From positions 64,001-128,000 of the forward strand of contig OZ219791.1 in assembly GCA_964291215.2 (NCBI GenBank): 64,000 bases of DNA. The letters are read 5' to 3'. The notes beneath the pieces are model-generated. The model did not search any database. It worked only from the letters and a program-made list of their open reading frames with translations, and had not been told where the DNA came from. The translations under genes were made by a program, and so were the position numbers. Shown piece after piece: positions 1 to 64,000 of this stretch. The DNA is from Alphaproteobacteria bacterium (GTDB lineage Bacteria > Pseudomonadota > Alphaproteobacteria > MPNO01 > UBA830). The first letter of the stretch is position 1. Each line of letters starts with the position of its first letter.

Positions 1-177
1 CTCGACGCAACCAAGCGGCTGGCCATGATGGACGAGGCGCAGAAGCTCTGGGTCGAGGACGCACCTTGGGTGTTGACCACCTATCCCGCCACATTCGAGG
101 CTATGGCTCCCAATGTCTCGGGCTGGGTGCATTACCCGGACGAGCACGAGCGCTGGCGCGAGCTCGTTTCAGAGTAA
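1..177 (+). CDS. ABC transporter peptide/nickel-type substrate-binding protein, C-terminal end (partial)
   Basis: Frame +1 reads LDATKRLAMMDEAQKLWVEDAPWV...ELVSE-stop, typical family 5 SBP C-terminus; directly upstream of permeases. Confidence 0.75.
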   Translation, partial: LDATKRLAMMDEAQKLWVEDAPWVLTTYPATFEAMAPNVSGWVHYPDEHERWRELVSE

Positions 178-210
178 TGGTGCTGAACGGGGTGGAAATG
201 GGTTGAACAC

Positions 211-1224
211 ATGACGTTCAACCGCTTTCTGCTACGCAGGTTCCTGATGGCGATCCCGCTTCTGGTCGGGATCGTCTTCGTAACCTTCATGCTGGTCCGC
301 GTTGGCGGGCTGGATCCGGTCGGTCGCCTGGCAGGGCCCACGGCGACCGCCGAAGAATTCGACATGATCCGCGCCGAACTGGGTCTGGACGAGCCGCTCT
401 GGAAACAGTTCGCGATCTATGCAGGCAACGTGGCGCAGGGCGATCTTGGGGAAAGCTGGCTTTCCAACCGCCCTGTCCTGACCGACCTCAAGGAACGCGC
501 TTTTATCTCGATCGAACTTTTGTTCTGGGGCGTGGGAATAGGAATCTTGATTGGCGTGCCCATCGGATTGCGCGCCGCGTTCAGACCGAACGGCAAGTTT
601 GATCAGGTCAGCCGCGTCCTGTCGCTTTTGGGCTTTTCCATCCCGACCTACTGGCTCGGGCTGGTGATGCTGTTCGTCTTCTTCTATCTCTTGAGGTGGG
701 CACCGCCCGGCATTGGCCGGATCAATCTCATGGTCTCGCCACCCGACTATGTGATCGGCTCCTATTTTATTGACGGTCTTCTGGCCGGCGATTGGCGGGC
801 TGCGAAATCGGCGGCCACGCATTTGATCCTGCCTGTGGTTTGCCTGGCCATTGTGTCAGCCGCGCCAATCATCAAACAGACCCGCGCCATTGCGCTTGAA
901 GTGCTGTCCTCCGACGCCGCCCGCTACGCCCGCGCTTCAGGTCTGCCGCAAAAGACCGTGCGCAAACTGGTCCTGAAGAACAGCGCCACGCCGGTCGTCA
1001 CGTTCGTCGGCACCGAGATCACGGGCCTCGTGGGCACCATGTCGCTGATCGAATACGTCTTCGCCTGGGGTGGCCTTGGGCAATACGGGCTGAACGCCAT
1101 CGTCCGGGGCGACTTCACCGCCGTTCAGGGTTATGTCCTGACACTGGCCCTGTTCTCGGTCGTGGTCTTCCTGATCGTGGATATCATCGTGGCCCTCATC
1201 GAACCAAGGTCGGAGCTGACCTGA
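211..1224 (+). CDS. ABC transporter permease (DppB/OppB-like)
   Basis: 337 aa, multiple TM segments, LGLDEPLWKQF N-terminal motif, ARASGL EAA-like loop. Confidence 0.92.
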   Translation: MTFNRFLLRRFLMAIPLLVGIVFVTFMLVRVGGLDPVGRLAGPTATAEEFDMIRAELGLDEPLWKQFAIYAGNVAQGDLGESWLSNRPVLTDLKERAFISIELLFWGVGIGILIGVPIGLRAAFRPNGKFDQVSRVLSLLGFSIPTYWLGLVMLFVFFYLLRWAPPGIGRINLMVSPPDYVIGSYFIDGLLAGDWRAAKSAATHLILPVVCLAIVSAAPIIKQTRAIALEVLSSDAARYARASGLPQKTVRKLVLKNSATPVVTFVGTEITGLVGTMSLIEYVFAWGGLGQYGLNAIVRGDFTAVQGYVLTLALFSVVVFLIVDIIVALIEPRSELT

Positions 1225-2123
1225 TGGCGGATACGGTCGGCGAATTCGGGCATGATCAAGTGGCCGAGCCGTCCTTCAGGTTGAAAAACCGGCTGATCGG
1301 AATTGCCCGTGTCAGCCCCACGATGGCCGCAGGCGTGATCATCATTCTGACCTTCGGTTTCCTGGCAGTCTTTGCCCATTGGCTCATGCCGCACGACCCG
1401 GTGTCTTCGTACCACGACCGTGTGCTCCAATCACCCTCCGCCCAGCACTGGTTCGGCACCGACGGCAACGGCATGGATGTCTTTTCCCGCGTGATCTACG
1501 GCGCGAAATTCGGGTTCGGCATTGCGATCCCGGCCGTGCTGCTGTCGGTGGTAATTGGCATCCCTGTCGGGCTGATTGCTGGTTATCGCGGTGGCTATCT
1601 GGACGAGGCGCTGATGCGTTTCTTCGACGGATTGCGCGTCTTTCCCTCGATCATCCTCGCCCTTGCAGTGGTCGCCGCCACAGGGCAATCGCTTTTGAAC
1701 GTGGTGTTGGTGCTGGGCTTCCTCGATTCCCCCGTCTTCGCGCGCGTGGTCCGGTCCGAAGTGCTGGCGCTCCGCTCCTCGGTCTTCGTGGAAAGCGCAC
1801 GGGCGGCGGGTAATCCGACCTGGCGTATTCTTTTCGTCCATCTCTTACCGAACGCCATTCAAGGGGCCATGGCGCAGACCGCCGTGCGGGCGGCCTGGGC
1901 GGTCAGGATCAGCGCGACGCTCGCTTTCCTCGGGGTCGGCATCCAGGCACCAACCCCGGAGTGGGGTGCGATGATCCGGCAGGGGGCCGAGTTCATAGTC
2001 ACCGGCCAGTGGTGGGTGGCACTGTTTCCCGGCATCGCGCTGATTTTCCTGGTCTTCGGGCTGAACCTCTTCGGCGACGGCCTGCAAGACCTGATGGACC
2101 CGCGATGGAAGGCCGTTAAGTGA
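1224..2123 (+). CDS. ABC transporter permease (DppC/OppC-like)
   Basis: HWFGTDGNGMDVFSR, FVESARAAG EAA motif, PTPEWG. Confidence 0.92.
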   Translation: MADTVGEFGHDQVAEPSFRLKNRLIGIARVSPTMAAGVIIILTFGFLAVFAHWLMPHDPVSSYHDRVLQSPSAQHWFGTDGNGMDVFSRVIYGAKFGFGIAIPAVLLSVVIGIPVGLIAGYRGGYLDEALMRFFDGLRVFPSIILALAVVAATGQSLLNVVLVLGFLDSPVFARVVRSEVLALRSSVFVESARAAGNPTWRILFVHLLPNAIQGAMAQTAVRAAWAVRISATLAFLGVGIQAPTPEWGAMIRQGAEFIVTGQWWVALFPGIALIFLVFGLNLFGDGLQDLMDPRWKAVK

Positions 2124-3115
2124 GCCTTCTCAAAGTCGAGAACCTGCGCACTCATTTCATTTCCCGCGATATCGACAACCGAGTTCGCACGGCAGAAGCC
2201 CTGAACGATGTCAGCTTCTCGCTGGACGCCGGCAAGGTGCTGGGCTTCGTAGGCGAGACGGGCGCGGGCAAGTCCCTGACCGCACAATCCATCTGTGGGC
2301 TTCTGCGCCCGCCCGCGCGGATCGTCGGCGGGAGGGTGACATTCGACGGTCATGATCTGACGGCGATGGACCCTGACGAACTGAATGCGCTTCGGGGGGC
2401 CGACATTGCGATGGTGGTGCAGAACCCGCGTACTTCGCTGGACCCGCTGACGCGGATCGGCGACCAACTTGTGCGCATTCATCAGGCCCACAGCGGCGGG
2501 CCCCTGGCCTCGTCGCAGGCGCGCGCTTTGGAGATGATGGAGGCGGTCGGCATCCCCGATCCCAAAAACCGCGCGAAGGCCTGGCCGCACGAGTTGTCCG
2601 GTGGTATGGCGCAGCGTGTGCTGATCGCCATGGCGCTGATGAACGACCCCAAGCTGTTGATCGCGGACGAACCGACGACCGGTCTGGATGTGACCGTTCA
2701 GGCGCAAATACTCGATTTGCTGAAGGACCTGACCGAACGATATTCGATGGCGATGATCATCATCACTCACGATCTGGGCATCGTCGCCCATTACAGCGAC
2801 GAAGTCGCGGTGATGTTCGCAGGCACCATCGTCGAAGCCGGGCCGGTCGGTGCTATCTTTGACGCACCCGCGCACCCCTATACCCGCTCACTGATCGCCG
2901 CGACGCCCGAACGGCTGAAAGTCGGCGGCGGTGCCAAACTCGGCGGCCAACCACCTGATCTTTACAACCTGCCAAGCGGCTGTCCGCTGCGCACCCGCTG
3001 CACTTTTGCGCGCGAGATCTGCGCCTCGCCGCCGCCCAGGCAAGAGATCGGTTCGGATCATTTCGCCATGTGCCACCTTGCCGAGGCCCTGCCCGATGAA
3101 GGAAACGCGGCATGA
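2120..3115 (+). CDS. ABC transporter ATP-binding protein (DppD-like)
   Basis: Walker A GETGAGKS, LSGGMAQR, IADEPTT, HPYT and C-terminal Cys cluster. Confidence 0.93.
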   Translation: MSLLKVENLRTHFISRDIDNRVRTAEALNDVSFSLDAGKVLGFVGETGAGKSLTAQSICGLLRPPARIVGGRVTFDGHDLTAMDPDELNALRGADIAMVVQNPRTSLDPLTRIGDQLVRIHQAHSGGPLASSQARALEMMEAVGIPDPKNRAKAWPHELSGGMAQRVLIAMALMNDPKLLIADEPTTGLDVTVQAQILDLLKDLTERYSMAMIIITHDLGIVAHYSDEVAVMFAGTIVEAGPVGAIFDAPAHPYTRSLIAATPERLKVGGGAKLGGQPPDLYNLPSGCPLRTRCTFAREICASPPPRQEIGSDHFAMCHLAEALPDEGNAA

Positions 3116-4101
3116 CCGGCCCGATCCTGAACGTCGAGAAACTGGTCAAACGCTTTCCCGCTGGCGGAGGCAGGTTCGTCAACGCCGTCAACGGCATCGA
3201 CCTTGCCATTGCGCCCGGCGAAACCCTGGGGATGGTCGGTGAAAGCGGCTCGGGCAAATCGACCATCGGGCGCGCCATCCTGAGGCTGACCGAGCCGACC
3301 GAGGGCCGGATCACCTTCGATGGACAGGACATCACGCGCATTCCCGAACGCCGGATGCGTCTTTTGCGCCGAGACATGCAGATGGTGTTTCAGGATCCCT
3401 GGAGTGCGCTCAATCCCCGAATGCGAATCGGAGACCTGATTGCCGAACCGATGAAACTTCACCTCGATCTGTCGAAGACCGAGCGTGAAAACAAGACTGT
3501 CGACCTGGCCAAACGCGTCCACCTCAGGCCCGATTTCCTCAGGAGGCATTCCAGCGATCTGTCCGGCGGGCAACTGCAACGGGTCTGCATCGCCCGCGCC
3601 ATCGCCACCAATCCGAAGCTGATCGTTCTTGATGAACCAACGTCATCGCTCGATCTGTCGGTGCGGGCCGAAATCCTCGATCTTCTGGCCGAGATCCGCG
3701 AACAGACCCAGGCGGCGATGCTGTTCATCAGCCACGACCTTGGCACCGTCCGCTTGATCAGCGACCGGATCGTCGTGCTCTATCTCGGGTTCGTAGTGGA
3801 AACCGCGCCAACCGAGGCGCTGTTCTCGGAACCGGCCCATCCCTATTCGCAATCCCTCCTTTCAGCCCATCTGCCTGCCGACCCCTCGGCAACACTGGCC
3901 CGTCACGTTCTTGAAGGCGAGGTTCCCTCCCCCATCAACCTACCCAGGGGTTGTACCTTTCACACTCGCTGCCCGGCGACCGTCGACCGTTGCCGGAAAG
4001 AGGTTCCCGGCCCGGAACAGATTGGCCGCGACGATCATGTGGCCAATTGCTTGCGCATCGCGGAAGGCGGCAACCGCATCAAATCGACGGAGGCGGCATG
4101 A
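3112..4101 (+). CDS. ABC transporter ATP-binding protein (DppF-like)
   Basis: GESGSGKS, LSGGQLQR, LDEPTS, HPYS. Confidence 0.93.
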   Translation: MTGPILNVEKLVKRFPAGGGRFVNAVNGIDLAIAPGETLGMVGESGSGKSTIGRAILRLTEPTEGRITFDGQDITRIPERRMRLLRRDMQMVFQDPWSALNPRMRIGDLIAEPMKLHLDLSKTERENKTVDLAKRVHLRPDFLRRHSSDLSGGQLQRVCIARAIATNPKLIVLDEPTSSLDLSVRAEILDLLAEIREQTQAAMLFISHDLGTVRLISDRIVVLYLGFVVETAPTEALFSEPAHPYSQSLLSAHLPADPSATLARHVLEGEVPSPINLPRGCTFHTRCPATVDRCRKEVPGPEQIGRDDHVANCLRIAEGGNRIKSTEAA

Positions 4102-6092
4102 CAGCCGACGCCTATCCAATCCTCGGCAGCCCGATGAAACTGGGCCCAAAAACCGCGCGCAATCGCATCTGGATGACGGCCCATGCAACGCTCCTGGTCA
4201 AGGACCACCTCTTCACCGAAGCACATCTGGCCTATTACCGCGCACGTGCAAAGGGCGGCGCTGCCGTCATCACGATGGAGGCCATGGCCGCGCACCCGAC
4301 GACCCAGCCCTATAAGGGTAAGGCCTTCGCCTTCGATCCGCGCATGGCGCCCGAATACCGCAAGCTGGCGGATGCCGTTCACGAATACGGCACGCTTCTG
4401 TTGTCCCAGCCTTGGCACCGGGGACGGCAGACCAACAGCGTTACCAACGGGTTGCCGGTCTGGGCGCCCTCCGCCGTGCCTTGCGGGGTCTACCGCGAGA
4501 TGCCCCATGTGATGACCGGCAAGGACATCGCCGAGATCATCGAAGGCTACCGCGCCTCGGCCAAGATATCCCGCGAAGGCAGGCTGGACGGGGTCGAAGT
4601 CCACGGGATGAGCCACGGATACCTGTTGAACCAGTTCCTGTCGCCCGCCACCAATCACCGAAGCGACGCCTATGGCGGTTCGCTGGATGACCGGATCCGG
4701 ATCGTGATCGAAATCCTGGAAGCCACGCGCCAGGAAGTCGGCCCCGACATGATCGTTGGTATGCGCTTGAATTCGGATGACGGGCACGAGGGCGGGCTTG
4801 GCCCCGACGAATGGGCCGAGATCGCCGCGCTCTTCGAGGCAACGGGGCTGATTGACTATGTCTCGCTCAGCCACGGGACCTATATCAACCGGATGCTGAT
4901 TTATCCGACATCGCCCAAAGAGCACGGGTTCCAACTCGACGCCACGGCTCGGGTCAAATCGGCGCTGAAAGTTCCGGTCGTCGGCGTCGGGCGGATCACC
5001 AACCCCGAGGAGGCCGAAGGCTATCTCGCGGATGGCAAGTGCGATTTCGTCGGCATGGCCCGGGCGCTGATCTCGGACCCCCGCTGGGGCGCGAAAGCGA
5101 TGTCGGGCGAGGCCAGGCGCATTCGCCCCTGTGTCGGTGCCAACTGGTGCATGTCGACGATCTTTGCCCAGGCCCCGGTCGGATGCATCCATAACCCGGC
5201 GGCGGGTCAAGAGCTGGAATTCGACGAAGACAACATCGCTTCCTCCGAAGCACCCCGCAGCGTCGCGGTGGTGGGCGGAGGCCCCGCCGGACTACGCGCC
5301 GCCTGGACGGCGGCACGTCGCGGCCATCGGGTGACGCTTTTCGAAGCACGTGAGAAACTCGGCGGGCAGGTCCGCTTCTGGGAAAAGGCCGAAAGCCGTC
5401 GCGAGTTGGTCGCCGTGGTCGATTGGCTGATTGACCGTCTGTCCGAGGAAGATGTCACCCTCCGCCTGAACACCAAAGCCACACCGGATGACCTGACCGG
5501 TTTCGACGCCGTCATCGTCGCGACCGGATCGTCCGGACTGAAACATGGCTGGACCATGCTGCGCCCCGAGAAATGGAAAGGCCCGCCCTTGCCCGGGGCC
5601 GATCTGCCGCATGTGTTCTCATACACGGAACTCTTGGAAACCGAGCCCAAAGTCGGACACCGCGCGGTGGTTTTCGACACGATGGGCGGACGGCAAGGCG
5701 CGGTGACTGCGGAATTCCTCGCACGCCAGGGTGCCGAAGTGATCTTCGTCACGCAACTTGGTCAACCCTCCCCCGATCTCGCCTCCAGCCGCGATTGGGG
5801 CAAGGTGCACGGCATGCTCCGGAAGCTTGGCGTCAGTTTCAAGGTTGACCGGGAGCTCACCGAGATCTCGGAAAGCACCGTGACAATCCGCGATCTCTAC
5901 ACCGGCGAAACCGAGGTTATTCAGAACATCGACACGGTTACCATGATCGTTGGAAGCCAGGCGCAGGACACACTGTTTCATACGCTCACGGCAACCGATG
6001 GCCCCGATTGCCACCTGATTGGGGATGCCATGGCCCCCCGCCGGGTGAACGACGCGATCCGCGAGGGCGAGATGGTCGCCCGCTGTCTCTAA
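4098..6092 (+). CDS. NADH:flavin oxidoreductase (old yellow enzyme / FadH-TMADH-like, FMN + 4Fe-4S + FAD domains)
   Basis: EVHGMSHGYLLNQFLSP, NHRSDAYGGS, RPCVGANWC...CIHNP, VVGGGPAG; ATG at 4098 overlaps upstream stop. Confidence 0.88.
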   Translation: MTADAYPILGSPMKLGPKTARNRIWMTAHATLLVKDHLFTEAHLAYYRARAKGGAAVITMEAMAAHPTTQPYKGKAFAFDPRMAPEYRKLADAVHEYGTLLLSQPWHRGRQTNSVTNGLPVWAPSAVPCGVYREMPHVMTGKDIAEIIEGYRASAKISREGRLDGVEVHGMSHGYLLNQFLSPATNHRSDAYGGSLDDRIRIVIEILEATRQEVGPDMIVGMRLNSDDGHEGGLGPDEWAEIAALFEATGLIDYVSLSHGTYINRMLIYPTSPKEHGFQLDATARVKSALKVPVVGVGRITNPEEAEGYLADGKCDFVGMARALISDPRWGAKAMSGEARRIRPCVGANWCMSTIFAQAPVGCIHNPAAGQELEFDEDNIASSEAPRSVAVVGGGPAGLRAAWTAARRGHRVTLFEAREKLGGQVRFWEKAESRRELVAVVDWLIDRLSEEDVTLRLNTKATPDDLTGFDAVIVATGSSGLKHGWTMLRPEKWKGPPLPGADLPHVFSYTELLETEPKVGHRAVVFDTMGGRQGAVTAEFLARQGAEVIFVTQLGQPSPDLASSRDWGKVHGMLRKLGVSFKVDRELTEISESTVTIRDLYTGETEVIQNIDTVTMIVGSQAQDTLFHTLTATDGPDCHLIGDAMAPRRVNDAIREGEMVARCL

Positions 6093-6111
6093 CCCAAGGA
6101 AAGGACACCCG

Positions 6112-6528
6112 ATGACCCCGGAAGGAAAGGCCGAGTTGGACAAGATCCGCGAAGTGCGTGGCTATACGCTGCCAGTGCACGAGTACCTCGCCGAGCTTGA
6201 TCCCGAGATGCTAAAACGCTACGGCAACTTGGCCTCGTACACGCTCTTTGGCGACGCCGAGGGGCGTCCGATGGACCTGAAAACGCGGTTCCTCGTGCTG
6301 GTTGGCGTGACCACGGCAGTCAAAGGGGACCGCGAAGGCGTTGAATGGGCCGCCATCCGGGCGATCCAGAACGGTGCCACCTGGAAAGAGGTCTACGAGG
6401 CCGCTTTCATGGCCGCCCTGCCCGCCGGTATCCCCGCTTTCGAGGCCAGTTGCCGCGCCTTCAATGCCATGAAAGAAGGCGACGCCTGGGTAGACCTTGA
6501 GATGCCCGAGGATGATGGCGACGGGTGA
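6112..6528 (+). CDS. Carboxymuconolactone decarboxylase (CMD/AhpD) family protein
   Basis: MDLKTRFLVLVG...AIQNGATWKEVYEA...AGIPA pattern; RBS AAGGA upstream. Confidence 0.75.
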   Translation: MTPEGKAELDKIREVRGYTLPVHEYLAELDPEMLKRYGNLASYTLFGDAEGRPMDLKTRFLVLVGVTTAVKGDREGVEWAAIRAIQNGATWKEVYEAAFMAALPAGIPAFEASCRAFNAMKEGDAWVDLEMPEDDGDG

Positions 6529-8108
6529 GCGAGAAGGCGGATATCGCCATCGTCGGCGGTGGCGCGGGCGGTCTGGCCTTCGCCTGGGCCGTGGCCGCGC
6601 GCGGGCTGAAGGTCGTACTTTTGGAACGCGGGCGGGCCGTCGATCAGCGTCAGGCGCCAACGCTTGATGACGATTGGGAACTGGCGCTTCAAACCACCTA
6701 TAACGCCAACCCGAACCTGCGCGCAGGGCCTGCCGATCACCCGGTCGACGACAAAGATAGCCCCATCAAGCCCGCCTTCTTCAACGCGCTCGGTGGCAGC
6801 ACCATCCGCTGGGGTGCCCATTTCCCGCGCTTCCGTCCGTCGGACTTCCGACCCCGTGCTCTGGATGGCGTCGGACAGGATTGGCCCCTGACCTACAGTG
6901 ACCTCGAACCCTGGTATGATCTGAACGATGTCATGATGGGCGTGGCGGGACTTGCGGGAGACCCCGGCAATCCGCCCCGCGCGCGACGTCCCTGCCCGCC
7001 CCTGCCACTTTGCCCCGTGACGGAAAAACTGGCCAAAGCCTTCGATAAACTCGGTTGGCACTGGTGGCCTTCCGATGCCGCAATCCTGACCGAAGACCTT
7101 GGCGTGCGCGACAGCTGCAACAATTGCGGCCCCTGCGGCCTAGGCTGCCCTCGCCATGCCCGCGCGAGTGCCGACATCGCCTATGCCGATGCAGCACGCG
7201 CGCGGGGCGTGGATATTCGTACCGGCGTCACCGTGGCCGGGCTCGAGGTGTCCTCCAACGGTGCCCGCGTCGAGGCGCTGCGCACCATCGGGCCAGACGG
7301 TCACGGTCGCCTGAGCCCCGCCGAGACTGTGATTGCCGCCAACGGACTCGGCACCGCACGGCTTTTGCTACCGGAGTCCAAACTGCACCATCCGCTTCTT
7401 GGCCGTGGATTGATGCTGCACCCGACCGCCATTGTCACCGGTCTCTTCCGCGAAACCCTGCAAAGCTATCGCGGTGCCTTCGCTGCCGCCCTCGTCAGCC
7501 AGGAATTCTATGAGACCGACAAGGCGCGCGGATTCGCGCGAGGCTTCCAGATGCAGGCGCTGCGGGGTCAAGGTCCGCTCACCACTGCCCAGGGTGGCTA
7601 TGGAACGCGGCTGCCTTGGGGGCGGCTCCACGCGGAAACCTTCGAACAAACTTTCGGACGCACGCTCAGCCTGACAGTGACCTGCGACGACCTCCCCGAG
7701 GACGAAAACCGGATCGATATCGACCCAACTCGCCAGGACCGGTGGGGGATGCCGATCCCGCGAATGATCTATCGACTTGGCGAGAACACCCGCGCCATGC
7801 GCGACTTCGGTGTCGCCCGCGCCTCGGAAGCCCTCCGCGCCGCCGGGGCCTGGAAGATCGTGGTCACGAGGCTCTCCCATACCGCTGGCTTCCACCTCAT
7901 GGGCACGGCCCGGATGGGACACGACGAATGCACCAGCATCACCGACCGGGATGGCCGTATGCAAGGCGTCGAAAACCTCACCATTGTCGACAGCTCGACC
8001 TTCGCCTCCGCGGCAGCCGTCAACCCAACACCGACTTTGCAGGCCGTTGCCCTACGCGCGGCAGATGCCATGCGGCAACGGCTGGGGCTAGGTGAGGTAA
8101 CCCCATGA
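6525..8108 (+). CDS. GMC family oxidoreductase (flavoprotein subunit)
   Basis: IVGGGAGG, LGGSTIRW, DWPLTYSDLEPWY, CNNCGPCGLGC, HLMGTARMG, NPTPT. Confidence 0.9.
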   Translation: MSEKADIAIVGGGAGGLAFAWAVAARGLKVVLLERGRAVDQRQAPTLDDDWELALQTTYNANPNLRAGPADHPVDDKDSPIKPAFFNALGGSTIRWGAHFPRFRPSDFRPRALDGVGQDWPLTYSDLEPWYDLNDVMMGVAGLAGDPGNPPRARRPCPPLPLCPVTEKLAKAFDKLGWHWWPSDAAILTEDLGVRDSCNNCGPCGLGCPRHARASADIAYADAARARGVDIRTGVTVAGLEVSSNGARVEALRTIGPDGHGRLSPAETVIAANGLGTARLLLPESKLHHPLLGRGLMLHPTAIVTGLFRETLQSYRGAFAAALVSQEFYETDKARGFARGFQMQALRGQGPLTTAQGGYGTRLPWGRLHAETFEQTFGRTLSLTVTCDDLPEDENRIDIDPTRQDRWGMPIPRMIYRLGENTRAMRDFGVARASEALRAAGAWKIVVTRLSHTAGFHLMGTARMGHDECTSITDRDGRMQGVENLTIVDSSTFASAAAVNPTPTLQAVALRAADAMRQRLGLGEVTP

Positions 8109-8542
8109 CAGTACAAGACCCGCTCGTTATCCTTCTCGACACCCTCTTGCCCGGCGACGGATCCGATTGGCCAGCGGCGGGCCAGCATGGGCTGGCAAAC
8201 CGCACACGCGAACTTACCGCTCTTTTTCCCGGCGGTTCCGAAGCGCTTGAAACCATTCTGGCCGCCCTGCCAAATGGCTTTGCCGACAAACCGCAGGAAT
8301 TGCGCGAAAGTCAGCTAAAGGCAATCGAAGACACCGAACCCGAAGCCTTCGAAAAAACCGTCTCGGCAGCCTACAACGCCTATTACACCGACCCCACCAT
8401 TCGAGACATCATCGAATGGCTGACCGGATACGAAAACCGCCCGCCCCAGCCCGAAGGCTATGACCTGCCGCCCTTCGACGAAAGCCTGCTCGATCAGGTC
8501 AAGGCACGCGGCCCGATCTGGCGCAAGGTGCCCGAAGAATGA
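8105..8542 (+). CDS. Putative small subunit partner of GMC oxidoreductase (gluconate-2-dehydrogenase subunit 3-like)
   Basis: 145 aa coupled to GMC gene; LLDTLLPGDG...WPAA, AYYTDP, GYENRPPQP motifs. Confidence 0.6.
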   Translation: MTVQDPLVILLDTLLPGDGSDWPAAGQHGLANRTRELTALFPGGSEALETILAALPNGFADKPQELRESQLKAIEDTEPEAFEKTVSAAYNAYYTDPTIRDIIEWLTGYENRPPQPEGYDLPPFDESLLDQVKARGPIWRKVPEE

Positions 8543-8737
8543 GCGGATATTCCGGCATTCTGGAACCGCGCCCAGCCATCGGAGCCGGGGCCATGCTCAT
8601 CAATACCGTGCTGATCGTGGTCATGGGAGTCGCGGTGAAGACGCTGGCCCATATGGACGTTGGCACGCTTGAAATGCTGACCTGGCGCGCGGTGCTGATG
8701 TTTGTTCTCCTTCTCCCTTTTCTGATCAAAGTGGAGC

Positions 8738-11700
8738 GTAACTGCTCACCCCCCTGGTTCCGGCTTGATGTCGGGGTAGAGCAACGAACGGGTTTTCGTG
8801 GAGATTTGACACTGCATGCCGATTCGCTTAGTGGTGGTCATCGAGAACGACGGGGACCGCCAGTGGGCTACTTTGGATCGAAGGCGACGAGTGGGCTGTG
8901 CCAGCTGCTTCCGGGGCTCCGGCCCCCGCATGATCTGTATGTGAAAACGCATCTCGGAAGCGGCGCGCTGATGAAGCGCAAGGCCGGGTGATGGCGACGG
9001 GCGGCGCGCGAGGAGTTCGAAGCGGCCAAGACCGCGGCGCTGCCGGCAAGGTGGCGGAAGAGGCCGTCATCCGCGTCTTCGTCATCCTGCTCGACATCCT
9101 CATCGTCGTCCTTCTGGAGAAGACCACGCACGAGCCGGAACTCCGGTCTGCCGCCGTCACAGACGGACAAGAGCGTGCCGGGAGCAAGGGCCCGAAGCCG
9201 AACCGGCAGATGGGCGACAACCTGCGCAAGATCATCGTCGAGGAGACGGTCGCGGCCTGCGACGCCTGCGGCGCCGACGGCCCCGTCGATCGGGAGCGCC
9301 GCACGACATCGTGTTCGAGGTCGTCGAGCGCCGCGCCGAGATCAAGGAATGCCCGAAGTGCAAGGCCCGGGGCCGGTTCCCCGACAACATCCCGTGCAGT
9401 ACGGCATCCAGGCCCTCGTCATCAACCTGCTGGTCGCCCAAATGCTGTCCCTGCGCCGTCGCGCTCGTGCAGGCGATATCAAGCTCTCCGAGGCCTCGGC
9501 TATGCTTTCACGATGCGTCATGGGAGGAGGCCGCCGTGGCGCACCTCCTGCAACGCCCGATGTCGACGATTTCGGATCAACAGTAAGTGGCTTCATGTCG
9601 TGGGACCCTGACGTGCAAGTTCCCGCACCGCAAGCGCGGGCAAGAGATCGGCCCGTGCTACAAGGGCGTCCTGGGCCTCGTACATGGGCCAGTGTAGCCA
9701 CCAGCGGCAGCCACCTGCTGCGCGAACTGACCTTTGTCGTCGAGTCTACCGCGCGACTGATGAAGAGCCTGCTCCCTGCCACAAGATCAACAAGAGCGCA
9801 TCCAAGACCCTGAACGACGCCGGGCGCAAGCGCTACCGCACCATCAGGGCGCCAGGGAACTGCCCGACATCCCGACGAAAGGAAAACGTGGACGCAAGTC
9901 CGACGCGCACAACCTGCACGAACGTCTCGTGAAACACGAAAACCTGCGCTTCACAGACGACCATTGCGGTAGGGAACCGGGTTACCCCCCGCACAGAACC
10001 GGACGTGCGCTGTTCGCATCCGGCTCCTCCCCTGACGACAAGGCGCTGGTTTGGCCACGGATGCTGGCTCAGTGGGCAGCGGCGAGGGTGTCTATGTCCC
10101 CGGTGACGTCCTTTTGGGAGCGTCGCCGAAGGGCACGCAGCCGTTTGCATTGGTGTATGAACCCCTGCAGGGATTGACTGCTTCCCGGGACGGCGTAGTA
10201 GCAGCCGTTGATGACTCACCACTTGGCCGTTTCGTGCCGGTTGTCGTGCCATTGCATGCGCAAGGCCCCCTTGATCCGCCGCAGGGTGCCCGTTTGCGAG
10301 ACGGTTTGCGACCGACCCTGAACCTGCCTTTCCTCGTCTGTTCGCAGAAGTGCGTCATGCCGAGGAAGTCGAACGTCTTGCCCTGCTTCCGGCGGTTCGC
10401 TCTGGCAAACCGACCGAACTCGATGATTGTCCGGGTGCAGTTCAAGTGGGCCAGCCTCTCCCCAAGGTCCCGGAGAAAGCGCTGCGCATCGCCCAGATGC
10501 TGAAAGCCGCACACGAAGTCGTCCGCATAATGATCGTGTCGCCTCCAGCCATCCGCTTGCGCCAGTGGTTCTGGAACCAGTCGCACGTAGTGCAGGTAAA
10601 CGTTCGCGAGGCAGGGCGATACAATCGCCCCCTGCGGTGTTCCCTTGCCCGTATCCGACCAGTCGGTCCCTTCCATGACGCCGGCGTTTAGCCACTTGAT
10701 GATCAGACCCCCCGATCCGTTTCCCGAGCATCGCAATCAGGTGGTCGCGGTCGAGATTGTCGAAGAACCCGCGGGCGTCAACGATCCAGTTGACCTTCCG
10801 CCGTTCCACCGTGACGGCGTCGAGCGCGTGATGCGCCCCGGCCGGAAACCGTAACTAAACCCGAGGAACTCCGTTTCGTAGAGCGGCACCAGAATCACAC
10901 TGCCCGCTGAAGAATCTTGTCCGAGGCAAGCGGTCGTTGCCCTCCATCCTCCTTGGGTATGTAAACCCTGGAGGCGCCCGGTACGCACCCCTGTGCACAC
11001 GGGCGTGCAGGCAGTTCCACACCCTCCGCATACGCTTGCCACACAACGCCCCGCCGCCGCGTCCTTCCTCAAGGAATGGAACGCATCGTGCAGAGCGTCG
11101 ACCGTCACGTGGTGGAGTAAAGACGCTCTTCCGGGTTCCTCTTCGCTACCTGCGTTCAGCCGCCTGTGACCCCCGCTTCTGCGCGCGGCGCGGGCCAACC
11201 GCATTGCCCTTCCCTCCAGCAACTCCGCAGGCTCCGAAGAACCCTTGTTCGCCGCCTTCAACGGTACTATGGCCGGATCTGACTTCTCGTTCATCATCGG
11301 TTTATGGAATAGTTCCTTTCCTCTGCGGCCCCTCCACGACAGAGGGGCAAGACCTCCCAGGTCCCTGCTTCGGCCATGGTTCTCGGACCCCGCGGAGCCC
11401 CCCTCACCAACGCGGCTCGCGGGGTGTTGCCCACTTGGACGACCTCGGCACTCCGGTTTCAAAGCATCTCGTGGCTCAATAGCCCGGCCTGCCGCTCCCC
11501 AACGCTTCGCCTGACGCCTCACGACGCATGGTTCACGGAGAAAGTGGTGGTTAGCCTCTCTTCCTGCCGGGACTTGCACCCGGCAACATTCCACCAGTTA
11601 GCCTGGCGCACCCAACGTCAGCTTCACCAACAATGCCGGAGAACAGAAGATCAGGATGGCAAAGGTCAAGGTGTCCGGATGCTTCCGCTCCACGCAAAAG

Positions 11701-11851
11701 CATGGTGCCGGGGCTCAAGCTACCTCACCTCCATGGCCGCACTCGGCTACAATCATCACGTCGCAACTCAGATCGCCCTCGACGGAAAAGCCGCAGACAT
11801 CATCAACGAGCACTACGACCAATCAGAACCCAACTAGGGGTGAGTAGATAC
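8738..11851 (+). mobile_element. IS66-family element copy 1 (degenerate), carrying a group II intron
   Basis: IRs GTAACTGCTCACCCC / GTATCTACTCACCCC, 8-bp TSD AGTGGAGC (8730-8737, 11852-11859); fragments GSHLLRELTFVVE, FTNNAGEQKIRMAKVK. Confidence 0.92.
9963..11611 (-). mobile_element. ltrA: Group II intron with degenerate RT/maturase (copy 1)
   Basis: 5' GTGCGCCAGG, 3' CCCTACCGCAAT, DV-like stem; fragments GTPQGAIVSPCLANVYLHY, YADDFVCGF, FDFLG; precise insertion in IS66 without TSD. Confidence 0.92.
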
Positions 11852-13183
11852 AGTGGAGCATCGCAAGGCAGTCCGCGTCGCTGACATCCGCGCTCATATG
11901 GTGCATGCCATACTCAGTATCTCGACTATGGCCTGTTTCTATTTCGCGCTGCGCACCCTGCCCTTGGCCACCGTCACCACGATCAATTTCACAACACCCG
12001 TTTTCGCCCTGCTTCTGGCTCGTCTGTTGTTCAACGAACGTGTGCCAAGGATCGGATGGCTGGCGATGACCATCGGTTTCACCGGAACCCTGATGGTTCT
12101 GCGCCCCAGTGCCGAGGGCATTGGCATTGACGCGCTCGTTGTCCTGGTGGGTTCAACCATCGCCGCCGCCATGAACCTGACGATCCGGCGCATGCCCGCG
12201 CGCAGCACGAATTTCGCCGTCATCTTTTATCTCAGCCTGTTCGGAGCGGTCTTCTATGCCATCGTAGGCGGCCCGACGCTGGAAACCCCGACGCATCCCG
12301 AAGCCCGGTTGTTCCTGGTCCTGGGCCTCGTCGCCCTGGGGGTGCACACCTGCATGGCCTTTGCCTATCGGTTTGCCTCTTCCATGCTGATCGGAGCACT
12401 GGACTACTTGCGTATCATCTGGGCCATCCTTCTTGGATATGTGCTTTTCGCCGAGCAACCGGATCTGATCGACCTCGTCGGGATCGTTTTGATCGTTTCA
12501 AGTGGTTGGATCGTGATGCGGACATCAAGCGCCGTGGCTCGGAAACAGCCGGTCAAGCCAGAAGGAACGCTTTGAACCGTTCCGCCGTAACACGAGCCGC
12601 CTCGGGCGTGCGGATCCCCGGCAGCACCTCGGCCTCGGCACCGGGAAGCAATGCCCGCGCGTCCTCGAAGGCAGGCCGAACCAGATCGTTCTCGGCAAAG
12701 GTGATCATGGTTGGCTGGGTGATCCCTGGCACATGGTCCGCCATCGAATAGCGGAACGCCGCGCGATAGCTTTGGTGATAGGTCTTCAACGCCTTCAGGA
12801 TTTCCACATAACGGGCATATAGAAACTCGGCATCCGGCAGGTCATGCGGCACACCCCGATCCGCCTCTTTCCGGAACCAGGGAAACCAGATGAACTGATC
12901 GCGGCAGAATTGCCAGGCCTGGAAGGCGAAGGCGCCCTGCTGATCGGGGGTCATCTCGGGCGTGTATTTCTTCAGTATCTCGTCCACATCGCCGGGTGCA
13001 TAGACCCCGAAACCATCCAGGATCAACCGCTCAACCCGGTCCGGGATTGTCAGAGCGATCTCGCAGGCGATCCGCGCGCCGGTATGGGTGCCGTAAAGGC
13101 GAAACCGATCCATACCCAACCTGTCGGCAACGCCCATGACGGCCTCGGCATAATCCTCAATCTCCGGTATCTACTCACCCCTA

Positions 13184-14304
13184 GTGTCTTGTCATTCGTC
13201 AAATGTCGGATAAAGGCGTTTGAGTTTCACGCGGGCATCGTCGGTGGTGAATTGCCAATCCACCTTGGCCTGAATGCGGTCGCCTGCCAAGCGGCAACTT
13301 CCCGGCGTAACACCTCGATGCAGTCGATGCGGCGGTTCAGGCGGATCATGACGTTGAGTTCCACCACGTTCAGCCAACTGCCGTGCTTGGGGGTGTAGAC
13401 GAACTCGAAGCGGTCCCACAGGGCCTTGGCCTCGTCCGGCGGGTAGGCCTCGTAGAGGGCGCCGGGGAGTGTTGAGATTGTCCATCACCAGGGTGATGGT
13501 GGTGGCATCCTGGTAGCGCCCGGCGATGTCGGCTAGGAACTGCGCCCAATCGATCTTGCGCTCGGTTACCTTGGTCATGCGCTTGCCGGCCAGGGGTTCC
13601 GTGAAGACGTTGCAGGTACCGCAACGTCGATACTCGTAGTCGTTACGCGCTGGCCGTCCCGGCGCCATGGCGATCGATTGCCGTGTCTCGCCGGTCGGGG
13701 CGTTTCGTCCATGCAGACCACGGGGAAGGCGGCGGGACGGCGATAGACATCGAGCACCTTCGCTGCGGCGAAGTCGGCGTTCCCTTGAGGAGGAATCACC
13801 CACCCGCTGCCATGGCTTGAGGCAGTTTTTTTTAGAACACGCCGCACCGTCTCGTGTGACACGGTGTAACCAAGCTCGACAACGCGGTCGGCCAGCAGCC
13901 GCAACGACCATTGCGCGTAACCCTCAGGCGGTTCACCACAACTCAGGGCCACGCGCCTCGAAGACGCCGTCGGCTTTTCGCATATAGGTAGGACGGCGCC
14001 GGCCACCCAATGCCGCCTCCAGCCCCTCGAAACGCTTCTTTACTCGGTCTACTTTGCGCATGCTGATGCGCAGAATCTCAGCAATGACCTTCCCGGTCAT
14101 CTGGCATTCATTGAACGCGCTCTCGTCGCAGTTAAGCAGGATCAGGGCGTTGATTACCTTTTGCGACAGGTGCGAGCCCTTGATCTCCGAAAGTTCTGCC
14201 CGTTCGTCCAGGGTCACCACGTAGCGTTTCATACTCCGACCTCCATCCCGAATGGACGGACAGTCTAGCACCAAATGTACGACATATCATTGCTGACATA
14301 ACAC
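13184..14304 (-). mobile_element. IS630-family element (type a, degenerate)
   Basis: IRs GTGTCTTGTCA / GTGTTATGTCA, TA duplication in CTAG; fragments VVCMDETP, DYEYRRCGT, ITLVMDNLNT, WQFTTDDARVKLKRLYP. Confidence 0.88.
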
Positions 14305-15829
14305 TAGTTGGGTTCTGATTGGTCGTAGTGCTCGTTGATGATGTCTGCGGCTTTTCCGTCGAGGGCGATCTGGGTGGCGACGAGTGGGTTGTAGCCGAGT
14401 GCGGCCATGGAGGTGAGGTAGCTTGAGCCCCGGCACCATGCTTTTGCGTGGAGCGGAAGCATCTGGACACCTTGACCTTTGCCATCCTGATTTTCTGTTC
14501 TCCGGCATTGTTGGTGAAGCTGACGTCAGGGTCGTCTGTGAAGCGCAGGTTTTCGTGTTTCACGAGACGTTCGTGCAGGTTGTGCGCGTCGGACTTGCGT
14601 CCACGTTTTCCTTTCGGCGGGATATCGGGCAGTTCCCTAGCGCCCTGATGGTGCGGTAGCGCTTGCGCCCGGCGTCGTTCAGGGTCTTGGATGCGCTCTT
14701 GTTGACCTTGTGGCAGACCTCGCGGAGCAGGCTCTTCATCAGTCGCGCGGTAGCCTCGACGACAAAGGTCAGTTCGCGCAGCAGGTGGCTGCCGCACAGC
14801 TGGTGGCTACACTGGCCCATGTACGAGGCCCAGGACGCCCTTGTAGCACGGGCCGATCTCTTGCCTCCCGGCCGCGCTTGCGGTGCGGGAACTTGCACGT
14901 CAGGGTCCCACGACATGGAGCCACTTGCTGTTGATCCGAAATCGTCGACATCGGGCGTTGCAGGAGGTGCGCCACGGCGGCCTCCTCCCATGACGCATCG
15001 TGAAAGCATAGCCGAGGCCTCGGAGAGCTTGATGCCGGAGATCGCCTGCACGAACGCGACGGCGCAGGGACAGCATTTGGGCGACCAGCAGGGACGAGGG
15101 CCTGAATGCCGTACTGCACGGGATGTTGTCGGGGAACCGGCCCCGGGCCTTGCACTTCGGGCATTCCTTGATCTCGGCGCGGCGCTCGACGACCTCGAAC
15201 ACAATGTCGTGCGGCGCTCCCGATCGACGGGGCCGTCGATGTCGGCGCCGCAGGCGTCGCAGGCCGCGACCGTCTCCTCGACGATGGCAGGTTGTCGCCC
15301 ATCTGCCGGTTCGGCTTCGGGCCCTTGCTCCCGGCACGCTCTTGTCCGTCTGTGACGGCGGCAGACCGGAGTTCCGGCTCGTGCGTGGTCTTCTCCAGAA
15401 GGACGACGATGATGATGTCGAGCAGGATGACGAGGACGCGGATCACGGCCTCTTTCGGCACCTTGCCGGCAGCGCCGCGGTCCGGGTCTTGGCCGCTTCG
15501 AACTCCTCGCGCGCCGCCCGTCGCCATCACCCGGCCTCGACGGTCATGATCGTCGCGAGCATCGCTTGGCGCTCGCCCGGCGGCATCTTCCGGTACTCCG
15601 CCTTGCGCTTCATCAGCACGCCGCTTCCGAGATGCGTTTCCACATACAGATCATGCGGGGGCTGGAGCCCCGGAAGCAGCTGGCACAGCCCGCTCGTCGC
15701 CTTCGATCCAAAGTAGCCCACTGGCGGTCCCCGTCGTTCTCGATTACCACCACTAAACGAATCGGCCTGCAGTGTCAAATCTCCACGAAAACCCGTTCAT
15801 TACTCTACCCCGACATCAAGCCGGAACTA

Positions 15830-16663
15830 GGTTGTGGACTCAAATAATTGGTTTGCGATTCTGCGGAGCAAGAATCGGCTGGCAGCCAGTTGCACGGCGG
15901 AGAGGAAGTTCCTTGTCATAACGGGTGGCGACCCGTCGGAACTCCTTGATCTTGCCGAAGAACCGCTCGACCAGGTTGCGCATCCTGTAGATCTCGCGGT
16001 CAAGCGGCCGGGGCGATGTCCGGTTGGATTTTGACGGAATGACCGCGGTTGCTCCTGCCATCTCGATCAGATGGCGTCGGTGTCGTAGGCCTTGTCGCCG
16101 ACCACCGTCTCGCTCGAGGTCGGCGAGAAGCGCCTGCGCGCAGTCGGCCGCCTGGCCCGGGGTCAGGAACACGGTTTTCACCCTCTCGTTCTCGCCAAGA
16201 TGGACCTTCGTCGTTCGTCCGCCACGGCTCACTGCGAAGGCTCGTCGTCCCGGGACGCCCCGGCTTGTGAACGCGCACCGACGAGGAGTCCACCATGCGC
16301 AGGTGAACCGAGCGAGCCATCGTCGCTCCCGTCATCATCGCTCGTAAGCCTTTGAAGCTTCTCCATGCCCAGGTGCCGTTCTTGCTCCACCGGTTGAAGC
16401 GGTTGAAGCAGACGGACCGTACCGCTCCGGCAGATCGCGCCACGGCGTACCGGTGCGAAGCACGAAGAATATCCCGTTCATGACCCTCCGGTCATGCACC
16501 CGCTCCGGGCCCTGGTGCTTGTCGGGAAGCACCGAGCGGAGAACCTCCCATTCCGCGTCGCTCATGTCGTGTCGGTCGCCGCTCATCCTTCACTCTCCTT
16601 GTGGATCGCTTTTGACAAGACATGGCAAATCGTGCAAAAATGTCAACATTTGGGTACACACCC
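15830..16663 (-). mobile_element. IS5-family element (IS427/IS1031-like, degenerate)
   Basis: IRs GGTTGTGGACTCAAA / GGGTGTGTACCCAAA, CTAG at both ends; GIFFVLRTGTPWRDLPERYG, RNLVERFFGKIKEFRRVATRYDK. Confidence 0.88.
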
Positions 16664-16899
16664 TAGGGGGTGAGCAGTTACAATCTCCGGTTGATCCCCA
16701 ACAGGCGGCATGGAATCGCCATTGCCCATCGTGTCGGGCGCGATGACATGGAAGGACTTGGCCATCTCGGAAATCAGCGGTTCAAGCTGTCGGGACGACC
16801 CCGGCGAGGCATGAAGCAACAGAAGCGGCGGCGCATCTTTCGTGCCCGTATATCGGTAATAGATCTGCCCTCGCTCGAAATCGACGAAGCCGCGCCGGA

Positions 16900-18294
16900 T
16901 CATGGTTTTTCTCCCGCAATGCGATTGAACTCCGGTGTGGCCATTTCATAGGCATGGGCAACCCGCAGCACATCGGCATCGCCAAAGTGCCGCCCGGTTA
17001 TTTGAATGCCCATCGGCATTCCAGCCTTCGAAACTTTGGACCTAACCGATGCTGCCGGAACGCCTGCAACATTGGCCGGAGCCGTGATCAGCGGCGTTTC
17101 CAGGAAATAGAACGGCTTGATCGCATTCACCGGAGGCGGGTCGCCAAGAGCGGCCGGATAGACCAACACGTCAACCTCGGCCATGACCGCTGCCGTCGCG
17201 CGCGCCAGTTCCCGACGCTTTTTCTGGGCGTGGATGTAGTGCTCGGCCCGAATGAACGCCCCCAGTGTGATCCGCGTCCGCGTCAGTTCCGATACGTCAG
17301 AGGCTCGGGCACGGAAATCCTCTCCATGGATCGCAAAGGCCTCGGACATCATGATGGTCGAGTTGCAGATCGTTATTTCCCAGATGTCAGGGAGCGTCAC
17401 CTCGCGCACCTCGGCCCCGAGTTCCGCCATCACCTGCAAGGCAGCCTCGGTCGCCGCGCGCTGCTCGGTGTCAACGGCGGGGTCCTCGGCGAAGGCGCGG
17501 ACATATCCCATGCGCAGACCCGAAAGGTCCTCGGTCAGCGCCGCGGCGGTGGTGGTGGGTCCAGCGGCAACGCTGGACGCGTCGCCCGAATCGTGGCCCG
17601 CGATGACATCCAGCAAAAGCGCGCAGTCCCGGCTCGTGCGCGCCATCGGGCCTGCATGATCCAGCGACTCCGAAAGTGGGAACAAGCCAGACAGGCTGAC
17701 CAGCCCATAAGTCGGCTTGATTCCAGCCACGCCGCAAAAGGTCGCCGGAATGCGGATCGATCCGCCGGTGTCCGAGCCAAGCGCGCCGGGGATCATCCCA
17801 GTCGCTAGGGCCACGCCCGCGCCCGAAGACGACCCACCGGCATAGCGCGACGGATCCCAAGGGTTCAGCGCGTACGGAACAAGCCCGTCTTCCGATGGGG
17901 CGCCCAGGCACAATTCGGTGCATTCCAGTTTGCCCAACAGAACAGCCCCCGCCGCCTGCAGTCGGCCCCAGGCAGCGGCGTCCTTTTCGGGCACCCGGTC
18001 GCCATGCAATCGCGAACAAACTGTCGTCGGGATACCCGCCGTGTCATAAGCGTCCTTCAGGGCAACCGGAACCCCGTGAAGCGGCCCGCGGCGATGCCCC
18101 GCCGCGATCTCGGCATCCACGGCACGAGCCACGGCGCGGGCAAGATCGAAGGTCGGATGCACGAAAGCGTGGTAGGTCGCGTCAAGCTGTTCGATCCGTG
18201 CGATATGCGCCTCGGTCAGTTCCAAGGCGCACACCTCTTTCGCCTGAAGAAGGCCCGACATCTCGAACAGCGAGATTTCTGTTAACTCCCCCAT
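16900..18294 (-). CDS. Amidase (amidase-signature family)
   Basis: GPLHGVPVALKD, GGSSSG, GSDTGGSIRIP; start placed at ATG 18294 (MGELTE). Confidence 0.92.
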   Translation of the reverse strand: MGELTEISLFEMSGLLQAKEVCALELTEAHIARIEQLDATYHAFVHPTFDLARAVARAVDAEIAAGHRRGPLHGVPVALKDAYDTAGIPTTVCSRLHGDRVPEKDAAAWGRLQAAGAVLLGKLECTELCLGAPSEDGLVPYALNPWDPSRYAGGSSSGAGVALATGMIPGALGSDTGGSIRIPATFCGVAGIKPTYGLVSLSGLFPLSESLDHAGPMARTSRDCALLLDVIAGHDSGDASSVAAGPTTTAAALTEDLSGLRMGYVRAFAEDPAVDTEQRAATEAALQVMAELGAEVREVTLPDIWEITICNSTIMMSEAFAIHGEDFRARASDVSELTRTRITLGAFIRAEHYIHAQKKRRELARATAAVMAEVDVLVYPAALGDPPPVNAIKPFYFLETPLITAPANVAGVPAASVRSKVSKAGMPMGIQITGRHFGDADVLRVAHAYEMATPEFNRIAGEKP

Positions 18295-18476
18295 CAGAGC
18301 GGCTTCCGAGGATCGAAGACCGGCAAGGCCGGCGCCTCCGCACGCGGCTTGCCCGTTTCCAGATGATTGAACAGGTCGTTCAGCCGCTGATAGGCTGCGC
18401 ACAACGCATCCACATCATGATCGTTCGGATCAAGACCGATCTGTCGCATCCGGGCTAGGAACTCATCCTCGCTCAT
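18294..18476 (-). CDS. Small 60-aa protein, possible amidase accessory subunit (GatC/AtzG-like)
   Basis: MSEDEFLARM...EAPALPVFDP; coupled to both neighbours; RBS GAGG. Confidence 0.5.
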   Translation of the reverse strand: MSEDEFLARMRQIGLDPNDHDVDALCAAYQRLNDLFNHLETGKPRAEAPALPVFDPRKPL

Positions 18477-19189
18477 GGCAACCTCTTTTGCAAAAACGGG
18501 CGCGTCCGGGCAGCCTTCTGCGCCAACTGCCGCCAGCGCATTTCGACAACGCGCTCGCTGGCCAGAAAGTCCCGCGCCTGCTCGGCATGGGGCCCCTCCA
18601 GCGACACCACCTTGCCCACCGCCATGGCCGCAAGCTGGATCGCGCAATTTTCTTCATAGATCACGGCGGCGCAAACTGCCTCTTGCAGATCACGCCCCAC
18701 GGCGACGATCCCGTGATTGCGCAGCGCCAGCACCCGTCCGTCGCCCAAAGCCTCGGCCATGCGCGTTCCAACTTCGGCATCCTCAATGATGCCATCGTAA
18801 CGGTCATAAGACCGAACGCCATCAAGCAGCATCAGGGCGCTTTGATACACCGGTTGAAAATCGGCTCCTGCCGCGCCAAGCGCGAGCGCATGAAACCCGT
18901 GGGTATGCACCACCACTCCGATGTCACTTCGTGCGCGGTAGAGCGACACGTGAAAGGCCAAGGACGGGCTGACGCGATCCTCGCTCCCGGTTTCCAGGTC
19001 GAAATCCGCTTCAAGAATGTCCCCCGCACGCACCTCGTCGAAGGCAAGCCCATAGCGATGGCCATGCAACCGTTCGGCCCCCGGAATCCGGGCCGTGATA
19101 TGCCCCGCGATCCCGCTGTTTTGGCCTTCCTCGTCAAGAATGTGAAAGCCGATCAGCAGGTCGGCGCGCAGCCGATCAACGCCGTCCAT
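18473..19189 (-). CDS. Class II aldolase/adducin family protein
   Basis: GHITAR, FHVSLYRARSD, VVHTH, LRNHG. Confidence 0.88.
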   Translation of the reverse strand: MDGVDRLRADLLIGFHILDEEGQNSGIAGHITARIPGAERLHGHRYGLAFDEVRAGDILEADFDLETGSEDRVSPSLAFHVSLYRARSDIGVVVHTHGFHALALGAAGADFQPVYQSALMLLDGVRSYDRYDGIIEDAEVGTRMAEALGDGRVLALRNHGIVAVGRDLQEAVCAAVIYEENCAIQLAAMAVGKVVSLEGPHAEQARDFLASERVVEMRWRQLAQKAARTRPFLQKRLP

Positions 19190-19201
19190 AAGCCCCCCTT
19201 T

Positions 19202-19819
19202 CTAGCTCTCCCTACGCAATTCATCCGCCGCTTCGGCACAGGTAACGACCCGGCAAATGCTGCCAAGATCGGCAACGCTCGCCTCATGCGTCTCACGTTT
19301 GAAGGCCGCGCAACCGTCACTTAACAGCGTAATGCGGAAATCGCGCACATGCGCATCGCGCAGGGCCGAGGCGACACCGCCATTGGTGACGATCCCGCAG
19401 ATATAGAGCGCCTCAACTCCCGCCTTTTTCAAAACCCATTCCATCCGGGTCATGAAAAACGCCGAATAGGCAACCTTTTCCACTGAAATATCAGCCGGTT
19501 GCAATTCATCGACCAGAGCGTTCCCCCAACTTCCCGGCGCGAAATCGCCCTTGGTCAGGAAGGGCCGCAGTTTTTTCAAATGGGGCGAGATGAAGGGCTC
19601 GCCCCCCTTCCCTGGCACCAGCGTGAACTGGGTAGAAACCACCCAGCCACCTGCCGCCCGAATAGCCTCGGCCACCGGCAGCACACGTTCGGGCAAGGCG
19701 GCGATGTCGGGGCTGGACTGACCGCCTCGGGCATAGGCGCCATCAGCGTGCAAAAAGTCGTTCTGCAAATCGACGATCAAGAGCGCCGTCTTTGCCGCCT
19801 CTGTCCCATCCCAAGCCAT
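19202..19819 (-). CDS. Cysteine hydrolase / isochorismatase family protein
   Basis: ALLIVDLQNDF, EKVAYSAF, GIVTNGGV (Gly at usual catalytic Cys position), LSDGCA. Confidence 0.85.
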   Translation of the reverse strand: MAWDGTEAAKTALLIVDLQNDFLHADGAYARGGQSSPDIAALPERVLPVAEAIRAAGGWVVSTQFTLVPGKGGEPFISPHLKKLRPFLTKGDFAPGSWGNALVDELQPADISVEKVAYSAFFMTRMEWVLKKAGVEALYICGIVTNGGVASALRDAHVRDFRITLLSDGCAAFKRETHEASVADLGSICRVVTCAEAADELRRES

Positions 19820-19821
19820 GC

Positions 19822-21861
19822 CTATCCTTTCGTGATGATCAGATTTCCAGAGCGGTCCACCTCGCCCGAAAGACCGGGATCGATGAAAATCGTAGTGTCC
19901 GATTGCTCCAGAAGGGCCGGTCCCTCGATCCGCTCGCCCGCAGCAATTGCCAGACGTTCATAGACCGGCGCTTCGTGCCAGCCGCCCCCAGCATAAAGTC
20001 GGCGTGTGCCGGTGCGGCAATCCTCGCCCGCCTTCCCGCCCTCGGCCACAAGAAGCGCCATGTCGAGCGTGGGCCGCCGTCCGATCACCGCAACGCGGTG
20101 GTTCATAACACGGCGCGGGATGTCATCAAGCAACCGCCCGTAGGAGGCGCGATAGGCCGCGTCAAAGGCCGCGGTGATACTGTCGCGGTCGATCCGGCCC
20201 GCTTCGACCGGCACACTGACGGTGTGGGTCTGGCCGACATACAGCATGTCGAACTCGACCTCGATATCGATCCCTGAGAAACTGACGCCCGAAGCACGAA
20301 TTAGCTCTGTCGCCGCCTCGGCGGTCTGTCCGATCTCATCCGAGAGAGCGTCCATGTCGATCTCGTCCAAAAGACGGTTCACGGTCTGAACCCGGTCGTG
20401 CCGCATATCCGCTACGACACATCCCAAAGCTGAGGTCACCCCCGGATAGCGCGGCACCAGCGCAGACCGCAGCCCGACCTCTTCGATCAGCGCGCCGGTG
20501 TGCAGGGCACCGCCACCGCCAAAGGGCATGGCCGAGAACTTGCCGGGATCGTGGCCGCGTTCGATGGACACCAGTCGGATCGCGCCCGCCATCTTGGCGT
20601 TGGCGACGCGCAAAACCGCTTCGGCGGCATCCTCTGCCGACAAGCCAAGGGGACCACCCACCTCGGCCTCGATGGCCGCCCGCGCCGCTGCAATATCAAG
20701 TGCGTCGAGCTTGCCGCCGATGGGCCGGTCGGGATTGATCCGGCCAAGCACCAGATTGGCATCGGTCACCGTGGGCCTTGTGTTACCCAGCCCGTAACAG
20801 ACCGGCCCCGGATCTGAGCCTGCCGATTCCGGGCCAATCTGCAACAATCCGCTGGCGTCCACATGGGCGATCGAGCCGCCGCCCGCCCCGATCGTCGTGA
20901 TCTCGATCATCGGGGTCCGCACCACCATGCCGAAGTCTATGGCGGTCTGCGCGGCCAGCGCCGCCTCGCCATCCGCTACAAGCGAGACGTCAAAGGACGT
21001 GCCGCCCATGTCGCAGGTGATGATGTTTTCCAACCCGGCCGCCGAGGCAATGGCGCGCGCCGCAATTACGCCGGCGGCCGGACCGGACAAAGCCGTGCGC
21101 ACGGGGTAGCGCTTGGCCACATCAATCGCCATCACGCCGCCGTTAGACTGCACAATCAGGACATCACCGTTGAAATCCCGCGCGCCAAGCCCCTCTTCCA
21201 ACCCGTCGAGATAAGACGAAACCACAGGCTGCAGACAGGCGTTGAGCGTCGCGGTCGACAGCCGCTCGAACTCCCGTATCTCAGGCAGTATCTCGGTTGC
21301 CGCCGTCACATAGGTATTGGGCCAGACGCTGCGCACGGCTTCCACTGCGATCTTCTCGTTCGCATCGTTGGCATAGCCGTTGATGAAGAAGACACAGACG
21401 GCCTCGCAACCTGCCTCAGACAACTTCCGCGCCTTTGCCGCAACCTCTTCCGGGTCCACCGGCGCGCGCAAGGTACCGTCCGCCAAGACCCGTTCGGTCA
21501 CCTCCAGCCGCCGGTTGCGTGGCACGACCGGTTCAAACGCCCCCCGAAGCCCCCAGGTGGTCGGCCGGTCGCGGCGGCGCATCTCAAGCACGTCTGCAAA
21601 ACCTTCGGTTGTGATGATCCCCGTGGGCGCACCCTTCCTTTCCAGAAGCGCGTTCGTGCCCACGGTCGTTCCGTGAATGACAGTCCCTATTTCGCTGAAA
21701 TCAGGCACCTTTTGCTCGATGCCCTCGACAAACCCCCGCGACTGGTCGCCCCGGGTGGAGGGCACCTTGTTCACCAGTATCCGCTTCGAGGCCTCATCCA
21801 GGATGAACACATCCGTAAAGGTTCCGCCCACATCGACACCGATCACATAGCCCGCACTCAC
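19822..21861 (-). CDS. Hydantoinase A / 5-oxoprolinase family subunit
   Basis: GVDVGGTFTD, HGTTVGTN, SGPAAGV, DMGGTSFD, GAGGGSIA. Confidence 0.93.
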   Translation of the reverse strand: MSAGYVIGVDVGGTFTDVFILDEASKRILVNKVPSTRGDQSRGFVEGIEQKVPDFSEIGTVIHGTTVGTNALLERKGAPTGIITTEGFADVLEMRRRDRPTTWGLRGAFEPVVPRNRRLEVTERVLADGTLRAPVDPEEVAAKARKLSEAGCEAVCVFFINGYANDANEKIAVEAVRSVWPNTYVTAATEILPEIREFERLSTATLNACLQPVVSSYLDGLEEGLGARDFNGDVLIVQSNGGVMAIDVAKRYPVRTALSGPAAGVIAARAIASAAGLENIITCDMGGTSFDVSLVADGEAALAAQTAIDFGMVVRTPMIEITTIGAGGGSIAHVDASGLLQIGPESAGSDPGPVCYGLGNTRPTVTDANLVLGRINPDRPIGGKLDALDIAAARAAIEAEVGGPLGLSAEDAAEAVLRVANAKMAGAIRLVSIERGHDPGKFSAMPFGGGGALHTGALIEEVGLRSALVPRYPGVTSALGCVVADMRHDRVQTVNRLLDEIDMDALSDEIGQTAEAATELIRASGVSFSGIDIEVEFDMLYVGQTHTVSVPVEAGRIDRDSITAAFDAAYRASYGRLLDDIPRRVMNHRVAVIGRRPTLDMALLVAEGGKAGEDCRTGTRRLYAGGGWHEAPVYERLAIAAGERIEGPALLEQSDTTIFIDPGLSGEVDRSGNLIITKG

Positions 21862-23513
21862 GACGATGGTCCTTCGCTCACATAGCCAAGTGCGAGATCA
21901 CGCGACCTTGCCTCGGACGACCGATCCGAAGGATCGCCATAGCCCCCGCCTCCCGGTGTTTTCAGACGCACGCGTTGCCCACGGCTGAGGTGAATGCCGA
22001 CCATCTTCGAAACCATCGGCGGCGAATGCTCGCCGTCGGTTTGCTCGTAGTAAAACCGGTTCAACGCCCCCGGCCCGCCGCCCACCACTCCCGGCGGAGG
22101 GTGTTTGCCGCGCTCGCCAAAGAGGAACGCGTTTGCCTCTTCTTCCAGCAATTCGATCTCGTAAACCGCACCAAGCCCGCCCCGATACTTGCCATCGCCG
22201 CCGCTGTCGGGGCGCAGCGCCCACTTCGTGAAACAGACCGGATAGGCCGCCTCAAGAATCTCCAAGGGCGGAATCGTCGCCGTCGAGATCGGCGCATTGC
22301 CGTGGTTCAGCCCGTCGCCATCGCTATGGGCGCCATGTCCGCCACCAAAGAACGAAAACATCACCCAACGGCGCCCATCCGCCCGGTGCCCCGCCAACGA
22401 CAGCGCGTTGATCGTGCCATAGGCGCAGGCCATCGCCCGTTCCGACGCAAGCTGGGCCACCACCTGAAAGACCACATCGATCAGCCGCAGGATGGTTTCC
22501 GTATAGCCTCCCACCGGCTTCGGCGCTTCCACCGACAGGATCGAGGCAGGGTCGATCCTGAACTCCACCGGTTCCAGCACGCCGGCATTAGCGGGCACAT
22601 CGCCAAAGATGTGCTTCAGCGCCACATAACAGGCCGCCACGGTTGTCGAGCGCGAGATGTTCACCGGCCCCTGGCAGGCAGGCGACGATCGGGTGAAGTC
22701 CATCACCATCCGGTCGCCATCAATTGTCAGATCAAGCGCGATTTTCAGGGGTTCATTCGTGATCCCGTCATTGTCCAGCCAATCCTCGGCGGAAACGGTG
22801 CCTGAGGGCAGGTTTCGAATTTGCGCGCACATCATCGTCGCCGCGCGCTCCTTCAAGGCCGAAAGCACGGTCGAGGCCGTGTCGACCCCATACTCCTCCA
22901 GAAGTTGCCCAACACGCCGTTCGCCCAACTCCAGCGCATTGATCTGCCCGTTGAGATCTCCATAGAGCGACATCGGCAAGCGGCTGTTGGCCGAAAGGAT
23001 ATCGACAATATCCTGACGAAATTCGCCCCGGTCATAAAGCTTCACCGGTGGGATCAGCATGCCTTCCTGAAACGCTTCGGTCGCTGCCGGGTTGTAATTG
23101 CCGGGCACATTACCGCCCACGTCATGCCAATGGCCGACCGAGGCCAGAAAACAGAACAATTCGTCATCGCGAAACACCGGCTTCACCAGCCGGAAGTCCG
23201 ACAGATGGGTACCGCCGTCATAAGGGTCATTGAAAATCCAGACATCCCCAGGGTTCAGCCCGTCCCGCTCGGCCGCCTTGTCGATCACCGCTTTCACCGC
23301 AAAGGCCATGACACCTACAAAGATTGGCAGCCCGGATTTGCCCTGAATCAATGTCTCGCCGGTGACCGCGTCATAGATGCCATGGCTCGCGTCATGCGCC
23401 TCTGCGATGATCGGGTTGAAAGCCGAACGAAACAGCGTGGCGTCCATTTCGTCTGCGATCTGTTCAAAGCGACCCTTCAAGATGGCGGTGGTGACCGCGT
23501 CGACATCTGCCAT
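21858..23513 (-). CDS. Hydantoinase B / 5-oxoprolinase family subunit
   Basis: NDPYDGGTHLSD, HWHDVGG, DSGGDGKYRGGLG, TPGGGGYG. Confidence 0.93.
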   Translation of the reverse strand: MADVDAVTTAILKGRFEQIADEMDATLFRSAFNPIIAEAHDASHGIYDAVTGETLIQGKSGLPIFVGVMAFAVKAVIDKAAERDGLNPGDVWIFNDPYDGGTHLSDFRLVKPVFRDDELFCFLASVGHWHDVGGNVPGNYNPAATEAFQEGMLIPPVKLYDRGEFRQDIVDILSANSRLPMSLYGDLNGQINALELGERRVGQLLEEYGVDTASTVLSALKERAATMMCAQIRNLPSGTVSAEDWLDNDGITNEPLKIALDLTIDGDRMVMDFTRSSPACQGPVNISRSTTVAACYVALKHIFGDVPANAGVLEPVEFRIDPASILSVEAPKPVGGYTETILRLIDVVFQVVAQLASERAMACAYGTINALSLAGHRADGRRWVMFSFFGGGHGAHSDGDGLNHGNAPISTATIPPLEILEAAYPVCFTKWALRPDSGGDGKYRGGLGAVYEIELLEEEANAFLFGERGKHPPPGVVGGGPGALNRFYYEQTDGEHSPPMVSKMVGIHLSRGQRVRLKTPGGGGYGDPSDRSSEARSRDLALGYVSEGPSS

Positions 23514-24376
23514 CAGCTATTGTCCTCATAGTCCTTGCCCAAGGCCAGCAGGTCTGCCGTCCCGATTAGTTCGTTTAGACCCTGAAAATCGTACATCCGG
23601 TTGCGGAAGGCCGCGTTCGACCCATTGGCCAGAACGTTCTGATAATAGTCGACAGCCGTCGCCGACAGGGCCCGCACGACCCCGCCCGGGAAGATCACCA
23701 GATCGAACCCCAGACTTTCCAAGTCGGCGGCATCGGTTACCGGTGTCTTGCCGCCTTCAACCATATTTGCCATCAAGGGCACCCGGTCGCCGAATGAGCG
23801 CGTGATTGTTTCCATCTCGTCACGCGACTGCGGCGCCTCAACGAAAAGCACGTCGGCCCCGGCCTCAAGATAAGCCTCGGCGCGATGCATCGCGGCATAG
23901 AACCCCTCGACCGCAATGGCATCGGTGCGGGCGATCACAAGGGTTTCGCCGCTGTCTCGCGCATCGCAGGCGGCGCATACCCTGCCCGCCATTTCCTCTT
24001 TCGAGATCAGCGTCTTGCCGTCCAGATGCCCGCAGCGTTTCGGCAGGGTTTGGTCCTCGAACTGAAGCGCATTTGCGCCCATACGTTCGAAGACCCGCAT
24101 GGTACGCTGAACATTCAGGGCATTGCTGAACCCGTTGTCGGCATCGACGATGATCGGCAATGCGATCCGATCGCGCAGAACGGCGATGGTGTCAGACACC
24201 TCGCTCATCGAGACGAGGCCAATGTCGGGTCTGCCAAACCGGGTATAGGCGATGGAGGCCCCTGACAGATAGACGGCGCGCGCGCCCGACTGTTCGGTGA
24301 CCAGTCCGGTAAGTGCGTCGAACACACCCGGAGCCAGCAGGATATCAGATGCATTGAGAAGCGATTTGAGGCTCAT
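23513..24376 (-). CDS. Isocitrate lyase / PEP mutase family C-C lyase (methylisocitrate/dimethylmalate lyase-like)
   Basis: VDADNGF, EDQTLPKRCGH, IARTDA, NMVEGGKTP. Confidence 0.9.
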   Translation of the reverse strand: MSLKSLLNASDILLAPGVFDALTGLVTEQSGARAVYLSGASIAYTRFGRPDIGLVSMSEVSDTIAVLRDRIALPIIVDADNGFSNALNVQRTMRVFERMGANALQFEDQTLPKRCGHLDGKTLISKEEMAGRVCAACDARDSGETLVIARTDAIAVEGFYAAMHRAEAYLEAGADVLFVEAPQSRDEMETITRSFGDRVPLMANMVEGGKTPVTDAADLESLGFDLVIFPGGVVRALSATAVDYYQNVLANGSNAAFRNRMYDFQGLNELIGTADLLALGKDYEDNS

Positions 24377-24855
24377 GGCCGGGCTTTCGCGAAACGTTTT
24401 TTCAGATGCAGAACCAGACCGCCATCGGCAAGCAAGACTTGCAGGTTTGCGGGAATCTGCTCCAAGACAACGTCCTGCCCCCCGACAGTCAGGGTCCCGG
24501 TATCGAGATCAAGTGTGCAGGCATCGCCATCGGAAATGCCGCTCTCATCGGGCACCACCAGAACCGGCAGCCCCAGGTTGATGGCGTTTCGATAGAATAT
24601 CCCGGCAAAGGACTGCGCAATCACAGCCGCCAGACCGAGATGTTTCAACGCCTCCGCCGCCTGCTCGCGCGATGAACCCGCACCGAAATTCTGCCCCGCG
24701 ACGATCACGTCGCCGGGGCGCACGCTACCTGCAAAATCGGGCCGGATCGCCTCAAGGCAGTGGGCGGCAAGCGCTTCGACCCCGCCCCGCATGTATTGCC
24801 CCGGCGCAAGCTGGTCGGTGTCGATGTTGTCACCCAGACGAAAGACCCGCCCCAT
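24373..24855 (-). CDS. Aconitase-family small subunit (LeuD/DmdB-like)
   Basis: GDNIDTDQL, NFGAGSSREQA, FYRNAINLG; start at ATG 24855. Confidence 0.88.
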   Translation of the reverse strand: MGRVFRLGDNIDTDQLAPGQYMRGGVEALAAHCLEAIRPDFAGSVRPGDVIVAGQNFGAGSSREQAAEALKHLGLAAVIAQSFAGIFYRNAINLGLPVLVVPDESGISDGDACTLDLDTGTLTVGGQDVVLEQIPANLQVLLADGGLVLHLKKRFAKARP

Positions 24856-26132
24856 CACGTCACCTGCCTTTCGCTCAGAAACTCTCGCGGGTTCGCAATC
24901 TCTCCGGCGACCGCCGAGGCGGCCACAGTCAGGGGCGAAGCCAGCCAGACCTCGGACGTCGGGTCGCCCATGCGCCCCTTGAAGTTTCGCGCCGTGGACG
25001 AGATGCAACGCGTTCCAGCCTCCAACCGTTCCGAGCCATAGCCCGCACAGATTCCACAGGCATTCGGCAGAATCCGCGCTCCTGCGTTCTCAAAGACGCC
25101 CAGAATGCCATCGGCCGCCGCGCGGTCCTGATCGCGCTTCGATGAAGGGGCCACCAAAAGCGTTATGCCAGACGCCAGCTTCCGGCCCCTCAGAATCTCG
25201 GCGGCGTTTTTCAGATCCTCGTATTTTGCGCCGGTACAGGCACCGATATAGGCAACGTCCAGAGCGGTTTGCGGCGCATCGCCCACGTCCATCGCGTTCG
25301 CGGGCGAATGGGGTGCGGCAACCTGCGGTTCAAGCTGCCCGGCATCAAAGACGTGGTGCTCGCCCAAGGCGGCTCCCCGATCGGTGCAAAGCCGCTCGCC
25401 TTCCGTCGCGTCTGTCCCGGCAGCCCGCAAGAACGAATAGGTCGTTGCATCGGGGGCGATCAAGCCGGCCTGCGCGCCAAGTTCGGCGGCCATATTGGAA
25501 AGCGTCATGCGTTCCTGCATCGAAAGGGCCGAGATCGCCTCGCCGGTATACTCAACTGCCTGATATCTGCCGCCATCCATGCCAAGGCGTCCACAAAGCG
25601 CCAGCATGATGTCCTTTGCCACGACGCCATGCCCCAGCCGTCCGGTCCATTCCAAAAGGATGGTCTCGGGCACTTTCAGCCAGATTTCCCCGGTCGCCAG
25701 CACACCCGCCATCTCCGTTGCGCCGACCCCGAACATATAGGCCCCAAAGGCTCCACCTGTCGGCGAATGGCTGTCGCCGCCAACCACCAACATGCCCGGC
25801 TTCAGGTGCCCGCGTTCCGGCAGGACCACATGGCAGATGCCTTCCCCGTCGTGAAAGGCCACGCCCTTTTCCGCCGCCCACTGGCGGGTCAGCGCCAGAA
25901 TGCCTGCGCCTTCGTCCGTATCACCAGGAACGAAATGATCCGAGATCAACACAACCTTCGACGGGTCCCAAAGACCGACCCCCAACTCCCGAAGGATCGG
26001 TTCGACGCGACGTGGACCGCCGCTATCGTGGATCATGGCAAGGTCAACGCCGACTGTGACCACCTCCCCCGGTTCTACCCGATCGCGGCACGCAGCGCGC
26101 GCAATGATCTTCTGCGCCAGTGTGGCGCTCAT
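24855..26132 (-). CDS. Aconitase-family large subunit (LeuC/DmdA-like)
   Basis: DH, GICH, GGDSHS, GACT, CGIC, STARNFKGRMG. Confidence 0.9.
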   Translation of the reverse strand: MSATLAQKIIARAACRDRVEPGEVVTVGVDLAMIHDSGGPRRVEPILRELGVGLWDPSKVVLISDHFVPGDTDEGAGILALTRQWAAEKGVAFHDGEGICHVVLPERGHLKPGMLVVGGDSHSPTGGAFGAYMFGVGATEMAGVLATGEIWLKVPETILLEWTGRLGHGVVAKDIMLALCGRLGMDGGRYQAVEYTGEAISALSMQERMTLSNMAAELGAQAGLIAPDATTYSFLRAAGTDATEGERLCTDRGAALGEHHVFDAGQLEPQVAAPHSPANAMDVGDAPQTALDVAYIGACTGAKYEDLKNAAEILRGRKLASGITLLVAPSSKRDQDRAAADGILGVFENAGARILPNACGICAGYGSERLEAGTRCISSTARNFKGRMGDPTSEVWLASPLTVAASAVAGEIANPREFLSERQVT

Positions 26133-26962
26133 GACCTTGTGGCTTTCGGTGACGCGGCCTCGCCCGGATCGTGCTCCATGGAGATTTCGAACCGGTAGAG
26201 ATCAGGGCGATAGAGCACGCGAATGAACTGAACCGGCCGGCCTATGTCATCGCGCACCACACGTTCCACCTCGATCAACGGGCTGCCCACCGGAATTCCA
26301 AGCACGCCCGCCACCGGCGGGTCAGCCAGCGTCGCGGTCAATGTCTGGCGCGCCGCCGCAATCGTGACACCCGCCCGCTCAAGCAGCTTGTGAAGCGGGT
26401 TGTTGCCCAGGTCCTTCCGCTTGTAGCGCCGCCCGATATCCTCGGGCACATAGGTGATCAGATGGGAAAACGGCTCGCCGTTCTGTCGCCGAATGCGCAC
26501 GGTGTGCTGCACGGTCTCGCCCGGCTCGATCTCCAACGCCGCAGCCACTTCCACCGGCACCGGCACATAGTCGAACTCCAGCACCTGCGCCGAGGTGCGC
26601 TGTCCCATGGCACTGACATTCTCGCGCCAACCATCGATGGACGCACTGAAAACTGGCGACAGTTGATTGTCCAGCACCCGTGTACCGCGCCCCCGTTCGC
26701 GCGCCACAAGACCGGCCTGAGCCAGCTCGTTCATCGCCCGCTTGGCCGTGATCCGCGACACGCCGTATTCGGCGCAAAGATCGTTCTCGCTGGGCAGATA
26801 GGCCCCGGCGGCAATCGCACCCGACCGAATCCGATTGGTCAGAAGTGCAACCATCTGCTGGTAAAGCGGCATCCCGGCTGCCCGATCGAGCAAGCTCTCC
26901 GCCACTTCTCCGCGTTCCTGTAGAGGCTGCTTGACTTGCACCGTTAGGAATCCTGAATCCAA
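26129..26962 (-). CDS. GntR family regulator (HutC/UTRA subfamily); start uncertain
   Basis: PLYQQ, LPSENDLC..YGVSRITAKRA..L, RGRGT, C-terminal UTRA-like domain. Confidence 0.88.
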   Translation of the reverse strand: MDSGFLTVQVKQPLQERGEVAESLLDRAAGMPLYQQMVALLTNRIRSGAIAAGAYLPSENDLCAEYGVSRITAKRAMNELAQAGLVARERGRGTRVLDNQLSPVFSASIDGWRENVSAMGQRTSAQVLEFDYVPVPVEVAAALEIEPGETVQHTVRIRRQNGEPFSHLITYVPEDIGRRYKRKDLGNNPLHKLLERAGVTIAAARQTLTATLADPPVAGVLGIPVGSPLIEVERVVRDDIGRPVQFIRVLYRPDLYRFEISMEHDPGEAASPKATRS

Positions 26963-26974
26963 TCGTGGGCAGAA

Positions 26975-26992
26975 TGGTATATTGATATATCA
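26975..26992. promoter_or_regulatory. Candidate GntR operator in divergent promoter
   Basis: Imperfect palindrome TGGTATAT-TG-ATATATCA between gntR and TRAP gene. Confidence 0.4.
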
Positions 26993-27076
26993 TTAGGTCA
27001 ACTGGGAATGGAAGCGTCTTCAAAGACTCGACACGGGGAGCATTGGGACAACCATGATCAAGACAACATCGTGTAG

Positions 27077-27553
27077 TTGCGGGAGTCAGCGGTGAATACG
27101 CTGCGGTTGCTGGACGATTGGTTGGAGAAGGCGCTCTTCTACATTTCGGGAATCCTCTTGATGATCATTGCAGGAGCCGTCTTCTATGCGGTGACTATGC
27201 GCTATGCGTTCAACGAACCGCCGCTTTGGGCGGATGAGGCTCCGCGCGCTTTCTTTCTCTGGATGACATATCTCGGAATCGTTGTGGCGACGAAGCGCGG
27301 CCAGAACATTCGGGTTACCCATTTCATCGACAAGGTGCCGGCCTACCCGCGCCTCATCCTCGAAACTTTCATGTATATCCTCGTGTTGATCATGCTGGTG
27401 GCCCTGGTCTGGTACAACATCCCGATCCTGAAACTTCAATCGGGCGGAAGCATGCTATCGACTGGGTGGAGCTTCCTCTGGCTTTATGCCCCTGTTTCTG
27501 TCGGCTGCGGCTTGATGGTTATCTATCAGGCCCGACTGATGGTTCGGTCCTAG
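27077..27553 (+). CDS. TRAP transporter small permease (DctQ-like), probably 3'-truncated; no dctM/dctP follows
   Basis: RYAFNEPPLWADE, WMTYLG, NIRV; stop TAG lies in a CTAG followed by unrelated AT-richer DNA. Confidence 0.8.
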   Translation: MRESAVNTLRLLDDWLEKALFYISGILLMIIAGAVFYAVTMRYAFNEPPLWADEAPRAFFLWMTYLGIVVATKRGQNIRVTHFIDKVPAYPRLILETFMYILVLIMLVALVWYNIPILKLQSGGSMLSTGWSFLWLYAPVSVGCGLMVIYQARLMVRS

Positions 27554-27681
27554 CCTGACTACAAGTCGAAGACCTGAGGAGGCTGACATACTATTCCTGT
27601 AAGTGCGACAGGGGGTGCCTATTGTCCCCTTAGCTACTATAGGACAATGGTTTATAGGGTTTCCACCTCGCCAAACATGGA

Positions 27682-29422
27682 CTAGGCCGAAGTTCCAGCA
27701 CCGATCAGACGTATCATTATGAATGTATTGACGTTTGAAAAAATCGGGTGTGTCGCTACTGAGAACGCTGCAGGCGTACGCCGAGGTAGTCCAGGGCCTT
27801 TTTCTGGAGCGGCGTGGGCCGCGTGGTGACCTGGAAGGGTTTGGCGCCCGCAAGGCGGGGCGCCACGGTGTTGCGGGTGGCGAGATCATCGAGGAGAGTG
27901 CGGAAGCTGTGCCACCTCCGGGCGTCCTCTTCGTTGCCGCCTTGGCCCGGGCGCTCGCCGAGACCTCTGCCGGCGCCACGACGGACGGCCGCCTTCGGCA
28001 TCCTCGTCGTCGAACAGCATGGGCTTCAGTCGCATGTGCCATTCGATGTAGTAGGCGAGCATGCACAGGAAGACGTGGGCCCGGGGCGGTGGTAGACGGG
28101 ACGGACCTTCAGATCCACGGTCTTCAGGCTGCGGAAGGCCCGTTCCACCGAACTCAACCGCTTGTAGGCGCGCACCGCGCCGTCGAGTGCGCTCTGCGGC
28201 AGGCGGATCACGTAGAGGACTCGGCGGCGATGGCAGCCTCATCGCGCCCATAGGTGAAGACACCGTCGTCGTCGATGGACCACGTGAAGTGCTTCGCCAT
28301 CTTGTACTTGCCGATGACCTTCCTCTCCCCGATCTTCCCGGCGCTTGTCGCGCCGTGTCGCTGCTGCGATCGGTTCAAGCCTCGGTGGCCTCGAGCAGTT
28401 CCTGGCGCTTTCGGTCCTCGGCCAGCAGGGGGTTGCGGCAGAGGCGTTCGCCGGGATACGCATCACTGGTGATCTCCACCAGGTCGCTCTCGTCGAAGAG
28501 CGACATCGTCACCCGCCTCCACCAGGGAACGGATGCCCCTCAAGGCGCTGATCCAGGCCCGCAGGCTTCACCTCCTCGCGCGCCTCGGTCCCCCGGTCTC
28601 CCACCACCTTCGCCAGGGAGAAGCGCTCCTGCAGCGTGGTGATCTGTGATGCCACCGTCCCGGGGTCCGCCGTGTTGCCGGGGAACACTTCCACCGACAG
28701 CCGTCCCGATCGCACAGAAGGCCGGCTGCAGCTTGCCCTTCTTGCCATCCCGGGAATGACCCCGTTTGGCCAGGGGACACCCCTCCATCCACACTGAAGT
28801 CAGGAGCACCAGGCAGCCCTCTTCGAGGCGCCGCCAGGGACCGCTCGATCCTCTCCTGACGCTCCAGGAGCTAGGCGCCGTAGAGGACCTCCTCGTCCAT
28901 CTCCGCATCGAGGCCAGGGTGGAGACCGCTGTGGCCAGCCCCCTGGCCAGCTTCGAAGCGGGCTCGAGGATGCGTGCCACGATCATGGCCAGGACCTGAT
29001 CGCGCGAGGGCTTCGGGTCGATCAGCCTGTCCAGCTTCTTCAGGGTTCCCAGCACCGCGGCGACATGGGGAAGGGAGCGGACGATGTCGAAGGCATCGTC
29101 ACCGAGGGGTTCGTTCTTCAAGAGGCGCCGCAGGGTCTCAACCTTCTCCATGGGCCAGGAGGAGAGATTGGTGCGCTTCTTGACCTTGCCGTTCTCGCGC
29201 CATCCTTCGCGCAGGAGGACGGCGGGGGGGGGGGGGGGGAGTTGCGGTTGGGGACGATGTCTACATACATGGCAACGTATATGGGGCATAACGCCCATTT
29301 TTTCAATTTAAAAATTCGGCTTTACATGGTAATACTCACGCGCCATCATCGCACTATCCTGCCAACACAATCAAGCAGTTGTCGTGATTCTGCTGCTGAA
29401 ATCAGCGGGAACTTCGGACTAG
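27682..29422 (-). mobile_element. IS1634-family element (degenerate)
   Basis: Ends CTAGGCCGAAGTTCC / GGAACTTCGGACTAG; MYVDIVPNRNSPP..AVLLREGWRENGKV, GHSRDGK, VERAFRSLKTVDLKVRPVYH, HVFLCMLAYY. Confidence 0.85.
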
Positions 29423-30959
29423 GATACGCCCCGGAACGCTCCCTGTGAGTACCTGTACGGTCCCTGTATCGAAACGCTAGGAAACCTATCGCGGTAGGGA
29501 ACCGGGTTTCCCCGGTCCCCCCGCACAGATCCGGACTTGCGCTGTTCGCTCCTCCCCTGACGACAAGGCGCTGGTTTGGCCACGGATGCTGGCCTTAGGC
29601 CAGTGAGCTTCGATGAGGGTGTCCATGTCCCCGGTGCGATCCTTTTGGGAACGCCGCCGAAGGGCACGCAGCCGTTTGCATTGGTATATGAACCCCTGCA
29701 GGCTGCTTCCCGGAACGGCGTAGTAGCAGCCTTTGATCACTCGCCACTTGGCCGTCTTGTGCCGATTGTCGTGCCACCGCTTGCGCAACGCCTCCTTGAT
29801 CCGCCGCAAGGTGCCCGTTTCCGGGATGGTTTGCGGCCGACCCTGAACTTGCCCTTCCTCGTCTGCTCGCAATAGTGCCTCATACCGAGGAAGTCGAACG
29901 TCTTGCCCCCGCTTCCGGCGGTTCGCTCCCGCAAACCGACCGAACTCGATGATTGTCCGGGTGCAGTTCAAGTGAGCCAACCTCTCCCCGAGGTCCCAGC
30001 GCTTCGCATCGCCCTGATCCTGAAAGCCGCACACAAAATCATCCGCATACCGCACGATGATCGTGTCAGTCATCCGTTTGCACCAGTGGTTCTGAAACCA
30101 GTCACGTAGTGCAGGTAAACGTTCGCCAGGCAGGGGCTGCGCCCTGTGGCGAACCAACACCGGTGTCGCTCCATGACGCCAGCGTCACTTGATGATCAGA
30201 CCCCCCGATCCGTCTCTCGAGCATCGCGACCAGGTGGTCGCGGTTGTCGAAGGGGCGTCAACGATCCAGTTGACCTTCCGCCGTTCCACCGTGACTGCAT
30301 CGAGCGCGTTGTGCGTCCCGGCCGGAAACCGTAACTGAACCCGAGGAACTCCGTCTCGCGGTACCAGAATCGTGTCCGTCACTGCCCGCTGAAGAATCTT
30401 GTCCGAGGCAAGCGGTCGTTGCCCTCCTTGGGTATGTATACCCGACGGAGGCGCCCGCCCCTGTGCACACGGCAGGTCGACCAGTTCCACACCTTCCGCA
30501 TACGCGTGCCACGTAACTCCGTCCACGCCCGCTGCCGCGTCCTTTCTCAAGGAGTGAAACGCCGCGTGCAGGACATCACGTGGTGGAGCAACGTCACAAG
30601 ACGCTCTTCCGGATTCCTCTTCGCAACTTGTCGTATGCGCCGCCTGTGACCCCCGCTTCTGCGCGCGGCGCGGGTCAACCGCATTGCCCTTCCCTCCAGC
30701 AACTCCGCAGGCTCCGGAGAGCCCTTGTTCGCCGCCTTCAGCGGTACTATGGCCGAATCTGACTTCTCGTTCATCATCGGTTTACGGAACAGTTCCTTTC
30801 CTCTGCGGCCCCTCCACGACAGAGGGGCAAGACCTCCCAGGTCCCTGCTTCGGCCATGGTTCTCGGACCCCGCGGAGCCCCCCTCACCAACGCGGCTCGT
30901 TGCCTTCGGCCACGACCTCGGCACTCCGGTTTCAAAGCACCTCGTGGCTCAATAGCCTG

Positions 30960-33377
30960 GTCGGGTAGGCTGCTGGCGCGCGCATCCTTAAGCGAAGGCT
31001 TTATCCGTCACCGCTCTTTCGATTGCGGGCGGGTTCGCAGAATCGCCATAGACCACGTTTCCAGCAGCCCCCCTAAAATTCCGTACGTGTAACTGCTCAC
31101 CCCCTGGCTCCGGCTTGATGTCGGGGTAGAGTAACGAACGGGTTTTCGTGGAGATTTGACACTGCATGCCGATTCGCTTAGTGGTGGTCATCGAGAACGA
31201 CGGGGACCGCCAGTGGGCTACTTTGGATCGAAGGCGACGAGCGGGCTGTGCCAGCTGCTTCCGGGGCTCCAGCCTCCGCATGATCTGTATGTGGAAACGC
31301 ATCTCGGAGGCGGCGCGCCGATGAAGCGCAAGGCCGGGTGATGGCGACGGTCAACGCGGCGCGCGAGGAGTTCGAAGCGGCCAAGACCCGGATCGCGGCG
31401 CTGCGTGCGGCCGGCAAGGTGGCGGAAGAGGCCGTCATCCGCGTCCTCGTCATCCTGCTCGACATCATCATCGTCGTCCTTCTGGAGAAGACTACGCGCA
31501 AAACGAGCCGGAACTCCGGTCTGCCGCCGTCACAGACGGACAAGGACAAGAGCGCGAGGCGCGCCGGAAGCAACGGCAAGGGCCCGAAGCCGAACCGGCA
31601 GATGGGCGACAACCTGCCATCGTCGAGGAAACGGTCGCGGCCTGCGACGCCTGCGGCGCCGACATCGACGGCCCCGTCGATCGGGAGCGCCGCGTCCTCT
31701 ACGACATCGTGTTCGAGGTCGTCGAGCGCCGCGCCGAGATCAAGGAATGTCCGAAGTGCAAGGCCCGGACCAAGGGCCGGTTCCCCGACAACATCCCGTG
31801 CAGTACGGCATCGGCATTCAGGCCCTTGTCATCAACCTGCTGGTCGCCCAGATGCTGTCCCTGCGCCGTGCCGTCGCGTTCGTGCAGGCGATCTCCGGCA
31901 TCAAGCTCTCCGAGGCCTCGGCTATGCTTTCACGATGCGTCATGGGAGGAGGCCGCCGTGGCGCACCTCCTGCAACGCCCGATGTCGATGATTTCGGATC
32001 AACAGCAAGTGGCTCCATGTCGTCACCGACGGAACCCTGACGTGCAAGTTCCCGCACCGCAAGCGCGGCCGAGAGGCAAGAGATCGGCATCATCCCGTGC
32101 TACAAGGGCGTCCTAGGCCTCGTACATGGGCTATGACCAGTGTAGCCACCAGCTGTGCGGCAGCCACCTGCTGCGCGAACTGACCTTTGTCGTCGAGGCT
32201 ACCGCTGGGCGCGACTGATGAAGAGCCTGCTCCCTGCCACAAGGTCAACAAGAGCGCATCCAAAACCCTGAACGACGCCGGGCCGTGCGCAAGCGCTACC
32301 GCACCATCAGGGCGCCAGGGAACTGCCCGATATCCCGCCGCCGCCGAAAGGAAAACGTGGACGCAAGTCCGACGCGCACAACCTGCACGAACGTCTCGTG
32401 AAACACGAAAAGTCAGTCCTGCGCTTCACAGACGACCCCAACGTCAGCTTCACCAACAATGCCGGAGAACAGAAGATCAGGATGGCAAAGGTCAAGGTGT
32501 CCGGATGCTTCCGCTCCACGCAAAAGCATGGTGCCGGAGCTCAAGCTACCTCACCTCCATGGCCGCACTCGGCTACAACCCACTCGTCGCCACCCAGATC
32601 GCCCTCGACGGAAAAGCCGCAGACATCATCAACGAGCACTACGACCAATCAGAACCCAACAAGGGGTGAGTAGATACCCGTACGTCCGGTTTTCCCGGTT
32701 CAAGCATCAGGCACCCACTTGGAGTTCGGTGCGGAGCCTTCCCACGCCATGGTCAAGGCTGACCCAGCCATACCCACGGCATCTCCGAGCGTTTGCTCCG
32801 TCCTTCGGCCTTGCAGTCTGTCGGTCTGAGTACCGACTTGACCTGCCGCAGAGGCCACCTGAGCCCTGAGGTCCTCGCTCGGGACGGGTTGTGTTGTCCC
32901 GCCCCTTAGGCGACCTCATCCGCCAGTCAGGAGGACTCCGCGTCCTTTCCCGTTTCCCGGTTATAGACGCGGTCCTTGACGGGTCGCTTCATCCTGTCTG
33001 TCCTCCTCACCTTCCGGTCTTTCACTGCTGATCTGTCCCGGATTGCCGCCGTCTGTACCCCGGGGAACCCGATGCGTGTTCCTCAGTTCTTCCGCATCGA
33101 CACTGGCCATCGGGTAGCAACCTTGGCGTTCACCGTCTATCCCACAAATCAGCTTCGTGTGGGTGGGGAATTTCGGGGCTTCCCGTTCGCTTTCGCCCTC
33201 CGGTTTGCTCGCCGCCCTGGCTGACCGAACCGGCTGGACACTGCGTTCCAGCCAGCCCACGACGGCTTCCTACGTCCCAGCTCGCTGGTCCAGGGTCGCC
33301 CCTGAACCAATGCTACGGCGCCAAACTGAGAATTGCGGGACTTTCACCCGCAAGATCAGCAGCTAGACTCGCTGCAC
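30960..33377 (-). ncRNA. ORF-less group II intron-like ribozyme (about 820 nt without the nested IS66)
   Basis: 5' GTGCAG, GGTGAAAGTCC motif, DV-like GGAAAACCGGACGTACGGAAT, 3' CTACCCGAC; no TSD; host intron rejoins exactly; no RT ORF. Confidence 0.8.
31089..32677 (+). mobile_element. IS66-family element copy 3 (least degraded, intron-free)
   Basis: Same IRs; 8-bp TSD CCGTACGT (31081-31088, 32678-32685). Confidence 0.93.
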
Positions 33378-33500
33378 GCTTGCCGCTCCCCAACGCTTCG
33401 CCTCACGACGCATGGTTCACGGAGGAAGTGGTGGTTAGCCTCTCTTCCTGCCGGGACTCTCACCCGGCGACATCCTACCAGTTAGCCTTGCGCTCCCACC

Positions 33501-34655
33501 ATGCCGAAAATCACCAAGAGAACCGTCGACGCCCTCGTCCCCGCCGAACGCGAGAGGGTCGTCTGGGACGACGACATCAAGAGCTTCGGCGTTCGCGCCC
33601 ATCCCTCGGGCCGCAAGGTCTATATCGTCAAGTACCGTCACGAAGGACGCGCCATCAAGACCTCCATCGGACCGCATGGCCCCATCACTCCGGCCGCCGC
33701 CAGGGCGCGCGCCGCGGAGATCGTCACCCTCGCCAGGACCGGGCGCGACCTCGAGGGCAGGATCCCGCGAAAGTCCGGCGGACCCACCATGGCCGACCTC
33801 GCCAAGCGTTTCATGGACGACTATGCCCCCGACCATCTCAAGCCCAGCACCGCCAGGCTCTACCGCGAAATCATCGACAAGCGCATTCTCCCCCGGCTCG
33901 GCAAGCGCCGGGTGGCCGATATCGGCCGGGCGGACGCCGCCGCCCTCCATCACGAGATGCGCGACGTTCCCGGCCACGCCAACCGCACCCTCGGCATCCT
34001 TTCCCGCATGCTGACCATGGCCGAGGTCTGGGAGATGCGCCCCGAGGGCGTCAACCCGTGCCGGTTCGTCAGGAAGTATCCCGAACACAAGCGCGAGCGG
34101 TTCCTGTCCGATGACGAGTACCGCCGCCTCGGCGCCGCGCTGCGCGATGCGGAGCGCGAGGGCTTCGCCTCGCCCGAGGCGGTCGCCGCGATCCGGTTGC
34201 TGATGCTGACCGGATGCCGAAGCGGCGAAATCCTCTCCCTGCGGTGGGACCATGTCGACCTCGACCGGGGCGAGTTGCGGTTGCCGGATTCGAAGACCGG
34301 AGCGAAGATCGTGCATCTCGGCGAACCCGCCGTCGCCGTGCTGCGCGGCATACGGCGCACCGGCGACGGCCCCTGGGTATTCCCCGGCCAGAAGCCGGGC
34401 GCCCATCTCGCCTTCCTGCACGGCCCATGGCATCGCATCCTGAAGCGCGCCGGCATCAAGGATCTGCGCATCCATGACCTCCGCCACAGCTTTGCCAGCG
34501 GCGGTCTGCTGGTCGGCAAGGGCCTGCCGATGATCGGCAAGCTGCTCGGACACAACAAGGTCCAGACGATCGCCCGCTATGCCCATCTCGCCAACGATCC
34601 CGTCAAGTCCGCCGCCAACAGGATCGCCACCAGAATCGCCGAGGTCGCGGGGTGA
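33501..34655 (+). CDS. Tyrosine recombinase / integrase with N-terminal arm-binding domain
   Basis: LTGCRSGEI, HDLRHSFAS, LLGH...RYAH catalytic residues; intact 384 aa. Confidence 0.93.
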   Translation: MPKITKRTVDALVPAERERVVWDDDIKSFGVRAHPSGRKVYIVKYRHEGRAIKTSIGPHGPITPAAARARAAEIVTLARTGRDLEGRIPRKSGGPTMADLAKRFMDDYAPDHLKPSTARLYREIIDKRILPRLGKRRVADIGRADAAALHHEMRDVPGHANRTLGILSRMLTMAEVWEMRPEGVNPCRFVRKYPEHKRERFLSDDEYRRLGAALRDAEREGFASPEAVAAIRLLMLTGCRSGEILSLRWDHVDLDRGELRLPDSKTGAKIVHLGEPAVAVLRGIRRTGDGPWVFPGQKPGAHLAFLHGPWHRILKRAGIKDLRIHDLRHSFASGGLLVGKGLPMIGKLLGHNKVQTIARYAHLANDPVKSAANRIATRIAEVAG

Positions 34656-35003
34656 TATCGTCTTCCCGCCAAGTGTGGACTTCTGCCTCAGGGATGGAGG
34701 CTCAGCTCATGATACGCTTAGCTTGAGTGGGGATCAGGTAAAAAATTACAACGAGTTGGCGCCATACACGCGCAATCCTGCGCAGGGCTGCGTCAGGCCA
34801 TGACCTGTCTCCGACGGAGACGGCCCTCAGACGAATACCGTGGTACCGGCAGGCGAGAAAAAGCCGGTTCGGCAGGTCGTCGCTAGGCCGGCGATGCGCA
34901 CGTCGCGCTGCTTGGTGCCTCCTCAAGACGGACATAGCGCAGTTTCGCCGAGCAGAGCATGGGGGTATGTTTCGGCGGAGTGGCATTCTTGCTGGAGGGC
35001 AGC

Positions 35004-36986
35004 TTGAACAATGCCGACCTGAACTGGATCGCGAACTACATCTGGAGCATTGCGGACGATGTGCTGCGCGACCTCTATGTGCGCGGCAAGTATCGCGACG
35101 TGATCCTGCCCATGACGGTGCTGCGCCGCCTCGATGCGGTGCTGGAAGACGACAAGCAGGCCGTCCTCGACATGAAGGCCGCGCTCGACGGGGCCGGTGT
35201 GGTCGAACAGGACGCCGCCTTGCGCCAGGCCGCGGGCCAAGCTTTCTACAATAGCTCACCGTTCTCCCTGCGCGACCTGCGCGCCCGCTCCAATCCGCAG
35301 CAGTTGAGGGCTGATTTCGAAGCCTGGCTCGACGGCTTCTCGCCCAATGTGCAGGACATTCTCGACAGCTTCGAATTCCGCAACCAGATCCCGCGCCTCG
35401 TGAAGGCCGACGCGCTGGGCGCGTTGATCGAGAAGCTCACTTCTCCGGACGTCAACCTGAGCCCTGCCCCGATCAGGGACGGCGACGGCGCCGTCCGCCG
35501 CCCCGGCCTCGACAACCACGGCATGGGCACGATTTTCGAAGAACTGGTGCGCCGCTTCAACGAGGAGAACAACGAGGAAGCCGGCGAACACTGGACCCCC
35601 AGGGACGCCGTGCGCCTGATGGCGAAGCTCGTGTTCCTGCCCGTCGCCGACAAGATCGAGTCCGGCACCTACCTGCTCTATGACGGCGCCTGCGGCACCG
35701 GCGGCATGCTGACAGTAGCCGAGGAGACCCTGCAGGAGCTTGCAGCCGAACGCGGCAAGCAGGTCTCCACCCACCTCTACGGCCAGGAAATCAACGCCGA
35801 GACCTGCGCCATCTGCAAGGCCGACCTGCTGCTCAAGGGCGAGGGCGAAGCAGCCGACAACATCGCGGGCGGCCCGGAACATTCCACGCTCGCCAACGAT
35901 GCCTTCCCGTCCCGCGAGTTCGACTTCATGCTGTCCAATCCGCCCTACGGCAAGAGCTGGAAGACCGATCTCGAACGCATGGGCGGCAAGCAGGGAATGC
36001 GTGACCCGCGTTTCCTGATCGAACACGGCGGTGACCCGGAATATTCGCTGGTCACCCGCGTGAGTGACGGCCAGATGCTGTTCCTCGCCAACAAGCTCTC
36101 CAAGATGAAGCGGAGCACACCGCTCGGCAGCCGCATTGCAGAGGTGCACAACGGCAGTTCGCTGTTTACGGGCGACGCGGGCCAGGGCGAGAGCAACATC
36201 CGCCGCTGGATTATCGAGAACGACTGGCTGGAGGCCATCGTCGCCCTGCCGCTCAACCTGTTCTACAACACCGGCATCGCCACCTATGTGTGGGTGCTGA
36301 CCAACCGCAAGCCCGAACATCGGCGCGGCAAGGTGCAGTTGATCGACGCCACCGGCTGGCATCGCCCCTTGCGCAAGAATCTCGGCAAGAAGAACTGCGA
36401 ACTCGGCGAGGACGACATCGGGCGCATCTGCGACACCTTCCTCGCCTTCGAGGAAAGCGAGCAGAGCCGGATTTTCGACAACGCTGCCTTCGGCTACTGG
36501 AAGGTCACGGTCGAGCGGCCCTTGCGCATCGAGGGCATCGATCCGGGTTTTGCTTACAAGGCGTCCGAGATCAAGCTGCTCAAGGAGCACGGCACGCGGA
36601 GCGAGGCCGCCCCGCCTGTCATCCGGCAGATTCACATGCGGGGGACGGAACCCGACCCGCTGCGCGGCCTGTTTGAAACCACCGTCGAAGGCTGCTCGGC
36701 CATTGTGGAGTATGAGCCCGACACCGAGTTGCGCGATACCGAACAGATACCGCTTCAGGAGGATGGCGGCATCGAGGGGTTCTTCCGTCGCGAGGTCCTG
36801 CCCTATGCCGGCGACGCCTGGTATCGGGAGGACAGCGTCAAGACCGGCTACGAGATCAGCTTCAACCGCTACTTCTACAAACCGCAGCCGATGCGCTCGC
36901 TGGAGGAGATACGAGCCGACATCCTCGCGCTGGAGACGGAGGCCGAGGGGTTGCTCGACTCTATCATTGGCAAGGCCGACTCATGA
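35004..36986 (+). CDS. hsdM: Type I R-M methyltransferase subunit
   Basis: IWSIADDVLR, YDGACGTGGML, NPPY, FYNTGIATY; TTG start after GGAGG. Confidence 0.93.
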   Translation: MNNADLNWIANYIWSIADDVLRDLYVRGKYRDVILPMTVLRRLDAVLEDDKQAVLDMKAALDGAGVVEQDAALRQAAGQAFYNSSPFSLRDLRARSNPQQLRADFEAWLDGFSPNVQDILDSFEFRNQIPRLVKADALGALIEKLTSPDVNLSPAPIRDGDGAVRRPGLDNHGMGTIFEELVRRFNEENNEEAGEHWTPRDAVRLMAKLVFLPVADKIESGTYLLYDGACGTGGMLTVAEETLQELAAERGKQVSTHLYGQEINAETCAICKADLLLKGEGEAADNIAGGPEHSTLANDAFPSREFDFMLSNPPYGKSWKTDLERMGGKQGMRDPRFLIEHGGDPEYSLVTRVSDGQMLFLANKLSKMKRSTPLGSRIAEVHNGSSLFTGDAGQGESNIRRWIIENDWLEAIVALPLNLFYNTGIATYVWVLTNRKPEHRRGKVQLIDATGWHRPLRKNLGKKNCELGEDDIGRICDTFLAFEESEQSRIFDNAAFGYWKVTVERPLRIEGIDPGFAYKASEIKLLKEHGTRSEAAPPVIRQIHMRGTEPDPLRGLFETTVEGCSAIVEYEPDTELRDTEQIPLQEDGGIEGFFRREVLPYAGDAWYREDSVKTGYEISFNRYFYKPQPMRSLEEIRADILALETEAEGLLDSIIGKADS

Positions 36987-38371
36987 TTGACGGCGTCACG
37001 CCTTATCCGGCCTACAAGCCCTCCGGCATCGAGTGGCTGGGGGATGTGCCGGCGCATTGGGAAATTGAACGACTCAAATCCTCGGTGAAAAATGTTGTGG
37101 AGCATACAGCTGATCATAGTAAGGCAGGCCCTATCATCGCTTTGGAGAATGTAAAGAGCTGGACCGGTGGCATCAACGGCACCGCTTCAACTCCTTCATT
37201 TGACAGCCAATTAAAGCGCTTTCGGGCTGGCGATGTGCTGTTCGGCAAACTTCGTCCTTATTTGGCGAAGGTTGCCCGCTTGACGACAGACGGTCTTTGC
37301 GTCGGCGAGTTTCTGGTTCTTCGGCCCCGCCACGGGAACATCATGGAAGCGCACCTTGAGCACCTTTTCCGATCAAAGCCGATCATTGATACGATAAACA
37401 GTTCGACATTCGGGGCGAGGATGCCCCGTGCGGATTGGCAATTCATTGGAAGAATGCCGATCCCTTTCCCACCCCTTCCCGAACAAGCCGCCATCGCCCG
37501 CTTTCTCGACCACATGGACCGGCGCATCACCCGCTGCATCAGCGCGAAGGAGAAGCTGATCGCGCTGCTGGAGGAATACAGGCAGGCCGTTGTCAGCGAG
37601 GCCGTGACCGGCCGGTTTGACGTGCGCACCGGCAAGCCCTACCCGGCCTACAAGCCCTCCGGCATCGAGTGGCTGGGGGATGTGCCGGCGCATTGGGAAA
37701 TTGAACGACTCAAATCCTCGGTGAAAAATGTTGTGGAGCAGACAGCTGATCATAGTAAGGCAGGCCCTATCATCGCTTTGGAGAATGTAAAGAGCTGGAC
37801 CGGTGGCATCAACGGCACCGCTTCAACTCCTTCATTTGACAGCCAATTAAAGCGCTTTCGGGCTGGCGATGTGCTGTTCGGCAAACTTCGTCCTTATTTG
37901 GCGAAGGTTGCCCGCTTGACGACAGACGGTCTTTGCGTCGGCGAGTTTCTGGTTCTTCGGCCCCGCCACGGGAACATCATGGAAGCGCACCTTGAGCACC
38001 TTTTCCGATCAAAGCCGATCATTGATACGATAAACAGTTCGACATTCGGGGCGAGGATGCCCCGTGCGGATTGGCAATTCATTGGAAGAATGCCGATCCC
38101 TTTCCCACCCCTTCCCGAACAAGCCGCCATCGCCCGCTTTCTCGACGGGAAGATCGAGAAGGTCCGGGAAGGCGTCGCCCGGGCGCAAGGCGAGATCGAC
38201 CTGCTGCGCGAGTGGCGCACCCGGCTGATCGCCGATGTCGTCACCGGCAAGCTCGACGTGCGCGTGGCGACAGCCGAACTGCCGGAGACCGCCCCCCTTG
38301 CACCCGCCGACGGGACGGATGCTCCGGCGGATGACGCGCCCGCCCCCGATTCCCCGGATCGGGCGGCGTAG
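36983..38371 (+). CDS. hsdS: Type I R-M specificity subunit with two near-identical TRDs
   Basis: YKPSGIEWLGDVPAHW and PPLPEQAAIARFLD repeats, coiled-coil spacers, VVTGK. Confidence 0.93.
   Translation: MIDGVTPYPAYKPSGIEWLGDVPAHWEIERLKSSVKNVVEHTADHSKAGPIIALENVKSWTGGINGTASTPSFDSQLKRFRAGDVLFGKLRPYLAKVARLTTDGLCVGEFLVLRPRHGNIMEAHLEHLFRSKPIIDTINSSTFGARMPRADWQFIGRMPIPFPPLPEQAAIARFLDHMDRRITRCISAKEKLIALLEEYRQAVVSEAVTGRFDVRTGKPYPAYKPSGIEWLGDVPAHWEIERLKSSVKNVVEQTADHSKAGPIIALENVKSWTGGINGTASTPSFDSQLKRFRAGDVLFGKLRPYLAKVARLTTDGLCVGEFLVLRPRHGNIMEAHLEHLFRSKPIIDTINSSTFGARMPRADWQFIGRMPIPFPPLPEQAAIARFLDGKIEKVREGVARAQGEIDLLREWRTRLIADVVTGKLDVRVATAELPETAPLAPADGTDAPADDAPAPDSPDRAA
37007..38146 (+). repeat. 504-bp direct repeat inside hsdS (37007-37510 and 37643-38146)
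   Basis: Offset 636 bp; one mismatch seen (T37105 vs G37741, His/Gln). Confidence 0.92.
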
Positions 38372-38380
38372 GCCAGCGGG

Positions 38381-39031
38381 TTGACCGTGCCGCCGCCCGC
38401 CGCGCCGAAGCTCTACCACATCGTCCATGTGGACCGGTTGTCGTCGATTGTTGCCGACGGCGGCCTCCGGTGCGATGCGGCACTTCAGGCGCAGCCGCGA
38501 CCGGGGACGACCATCGGCATGAACGCGATCAAGCAGCGACGTTTGACCAATCCACTGGAATGCCAGCCCGGGCTCAATGTCGGCGACTGCGTGCCGTTCT
38601 ATTTCTGTCCGCGTTCCGTCATGCTCTTTGTGATCCACAGGGGAAATCATGGCGAACTTGCGTATCGCGGTGGCCAGGATCCCATCGTGCATCTGGAGGC
38701 CGACCTGCGCGAAACGGTCGACTGGGCCGAGCGGAACGGGCGGCGGTGGGCTTTCACCCTGTCCAATGCAGGCTCCCGGTACTTCCAGGACCGGTGCAAC
38801 CTGGCGCGACTCGACGAGATCGACTGGGATGCCGTCGAGGCGCGGGATTGGCGCGCCCCCAAGATTAAGGAGAGCAAGCAGGCGGAGTTCCTTGTCGAGC
38901 GGTCTTTCTCCTGGACGCTGGTTCAGCGCGTCGGCGCGCGCACGTTCGCGGCCCGCGACCGGGCGGCGGAGGCCCTGCGCGCCGCCGCTCATCAGCCTGC
39001 TGTCACGGTTCGGCAGGCGTGGTATTATTGA
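38381..39031 (+). CDS. darT: DarT DNA ADP-ribosyltransferase toxin (DUF4433)
   Basis: LYHIVHVDRLSSI, VPFYFCPRSVML, KQAEFLV, WYY end. Confidence 0.88.
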   Translation: MTVPPPAAPKLYHIVHVDRLSSIVADGGLRCDAALQAQPRPGTTIGMNAIKQRRLTNPLECQPGLNVGDCVPFYFCPRSVMLFVIHRGNHGELAYRGGQDPIVHLEADLRETVDWAERNGRRWAFTLSNAGSRYFQDRCNLARLDEIDWDAVEARDWRAPKIKESKQAEFLVERSFSWTLVQRVGARTFAARDRAAEALRAAAHQPAVTVRQAWYY

Positions 39032-39049
39032 TGCTGCAAGGGGACAGCG

Positions 39050-40102
39050 ATGATCCGCTTCAAGACGGGTGATATCCTCGCCGAAGATGCCGATGCGCTG
39101 GTCAACACCGTCAACTGCGTCGGGGTGATGGGACGCGGGATCGCGCTCCAGTTCAAGAGGGCGTTTCCCGAGAATTTCCGCGCCTATGCCGAGGCCTGCA
39201 AGCGGGAGGAAGTCCACCCCGGCCGCATGTTCGTCTTCGAGACGGACGCGCTCACCAATCCGCGTTTCATCGTCAACTTCCCGACCAAGCGCCATTGGCG
39301 CGCCAACAGCCGGATCGAGGATATCGATGCCGGGCTAGACGATCTTGCACGGGTGATCCGCGAGCGCGGAATCCGTTCGATCGCGGTGCCGCCGCTCGGC
39401 AGCGGTCTCGGCGGTCTGGATTGGCGCGAGGTGCGGCCGCGCATCGAGGCGGCCCTGCGCGGCCTCGACAATCTGGATACCGTCGTCTTCGAGCCAGACG
39501 GCACACCGGCGCTGATGGCGCACAGCCGCGAAGTTCCGACGATGACGCCGGGGCGGGCCGCGCTGGTCGGGCTGATGAACCGCTATCTGAACGGCCTCCT
39601 CGATCCCTCCATCACCCTGCTGGAAGTCCACAAACTGTTGTACTTCATGCAGGTCGCGGGCGAGCCGCTGAGGCTCCGCTACACAAAGGCCCTCTACGGG
39701 CCTTATGCCGAGAATCTGCGCCATGTCCTCAACGCGCTGGAGGGACACTTCATAACCGACTACGGCGACGGTGGCGACCGGCCCGACAAGCTGCTGGAAA
39801 TCGTCCCCGGCGCGGTCGAGGACGCCACCGAGGTCCTGGACCGTTCCCCCACGACGCGGGAGCGTTTCGAGAGGGTCGCCGATCTAGTCGACGGGTTCGA
39901 ATCGGCTTTCGGCCTCGAGCTGCTCTCGACGGTGCATTGGGTTCTCGAACACGAGGCGCCAGCGTCGTCGGAAGAGGTTATCGCGACAACCTACGCCTGG
40001 AACGAGCGCAAGAAGAGGTTCTTTCCCCGGCAGATCGAGTTGGCGGTTGGCGTGCTGACCGAAAAGGGCTGGACCGCCGGCCTCCATGCCGCCCAGCCAT
40101 GA
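39050..40102 (+). CDS. darG: DarG macrodomain antitoxin
   Basis: ALVNTVNCVGVMGRGIALQFK, NFPTKRHW, PPLGSGLGGL, YGPYA, GLELLSTVHW. Confidence 0.92.
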   Translation: MIRFKTGDILAEDADALVNTVNCVGVMGRGIALQFKRAFPENFRAYAEACKREEVHPGRMFVFETDALTNPRFIVNFPTKRHWRANSRIEDIDAGLDDLARVIRERGIRSIAVPPLGSGLGGLDWREVRPRIEAALRGLDNLDTVVFEPDGTPALMAHSREVPTMTPGRAALVGLMNRYLNGLLDPSITLLEVHKLLYFMQVAGEPLRLRYTKALYGPYAENLRHVLNALEGHFITDYGDGGDRPDKLLEIVPGAVEDATEVLDRSPTTRERFERVADLVDGFESAFGLELLSTVHWVLEHEAPASSEEVIATTYAWNERKKRFFPRQIELAVGVLTEKGWTAGLHAAQP

Positions 40103-40226
40103 CCGCGGCTGCCGCAAGACAGGCTTCGAATGGACGGTTCAGCAAGGCGCCGGGCCGGGCGTTCCTTTTCACGCTGTCCTGGGTCAGGCCGAGGGCAGCG
40201 CCGCAAACCGGAAGGAGCTAACCGAG

Positions 40227-40454
40227 ATGACAGACTGGGAAACATGCCCGGCTGTGGAGCAGACGCCGGGGAAGGTCAGCGGTGCATGGGTTTTTGCCGG
40301 TACGCGGGTCCCGTTGTTCGCCCTTTACGAGAACCTCGCCAGCGGCGCCACGGTCGACGATTTCGTCGAGTGGTTTCCCGGTGTGGACAAGAAGAAGTTT
40401 CGCGCGGTGCTCGAACACGAAGCCCGGGCGTTGAGGACGGCGCTGGCGCGTTGA
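40227..40454 (+). CDS. DUF433 family protein (putative antitoxin)
   Basis: PGKVSGAWVFAGTRVP; RBS AAGGAG. Confidence 0.85.
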   Translation: MTDWETCPAVEQTPGKVSGAWVFAGTRVPLFALYENLASGATVDDFVEWFPGVDKKKFRAVLEHEARALRTALAR

Positions 40455-40777
40455 GACTCCTGCTCGACCAGGGAACGCCCGCGCCGCTGCGGCGTCATCT
40501 CCCGGCGCATTCCGTGGACACGCTGGCCGAGAAGGGCTGGTCCGACAAGGACAACGGCGAGTTGCTCGAACTGGCGGAGCGGGAAGGATACGAAATTCTC
40601 GTCACGACCGATCAGAGCCTTCGCTATCGGCAGAATCTGGAAGGCAGGAAGATCGGCATCGTCATTCTGCTTTCGACCAACTGGACGGCGATCAGCCGTC
40701 ATGTGCTGGAGATTGGACAGGCGATCGCGGCAGTGCGGCCGGACAGGGTTGTCGAGGTGCCCATTCAGGCAAAATGA
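40451..40777 (+). CDS. PIN-like domain protein (DUF5615/VapC45-like, putative toxin)
   Basis: LLLDQG, DNGELL, LVTTDQ; coupled to DUF433. Confidence 0.8.
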   Translation: MRLLLDQGTPAPLRRHLPAHSVDTLAEKGWSDKDNGELLELAEREGYEILVTTDQSLRYRQNLEGRKIGIVILLSTNWTAISRHVLEIGQAIAAVRPDRVVEVPIQAK

Positions 40778-40778
40778 C

Positions 40779-43778
40779 ATGACAACCGACACCAGCGAAC
40801 GCGGCCTCGAACGGCTGATCTGCACGGCTCTGGCGGGCCATCCCTGCGAGCCGGAGGCGACGGACGCCGCCGGCGAACCGGCGGTCGGCTACGACGGTGC
40901 AGGCTGGGGCGGCGGGAGTTGGCACGACTACGACCGCGAGCATTGCATCGACCTGGCCCAACTCACTGCCTTCCTGCGCGCCACGCAGCCCGAGGCGGCC
41001 GAAGCCCTGACTCTCGACGAGGACGGCCCGATCCGGCGCAAGTTCCTTGCGCGGTTACAGGGCCAAATCGCGAAGCGGGGCACCGTCGGCGTGCTCCGGC
41101 GCGGACTCCGGCACGGCGCCCACGAGTTCGCGCTGTTCTACGGCGCGCCCTCGCCCGGCAACATGCAGGCACGGGAACGGTTCGAGCAGAACCGCTTCAC
41201 CGTCACCCGCCAGCTTCGCTACAGCCGCAGCGAGACGCAGCGGGCGCTCGACATCGTGCTCTTTGTCAACGGCCTCCCGGTCGTCACCTTCGAACTCAAG
41301 AACAGCCTCACCAAGCAGACCGTGGAGGACGCCGCCGAACAGTACCGGAGGGACCGCGACCCGCGCGAGAAGCTGTTCGTGCTTGGGCGCTGCATTGCGC
41401 ATTTCGCCGTGGACGACTCCGAGGTGCGTTTCTGTACCCATCTCCAGGGCAAGGCATCGTGGTTCCTGCCCTTCAATCGCGGCTGGCGCGACGGTGCCGG
41501 CAATCCGCCCAACCCACACGGGCTGAAGACCGATTATCTCTGGCGCGAAGTGCTGACTCGCGAGAGTTTGACCGATATCCTCGAAAATTACGCCCGGATC
41601 GTGGAGGAACGCGACAGGAAGACGGGACGCAGGACGCGCAACCAGACTTGGCCCCGCTACCACCAGCTCTATGCCGTCCGGCAGCTGTTGGCGGACGCAG
41701 CCGCCCGTGGCGCGGGCCAGCGCTACCTGATCCAGCACTCGGCCGGCAGCGGCAAGAGCAACTCCATCGCCTGGCTGACGCACCAGTTGATCGGCCTTTC
41801 CCGGGACGGCGCTCCTGTTTTCGATTCCGTCATCGTGGTCACCGACCGGCTCATCCTCGACCGGCAGATCAACGACACCATCCGGCAATACGCCCATATC
41901 GGCGCTACCGTCGGCCATGCCGACCGTTCGGGCGACCTGCGGCGCTTCATCGAGACCGGCAAGAAGATCGTCATCTCGACGGTGCAGAAATTCCCGTTCA
42001 TCCTCGACGAGATCGGCGACATGCAACGCGGGCGGCGGTTCGCCATCGTCATCGACGAGGCGCATTCCAGCCAGGGCGGGCGTACCAGCACGGCTATCGG
42101 ACAGGCTCTCGCCGAAGCGGGTGCGGGCGATGAAGAGACCTTCGAGGATCGAATCAACCGGCTGATGGAATCGCGCAGGCTGTTGCCCAACGCCAGCTAT
42201 TTCGCGTTCACGGCCACGCCCAAGAACAGGACGCTGGAGCTGTTCGGCGCGCCGGATCCGCAACCCGACGGAACGGTCAGGCACCGCGCCTTCCACAGCT
42301 ACACCATGAAGCAAGCCATCCAGGAAGGCTTCATCCTGGACGTGCTGGCGCATTACACGCCGGTTCTGAGCTACTACAGGCTTGCCAAGACTATTGCGGA
42401 CGACCCGGAGTTCGATACGAAGAAGGCGCAGAACAAGCTGCGGCGTTTCGTCGAGGGCCATGACCACGCCATCCGCCTCAAGGCCGAGATCATGGCGGAC
42501 CACTTTCACGAGCAGGTGCTGGCCCGCAACAAGATCGGTGGCGAGGCGCGGGCGATGGTCGTCACCAACGGAGTCGAGCGTGCGATCCGCTATTTCCATG
42601 CCCTTCGCGACTATCTGGAGGAACGCAGGAGTCCGCACCGCGCCATTGTGGCTTTCTCCGGCGAGCAGGAATTCGGCGGCACGACGGTCAGCGAAACGTC
42701 GCTGAACGGTTTTCCGGCCAGTCAGATTGCAGAGAAGATCCGGGAGCACCCCTATCGCTTCCTCGTCTGCGCCGACAAGTTCCAGACCGGCTACGACGAA
42801 CCGCTGCTGCACACCATGTATGTGGACAAGACGCTCTCCGGCATTCGGGCGGTACAGACTCTCTCGCGCCTCAATCGGGCCTACCCGAAGAAACACGATG
42901 TCTTCGTGCTGGATTTCCTGAACGACGCCGGGACCATTCACGCCGCGTTTGCGGACTACTACCGCACGACGATCCTGTCCGACGAGACCGATCCCGACAA
43001 GCTGCATGACTTGCAGGCGGATCTGGACGGCGCACAGGTCTACACGCCCGAACAGGTTGGGGATTTCGCGCACCGCTACCTCGCCGGCGCCGGACGCGAC
43101 CGGCTCGACCCGGTGCTCGACGAATGCGTTGCGGTCTACCTGAGGGCACTCGACGAGGATGGCCAGGCAGACTTCAAGGGCAAGGCCAAGGCATTCGTGC
43201 GAACCTACGGTTTTCTTTCCTGCATCCTGCCCTATACCAACGCTGGCTGGGAAACCCGGTCGATCTTCCTCAACTTCCTGATTCCCAAGCTGCCGTCCCC
43301 GCGCGAGGACGACCTGTCCAGAGGCATCCTGGACGCCATCGACATGGACAGCTACCGGATCGAGAAGCAGACCATGCAGAAGATCGCGCTTCCGGACGAA
43401 GACGTGGCGATCGATCCCCTGCCGCCAGGCGGGGCCAGCCGCCGGCTCGATCCCGACATGGATCGGCTCTCCAACATCGTGAGGCAGTTCAACGACCTGT
43501 TCGGCGGCATTCGGTGGGAAGACAAGGATCGCGTCGAACAATTGATCACCCGCACGATCCCCGGGCGCGTCGCCGCCAACGAGGCATACAGGAACGCCCG
43601 GAAGAATTCGGACACGGAAAACACCAGGATAGAATTCGACAAGGCCCTTCAGCAGGTGATCGTTTCGCTGATTAGCGACGACAACCAGCTATTCAAACAG
43701 TTCATGGACAACGAAGGCTTCAAGCGCTGGATGACCGACGTGACTTTCGAGTTGACGGCGCAAGCGGCAAGTCCATGA
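40779..43778 (+). CDS. hsdR: Type I R-M restriction subunit
   Basis: DIVLFVNGLPVVTFELKN nuclease motif, HSAGSGKS, DEAH, FTATP, KFQTGYD, QTLSRLNR. Confidence 0.94.
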   Translation: MTTDTSERGLERLICTALAGHPCEPEATDAAGEPAVGYDGAGWGGGSWHDYDREHCIDLAQLTAFLRATQPEAAEALTLDEDGPIRRKFLARLQGQIAKRGTVGVLRRGLRHGAHEFALFYGAPSPGNMQARERFEQNRFTVTRQLRYSRSETQRALDIVLFVNGLPVVTFELKNSLTKQTVEDAAEQYRRDRDPREKLFVLGRCIAHFAVDDSEVRFCTHLQGKASWFLPFNRGWRDGAGNPPNPHGLKTDYLWREVLTRESLTDILENYARIVEERDRKTGRRTRNQTWPRYHQLYAVRQLLADAAARGAGQRYLIQHSAGSGKSNSIAWLTHQLIGLSRDGAPVFDSVIVVTDRLILDRQINDTIRQYAHIGATVGHADRSGDLRRFIETGKKIVISTVQKFPFILDEIGDMQRGRRFAIVIDEAHSSQGGRTSTAIGQALAEAGAGDEETFEDRINRLMESRRLLPNASYFAFTATPKNRTLELFGAPDPQPDGTVRHRAFHSYTMKQAIQEGFILDVLAHYTPVLSYYRLAKTIADDPEFDTKKAQNKLRRFVEGHDHAIRLKAEIMADHFHEQVLARNKIGGEARAMVVTNGVERAIRYFHALRDYLEERRSPHRAIVAFSGEQEFGGTTVSETSLNGFPASQIAEKIREHPYRFLVCADKFQTGYDEPLLHTMYVDKTLSGIRAVQTLSRLNRAYPKKHDVFVLDFLNDAGTIHAAFADYYRTTILSDETDPDKLHDLQADLDGAQVYTPEQVGDFAHRYLAGAGRDRLDPVLDECVAVYLRALDEDGQADFKGKAKAFVRTYGFLSCILPYTNAGWETRSIFLNFLIPKLPSPREDDLSRGILDAIDMDSYRIEKQTMQKIALPDEDVAIDPLPPGGASRRLDPDMDRLSNIVRQFNDLFGGIRWEDKDRVEQLITRTIPGRVAANEAYRNARKNSDTENTRIEFDKALQQVIVSLISDDNQLFKQFMDNEGFKRWMTDVTFELTAQAASP

Positions 43779-43934
43779 CAAGTTCCGCCACGCTATCCGA
43801 AAGGCCGTGCCGCCGTCCAGCGTCCAGAACCGGCACCCGCGCCATGCCGCCCTTCGGCGACAGGTCCACGGTCAGCGTGCATTCGATCCACCAGACCGAC
43901 GCTGACATGCCGGCATGGCCCGCACCTTCCAAGA

Positions 43935-44203
43935 CTAAGTCGTGTGACGCCAAATGGATCCGCGACCTGATTGAACATCGCGATGCCGTCCCGATCATCC
44001 CCGACCGCGAAGGCGCGAAGACCAGGCACCCATTCTCCAAACCCTTGTATAAATTGCGAAATCGAATCGAACGCGCCTTCAACAAGCTCAAGCAGTTCCG
44101 CCGCATCGCCACCCGCTACGAAAAGCTCACTGCCAATTTCCTCGCCATGATCAAGATCGCTACTGTCAGGCTCTGGCTACGAATTTATGAGGCCACGGCC
44201 TAA
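43935..44203 (+). mobile_element. IS5-family 3' remnant
   Basis: YKLRNRIERAFNKLKQFRRIATRYEK; 5' part absent. Confidence 0.75.
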
Positions 44204-44218
44204 TAGCGTGGGTGTGCT

Positions 44219-44444
44219 ATGAGATTTGCTCTCGTCGACGGCCATCGTACCAATCCCCAACCCCGGGGGGGGGGGGGGGATATGCTGCTATTGCGGGCGC
44301 CGGATGATACCGAAGTGCGGTCGATATGTGCGTTGGCACTGGGCACATGAACGACATAGTAGCTGTGATCCTTGGCAAGAGGGTGAAACTGACTGGCATA
44401 TAGCATGGAAGGATTATTTTCCGGAAGGATTTCAAGAAATCTTG
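44219..44444 (+). pseudogene. CoiA-like zinc-finger/nuclease protein, frameshifted at G15 tract and truncated by IS30
   Basis: MRFALVDG...[G15]...ICCYCG..MIPKCG...WHWAH....CDPW.EGETDWH..WK. Confidence 0.7.
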
Positions 44445-45651
44445 CCCCCGTTCCATAGTGAAGTGCAACACATGATGGGCTGTGGCCATGTGTTTTTAGA
44501 CGCATGATGTTGCGGAGCGGTAGCGGCGAGAGTTGCTGTACAAGATGAAGGGAGCTTGTTCATGTCCAAAGGCTACCGTCACCTACGAAGAGCGATGCCA
44601 GATTGAGGCAGAAAAGCGGTCTTTCACAAGGTGCGATTGCTCGGCAGCTAGGCCGATCAACAATTTTCCGGGAGATCAAGCGCAACACCGGGGGACGGGG
44701 TCACCGTCACAAGCAGGCGCAAAGGATGGCAGAAACGCGCCGCAGGACAGACTCGTCTGTTTCCTGGCGGTTGACGCCTCGGGTTGAAGCTCAGAAAAAG
44801 CTGCGGGAGGGCCCCGAGCAGCGGCCGTTTTCGACTGGAGGGCCGTGGGTCGGCAACGGATCCATGATCGCCGAAGATCGGAGAGCTGGGGGCGTCTTGT
44901 GGAAGAAGCTTCGGCGGCGCGGCAAGAAGCCGAACTGGAAGGGCGGATGCCATTCCGGCCGGGTGGACATTTCCGAGCGCCCTGCGGAGGCAAAGGAACG
45001 GATCGGCGACTGGGAACCATCATCGGCAAAGCTCACAGTGGAGCTGTCGTGTCGCTGGTTGATCGTGCCACGAAATACACCTTGCCGGGTGGACAGAAAG
45101 ACACGGTCGGTTCGGTCATGATCCGCCTGCTCGGCTCTGGTGCGCTATTGGTCCACACAATCACAACGGCAAGGAGTTCGCAGACCACAGGCGTGTCGCA
45201 CTTGACGCAGATTTCTTCTTCGCCTTTCCATTCCTGGGAGCGCGGCTTGAATGAGCACACCAACGGCCTGGTGCGGGAGTACTTCCCGAAGGGCACGGAC
45301 TTTCGCGCGATATGCAACGAAGATGTTCAGAAGGTACAGGATCGGATCAACACTCGGAAAGTCCCGGGATCGCTGACGGAGGTAATCTTGAAGTGAAACC
45401 GCGCTGACCATCTGCGCCATGTTCCGAAGCCGTAACGTGCAGCAGGGTCCATGCCGCGCGACGGCGGAATAGTGGCTTGAAGTCGACAAAGGCGTTGCAT
45501 AAGCTCGGTGTTGAAGGAACTGAAGCTGTTCCCAGGCGGAATCGAGAGGGGCAGAGGGGGAAATTTGCGCAACATCCGGCCCTCATCTCCGTTCGGGCTA
45601 CGCCCTCACTGCGATGCGGGCCGGATGTTGCACTTCAGACTGGAAGTGGGG
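44445..45651 (+). mobile_element. IS30-family element copy 1 (degenerate, no TSD)
   Basis: 26-bp IRs CCCCCGTTCCATAGTGAAGTGCAACA / CCCCACTTCCAGTCTGAAGTGCAACA; SWERGLNEHTNGLVREYFPKGTDF. Confidence 0.9.
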
Positions 45652-45983
45652 TCCATGTAGAACACCGCCAGAACGGGGCTTAGCAGATGCATGCAAAGCG
45701 GCATGTCCGACTTTTCCGGCTTGATCCGGTGACGCATGTCGAAAACCGCGATCTGTCCCGGTTTGACGCTACAGCCGCAGCCCTCGTTCCGGATCACCTC
45801 GGCCACGATCTCGTAGTCGTCCAGCCAGGTCACGCCCAGCCGCCGACGCCCCGACAAGAGGTTCTTCACCTCGGGGGAAAGCCGGTTGAAATCCTCGTCA
45901 CTCGGATACGGCGCCCGCAATTCCTCCAATCCGTCACTATCAAGATAGTCGTGTGGGTAATGACGCGTGGCCTTGTCAGACAT
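45652..45983 (-). pseudogene. Cys-containing hypothetical protein truncated by IS30
   Basis: MSDKATRHYP...CGCSVKPG...PLCMHLL; RBS GAGG; runs into IS30 end. Confidence 0.5.
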
Positions 45984-46088
45984 CCCCAATCCTCTCCTGA
46001 TCGGTTCCCCAGCAGGATGACCGACAGATCGCCATCCCGTAAGCGTGGTGCGCGCCACGCTTGTTTTCAACGCCTGAACTGGGGCAGA

Positions 46089-46451
46089 ATGGACGGTATC
46101 AGCATAGAAGAGACGCCGGTGAAGAACCCCGAATGGGTCGACCAGGGCCCGCCCGAAAAGCCACAGCCCGAGCAAGTGTTTTTCGACGACCCCGCCATCG
46201 ACCGCGCCTTTGCCGTGACCATGGCACTTGCGACCGAGGTCTGGGTGCTGAAAGACAGGGTCATGGCCCTTGAAAGCGCGCTGGAAAAATCCGGCGCGAT
46301 AGATAAAAGTGCGCTCTCCGCCGAACCGGACAATGATGAACGCGCGGCGTGCGAGACCGAACGTCAGGCCTTCGTTGCGGGGCTTCTCGACAACCTCACG
46401 GGACTTCAAGCCTCGGCAGGTGCGCCGGAGAAGGAGGGCGACAATGGATGA
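46089..46451 (+). CDS. Hypothetical protein (start uncertain)
   Basis: FFDDPAIDR...MALATEVWVLKDRV..LE..LE motif; overlaps methyltransferase start. Confidence 0.65.
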   Translation: MDGISIEETPVKNPEWVDQGPPEKPQPEQVFFDDPAIDRAFAVTMALATEVWVLKDRVMALESALEKSGAIDKSALSAEPDNDERAACETERQAFVAGLLDNLTGLQASAGAPEKEGDNG

Positions 46452-47496
46452 TCGCAGTTTCGTGGCTGCTCAGGACGTAATCCTGGACATGAAGAAACAC
46501 TGGACCACCCGGCTTTATCCTGCCCTGAAAGCCGAATTCGCCGAGCGAACGCGCGACAAGCCAGCTTCAAGCCGCCAAGAAGTCGCAGACCTCCTCGAAC
46601 CCACGATGACCTACCGCTATTTCGCCTGGATGGAACGGCACCTCCAGCGCATGAAATACTCGGGCCGCTATGGCCTTGTGCCCTATCACAGGGAACGCGC
46701 GACCGACCTGCGCGACACTCTGCCAGACATGTCTGGTGACCCACGGCTGGAGTTGAACCCCGATTTCAGGAACCCGATCTACTATGAAACCGTCGACATT
46801 CACCAACACCCGGGCGGCGTCTGGAGCGAACCGACCGCCGGATTTGTCTATGAACGCGGCGCCCGCTCGACCACGCCGATGCTTGGCTCAAGGCACCGAG
46901 ACATGCACGGTCGCCTCACCGACCGGGCCACCCGCGACGGTGTGCCGAAACGGATGCTTGACATGGGCTGTGGCTTCGGCAAGTCGACCCGGCCCTTCTA
47001 TGAGGAACTGCGCGACACCCAGGTGGAAGCCGTCGATCTTGCCGCACCCTGCCTGGAACTCGCGGCCGCCGACGCGGCGGCGGCCCAGGCCGAAAATGTG
47101 CGCTTCCGCCAGATGAACGCCTATGAGACCGACTACGAAGACGGCAGCTTCGACCTTGTCACCTCGACCATGCTCTTGCACGAAATGCCGCCCGAGGAGA
47201 CCGGCAAGACATTCACCGAATGCGCCCGCGTCCTTAAATCGGGCGGCTGCATGGTCCATCTGGATTTCTACATCCTGCCCGACGCCTTTGCCGCGTTCAC
47301 CCACTACGGCCACAGCCGCCGCAACAACGAGCCCTTCATGGTCCCGCTGGCCGAATTGGACGTGGCATCCGAATTAGAAGCGCGCGGCTTCACCAATATC
47401 TCCATTGAACCGTTCCAGGAAGCCGAAGGCGTTGATGTGAACAATAGCCCCTACTGGCGCTTTCCCTGGACCATCATCTCCGCTGACCGCCTGTAA
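46444..47496 (+). CDS. Class I SAM-dependent methyltransferase
   Basis: LDMGCGFG, SFDLVTSTMLLHE, RVLKSGG; RBS GGAGG. Confidence 0.88.
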   Translation: MDDRSFVAAQDVILDMKKHWTTRLYPALKAEFAERTRDKPASSRQEVADLLEPTMTYRYFAWMERHLQRMKYSGRYGLVPYHRERATDLRDTLPDMSGDPRLELNPDFRNPIYYETVDIHQHPGGVWSEPTAGFVYERGARSTTPMLGSRHRDMHGRLTDRATRDGVPKRMLDMGCGFGKSTRPFYEELRDTQVEAVDLAAPCLELAAADAAAAQAENVRFRQMNAYETDYEDGSFDLVTSTMLLHEMPPEETGKTFTECARVLKSGGCMVHLDFYILPDAFAAFTHYGHSRRNNEPFMVPLAELDVASELEARGFTNISIEPFQEAEGVDVNNSPYWRFPWTIISADRL

Positions 47497-47707
47497 CTGG
47501 CAGGCGCAAGCTACGAGGACAAACGCCGCCGCAGGTCGAATTCGCGTTGGTTGCGGCCGCGACAGGCGAGTCCCGATGGTCGCCGCGACCGCTTCATGAA
47601 CACCGCCAAGACAAGACGCGCCTCAACGCATTGAAATAAATATAAAAATTATCCCGTCCATCACGGGAGAGGCATTGGGCGACTGTCAGTTCTGTGAGAT
47701 GCCCTTA

Positions 47708-48766
47708 GTCATCTGGAACTGAAGTAAGTATAATTGTATGATGGCGGTCGGAGTGTGAACACGGAGGTCATGGCGATGCCACGGGACGGCCCTTGGCGGT
47801 GCTGGTCTTGAGTAATCGGTCGTATCTGGAGGCGCAGGTTCGCCGCCACCGTGTGGCGCGCTCGCTGTCGGCCGCATAATCCTGCGTTGCGCGGACGGGC
47901 TTGGCAACAAGGCGGTGGCCGCAGAGATCGGCGTGCACACCGTCGGCAAGTGGCGCAAGCGCTTTGTCAAGGACCGCATCGAGGGGCTGAGCCGGGACGC
48001 CCGCGGAGCATCGCGGACGAGAAGGTGGCGGAAGTGATCGAGCGCACGCTCACCTCGACGCCCGCGACCCACTGGTCGCTGCGCTCGATGGCGAAGGAGG
48101 CGGGGCTGACGTCGATCTGGCGCATCTGGGGCGCCTTCGGCCTGCACCGGGCCGAGACGTTCAAGCTCTCTCGTGATCCGCACTTCGTCGACAAGGTCCG
48201 CGACATCCTCTCGCCGCTGGATCGCGCGCTGGGCGTCGACGAAAAGAGCTAGGCCCGCACCCAGCCGGTCCTGCTGCCCGGCATCCCTGAGCGGCGCACC
48301 CATGACTACAAGCGCAACGGAACGACCTCGCTGTTCGCCGCGTCGCCACCGGCGCGGTCATCGGCAACAGACGCCACCGGGCCAAGGAGTTCCTCGACTT
48401 CCTCAAGGTGATCGACCGCAATGTTCCGGACGGCCTCGACATCCACATCGTCATGGACAACTACGCCACCCACAAGACCGCCGCGGTCAAAGCCTAGCTG
48501 GCTCGGCGGCCGCACTGGCACGTCCACTTCACGCCGACATCCGCCTCGTGCAGGTCGAGCGCTGGTTCGCCGAACTGACCCGCAAGCAGTTGCAGCGTGG
48601 CCGCTCGACCCTGCAACTCGAAACCGACATCCGGGCCTTCAACCCACAACGAAAATCCCAAGCCCTTCAAGTGGACAAAGTCCGCTGACGAAATCCTCGC
48701 CGCCGTCAAGCGCTTCTGTCTCCGCGTCGAACAAAACTTATGCCACGAACTTTAGATTCAGGTGAT
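47708..48766 (+). mobile_element. IS630-family element (type b, degenerate)
   Basis: IRs GTCATCTGGAACTGAAG / ATCACCTGAATCTAAAG, TA flanks; THWSLRSMA, VDEKS, MDNYATHK, QVERWFAELT. Confidence 0.88.
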
Positions 48767-48789
48767 TAGATTGGTAGATGACTTGTGTG

Positions 48790-49076
48790 CCAACTGCCGT
48801 TCTTGGGGCGTAGACGAACTCGAAGCGGTCCCACAAGGCTTCGTCCGGCGGGTAGGCCTCGTAGAGAGCGCCGGGCCGATGAGTGTTGAGATTGTCCATG
48901 TCTACGCCGGTCGCGCCGAGCTCGGCGCCGCTTGGAAGGCCCGGACCAATGGCGAGGAGCCGTGCTACTATCTCAGCGTCCAACTCGACGACCCGAGCTT
49001 CCCCGAGCCCATCCGCGCGGCCCTGTTCGAGGAGGATGGGGCGGCCTTCCTGGTCTGGAACCGCCGGGAGGCGTAG
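48790..49076. pseudogene. Chimeric scar: IS630 type a fragment (-) fused to 3' half of a DUF736 gene (+)
   Basis: MDNLNTHRPGALYEAYPP on - strand; VYAGRAELGAAWKA...LDDPSFPEPIRAALF on + strand matches 58239-58547. Confidence 0.7.
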
Positions 49077-49124
49077 GTTTCACCTGCTGGATGAATTAAC
49101 CGTTGCGTCGGCGCTGTTATGTGA

Positions 49125-50311
49125 CCCCCGTTCCATAGTGAAGTGTAACACATGATGGGCTGTGGCCATGTGTTTTTAGACGCATGATGTTGCGGAGCGG
49201 TAGCGGCGAGAGTTGCTGTACAAGATGAAGGGAGCTTGTTCATGTCCAAAGGCTACCGTCACCTACGAAGAGCGATGCCAGATTGAGGCGTTACAGAAAA
49301 GCGGTCTTTCACAAGGTGCGATTGCTCGGCAGCTGGGCCGATCAACAATTTTCCGGGAGATCAAGCGCAACACCGGGGGACGGGGTTACCGTCACAAGCA
49401 GGCGCAAAGAATGGCAGAAACGCGCCGCAGGGCAGCCTCGTCTGTTTCCTGGCGGTTGACGCCTCGGGCTGAAGCTCAGAAAAAGCTGCGGGAGGGCCCC
49501 GAGCAGCGGCCGTTTTCGACTGGAAGGCCGTGAACGGATCCATGATCGCATTCATGAAGATCGGAGAGCCGGGGGCGTCTTGTGGAAGAAGCTTCGGCGG
49601 CGCGGCAAGAAGCCGAACTGGAAGGGCGGATGCCATTCTGGCCGGGTGGACATTTCCGAGCGCCCTGCGGAGGCAAAGGAACGGGTCGGCGACTGGGAGC
49701 CATCATCGGCAAAGCTCACAGTGGAGCTGTCGTGTCGCTCGTGCCACGAAATACACCTTGCTGGGTGGACAGAAAGACACGGTCGGTATGATCCGCCTGC
49801 TCGGCTCTGGTGCGCTATTGGTCCACACAATCACAACGGCAAGGAGTTCGCAGACCACAGGCGTGTCGCACTTGACGCAGATTTCTTCTTCGCCTTTCCA
49901 TTCTTGGGAGCGCGGCTTGAATGAGCACACCAACGGCCTGGTGCGGGAGTACTTCCCGAAGGGCACGGACTTTCGCGCGACATGCAACGAAGATGTTCAG
50001 AAGGTGCGGCTCAACACTCGGAAAGTCCCGGGATCGCCGACGGAGGTAATCTTGAAGTGAAACCGCCCTGACCATCTGCGTTCCAAAGCCGCAACGTGCA
50101 GCAGGGTCCATGCCGCGCGACGGCGGAATAGTGGCTTGAAGCCGACAAAGGCGTTGCATAAGCTCGATGTTGAAGGAACTGAAGCTGTTCCCAGGCGGAA
50201 TCGAGAGGGGCAGAGGGGAAAAATTTGTGCAACACCCGGCCCTCATCTCCGTTCGGGCTACGCCCTCACTGCGATGAGGGCCGGGTGTTGCATTTCAGAC
50301 TGGAAGTGGGG
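49125..50311 (+). mobile_element. IS30-family element copy 2 (degenerate)
   Basis: Same IRs as copy 1; TGA duplicated on both sides. Confidence 0.9.
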
Positions 50312-50360
50312 TGATATAAAACCTCAGACTATAGGTTCTGTATTATGAGGTTTTGTATCA
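50312..50360. promoter_or_regulatory. AbiEi-type operator: 23-bp inverted repeats with 3-bp spacer
   Basis: TGATATAAAACCTCAGACTATAG-GTT-CTGTATTATGAGGTTTTGTATCA immediately before abiEi ATG. Confidence 0.75.
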
Positions 50361-50978
50361 ATGGCTCGGCCTCGCTCCCAGCGCCAGATCGCCCACGCCC
50401 TTCTGGAAAAGCGCGGAATCATGCGCCTGGCGGAGCTGCATGAGGCCGGTGTCACCGCAGCAACGGTCAGCCGTATGGAGCGGGACGGTGAAGTTATTCG
50501 GCTCTCACGGGGGCTATACCAACTCCCCGACGCCGCGCTTGATGTGAGCCACAGCCTCGCAGAAGCCGCCAAACGAACGCCGAAGGGCGTCGTTTGCCTC
50601 GTTTCCGCTCTCGCATTTCACGGCCTGACCGATCAACTGCCGAGAAGGGTCTGGATGGCGACCGGTAAGAAGGACTGGGCTCCAAAGCCTGACGGCGCAC
50701 CTATCCGCGTTGTTCGCTTCACCGAAAGCCTGCTCGCCGAAGGGGTCGAGACTTACATGATCGAGGGCGTTTCCGTAAAGGTGTTCGATGTCGCCAAGAC
50801 CGTCGCGGATTGCTTCAGGCACCGAAACAAGATCGGTCTCTCAGTCGCCATCGAAGGTCTCCAGGAGACGCTGCGCCAGCGCAAGGCGACGCCGGCGGAG
50901 ATTGCCAGGCAGGCAGAGCGGGGAGGCGTTTCCACTGTGATCCGGCCCTATCTTGAAGCGCTGACTGCCAATGCCTAA
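50361..50978 (+). CDS. abiEi: Type IV TA antitoxin AbiEi family
   Basis: N-terminal wHTH RLSRGLY, CLVSALAFHGLTDQLP, KTVADCFRHR. Confidence 0.88.
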   Translation: MARPRSQRQIAHALLEKRGIMRLAELHEAGVTAATVSRMERDGEVIRLSRGLYQLPDAALDVSHSLAEAAKRTPKGVVCLVSALAFHGLTDQLPRRVWMATGKKDWAPKPDGAPIRVVRFTESLLAEGVETYMIEGVSVKVFDVAKTVADCFRHRNKIGLSVAIEGLQETLRQRKATPAEIARQAERGGVSTVIRPYLEALTANA

Positions 50979-51451
50979 AGAGATAAAGAACATTGGGGCG
51001 TCAGTGCGCGCCCGCCTTCTGAACCTTTCCAAGGCGAGCGGCCAGAGTTTCGACTTGGTGCTGACGCGCTTCGCGCTTGAGCGTCTTCTATTCCGGCTTA
51101 GCCAATCTCGCTACGCCGATCGCTTCGTGCTCAAGGGCGCGATGTTGCTGATGAGTTGGCTCGACGAGCCGCATCGCGGCACGCGCGACCTCGACTTGCT
51201 GGCGTTCGGGGATCCCAACGCCGACGCCATGCTCGCGACGTTTCGGGAAATCCTGGCACAAGATGCGGGCGACGGCGTGGTATTCGATGCGGATGCGCTG
51301 CGCGTCGATCGTATCCGCGAGGAACTCGAATATGGCGGCCTTCGACTCCGCACGACTGCGTCGATCAGCGGCGCACGGATCAACCTGATGATCGACATCG
51401 GATTCGGCGACGCGTTGGAGCCTGGCTCCGAGTTGATCGACTATCCGGTCA
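50971..51451 (+). pseudogene. abiEii: AbiEii nucleotidyltransferase toxin, truncated by ISAs1
   Basis: LERLLFRL, FVLKGA, RGTRDLDL, IDIGFGD; ends at IS IR. Confidence 0.85.
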
Positions 51452-53151
51452 CAAGGTGATCCCATGCTTGTTGATGTGATGTGATCGGAGTCCTGATCGC
51501 GGCGCGGGGCGCGATTGGTCGGCGTATCCGGGGCGAGCGAGAGGCCTTGGTTGCCGGGCTCGAAAGCTTGCGGTTTCTGTCGGGGAGAGAGACGCGGTCA
51601 GCCTGGTCTTGTGATTGCGTGCAGGACCTGCTTGCGCTTGTCGGCATGGTGGGAAGCTGTTGAAGGGTTTGGGCAGCTTGTTGCGGATGATGAGTGCGAG
51701 GGTGATCGCGTTGTTTGCGGGCGCGTTCGGAGCATGGAGTCGTCTTCGCGGAAGGTGGCATCGCGGACATGATGATGGCTCTCGACCCCCCGGTGTCCGC
51801 GATTCCATGCGAGCAACTGTTGCGGCGAGGCGCGTTCGGCCGAGGTCATGGCGTGTTCCGTATTTCCTGAATTCGACGCGCCGGGTGACGCGGAAGATCT
51901 GCCTGACATAGTTGATCATCTTCGCTAGCGGGGTGAAGATGGTGCGCTGGCGGCCATGCGCGGGCTTTTCGCTGTAGCGCTGGCGGTCTTCCAGTTGATG
52001 CTCTCTCGAAGGTGCGTTGCCCTTGACCATCAGTCCGCGCGACGGGTCTCGATGATCAGCCTCGCGGGTGGTGTGGAGCGCGTCGAGGGTGAGCAGACGG
52101 CCGTCGCGGCGTGGACGGCAGCGATCTCCCCGTCGTGACAGTTGAGGATCGAATGCCGGCCAGCGAGACCGTCTCGTAATGATCCTCGCCGGTGCGCTTG
52201 CCGTCGACCGCGTTGCCGACCTGCGGCTGCGCGCCGCATCCTCGATCCATCCCGGGTCGGTGTTCTGCAGCACCCGGTGCACGGTCGATTTGGAGACCGG
52301 CTTGTCCCTGTTCTTCCATGCTGCTCCAGCTCCTTCTGCGTCGTAGTGCGCCGCCGCAACCGTGCCGGTTCGCAAGCCAGCAAAATCACGCACAGCACCG
52401 AGGCGATGCGGTGCCCCTGCGCACGCCGGAAAGCGCCGCTGATAAATCGAGCGCAACTCCTGCGCCGACCAGTGGCGCCCGCAACTCCCACGCCACAGGA
52501 AGCGGCGAACGATCCCGCAGCCGACATCGCGACGCAGCGGAAACACGTAAAGATCCTTCGCCTCCCCGGTCGGTATAGCGCCCGCTGGCGCGCGCATAGC
52601 TCCTGCCAACGCACTCCCAGTTCGCCGCCTTGTACATGGTGCCGCTGAACTTCGTCGGCAAGACAAACGACTCCGCAACAAGCAACGGATGGCCGTACGC
52701 AGCCTCCCAGTCGCCGCCGCACCATCCGCGACAACGCAAACGAGGCAAGGCCCGGAAACGACCACCAGGAACAACAAACCTCGTGTTGTTCCCGGCAACC
52801 GCCTGAACTGTTCCTCGCGGCGCCAGCCAATCCAACGGGTGCGCAGCTGAGGGCGCCCGTCTGCCAGCCCGCAGCACCAATCCACCGCCCGCGCCAGGTA
52901 AACACGCAGACCTCGACCGGCAAACTGCTTGAAACCAAGATACGGTCAACAACACGGTTCCAGCGACATCAGGCCGCGCAAGGCGCACAACCACATCCCG
53001 GAGCGCAAAACCCTCCAGAGTCGTCTCAAAAAAATCCGCTGCCCCCACGACAACGGATACTATGTCGCTTCACAAAAAGCCAGCGAAAATGCGAATCATC
53101 CTGAACAAGCAAAACCGACCCTTCCAACAAACCTAGCGTGGGATCGCCGTG
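51452..53151 (-). mobile_element. ISAs1-family element with DUF4338-like N-terminal region (degenerate, no TSD)
   Basis: IRs CAAGGTGATCCCATGCT / CACGGCGATCCCACGCT; NNTRF, YGHPLLVAESFV, GTMYKAANW; AVDGK, LTLDALHT, HHVRDATFRED. Confidence 0.78.
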
Positions 53152-53310
53152 CTTCAAGCAGGTTCCGCCCTTGAATATCCAGCTCTCGCGCAGCGCATCG
53201 TGACTATGGATGCCCCAAAGGAGCCAGCCGAGCACATAGTCCTTTTCGACGACATGCGGGTTGAGCCCGAGCGCGCTCGCAGCGTCGATGATTTCGCGTT
53301 TGTCGATCAC
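53152..53310 (-). pseudogene. Second AbiEii-like toxin, 5' remnant
   Basis: VVEKDYVLGWLL...WIFKGGTCLK then IS end. Confidence 0.82.
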
Positions 53311-54038
53311 GAGCCTGCCTCCTTCACCCAGCTTTCCGGCACCCACAGTCGCCAGCGCGAGACGAGCTTCGTGCATTCTAGCGCCGGATCGAGCCGGGCG
53401 TTGCCCTTGGTCAACCGCATGCGGCAATCCTCAGCCAGCGGGTCTCCGCGCCGTTCGGACAGAAAGCCAAGCCGCTTGAAGATGGCACCGTTGCCGAGTG
53501 CCTCGGCAGAGTCAATCAGCGCATCATTGTTGCGGTCCGGCCGCTTGAGGTAGGCGTCCAGGCAGTCGGAGACATGCTGGATTCCGCCGCCAAGACCGGG
53601 ATCGTCGAGCATGTCCACGATGGTGCGGTGAATGTCGGAGACCTGGATTTTTGAGCGCCCGCGCCAGACCGTACGGGTGCCGAAGATTCGAGATTCCGGA
53701 ATGTGATAGAGCGTAAACTGAGCGCCGTGGCGGACCTGGTGCTTTTCGCGCACCGTCTGCGCTGTCATCACAACGATATCGCGGAAAAGCTGTTCGGTAA
53801 GGTCCCAGTGCTCGGCGGCGGTCCGTCCACCGATATAGCCCGGCGCATAGAGAGCCGGGACGAGGATCCACGGGTCGTCGAGAACATGTTCGCTTTCAAG
53901 CGAGTCCAGCGCAGCCGGGACATAGCGGCCCCGCCCCACCCGCCGCAACCAGCCCTGCGTCGTCCAGCGGGAGAGCAGCTTCGAGGCGTCGGCACGATCA
54001 AGCGATAGAGTCCGCACAACATCGTCGATGCGGATCAC
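53307..54038 (-). CDS. Second AbiEi-like antitoxin (start may lie further upstream)
   Basis: GWLRRVGRGRY, YIGGRTAAEHWDLTEQ, SDIHRTIVD, KRLGFL. Confidence 0.82.
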   Translation of the reverse strand: MIRIDDVVRTLSLDRADASKLLSRWTTQGWLRRVGRGRYVPAALDSLESEHVLDDPWILVPALYAPGYIGGRTAAEHWDLTEQLFRDIVVMTAQTVREKHQVRHGAQFTLYHIPESRIFGTRTVWRGRSKIQVSDIHRTIVDMLDDPGLGGGIQHVSDCLDAYLKRPDRNNDALIDSAEALGNGAIFKRLGFLSERRGDPLAEDCRMRLTKGNARLDPALECTKLVSRWRLWVPESWVKEAGS

Positions 54039-54110
54039 ATCGCCGGCGGCCTGTATGACCGAAACGAGCCTGTGCCGGCCGCGCGGTATGGATGGTTGGT
54101 CTACGATCTT

Positions 54111-54167
54111 ATATACTCTAATGTTATTTTATCACATTTTATGTGAAAATAAGACATTTGAGTGTAT
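54111..54167. promoter_or_regulatory. Candidate operator of second AbiE module
   Basis: 27-bp imperfect inverted arms (about 21/27) around a TTT spacer, core TCACAT-TTT-ATGTGA. Confidence 0.6.
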
Positions 54168-54343
54168 ATGCGATCAGGTGGCGAGTTAAGCAAGATCAGT
54201 ATACCATACAAGCGAAAATTCACGATTTTCGTGAATTTTTCTCATCGCAATGTTGATCCGCCTGCCGGCAGCCGGGAGGCAACGCTGTGGACAGGGACTG
54301 AAATCTGTTTGGGGGAACAAAATAGGTCCGATATCCTGACAAC

Positions 54344-55780
54344 ATGGAAAAAATCGGGGGCTCAATCCGGCTCAGCGCCGACGATCTCGTCGGCTACCTG
54401 AACTGCCATCACCTTTCCGGGCTGGACCGCGCTGTCGCCGAAGGCAAGCGCGCGAAGCCGAAGGTCTGGGACCCGCTGCTCGAGATTCTCTGGGAACGGG
54501 GATCGATTCACGAGCAGAACTATGTCGATCATCTGAAAGGCAGCGGGCTCGGCGTTATCAGGATCGACGGCGTCGATGTCACGGCTGCCGCTGTCGCCGA
54601 GACCCTTGCCGCGATGAAGGACGGCACCGAGGTGATCGTCCAGGATGCGCTCGCGCATGACGGCTGGGCCGGCCGCGCCGATATTCTGCGCCGCATCGAA
54701 ACGCCCAGCGCCCTGGGTGCATGGTCTTACGAAGCGATCGATACCAAGCTCGCCCGCGAGACCAAGGCGGGCACGGTGCTCCAGCTCTGCCTGTATTCCG
54801 ACCTGCTGCACGAGGCACAGGGCGCGCCGCCGGAATGGATGTACGTGATTGCGCCGTGGTCGGATTTCGAGCCGCAATGCTACCGCTTCGCTGACTGTGG
54901 CGCTTACTTCCGCCAGGTCAAAAACGGGTTGTTGCGCAGCCTGGCCGGACAGAGCGCGCCAGAAACCTATCCCGATCCGGTCGTGCACTGCGATATCTGC
55001 CGGTGGCGCGAGGATTGCGACCAGCGCCGGCGCGATGACGATCATCTGTGCCTCGTCGCCGACATCTCCAAACTCCAGATAAATGAACTGAAGGCACACG
55101 GGATCGCCACAACGCAGGATCTTGCGCAGATGGAACTGCCGCTCGCCTGGAAGCCGGAGCGCGGCTCGGCCGAAGCGATAACCCGCATTCGCGAACAGGC
55201 GCGGATTCAGTGGGAGGCCCGGCAGGCCGGCGAGCGCAAATGCGAGGTTCTGCCGCCCGAACACGGCTTCGGTCTGACGCGCCTGCCGGATCCGTCAAAA
55301 GGCGACATATTTCTCGACCTCGAAGGCGACCCGTTCGTCGGCGAGCACGGCCTCAAATATCTGTTCGGCTATCTCTACGAAGGCGAAGACGGACAATGCG
55401 TTTACGAGGGCGACTGGGCCTTTACCCGCGCTGAGGAAAAACAGGCCTTCGAACGGTTCGTCGATTTCGTGATGGCGCGGTGGGAGGCCTGTCCCGACCT
55501 TCACATCTACCATTACGTGCCCTACGAACCGGCCGCGCTCAAGCGCCTGATGGGCCGGTATGCCAGCCGGGAAGAAGAGATCGACCGGATGCTGCGGGCA
55601 GGGCTGTTCGTCGATCTTTATCAGGTCGTGCGGCACGCGGTGCGCACGAGCGTGGAAAGCTATTCGATCAAGCAGCTCGAACCGTTTTTCGGCTTCGAAC
55701 GCGATACCGCCCTCCCCGACACCAATGCGGCGCTCGCCAACCTGCAGGCCAATCTCGAACTCGATGACGCGACCTCGATC
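54344..55780 (+). pseudogene. TM0106-family RecB-like nuclease, truncated (downstream domains lost)
   Basis: LSADDL..YLNC.H, GRADIL, DTKLAR, QLCLYS, FLDLEGDP, YSIKQLE; sequence switches to IS630 at CTCGATC. Confidence 0.82.
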
Positions 55781-56116
55781 ACTTCCGCCACCTTCTCGTC
55801 CGCGATGCTCCGCGGGCGTCCCGGCCGGGGCTCAGCCCCTCGATGCGGTCCTTGACAAAGCGCTTGCGCCACTTGCCGACGGTGTGCACGCCGATCTCTG
55901 CGGCCACCGCCTTGTTGCCAAGCCCGTCCGCGCAACGCAGGATTATGCGGCTCCGACAGCGAGCGCGCCACACGGTGGCGGCGAACCTGCGCCTCCAGAT
56001 ACGACCGATTACTCAAGACCAGCACCGCCAAGGGCCGTCCCGTGGCATCGCCATGACCTCCGTGTTCACACTCCGACCGCCATCATACAATTATACTTAC
56101 TTCAGTTCCAGATGAT
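55774..56116 (-). mobile_element. IS630 type b 5' remnant
   Basis: Reverse complement matches 47708-about 48045. Confidence 0.85.
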
Positions 56117-56134
56117 TAGCATGGGATCGTCGTG
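56117..56134 (-). mobile_element. Isolated ISAs1 terminal inverted repeat
   Basis: TAGCATGGGATCGTCGTG matches TAGCGTGGGATCGCCGTG at 53134-53151. Confidence 0.65.
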
Positions 56135-57127
56135 CGGCACTCACGGTCCCATGACCGTCGAGCAGGCCCGGACCAAGGCGCGGGGTATCATCGCCGATGC
56201 GAAAGCTGGGCAAGACCCGTCCGCGGAGCACTCCCAGATGCGGAAGTCTCCGAAGATGAAGGAGCTCGGCCAGCGCTTCCTCGATGAGTACGTACCGACC
56301 CACTGTCGCCCTACGACCGAGAGAGAGTATCGGCGCTCGGTCGAGCTCTTCATCAACCCTGAGATCGGTACGCGGAAGGTCATCGATATCGAGCGTACCG
56401 ACATCGCCAAGCTGCACCATGGGTTGCGCGACAAGTCGTACCAAGCCAACCGCACGCTTGGCGTCCTTTCCAAGATGTTCAGTCTGGGGGAGATCTGGGG
56501 CCTTCGCCCAGACGGGTCGAACACCTGCCGACATGTGAAGAAATACAAAGAGGAAAAGCGCGAGCGATTTCTTTCCGACGAAGAGTATAAGCGGCTCGGT
56601 GAGGCGCTGTGCAAAGCCGAGGCTGAAAAGACAGAAACCCAATCAGCGATTGATGCAATCTGGCTGCTCATGCTCACAGGCTGCCGACTGAACGAGATTA
56701 TGACCTTGAAGTGGGCGTATGTTGATCTCGAAGCTAAAGAGCTACGTCTGCGCGACTCGAAAACGGGTGCCAAGACCGTTCATCTCGGCACGGCGGCAAT
56801 CGATCGGCTCAAGGTGATCAAGAGGTTTGAAGACAACGAATTCGTCATTATCGGGAAGAAAACCGGTGGACATTTGACGGACCTACAGCATCCGTGGTGG
56901 CGTATTCGGAAAACGGCCGGGCTTGACGATGTACGGCTCCACGACATTCGTCACTCCTTCGCCAGCCGTGGTCTCATCGTTGGCGAAGGCCTTCCAATGA
57001 TCGAAAAGCTGCTGGGACACTCGCAAGTACAAACGACAGCCCGCTATGCCATCTAGCCAACGACCCGATCAAATCGGCGGCTGACCGGGTCGCTCAAACA
57101 ATCTCCGCATCATCCGCGGGTTCCTAG
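56135..57127 (+). pseudogene. Tyrosine integrase paralogous to 33501-34655; 5'-truncated, 1-bp frameshift near the end
   Basis: LTGCRLNEI, HDIRHSFAS, LLGHSQVQTTARYA; GCCATCTAG vs GCCCATCTC in the paralog. Confidence 0.87.
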
Positions 57128-57516
57128 TGATCCAAGGGCCAGGCGTATCGATCGATCCTGACCTTCCGATCTGTGGTCAGGGTGATCTCCATCACGTCGT
57201 TGACGGGCTCGTCACCGGCCAACTGATCCAAGGCGAGCTCGAACAATACCCTTTGGACCTGCAGGCTCATGAGGCCAGGTGCGACATTCAGGCAGACAAG
57301 CCCGGCATGGATGTCCTCGCGGCCAACGAGAGATGTAAAGTCCGTCGTATTGTTGGTGACGAGCACATAGCCGTCTTCGACGGCGCGTCGAACGATGGTC
57401 CAATCCTTCTTCAATCGGAGACCGCGCCACGTGACGTGCGTCGACAAGGAGAAACCCCGATTCCGTGCGATTGCGACAAGATCAGGGCTCAGGCACTCGT
57501 CGATCAGAAACTTCAC
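57124..57516 (-). CDS. DUF5615 PIN-like protein
   Basis: MKFLIDECLSP, DWTIV, LVTNNTTDF. Confidence 0.82.
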   Translation of the reverse strand: MKFLIDECLSPDLVAIARNRGFSLSTHVTWRGLRLKKDWTIVRRAVEDGYVLVTNNTTDFTSLVGREDIHAGLVCLNVAPGLMSLQVQRVLFELALDQLAGDEPVNDVMEITLTTDRKVRIDRYAWPLDH

Positions 57517-58136
57517 GAGGCCTGCAGCAACTTGTCGAGCTCAACCTTTTTTGAGGCGCGCTGCTTGGTTTTCCGCCACTCCGGCTGCTGGCGTGGACGA
57601 CCGCGACGAGGGTACACCTCGGCGTAGATTGCGGCGGCAGTCACCTGCCCTTCGGTCAGCGTCGGGTAGGCCGCAAGAATCGCAGCAACTTGGTCCCCAT
57701 TGGCCAGCATTTCGGCAATGTCGTGAACTGCAATCCGCGTGCCCTTGAAGCACGGCACGCCGCCCAGAATGTCCTTGTCGCTCACGATCATTTTTCTGGC
57801 CTTCTCCAGCGATGTAATGCCTCGCTTCACATCATTCTTCATAGGGCGCACGTCGACGGAAACTGCGTCCTCTCGGACCGTCTTCGCCTCAGGATCGTCG
57901 AGGACATGGCGTACAAGCCGCCGCCGGCCTTCCAAGGTCAAGATCTCGGTCGTTTCATAGGCAAGCTTCAGGCCGACCAGCGCGTGTTTCAAAATCACGC
58001 GCGCGCCTTTGCGGCTCTTCACGGAGTTGCCCAACAGCCCTGCATCGATGATCCGATGCACCTGCTTCAACGGCACTCCTGTCACACAAGCTGCTTCATT
58101 GACCGACAGTGCTAGTTCTTCGGGCCTCATCGCCAT
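57513..58136 (-). CDS. DUF433 domain protein with N-terminal HTH
   Basis: DILGGVPCFKGTRIAV..I, YPTLT, YPRRGRP. Confidence 0.82.
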   Translation of the reverse strand: MAMRPEELALSVNEAACVTGVPLKQVHRIIDAGLLGNSVKSRKGARVILKHALVGLKLAYETTEILTLEGRRRLVRHVLDDPEAKTVREDAVSVDVRPMKNDVKRGITSLEKARKMIVSDKDILGGVPCFKGTRIAVHDIAEMLANGDQVAAILAAYPTLTEGQVTAAAIYAEVYPRRGRPRQQPEWRKTKQRASKKVELDKLLQAS

Positions 58137-58238
58137 AACCCTTCCTCTGATCTGGAAAGAATATAGGCGATTCCGATGAGGAATTCCAGTGCGAAAGGTT
58201 CGGCGCCGGCCCTCCATTCGATGGTTAAGATTCGTTAA

Positions 58239-58547
58239 TCACCCCTCCCGCCGGTTCCAAACGAGGAAAGCCGCGCCGTCTCCCTCGAACAGCGCCGCCC
58301 GGATCGGTTCTGGAAAGCTGGGATCGTCGAGCTGGACGCTCAGATAGTCGCGCGGTTCCTCGCCGTTGGACTTGGCCTTCCACGCGGCGCCGAGCTCGGC
58401 CCGGCCGGCATAGACGCGGAAGTCCGGTGCGCCCTCACTCTTCTTCTGGTCGTTGGCGACGATCCTCGCCTTGACGTTGACCGTCAGAGTCCGGATCGTT
58501 CCGACATAGCCGTCCTTGCCGGCCGTGAAGCTTCCAATGGTAGCCAT
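58239..58547 (-). CDS. DUF736 family protein (ICE/plasmid associated)
   Basis: MATIGSF, GTIRTLT, APDFRV, ELGAAW, YLSVQLDDPSF. Confidence 0.88.
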   Translation of the reverse strand: MATIGSFTAGKDGYVGTIRTLTVNVKARIVANDQKKSEGAPDFRVYAGRAELGAAWKAKSNGEEPRDYLSVQLDDPSFPEPIRAALFEGDGAAFLVWNRREG

Positions 58548-59814
58548 CGTTCAGGTTTCCGTGCGTTGAGGTTAATCGAAGAAAAGAGTGCTTTGATGTA
58601 ACTGCTCACCCCCTGGTTTCGGCTTGATGTCGGGGTAGAGCAACGAACGGGTTTTCGTGGAGATTTGACACTGCAGGCCGATTCGTTTAGTGGTGGTAAT
58701 CGAGAACGACGGAGACCGCCAGTGGGCTACTTTGGATCGAAGGCGACGAGCGGGCTGTGCCAGCTGCTTCCGGGGCTCCAGCCCCCGCATGATCTGTATG
58801 TGGAAACGCATCTCGGAGGCGGCGCGCTGATGAAGCGCAAGGCCGGGTGATGGCGACGGGCGGCGCGCGAGGAGTTCGAAGCGGCCAAGGCGCTGCCGGC
58901 AAGGTGGCGGAAGAGGCCGTGATCCGCGTCCTCGTCATCCTGCTCGACATCATCATCGTCGTCCTTCTGGAGAAGACCACGCACGAGCCGGAACTCCGGT
59001 CTGCCGCCGTCACAGACGGACAAGAGCGTGCCGGGAGCAACGGCCCGAAGCCGAACCGGCAGATGGGCGACAACCTGCCATCGTCGAGGAGACGGTCGCG
59101 GCCTGCGACGCCTGCGGCGCCGACGGCCCCGTCGATCGGGAGCGCCGCACGACATCGTGTTCGAGGTCGTCGAGCGCCGAGATCAAGGAATGCCCGAAGT
59201 GCAAGGCCCGGGGCCGGTTCCCCGACAACATCCCGTGCAGTACGGCATCGGCATCCAGGCCCTCGTTATCAACCTGCTGGTCGCCCAGATGCTGTCCCTG
59301 CGCCGTGCCGTCGCGCTCGTGCAGGCGATATCAAGCTCTCCGAGGCCTCGGCTATGCTTTCACGATGCGTCATGGGAGGAGGCCGCCGTGGCGCACCTCC
59401 TGCAACGCCCGATGTCGACGATTTCGGATCAACAGCAAGTGGCTTCATGTCGTGGGACCCTGACGTGCAAGTTCCCGCACCGCAAGCGCGGGCAAGAGAT
59501 CGGCCCGTGCTACAAGGGCGTCCTGGGCCTCGTACATGGGCCAGTGTAGCCACCAGCGGCAGCCACCTGCTGCGCAAACTGACCTTTGTCGTCGAGGCTA
59601 CCGCGCGACTGATGAAGAGCCTGCTCCCTGCCACAAGGTCAACAAGAGCGCATCCAAAACCCTGAACGACGCCGGGCGCAAGCGCTACCGCACCATCAGG
59701 GCGCCAGGGAACTGCCCGACATCCCGCCGCCGCCGAAAGGAAAACGCATAGCAAACGCGCACAACCTGCACGAACGTCTCGTGAAACACGAAAACCTGCG
59801 CTTCATAGACAACC

Positions 59815-61437
59815 ATCGCGGTAGGGAACCGGGTTACCCCCCGCACAGAACCGGACGTGCGCTGTTCGCTCCTCCCCTGACGACAAGGCGCTGGTTTGGC
59901 CACGGGTGGCGGATGCTGGCTCAGTGGGCAGCGGCGAGGGTGTCTATGTCCCCGGTGAAGTCCTTTTGGGAGCGTCGCCGAAGGGCACGCAGCTGTTTGC
60001 ATTGGTGTATGAACTTCTGCAGGCTGCTTCCTGGAACGGCGTAGTAGCAGCCGTTGATAACTCACCACTTGGCCGTTTCGTGCCGGTTATCGTGCCACCG
60101 CCTGCGCAAGGCCTCCTTGATCCGCCGCAGGGTGCCCGTTTGCGACCGACCCTGAACCTGCCTTTCCTCGTCTGTTCGCAGAAGTGCGTCATGCCGAGGA
60201 AGTCGAACGTCTTGTCCACGCTTCCGGTGGTTCGCTCTGGCAAACCGACCGAACTCGATGATTTTCCGGGTGCAGTTCAAGTGGGCCAGTCTCTCCCCAA
60301 GGTCTCGGAGAAAGCGCCGCGCGTCGCTCAGATGCTGAAAGCCGCACACGAAGTCGTCCGCATAGCGGACAATGATCGTGTCGCCTCCAGCCATCCGCTT
60401 GCGCCAATGGTTCTGGAACCAGTCGCACGTAGTGCAGGTAGACGTTCGCAAGGCATGGCGCCGCCCCTTGCGGTGTTCCCTTGCCAGTCGGTCCCTTCCA
60501 TGACGCCGGCGTCACTTGATGATCAGACCCCCCGATCCGTTTCCCGAGCATCGCGACTAGATGGTCGCGGTCGAGATTGTCGAAGAACCCACGGATGTCG
60601 GCGTCAACGATCCAGTTGACCTTCCGCCGTTCCACCGTGACGGCATCGAGCGCATGATGCGTCCCGCGCCCCGGCCGGAAGCCGTAACTAAACCCGAGGA
60701 ACTCCGTCTCGCGGCACCAGAATCACACCGCCCGCTGAAGAATCTTGTCCGAGGCAAGCGGTCGTTGCCCTCCATCCTCCTTGGGTATGTAAACCCGCCG
60801 AGATGGAGGCGCCCGGTACGCACCCCTGTGCACACGGGCGTGCAGCAGTTCCACACCCTCCGCGTACGCTTGCCACACAACGCCCCGCCGCCGCGTCCTT
60901 CCTCAAGGAGTGGAACGCATCGTGCAGAACATCGACCGTCACGTGGTGGAGTAAAGACGCTCTTCCGGGTTCCTCTTCGCTACCTGCGTTCAGCCGCCTG
61001 TGACCCCCGCTTCTGCGCGCGGCGCGGGCCAACCGCATTGCCCTTGGCCTTCCCTCCAACAGCTCCGCAGGCTCCGAAGAACCCTTGTTCGCCGCCTTCA
61101 GCGGTACTATGGCCGAATCTGACTTCTCGTTCATCATCGGTTTACGGATTAGTTCCTTTCCTCTGCGGCCCCTCCACGACAGAGGGGCAAGACCTCCCAG
61201 GTCCCTGCTTCGGCGCGTGCCATGGTTCTCGGACCCCGCGGAGCCCCCCTCACCAACGCGGCTCGTTGCCTTCGGCCACGACCTCGGCACTCCGGTTTCA
61301 AAGCATCTCGTGGCTCAATAGCCTGGCCTGCCGCTCCCCAACGCTTCGCCTCACGACGCATGGTTCACGGAGAAAGTGGTGGTTAGCCTCTCTCGGGACT
61401 TGCACCCGGCCACATTCCACCAGTTTGCCTGGCGCAC
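59815..61437 (-). mobile_element. ltrA: Group II intron with degenerate RT (copy A)
   Basis: 5' GTGCGCCAGG, 3' CCCTACCGCGAT; IVDADIRGFFD, IIVRYADD; same IS66 site as copy 1. Confidence 0.92.
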
Positions 61438-62932
61438 ATCGCGGTAGGGAACCGGGTTACCCCGGTCCCCCCCGCACAGAACCGGACGTGCGCTGTTCGC
61501 TCCTCCCCTGACGACAAGGCGCTGGTTTGGCCACGGATGCTGGCTCAGTGGGCAGCGGTGAGGGTGCCTACGTCCCCGGTGAAGTCCTTTTGGGAGCGTC
61601 GCCGAAGGGCACGCAGCTGTTTGCATTGGTGTATGAACTTCTGCAGGCTGCTTCCTGGAACGGCGTAGTAGCAGCCGTTGATAACTCACCACTTGGCCGT
61701 TTCGTGCCGGTTATCGTGCCACCGCCTGCGCAAGGCCTCCTTGATCCGCCGCAGGGTGCCCGTTTGCGAGATGGTTTGCGACCGACCCTGAACCTGCCTT
61801 TCCTCGTCTGTTCGCAGAAGTGCGCCATGCCGAGGAAGTCGAACGTCTCCGGTTTGCCCTGCTTCCGGCGGTTTGCTCTGGCAAACCGACCGAACTCGAT
61901 GATTTTCCGGGTGCAGTTCAAGTGGGCCAGTCTCTCCCCAAGGTCTCGGAGAAAGCGCCGCGCGTCGCCCAGATGCTGAAAGCCGCACACGAAGTCATCC
62001 GCATAATGATCGTGTCGCCTCCAGCCATCCGCTTGCGCCAGTGGTTCTGGAACCAGTCGCACGTAGTGCAGGTAGACGTTCGCAAGGCATGGCGCCGCCC
62101 CTTGCGGTGTTCCCTTGCCAGTCGGTCCCTTCCATGACGCCGGCGTCACTTGATGATCAGACCCCCCGATCCGTTTCCCGAGCATCGCGACCAGATGGTC
62201 GCGGTCGAGATTGTCGAAGGGGCGTCAACGATCCAGTTGACCTTCCGCCGTTCCACCGTGACGGCATCGAGCGCATGATGCGCCCCGGCCGGAAGCCGTA
62301 ACTAAACCCGAGGAACTCCGTCTCGCGGCACCAGAATCACACCGCCCGCTGAAGAATCTTGTCCGAGGCAAGCGGTCGTTGCCCTCCATCCTCCTTGGGT
62401 ATGTAAACCCCGGAGGCGCCCGCCCCTGTGCACACGGGCGTGCAGGCAGTTCCACACCCTCCGCATACGCTTGCCACACAACGCCCCGCCGCCGCGTCCT
62501 TCCTCAAGGAATGGAACGCATCGTGCAGAGCGTCGACCGTCACGTGGTGGAGTAAAGACGCTCTTCCGGGTTCCTCTTCGCTACCTGCGTTCAGCCGCCT
62601 GTGACCCCCGCTTCTGCGCGCGGCGCGGGCCAACCGCATTGCCCTTGGCCTTCCCTCCAACAGCTCCGCAGGCTCCGAAGAACCCTTGTTCGCCGCCTTC
62701 AACGGTACTATGGCCGAATCTGACTTCTCGTTCATCATCGGTTTACGGATTAGTTCCTTTCCTCTGCGGCCCCTCCACGACAGAGGGGCAATTGGAAGAC
62801 CTCCCAGGTCCCTGCTTCGGCCATGGTTCTCGGACCCCGCGGAGCCCCCGTTCGCCTCACCAACGCGGCTCGTTGCCTTCGGCCACGACCTCGGCACTCC
62901 GGTTTCAAAGCATCTCGTGGCTCAATAGCCTG

Positions 62933-63133
62933 GTCGGGTAGGCCACTGGCGCGCGCATCCTTAGGCGAAGGCTTTATCCGTCACCGCTCTTTCGATTGCG
63001 GGCGGGTTCGCAGAATCGCCATAGACCACGTTTCCAGCAGCCCCCCTAAAATTCCGTACGTCCGGTTTTCCCGGTTCAAGCATCAGGCACCCACTTGGAG
63101 TTCGGTGCGAAGCCTTCCCACGCCATAGTCAAG
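62933..63133 (-). ncRNA. ORF-less group II intron, 3' part (interrupted by another copy of itself)
   Basis: Matches 30960-31088 plus 32686-32757; same insertion site in host intron. Confidence 0.8.
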
Positions 63134-64000
63134 GTCGGGTAGGCCACTGGCGCGCGCATCCGTAGGCAGAGGCTTTGTCCGTCACCGCTCTTTCGATTGC
63201 GGGCGGGGTCGCAGTTCTCCCATAGACCACGTTTCCAGCAGCCCCCCTAAAATTCCGTACGTCCGGTTTTCCCGGTTCAAGCATCAGGCACCCACTTGGA
63301 GTTCGGTGCGGAGCCTTCCGCCGGACACGCCATGGTCAAGGCTGACCCAACCGTACCCACGGCATCCCCTTGCGTTTGCTCCGTCCTTCGACCTCGCGGC
63401 CTTTGTCGGTCGGGGCCAGTTTCTGAGCACTGGCGTTGACCTACCGCGGAACAGGCCACCTGAGCCCTGAGGTCCTCGCTCAGGACGGGTTGTGTTGTCC
63501 CGCCCGTCATCGCTTAATCGACCTCATCCGCCAGTCAGGAGGACTCCGCGTCCTTTCCCGTTTCCCGGTTATGGACGCGGTCCTTGACATGCAAGGGTCA
63601 CTTCATCCTGTCTGTCCTCCTCACCTTCCGATCTTTCACTGCTGTACTGTCCCGGATTGCCGCCGTCTCTACCACCGGGGAACCCGATGCGTGCTCTCCA
63701 GTTCTTCCGCATCGACGCTGGCCATCGGGCAGTCAGCAGGCCCTTGGCATTCCCGTTTACCCCACTAATCAGCTTCGTGTGGGATGGTTATTTCGGGGCT
63801 TCATCCAATCGTTCGCTTTCGCTGCGGCCCTCCGGTTTGCTCGCCGCCCTGGCTGACCGAACCGGCTGGACACTGTGTTCCAGCCAGCCCACAACGGCTT
63901 TCTACGTCCCAGCTCGCTGATCCAGGGTCACCCCTGAACCAATGCTACGGCGCCAAACTGGAAATTGCGCCGGCGGGACTCGCACCCGCAAGTACAGCAT
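63134..64000 (-). ncRNA. ORF-less group II intron, innermost copy (5' end just beyond window)
   Basis: Starts again at GTCGGGTAG and is colinear with the copy at 30960-33377. Confidence 0.8.

Follow-up and report, generated by a model that had tools for sequence, protein, structure and literature searches.

What process has cut short blocks out of the mobile elements in the 64,000-nt stretch of DNA analysed here (the window), which belongs to a 6.15-Mb genome of an uncultured alphaproteobacterium (G000)? The original prediction, made from the window sequence, was that a homology- or copy-number-triggered process resembling fungal RIP disables unrelated elements through deletions of mostly 5 to 7 nt. 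We know of no bacterial repeat-directed mutator like fungal RIP, and a search of the literature (open-licence PMC and bioRxiv) found no description of the signature. Alignments of copies agree that the lesions are clean block gaps, and all six retained blocks quoted as examples lie at their quoted coordinates, the one at 14717-14723 reading on the minus strand. The element labels stood for IS66, IS630, IS5 and IS30 (from window fragments) and for IS1634 (from the long ORF of its family), whereas an ISAs1 element in the window and an "ORF-less" intron were not confirmed. The RT matches that we inspected were intron copies, and no plasmid match was found for the IS66 copy. The features of the window are collected in Table 1.

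Table 1. Mobile elements and an interrupted host gene in the window, with the deletions counted in each.
Position	Strand	Feature	Deletions	Remarks
8735..11852	+	IS66-family element interrupted by group II intron; recently inserted in EamA gene, 8-bp TSD		Site empty in X3 and G001
9961..11611	-	RT group II intron copy	31 of 5-7 nt relative to family union	
11853..12575	+	EamA/DMT host gene, interrupted, 3' part	No 5-7-nt loss relative to G001	
13181..14300	-	IS630-family copy	14 of 5-7 nt	
14291..15840	-	IS66-family copy	27 of 5-7 nt, 6 of 8-21 nt	
15832..16670	-	IS5-family copy	9 of 5-7 nt	
27689..29285	.	IS1634-family copy	30 of 5-7 nt	Family 30; family long ORF matches NF033559, E 1.7e-89
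29488..30960	-	Group II intron of the divergent subfamily B	37 of 5-7 nt	B-type SNPs adjoin the shared junctions
31086..32680	+	IS66-family copy, lightly hit	17 of 5-7 nt	
44431..45660	+	IS30-family copy	11 of 5-7 nt	
47708..48769	+	Second IS630-family element, frame fragmented		
49125..50312	+	IS30-family copy	14 of 5-7 nt	
51451..53151	.	IS of family with 9-10-bp TSDs, adjoining truncated abiEii	In 51852-53151: 21 of 5-7 nt, 9 of 8-21 nt	
58596..59812	+	IS66-family copy carrying two introns, left part		
59813..61440	-	Group II intron copy	30 of 5-7 nt	
61437..62933	-	Group II intron copy	31 of 5-7 nt	

The micro-deletion signature is real, and it is stronger than originally described. Gaps of 5 to 7 nt make up 79% of those between copies across 27 families of G000, where 721 distinct sites divide into 166, 350 and 205 non-redundant sites of 5, 6 and 7 nt, respectively. 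Alignment of the window with the genome (HSPs of at least 300 nt at ≥85%) gave 15,606 gaps, a tally that is redundant because gaps were counted pairwise; sizes of 1 to 4 nt accounted for 1,263, 406, 208 and 44, sizes of 5, 6 and 7 nt for 3,123, 5,138 and 4,062, and 8 nt for 175. The curve has a second bump at 11 to 14 nt, and for 89 of 114 events of that size one or both halves are also found alone. Among repeats compared with G004, 304, 677 and 202 blocks of 5, 6 and 7 nt are absent from G000 and 7, 6 and 0 from G004; for G001 the corresponding figures are 21, 121 and 124 against 0, 0 and 0. Because the blocks missing from G000 far exceed those missing from the other two genomes, the events are deletions and not insertions. 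They strike nearly every family of jumping gene in G000, at about one site per 30 to 60 bases in mobile elements, with no coding-strand asymmetry.

Assembly or polishing error in repeats was considered as a source of the lesions, and G000, with about 37% of its sequence repeated, was assembled into two contigs, with no listed read-derived contig spanning a whole element (29618-29785 is uncovered in all three runs examined). Such an artefact is nevertheless extremely improbable. Logan contigs from the three runs, all of one study, carry several of the retained-block alleles as against the window copy, and contig pieces with 0 or 1 differences carry shared junctions beside subfamily-specific SNPs, so that the consensus error against which the original prediction had cautioned was not what we found. 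Furthermore, the congener G002 shows its own version of the signature with another size mode (5-6 nt) and another anchor (AT), and 79 IS1634 loci of other assemblies, from a search that favours intact copies, contain 1, 9 and 0 gaps of 5, 6 and 7 nt in 178 kb. The blocks missing from copies with surviving long ORFs are mostly in-frame losses of 6 nt.

The original prediction rested its case for selectivity on host genes interrupted by the elements, which it took to have been non-functional for at least as long. This was wrong, as both strain X3 and G001 have an empty site in place of the insertion at 8730-11851, and the control is flawed because the insertions are recent. Better controls support the selectivity for repeated, mobile DNA. 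Host flanks compared with G001 (about 700 nt left of 8735, 11852-13180 and about 1 kb right of 16670) contain no 5- to 7-nt block absent from G000. The density of these deletions is 0.16 per kb in broken single-copy genes (15 events in 77 genes, 93.5 kb; only the per-kb figure is used, because several frames in the set are mis-called and its changes belong to both lineages) and 0.53 per kb in intergenic DNA, or about 0.01 per lineage substitution, compared with 8 to 15 per kb in most high-copy families; dead single-copy genes are thus hit about 70-fold more sparsely than jumping genes. The load climbs from 4.0 gaps of 5 to 7 nt per 100 mismatches at two copies to 20.4 above 50 copies, with one dip at four to five copies.

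A weak excess of the same sizes also exists in single-copy DNA, where 25, 65 and 24 blocks of 5, 6 and 7 nt are absent from G000 and 7, 9 and 3 from G001 in 735 kb. Together with one intergenic stretch that has clean losses of 7, 7, 5 and 12 nt, with rare new alleles that arise at a low rate and lack an anchor, and with the existence of long conversion tracts and the recency of the insertions, this would suit an account that needs no dedicated system, in which a genome-wide bias to deletions of at least 5 nt that escape MMR combines with ordinary gene conversion and with prolonged neutral survival of dead copies moved in trans. We consider this account improbable. Unique DNA has about 0.01 events for each substitution, compared with about 0.8 in a two-copy intron, 38 single-copy events lack the anchor profile, and SNPs are not co-converted with the deletions. 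Under ordinary slippage one would expect microhomology and ever fewer events with increasing size, whereas microhomology is absent from 184 of 589 events in G000 and from 64 of 120 in G002. Above all, the near-intact intron at C2:3402931 has six sisters that differ from it by 1, 2, 3, 3, 5 and 22 SNPs and each lack 25 to 28 blocks; such losses within one to five substitutions strongly disfavour the account. Gaps were clustered at two single-copy loci, one of which proved to be a larger replacement and not the signature.

Independent hits in each copy, as originally envisaged, are not supported by the distribution of the lesions: private deletions at new sites number two or three per family against 170 to 377 private SNPs, most lesions belong to a shared set, and 35 of 37 events in the sisters of C2:3402931 occur identically outside that group. 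Deletion load shows no positive correlation with private SNPs per copy. In the intron, 38 of 57 sites are deleted in both of two subfamilies that are 9.4% apart while still being variable. Shared intron SNPs comprise 59 synonymous and 36 non-synonymous changes (37 and 41 among private SNPs), and this synonymous excess suggests that the subfamilies split while the RT was working, so that the frameshifts common to both were probably not inherited from their ancestor.

When IS copies undergo ordinary gene conversion, alleles are shuffled in tracts that carry SNPs. Alleles are shuffled here as well, and the subfamily B intron at 29488..30960 contains one ordinary long A-type tract (about 30740-30912), but the deletions move without neighbouring SNPs: of 493 cases of a deleted intron copy, only 5 had the allele of the other subfamily within 15 nt. 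Sharing depends on local homology, the median distance to the nearest diagnostic SNP being 3 nt at unshared sites (n = 28) and 14.5 nt at shared sites (n = 112; p = 6e-8). The absence of co-conversion rests mainly on the intron, because SNPs are themselves homoplasic in IS66, IS30 and IS630 (0.3-0.6 incompatible). The four-gamete test in G002 gave 27 of 42 deletion pairs as against 16,163 of 33,432 SNP pairs. A two-way model fits better than an irreversible one (-1218 versus -1248 for the intron, -1476 versus -1500 for IS66), which makes a bias to loss likely rather than certain; an irreversible model with extra exposure at the tips comes close.

Dense riddling also occurs where no deleted donor exists. 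One copy of the two-copy intron has 30 deletions and the other none, at an SNP divergence of about 2.4%, and in a three-copy family of G002 a copy with 32 deletions accompanies two that are intact; a single copy can thus bear at least 30 deletions when its only partners bear none. In families of two or three copies one copy is often untouched, and these intact partners may be recent arrivals. Many two-copy non-coding pairs showed no such gap. Since the two-copy families offer no deleted donor, the initial step must itself be dense, which leaves room for a single, fully site-determined step.

Such a step would consist of a nuclease, guided by short element-derived RNA or DNA or by a sequence or structure code, that recuts the same sites with no copying from a template. 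We regard it as unlikely, yet the most probable of the alternatives. It agrees with the near-equality of the irreversible model with tip exposure, with riddling in the absence of a donor, with a site density of 10 to 38 per kb in most families irrespective of copy number, and with an anchor that is one-ended and lies on either strand, being 5'-purine-T in G000 ([AG]TC, 0.24 versus 0.11) and, more sharply, 5'-AT in G002 (68 of 120 events can start there, against a background of 8.9%). However, a sequence classifier for hit sites reached an AUC of only 0.74 to 0.77, with 17% of non-sites scoring at least as high as the median site. Recurrence is exact, alleles of different length overlapping major sites at the chance rate (50/264 = 0.19), with no jitter at the sites, and site frequencies are skewed high (8 of 245 below 10%). 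No store of guides was apparent either: none of 111 CRISPR spacers in two arrays matches an element over its full length (the best non-array match, 23 of 25 nt, is in unique DNA), unique DNA shows no enrichment of site 20-mers, and no Piwi or TnpB match was found. Hairpin loops, periodic spacing and k-mer motifs were not detected within 18 nt of the sites. The motif T-N-T-C, which is that of DNA ADP-ribosylation by DarT, occurs at 0.12 of lesions against a background of 0.155, and darT is also present in G001 and G030.

A two-ended breakpoint preference was dropped because the sharper anchors are one-ended, but a weak preference for a pyrimidine at +2 remains at both ends and recalls transposase target bending. 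This preference, together with the long transposase ORFs that survive in some copies, is what would be expected if the lesions had been left as scars by a selfish enzyme, such as a resident transposase, that makes a staggered 5- to 7-bp target cut, the overhang being removed instead of duplicated. That origin is still less probable, as the sharper anchor is one-ended, exact recurrence is left unexplained, and TSDs in the families that could be paired (not all of the low-copy ones) measure 8, 9-10, 10, 4 (CTAG) or 2 bp, never 5 to 7; MITE TSDs of 5 to 7 bp were apparent only, correct ends giving 9 to 10 bp. Rpn/YhgA nucleases are more numerous in G000 (12) and G002 (16) than in G001, G003 and G004 (4, 2 and 5), but G030 has 7 Rpn genes and young repeats without the signature. 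RpnA showed little or no sequence specificity (PMC5350276), which also counts against such a scar.

The reading that we prefer, and that we think about equally liable to prove right or wrong, is that a candidate enzyme removes anchored short blocks and that the deletions are then copied exactly between homologues as short patches invisible to MMR. An enzyme with a preference for mobile or repeated DNA would remove blocks of 5 to 7 nt from a preferred dinucleotide. A deleted copy would then serve as template, either through a short single strand annealed at the fork or through clipping of a heteroduplex loop, with change biased to loss; MutSL would remove patches that bear mismatches and miss loops of at least 5 nt. 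MMR acts on indels of 1 to 4 bp and poorly on loops of at least 5 bp (PMC2920528). A new intact copy would be inactivated before it had gathered more than a few substitutions, and dead copies with clean ends could still be mobile in trans. The sharp upper limit at 7 to 8 nt is not accounted for by this two-step reading.

For the spread of the deletions, SPDIR is the best known model. It too yields short patches templated by intragenomic single strands, in which patches with mismatches or of 1 to 4 nt are MMR substrates and loops of at least 5 nt escape, and patches without flanking markers have their counterpart in the rarity of co-conversion and the dependence on nearby identity seen here, the template itself being inferred. 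Unlike the events described here, which measure 5 to 7 nt, favour loss and outpace substitution, SPDIR is near the limit of detection (about 1e-12 or lower) and produces microindels that vary from 3 to about 100 bp and may be insertions as well as deletions. Its frequency increases when RecA, ssDNA exonucleases or RecA loaders are lost; in G000, recA, recJ, xseA, recO and addB, the usual suppressors of short-patch templating, are intact, which counts against our preferred reading.

Fungal RIP, which has a dedicated effector resembling a cytosine methyltransferase, produces C-to-T transitions with a dinucleotide bias and alters both members of a duplication. As in filamentous fungi, unrelated repeat families are disabled, the load rises with copy number and single-copy genes are largely spared. 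A close likeness to RIP is nonetheless not supported: the host is a bacterium, the lesions are block deletions recurring at shared sites, C-to-T changes have no context bias (rate 0.11-0.23 across 16 contexts), and in a pair only one partner may be affected. Prokaryotic Argonautes, or self-targeting CRISPR-Cas with end joining, could favour multicopy elements and leave small deletions, but PF02171 (Piwi) was found in 0 of 31 genomes, Ku and ATP-dependent ligase were not found in G000, and its spacers do not match the elements. The IS-excision enhancer of E. coli O157 is likewise a bacterial enzyme whose action on IS elements yields deletions; it is reported to promote excision of whole ISs and to have microhomology-mediated end-joining activity (PMC9943667), unlike the internal, short lesions seen here, which leave the ends clean and often lack microhomology.

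More broadly, we tentatively propose, at somewhat less than even confidence, a putative host-encoded, homology-guided defence that cuts anchored 5- to 7-nt blocks from IS elements and group II introns, dead copies templating the editing of new ones, with a lineage-specific specificity (purine-T in G000, AT in G002). If so, element corpses would be a self-updating memory of past invaders and the system a bacterial counterpart of fungal repeat silencing. Such a defence, by killing DNA transposons and retroelements that are unrelated to one another, would explain how bacteria come through IS explosions and alter the reading of pseudogene ages and deletion bias in host-associated genomes. It would also imply a new enzyme and a scarless editor of natural origin that makes micro-deletions.

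Searches of G000 for a causal gene found none. Of the sets named with the original prediction, pAgo, NucS/EndoMS (PF01939, with only partial matches in G002) and Ku/LigD were not found and MutS and MutL are intact; RecT, ERF and a Mu-type C domain were not found either. PADLOC pAgo matches on two G002 proteins were to Schlafen AlbA_2/HATPase_c_4 proteins. Of 187 listed genes of G001/G004 that lack a good match in G000, the 94 scanned revealed no loss of DNA repair, and 60 of 202 genes shared by G002 and G000, scanned against PADLOC, included nothing fitting the phenotype. The signature was not seen in samples of G001, G004 and G030; G001 (only 6 kb of self-alignment), G003 (no repeats in 320 kb) and G030 (2.3 mismatches per kb) are weak negatives because their repeats are few or very young. 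The gene dprA is missing only in G000 and is present in G002. Whole-genome comparison should make the responsible gene findable, given that the signature occurs with different anchors in two genomes and that the sampled elements are intact in a sister genome 90 to 93% identical.

The original prediction had described the mobile elements of the window (IS66, IS630, IS5, IS1634, IS30 and ISAs1 elements and introns) as riddled with clean block deletions mostly of 5 to 7 nt, and the six retained blocks that it quoted were all present in the window and seen as clean gaps between copies. The window corresponds to C2:64001-128000 of the source genome (G000; 6.15 Mb, 64% GC, 2 contigs), about 37% of which has a self-hit and 27 to 29% at least five hits. 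When the two were compared, 12,323 of 15,606 pairwise gaps (79%) were 5 to 7 nt long, the adjacent sizes of 4 and 8 nt accounting for 44 and 175. After collapsing, there were 721 sites in 27 families (166, 350 and 205 of 5, 6 and 7 nt), at 8 to 15 per kb in most high-copy families and 1 to 9 per kb in lower-copy ones, and 89 of the 114 gaps in a minor bump at 11 to 14 nt were two adjacent events. Outgroup comparison showed that the direction of change was loss in G000. Filling the gaps in reference sequences still did not restore full reading frames, which suggests that some further deletions are fixed in all copies and that our counts are lower bounds. The single 16S gene of G000 carries signatures that we take to be those of an alphaproteobacterium, and the alpha-specific addB model scored far above its cut-off.

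A polishing or consensus artefact in repeats could produce such gaps. Three runs from one study held the region in read-derived contigs, no piece of which spans a whole element, and several alleles retaining blocks against the window copy were present in the contigs of the three runs. One 310-nt contig piece matched a riddled intron stretch without gaps, and 24, 22 and 20 of 30 bins of a divergent intron were covered in the three runs (99% likeness). Furthermore, contig pieces with 0 or 1 difference carried SNPs of intron subfamily B 3 to 6 nt from junctions common to the other subfamily, so the mosaic is not the product of an indel-only polisher. We concluded that the deletions are real. They were also found elsewhere in the genus, in comparisons that were samples of 160 to 1,035 kb rather than whole genomes: G002, another species, had 62, 423, 674, 120 and 18 gaps at 4, 5, 6, 7 and 8 nt in 325 kb aligned. 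The sample of G004 lacked the signature, having 14, 12 and 8 gaps at 5, 6 and 7 nt in 101 kb. No such gaps were seen in 495 kb of a further comparison genome (G030), and in the congeneric G001, 90 to 93% identical to G000, the elements were intact wherever comparable.

Within a family, copies drew on a common set of deletions, with only 2 or 3 private new-site deletions per family against 170 to 377 private SNPs. Deletion pairs failed the four-gamete test without distance decay (in the intron, 0.33 to 0.38 versus 0.09 for SNP pairs), and parsimony required 6.1 steps per intron deletion site versus 1.7 per SNP. The two subfamilies of the intron are 9.4% apart, and 38 of 57 deletion sites were common to both. 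Shared frameshifts are unlikely to have been inherited from an ancestor, since intron SNPs found in at least five copies had a synonymous excess (59:36 synonymous to nonsynonymous, against 37:41 for private SNPs), from which the subfamilies appear likely to have diverged while functional. Of 493 deleted intron cases, 5 had the other subfamily's allele at a distance of 15 nt or less, and diagnostic SNPs were at a median distance of 3 nt where sharing failed and 14.5 nt where sites were shared. A near-intact intron copy, with no block missing relative to its six sisters, differed from them by 1, 2, 3, 3, 5 and 22 SNPs, whereas each sister lacked 25 to 28 blocks; of the sisters' 37 events, 35 were found identically outside the group and 16 in all six. 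Alleles of different length overlapped the major sites at the chance rate only, and local sequence predicted sites poorly (AUC, 0.74 to 0.77). Because recurrence is exact and homology dependent and lacks a strong motif, we infer copying from a deleted template. SNPs were homoplasic as well in IS66, IS30 and IS630, so it is mainly the intron that argues for such copying. Among changes between G000 repeat copies, C-to-T dominated (429 of 697 SNPs in IS66), with no context bias.

The step at which the deletions originate also has to be dense. A second intron is present in two copies only, one gap-free and the other with 30 blocks missing, at an SNP divergence of about 2.4%; further families of two or three copies were likewise lopsided, with neutral-looking SNPs, and in a three-copy family of G002 two copies were identical and intact over the overlap and the third had 32 deletions. 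Unless copies have been lost or reside in other cells, there is no deleted donor for these families, which is why we place dense riddling at the origin itself. The breakpoints resemble the work of an enzyme. For 68 of the 120 G002 events, an exact start at 5'-AT is possible (background, 8.9%), the next base being mostly C; the anchor in G000 was weaker (purine-T-C, 0.24 versus 0.11). In both genomes the anchor was one-ended and found on either strand. Of 589 events in G000, 184 had no microhomology against 303 expected, a modest enrichment; in G002 microhomology was low, being absent from 64 of 120 events.

The original prediction had dismissed neutral decay on the grounds that host genes interrupted by these elements keep open frames. 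This control did not hold up: a composite element is absent from strain X3 and from G001, which makes the death of the gene it interrupts a recent event and the clean flanks of that gene weak evidence. In 735 kb of G001 compared over single-copy DNA, G000 lacked 25, 65 and 24 blocks of 5, 6 and 7 nt and G001 lacked 7, 9 and 3, an imbalance that indicates a weak excess outside repeats too (0.10 per kb within genes, 0.53 per kb between genes; about 1 per 100 lineage substitutions). Seventy-seven broken single-copy genes held 15 events of 5 to 7 nt in 93.5 kb and more 1-nt losses (23), and the breakpoint profile was missing from 38 unambiguous single-copy events. Among noncoding repeat pairs, the rate per 100 mismatches was 4.0 where there were two copies and, apart from one dip, rose with copy number to 20.4 where there were more than 50. 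Multicopy host families (lipoproteins, Rpn and RTX-like; 4 to 15% diverged) showed no clear 5-to-7-nt peak, except that one repetitive family had 6-nt gaps that keep the frame. In 398 intact single-copy genes compared with G001, in-frame losses in G000 were more often of 6 nt (21) than of 3 nt (10) or 9 nt (6).

We propose, with moderate confidence, a process of two steps, in which an enzyme would riddle mobile elements with 5-to-7-nt deletions and these would then spread between homologues as short patches, biased to loss. Mismatch repair, which according to PMC2920528 acts on 1-to-4-bp indels and poorly on loops of at least 5 bp, would set the lower size limit by repairing small loops and missing those of 5 nt or more, and would purge patches carrying SNPs; mutS and mutL are intact in G000. 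This would account for the lower limit and not for the upper one. The bias to loss is likely; an irreversible model with extra tip exposure came near the two-way model, yet fitted worse. Judged by their target site duplications (TSDs), clean-ended elements are still mobile; the first frequent deletion site of IS66 lies at 243 nt, and the blocks missing from surviving long transposase ORFs are mostly in-frame ones of 6 nt, partly an effect of selecting long ORFs. That the process is a dedicated host defense against mobile elements, rather than a by-product, is a reading we hold only tentatively. The RIP-like system originally predicted was partly right, in that the choice of targets resembles that of fungal repeat-induced point mutation, but two of the latter's defining features fail here. 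The second step would work like SPDIR, in which short patches are templated by intragenomic single strands, or oligonucleotide mutagenesis and differs in size, direction and rate. We found no description of the signature in open-licence PMC and bioRxiv texts.

Targeted searches of G000 did not find NucS, Piwi, Ku, ATP-dependent ligase, RecT, ERF, TnpB or the Mu C-domain; recA, recJ, xseA, recO and addB are intact. The search for a causal gene, which covered the smaller part of the proteome, found none. Only G000 had no dprA match over the cut-off, the gene being present in G001 to G004; the one copy inspected, that of G001, sits within a stretch absent from G000. Loss of dprA alone slightly increased SPDIR in A. 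baylyi, according to 10.1101/2023.11.22.568220. G000 has cas1 twice and CRISPR loci of types I-G, III and II-C, as read from genes, and none of 111 spacers matched the elements. The arrays are neighbored by a gene for a long Cas1 fusion and one for a Cas9-like protein of 1046 aa. No resident IS among those measured makes 5-to-7-bp TSDs. Rpn nucleases are more numerous in both signature-positive genomes (12 in G000 and 16 in G002, versus 2 to 5), and the Rpn/YhgA family occurred in 5 of 5 genomes of the genus and 0 of 14 other-genus genomes of the same taxonomic family. RpnA is described in PMC5350276 as a weak, nonspecific endonuclease, and we regard the expansion as no more than a lead to the causal enzyme.

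Positions of features in the window, the source genome (G000) and G002
Feature	Position	Remarks
Composite element	window 8730-11851	
RT intron	window 9961-11611 and 59813-62933	
Divergent intron	window 29488-30960	
Type I restriction-modification operon	window 34959-43778	hsdS and hsdR flank an intact darT-darG pair
Near-intact intron	G000 C2:3402931	
Rpn/YhgA nuclease matches	G000 C2:1147910-1151563 and nine other hits	12 without stops, 3 in tandem
CRISPR array	G000 C1:574248-581216	96 repeats
CRISPR array	G000 C2:2068488-2069579	17 repeats
Schlafen AlbA_2 + HATPase_c_4 protein	G002 L029:14902-16776; G000 C2:2147893-2149629	61% identical
DruA (DUF4338) domains	G000 C2:356544, C2:460763, C2:848938, C2:3177652	fused to ISAs1 transposases or separate multicopy genes
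Single-copy intergenic locus (L147)	G000 C1:2218693-2219959	clean losses of 7, 7, 5 and 12 nt within 250 nt versus G001

The Schlafen protein partially matched the N-terminal part of a PADLOC pAgo model, and G002 has DruA domains too. In the restriction-modification operon, hsdS contains a 517-nt internal direct repeat free of 5-to-7-nt gaps, and a darG homologue in G002 is 65% identical. Insertions of the RT intron recur at one site within IS66 and also occur in tandem, which makes it likely that dead introns are carried along as IS66 cargo. In about 46 paired copies in G000, a MITE of roughly 190 bp that has its ends in common with 1.7-kb elements makes 9-to-10-bp TSDs, and another MITE, about 180 bp long, makes 10-bp TSDs.

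Follow-up and report, generated by a model that had tools for sequence, protein, structure and literature searches.

Short deletions shared among transposon and intron copies of an alphaproteobacterium probably spread by deletion-biased short-patch conversion

Fungal RIP ruins repeated DNA by C-to-T changes and spares unique DNA. Gene conversion reportedly maintains dead IS copies in Wolbachia, to judge from the title of a 2009 paper by Cordaux that PMC3004938 and PMC3205602 cite. In Drosophila and primates, nonallelic gene conversion is described as biased towards deletions, by ~3.4-fold (Assis & Kondrashov 2012, PMC3280953). As for repair, MutS is described as binding loops of up to 4 nt (PMC8235422) and loops of at least 5 nt as poorly recognised (PMC2920528), although another source states that bacterial mismatch repair (MMR) still repairs 5–8-nt loops, with falling efficiency, and that large loop repair has been reported in E. 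coli (PMC2504288). For the pattern described here, a search of the openly accessible literature (main texts) found no bacterial precedent.

We analysed a 64,000-nt stretch (the window) of the genome of an alphaproteobacterium, G000, in which eroded copies of mobile elements share short deletions. Our preferred reading, to which we give a probability of roughly 0.65, is that a lineage-specific process makes 5–7-nt deletions anywhere and that deletion-biased short-patch conversion between repeats spreads them. The deletion-making process likely arose recently. The window holds the following features.

8738..11851, + strand: IS66 copy 1, eroded; 41 deletions when aligned to the union reference
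9963..11610, − strand: group II intron copy 1, eroded; matches to Rfam RF02005 and RF00029; 40 deletions; reverse transcriptase (RT) frame broken
14304..15831, − strand: IS66 copy 2, eroded; 43 deletions; retains the block at 15534–15599 and GCGAGGT
29488..30960, − strand: group II intron, copy 2 in the earlier note's numbering, eroded; more diverged, with 98 substitutions
31089..32677, + strand: IS66 copy 3, eroded; 26 deletions, the lowest load in the window
38381..40102, + strand: DarT–DarG pair, intact, lying inside an RM operon of type I; a candidate as source of lesions
44445..45652, + strand: copy of an element that we take to be IS30-like, eroded by the same kind of deletions; HTH_38 match below cut-off
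49125..50312, + strand: second copy, presumably also IS30-like, eroded
54344..55855, + strand: TM0106-family RecB-like nuclease, a candidate factor only; truncated by a repeat fragment (55774–56118)
58598..59814, + strand: left part of IS66 copy 4, eroded; 40 deletion calls, counting the absent right end
59815..61437, − strand: group II intron A, eroded; Rfam match
61438..62933, − strand: group II intron B, eroded; Rfam match; in tandem with intron A

The IS66 elements have a PF03050 transposase, an 8-nt target duplication and GTAA-type termini, which are the rule for the IS66 family. In the introns, ribozyme domains accompany an RT with YADD, and deletions also hit the domain V/VI end. IS66 copy 1 consists of 8738–9962 and 11611–11851, interrupted by intron 1. 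It is inserted in an EamA gene between the halves of an 8-nt target duplication (8730–8737/11852–11859), and run X3 has an empty site at this position, skipping from 8729 to 11852 with 8 shared letters.

Repeats make up 32% of this genome, and the largest families reach ~230 copies. The union of all IS66 copies gives back an open 496-codon frame, and the indels are thus losses; the union of intron copies gives a 428-codon RT frame with YADD. Each of the 116 uninterrupted IS66 copies carries on average ~35 deletions, compared to 24 SNPs and ~1 insertion. These deletions lie mostly within the reading frame, 75% of them are 5–7 nt long, and the 4-nt class is nearly absent. Two divergent copies were left out of later IS66 analyses. 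The size window is narrow: clean private deletions of 3, 4, 5, 6, 7, 8 and 9 nt number 13, 4, 34, 60, 40, 19 and 8, and those at a frequency of at least 60% number 2, 0, 64, 145, 92, 8 and 1, respectively.

Every high-copy transposon or intron family examined is affected, and the load increases with copy number. The number of 5–7-nt gaps per SNP rises from 0.034 in families of 2 copies to 0.19 in those of 10–17 copies (~1406 of 3657 tiles used, nearly all low-copy), and small families of similar SNP divergence carry a 10- to 30-fold lower load per copy. Outside the IS66 and intron families, the reference took in even single 5–7-nt extra segments, which presumes deletion polarity, and the class above 80% frequency is therefore possibly inflated in those families. 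The load also depends on the locus, as it correlates between adjacent copies of different families; it is lower in diverged copies and is not predicted by private-SNP age (rho 0.04 for IS66). A periodic spacing of ~30 nt was rejected, the deletions being irregularly spaced (CV 0.6–1.1). The ends of IS66 (first 240 and last 125 nt) contain no private 5–7-nt deletions compared to 6.4 expected (p = 0.002), and SNPs are nevertheless shared there; the conversion model leaves these deletion-free ends unexplained.

The earlier note, made from the window sequence, had claimed that identical deletions are shared in patterns incompatible with simple descent, and this holds. Alignment to the union reference shows that GCGAGGT is absent from IS66 copies 1, 3 and 4, and that the block at 15534–15599 is retained in copy 2 alone. 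In union coordinates the lost segment measures 72 nt, and within it copy 2 shows separate losses of 8 and 4 nt. Two further segments were said to be missing from copies 1, 2 and 4: the one read as ATCAT is a 6-nt CATCAT deletion in all three, but the loss of TCAAC is not identical among them, being a 5-nt deletion in copy 2 and part of a 50-nt deletion in copies 1 and 4. In the introns, the 7-nt deletions attributed to copies 1 and B and to copies 2 and B are both present, with TCGAAGGGGCGTC found in exactly copies 2 and B, and copies 1, 2 and A share 6-nt deletions, the one in GKPET being matched by pattern only. Among IS66 copies 1–4, the triplets {1,3,4}, {1,2,4}, {2,3,4} and {1,2,3} all occur, so that no tree fits. 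The comparisons that the note had proposed point the same way genome-wide: 905 of 1067 pairs of 5–7-nt IS66 deletions fail the four-gamete test, and none of 67 deletions is explained by one step on the SNP tree (15.2 steps compared to 16.6 when shuffled). The narrow size window, the genome-wide extent, the occurrence in single-copy DNA and the recurrence in a congener had escaped that note.

Short-tract, deletion-biased conversion, which the note had offered as one explanation, is supported by frequency spectra, linkage decay, flank overwriting, copy-number dependence and simulation. More than half of the 5–7-nt deletions (273 of 483) are above 50% frequency, whereas most SNPs (1611 of 2664) are singletons; rare SNPs have the same substitution spectrum as shared ones. 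Co-sharing of rare SNPs falls from 38/167 at distances up to 10 nt to 6/88 at 11–20 nt and 0/64 at 21–30 nt; linkage is lost within about 15–30 nt. Conversion appears to depend on local homology and to overwrite flanks: at 3–15 nt from a carried deletion private SNPs are depleted (O/E 0.83–0.84), compared to 1.13–1.57 where the site is retained and values near 1 beyond (raw counts 618/152,554 and 233/41,498, p = 3e-5). In simulations, 4–8 neutral conversions per site match the SNP spectrum, and an equal conversion rate with a bias of 0.5–1 matches the deletion spectrum; the preference for deletion over insertion is thus seen indirectly, from the frequency spectra and simulation. The co-transfer of flanking SNPs, which the note had named as a sign of conversion, is scarce for rare deletions (4 of 51 within 10 nt). 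An edge test on private breakpoints gave O/E 0.59–0.87 within 50 nt, a value confounded by BLAST end trimming. Of 53 intron copies, 20 belong to near-identical clusters, as do 18 of 59 copies in another family, which implies that short patches do not account for everything; in IS66 only 2 of 114 copies are near-identical.

The same kind of loss is found beyond the repeats. In a two-genome comparison over 665 kb of single-copy DNA aligned with the sister species G001, 42 gaps of 5–7 nt fall on the G000 side and 1 on the G001 side. Judged from this alignment, single-copy DNA probably undergoes the same 5–7-nt losses as repeats. The distant congener G002 has a sharp 5–6-nt version with a one-sided 5'-AT(C) signature: its clean gaps of 4, 5, 6, 7 and 8 nt number 2, 268, 341, 33 and 3, respectively. 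Junction microhomology is near the null in G002 (0–1 nt in 209 of 262), and G000 has a modest excess (at least 2 nt in 41–46% compared to 20% under the null). An enzymatic cut fits the sharp upper size limit in G002 better than a slippage tail filtered by MutS. In aged repeat pairs of two single-contig genomes, such gaps number 0 in 14.5 kb (G003) and 1 in 15.0 kb (G004). G000 and G002 are trait-positive, and G001, G003 and G004 apparently trait-negative. Of the G001 genes, 244 were listed as missing and 34 as broken.

An assembly or polishing artefact, in which collapsed repeats yield chimeric copies or false gaps, appears very improbable. Mis-mapping too would raise the load with copy number, the read-derived contigs break inside repeats so that none listed spans a whole copy, and 28 of 116 IS66 copies have no detectable target duplication. 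On the other hand, the indels recur in contigs built from raw reads of three samples (X1–X3), with summed depths in the hundreds to thousands, X1 flank contigs show 0 differences, 83 of 116 copies have 8–10-nt target duplications and the genome is assembled into two contigs. The size window and motif of G002 are moreover species-specific, G003 and G004 are near-free of such gaps, and losses are in excess in single-copy DNA. We also consider it unlikely that identical deletions recur independently at fixed sites through a sequence- or guide-directed nuclease and precise rejoining, the guided version of which the earlier note had raised. The sites are non-random (TC at offset 0–1 in G000, 5'-AT(C) in G002), strain X3 has the same deletions, and distinct deletions lie within 2 nt of each other slightly more often than expected (43 compared to 29). 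However, the motif is weak, the deletions barely cluster, the load scales with copy number at similar SNP divergence, and SNPs, transversions included, are likewise shared and shuffled. The 111 spacers of two CRISPR arrays gave only 14–19-nt, chance-level matches to 30 element references, an Argonaute (Piwi-domain) gene was found in 0 of 25 genomes, and Ku and ATP-dependent ligase were each found in 0 of 5 genus genomes. Scars of transposase stagger were rejected as well, no family with a matching 5–7-nt target duplication being found among 168 nested insertions.

About equally unlikely, in our judgement, is that intact helper transposases acted in trans to multiply copies that were already eroded, with high deletion frequencies due to descent and unbiased short-patch conversion only shuffling the deletions. 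Copy 1 is absent from X3 and yet its 41 deletions occur elsewhere in X3, a young intact IS66 family shares the GTAACT termini, eroded near-identical sisters lie at separate loci, and the deletion-free IS66 ends fit this explanation too. Yet private 5–7-nt deletions amount to no more than a few per cent of private SNPs (62 compared to 1611), so a master with 26 deletions should have hundreds of SNPs, whereas copies differ by ~2%; the scarcity of near-identical IS66 copies and the tracking of genomic neighbourhood across families also argue against it. A somewhat fainter case can be made for the group II intron RT, which would make short cDNAs of element transcripts that install the deletions, a donor that the earlier note had suggested. 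G000 has ~60 intron copies and G002 has RT remnants, and neither G003 nor G004 gave a match at E ≤ 1e-6; the IS66 deletions lie chiefly in the reading frame, and the patch length is compatible with an oligonucleotide donor. All RT copies inspected are nevertheless frameshifted, and every one of 48 full intron copies carries 7 or more frameshifting deletions. In G001, RT frames of 441 and 483 codons are open, yet there is 1 single-copy gap. There is no effect of leading or lagging strand (p = 0.26–0.59), SNP sharing is equal upstream of the transposase frame in the left end and within the frame, and no private 5–7-nt deletion lies in the final 125 nt of IS66, a mostly coding segment.

In the preferred reading, a deletion would originate when a 5–7-nt template loop that begins beside T(C) on one of the strands is bypassed or excised; loops of up to 4 nt would be repaired by MutS and would thus be nearly absent. 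For spread, a strand from another copy would pair with ~15 nt to either side of the site. Mismatches and 1–3-nt loops would then be resolved without bias, and loops of at least 5 nt would be removed, so that the shorter allele would win. Since N copies offer N targets to each new deletion, large families would gain deletions faster than SNPs, until every copy is frameshifted. Occasional copying of whole elements would supply the few near-identical sisters.

Both the motif, which is one-sided, and the fixed size window suggest a DNA-processing activity not yet described. A TM0106-family nuclease-helicase was found only in the trait-carrying genomes G000 and G002, and is a weak lead as the responsible enzyme; its helicase half was not found in G000, and the G002 protein is intact. 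It is conceivable, if doubtful, that a horizontally spread factor, possibly of this family, excises 5–7-nt loops, both making the deletions and resolving heteroduplexes towards them, as a RIP-like, guide-free defence. If so, copy number would be the only cue by which the defence senses mobile DNA, and whole transposon and intron families would be sterilised. DarT–DarG is predicted to ADP-ribosylate thymidine in ssDNA, and the loci sampled in G001–G004, which cover part of each genome, yielded no DarT. The reported DarT2 motif is TNTC/TCT/TTT (PMC7003065), and bypass of DarT2 lesions was rejected because TNTC (0.16 compared to 0.16 in flanks) and TT (0.31 and 0.31) are not enriched, although the motif of this DarT may differ.

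Other candidates were set aside. RIP-type, repeat-restricted C-to-T change does not apply, as deletions also occur in single-copy DNA and the C>T share is equal across frequency classes. Loss of ExoVII, RecA, MutS or MutL was rejected, all being matched with open frames. Mismatch-centred cutting by EndoMS/NucS was rejected, as NucS was not found in G000 and 63 of 153 segments contain a SNP compared to 68.3 expected. RecT and Prim-Pol were looked for and not found, an AEP-TOTE/IEE-like factor has one 35-residue match in G000 only, and IS21 IstB occurs in trait-negative genomes and was not found in G002. Folding differs little (–2.76 compared to –2.49 kcal/mol), against hairpin extrusion. Pooled strands hinted at a palindromic dyad target, which was dropped because its halves are mutually exclusive in G002. 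Ligation across lagging-strand primer gaps was rejected on 61 private deletions without asymmetry (19 compared to 17, with low power).

The process would erase mobile DNA in a copy-number-sensitive manner and provide a bacterial route to the self-extinction of a transposon burst, more copies leading to faster frameshifting of all, with no need for guide RNA or per-copy selection. It may also supply a mechanism, open to measurement, for deletional bias in bacteria and for early symbiont genome reduction, and the trait-positive G000 and G002 form a natural experiment with the apparently trait-negative G001, G003 and G004.

As in fungal RIP, the damage to mobile DNA grows with the degree to which it is repeated, but here it is done by deletions that also arise at a low rate in unique DNA and are spread by copying. 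In Wolbachia, conversion is said to maintain elements, again by title, whereas here it would drive their erosion. The two cases are alike in that non-functional IS copies of an IS-rich bacterium exchange sequence and degrade, and size-specific deletions are not described in the part of the account of degraded Wolbachia IS at hand (PMC3205602). Symbiont pseudogenes share a deletion bias in neutral DNA, partly with microhomology, but are reported to have power-law lengths, an excess of 3n and 3–10 deletions per pseudogene (PMC6054270); here 5 and 7 nt are abundant, 3–4 nt are rare and the deletions are common to copies. Oligonucleotide recombination likewise uses short homology, with 1–4-nt indels as MMR substrates and loops of at least 5 nt escaping (PMC2920528, PMC8235422), but it has laboratory donors and a lagging-strand bias, whereas the donor here would be natural, and no strand effect was seen. 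In loop-directed large loop repair the looped strand is removed regardless of nicks, which would produce the deletion bias proposed here; that mode is described for yeast, with its proteins unidentified and, in the sections at hand, no tie to repeat erosion (PMC2504288). Closest are the paralogs of Assis & Kondrashov, among which identical length differences move, deletions win and neutral copies shrink cooperatively; theirs are eukaryotic pairs, with no size window reported in the portion of the paper available (PMC3280953). In our case the setting is a bacterium with families of up to ~230 copies, a 5–7-nt window and arms of ~15 nt, in which deletions outnumber SNPs and new deletions have a dedicated source.

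The deletion patterns that an earlier note described in IS66 and intron copies were all found in the sequence, with small corrections needed. Left ends of the IS66 family number 230 in the source genome (G000), where 116 copies are uninterrupted, and a union reference, built from all copies with every retained segment restored, is 1826 nt long with an open frame of 496 codons. Deletions average 35.0 per copy, compared to 24.5 substitutions and 1.0 insertion (n = 116); 3048 of the 4064 deletion calls are 5–7 nt long, with 51 calls at 4 nt and 52 at 8 nt. Two divergent copies were left out of later counts, and all 114 others have at least seven frameshifting deletions each, with a mean loss of 296 nt. 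Full intron copies (n = 48) have lost 320 nt on average, and their union has an open RT frame of 428 codons with YADD. Deletions found in one copy only already show the 5–7-nt peak and the trough at 4 nt. The mean frequency of 5–7-nt deletions is 0.38–0.41, compared to 0.12–0.16 for those of 1–4 nt, with longer deletions in between. Sharing in mutually incompatible sets holds up: 905 of 1067 deletion pairs fail the four-gamete test, and the deletions require 15.2 steps on the SNP tree versus 16.6 when shuffled. Most IS66 copies are separate insertions, since 83 of 116 are flanked by target duplications of 8–10 nt.

As far as testable, the deletions are not an assembly artefact. The same indels occur in raw-read contigs of three samples (X1–X3), where their summed depths reach into the hundreds to thousands and the flanks have depths of 4–90. 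For a nearly intact copy, the hot 5-, 6- and 7-nt deletions are present in X2 and X3, and at least two of them in X1 among the matches listed; X1 may be the source sample itself and is not independent. X3 is a different strain: its flank sequence shows 12 differences over about 2 kb, and it lacks copy 1 (IS66 at window 8738–11851, split by a group II intron), leaving empty the site in an EamA transporter gene (window 8539–8737 and 11852–12575) that this copy interrupts in X1 and X2.

The deletions probably spread between copies in short, homology-dependent patches. SNP–SNP, deletion–deletion and SNP–deletion linkage is near shuffled values past about 15–30 nt. The spectrum of shared SNPs matches that of private ones, transversions included (17–18% in both frequency classes under 20%); the shared SNPs were therefore copied, not re-mutated. 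For pairs of copies with a rare SNP in common, another is shared in 38 of 167 cases within 10 nt, in 6 of 88 at 11–20 nt and in a few per cent past 20 nt. Private SNPs are depleted 3–15 nt from a carried deletion and enriched in copies keeping the segment. Deletion load correlates between neighbouring copies of unrelated families, up to 50 kb, and is lower in more diverged copies. In a Moran-type simulation with 4–8 conversions per site, unbiased conversion yields the IS66 SNP spectrum, and a bias of 0.5–1 yields that of the deletions. Against patches that are purely short stand near-identical eroded sisters (2/114 IS66, 20/53 introns and 18/59 of another family), private SNPs that do not predict deletion load, and IS66 ends lacking even private deletions. 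Near-identical sisters of eroded introns lie inside different host copies.

The G000 genome (6.15 Mb, two contigs, 64% GC, 99% complete), of which the window is C2:64001–128000, contains about 1.95 Mb (32%) of repeats with at least three copies. Pfam labels for the large families are IS66, Mutator/IS256, IS630-like, DruA-fused DDE, ISAzo13 and Tn5-like transposases, and integrases; IS family names going past these labels are ones we presume. The intron family is group II. Across 29 further families, with deletion polarity partly assumed and host genes under selection, 5–7-nt deletions number 10–20 per kb in most of those with at least 40 matches, compared to 0.4 in a young family (1.2 SNP/kb) and 0.3–0.6 in two host gene families of six copies each. 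In pairwise tiles at 0.5–6% divergence, 5–7-nt gaps per SNP increase with copy number, being 0.034 with one other copy, 0.06 with 2–4, 0.135 with 5–8 and 0.19 with 9–16. At about 2.4–2.6 Mb of contig C2, copies of several families carry unusually few deletions (mean z –1.1, 20 copies), possibly marking recently imported or less accessible DNA.

Several element structures accompany these counts. The intron occupies one IS66 site in about 41 copies across G000 (window 9963–11610, 59815–62933), and at the latter also stands in tandem behind itself. The IS66 left end (window 8863–8988, +) retains 42 codons of a passenger gene, which survives intact at 230 aa both in a young G000 IS66 family of 13 copies and in the congener G004 (L140:1671–2363, –; L002:1463–2173, +); its D12 adenine methyltransferase match is weak (E 0.04, under cut-off). 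Two abundant transposase families (L133, L134; G000:C2:356239–358203, 460505–462787) have an N-terminal DruA (PF14236) fused to a DDE_Tnp_1-associated transposase. One enzyme encoded in the window has its best relatives mostly among marine Alphaproteobacteria, and we infer that the organism is a symbiont.

The source of the deletions is probably genome-wide and lineage-specific. In 665 kb of single-copy alignment with 1.08 Mb from G001, the sister species (recA 95%), 5–7-nt gaps number 42 on the G000 side and 1 on the G001 side, the direction of the 42 being one we infer because the comparison has no outgroup; 21 of the 42 are in-frame 6-mers within genes. Gaps of 1–4 nt number 98 versus 66. 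The distant congener G002 (recA 82%) shares the trait, with 2/268/341/33/3 clean gaps of 4/5/6/7/8 nt in 400 kb picked around IS66 matches, and its old IS66 copies share gaps in non-nested sets. Microhomology is not in excess there; AT is present in 60% of deleted pieces compared to 11% of flanks, one-sidedly at the 5′ start, and its G000 counterpart is weaker (TC at offset 0–1). In G002, eight identical intact IS66 copies (L150–L157) coexist with older eroded relatives, which suggests that a new burst followed an earlier wave now eroded. Repeat pairs at 1–8% divergence contain no 5–7-nt gaps in 14.5 kb of the congener G003 and 1 in 15.0 kb of G004, a near-absence that is suggestive only, because copy numbers are low and the elements may be under selection.

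Guided recurrence, offered earlier to explain the non-tree sets, fares poorly: the two CRISPR arrays of G000 (C1:574247–581193 and C2:2068487–2069548; 95 spacers of 35–38 nt, 16 of 30 nt) hold no self- or element-targeting spacers. Nor does RT presence follow the trait among genomes, as a route through RT-made cDNA would suggest. MutS, MutL, RecA and ExoVII are present; NucS, Piwi, Ku, RecT, Prim-Pol and ATP ligase were looked for and not found. A TM0106-family RecB-like nuclease does follow the trait: searches found it in both G000 and G002, and none in G001, G003 or G004; it is a weak lead as a factor, because five genomes and about a dozen families were tried and G001 is only 93% complete. 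The relevant window features are:
54344–56118, TM0106-family nuclease of G000, truncated by a repeat fragment
34959–43778, type I RM operon, with DarT–DarG placed between hsdS and hsdR
The G002 protein (L326:4013–7372), encoded about 3 kb from polA, has 1119 residues and joins a nuclease, an RNase H-like part and a UPF1/Dna2-type helicase; in G000, a search for the helicase half found nothing. The DarT–DarG pair is intact, and DarT motifs known from PMC7003065 are not enriched at G000 deletion sites. The hsdS gene has an internal duplication of 517 nt at 99% identity (window 36994–37510 and 37630–38146). At window 50361–51459 and 53307–54038 lie two AbiEi genes and an AbiEii of 162 aa, whose match covers just the first half of the model.

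A dedicated eraser resembling RIP is an unlikely reading of the G000 process. Our literature searches turned up no bacterium in which a fixed 5–7-nt deletion class is reported to be driven through repeat families. The erosion differs from the Wolbachia IS record (PMC3205602), and the deletions from the pseudogene spectra of PMC6054270. It resembles deletion-biased nonallelic gene conversion in how it works (PMC3280953), MMR escape in its size threshold (PMC8235422, PMC2920528) and loop-directed repair in its outcome (PMC2504288).
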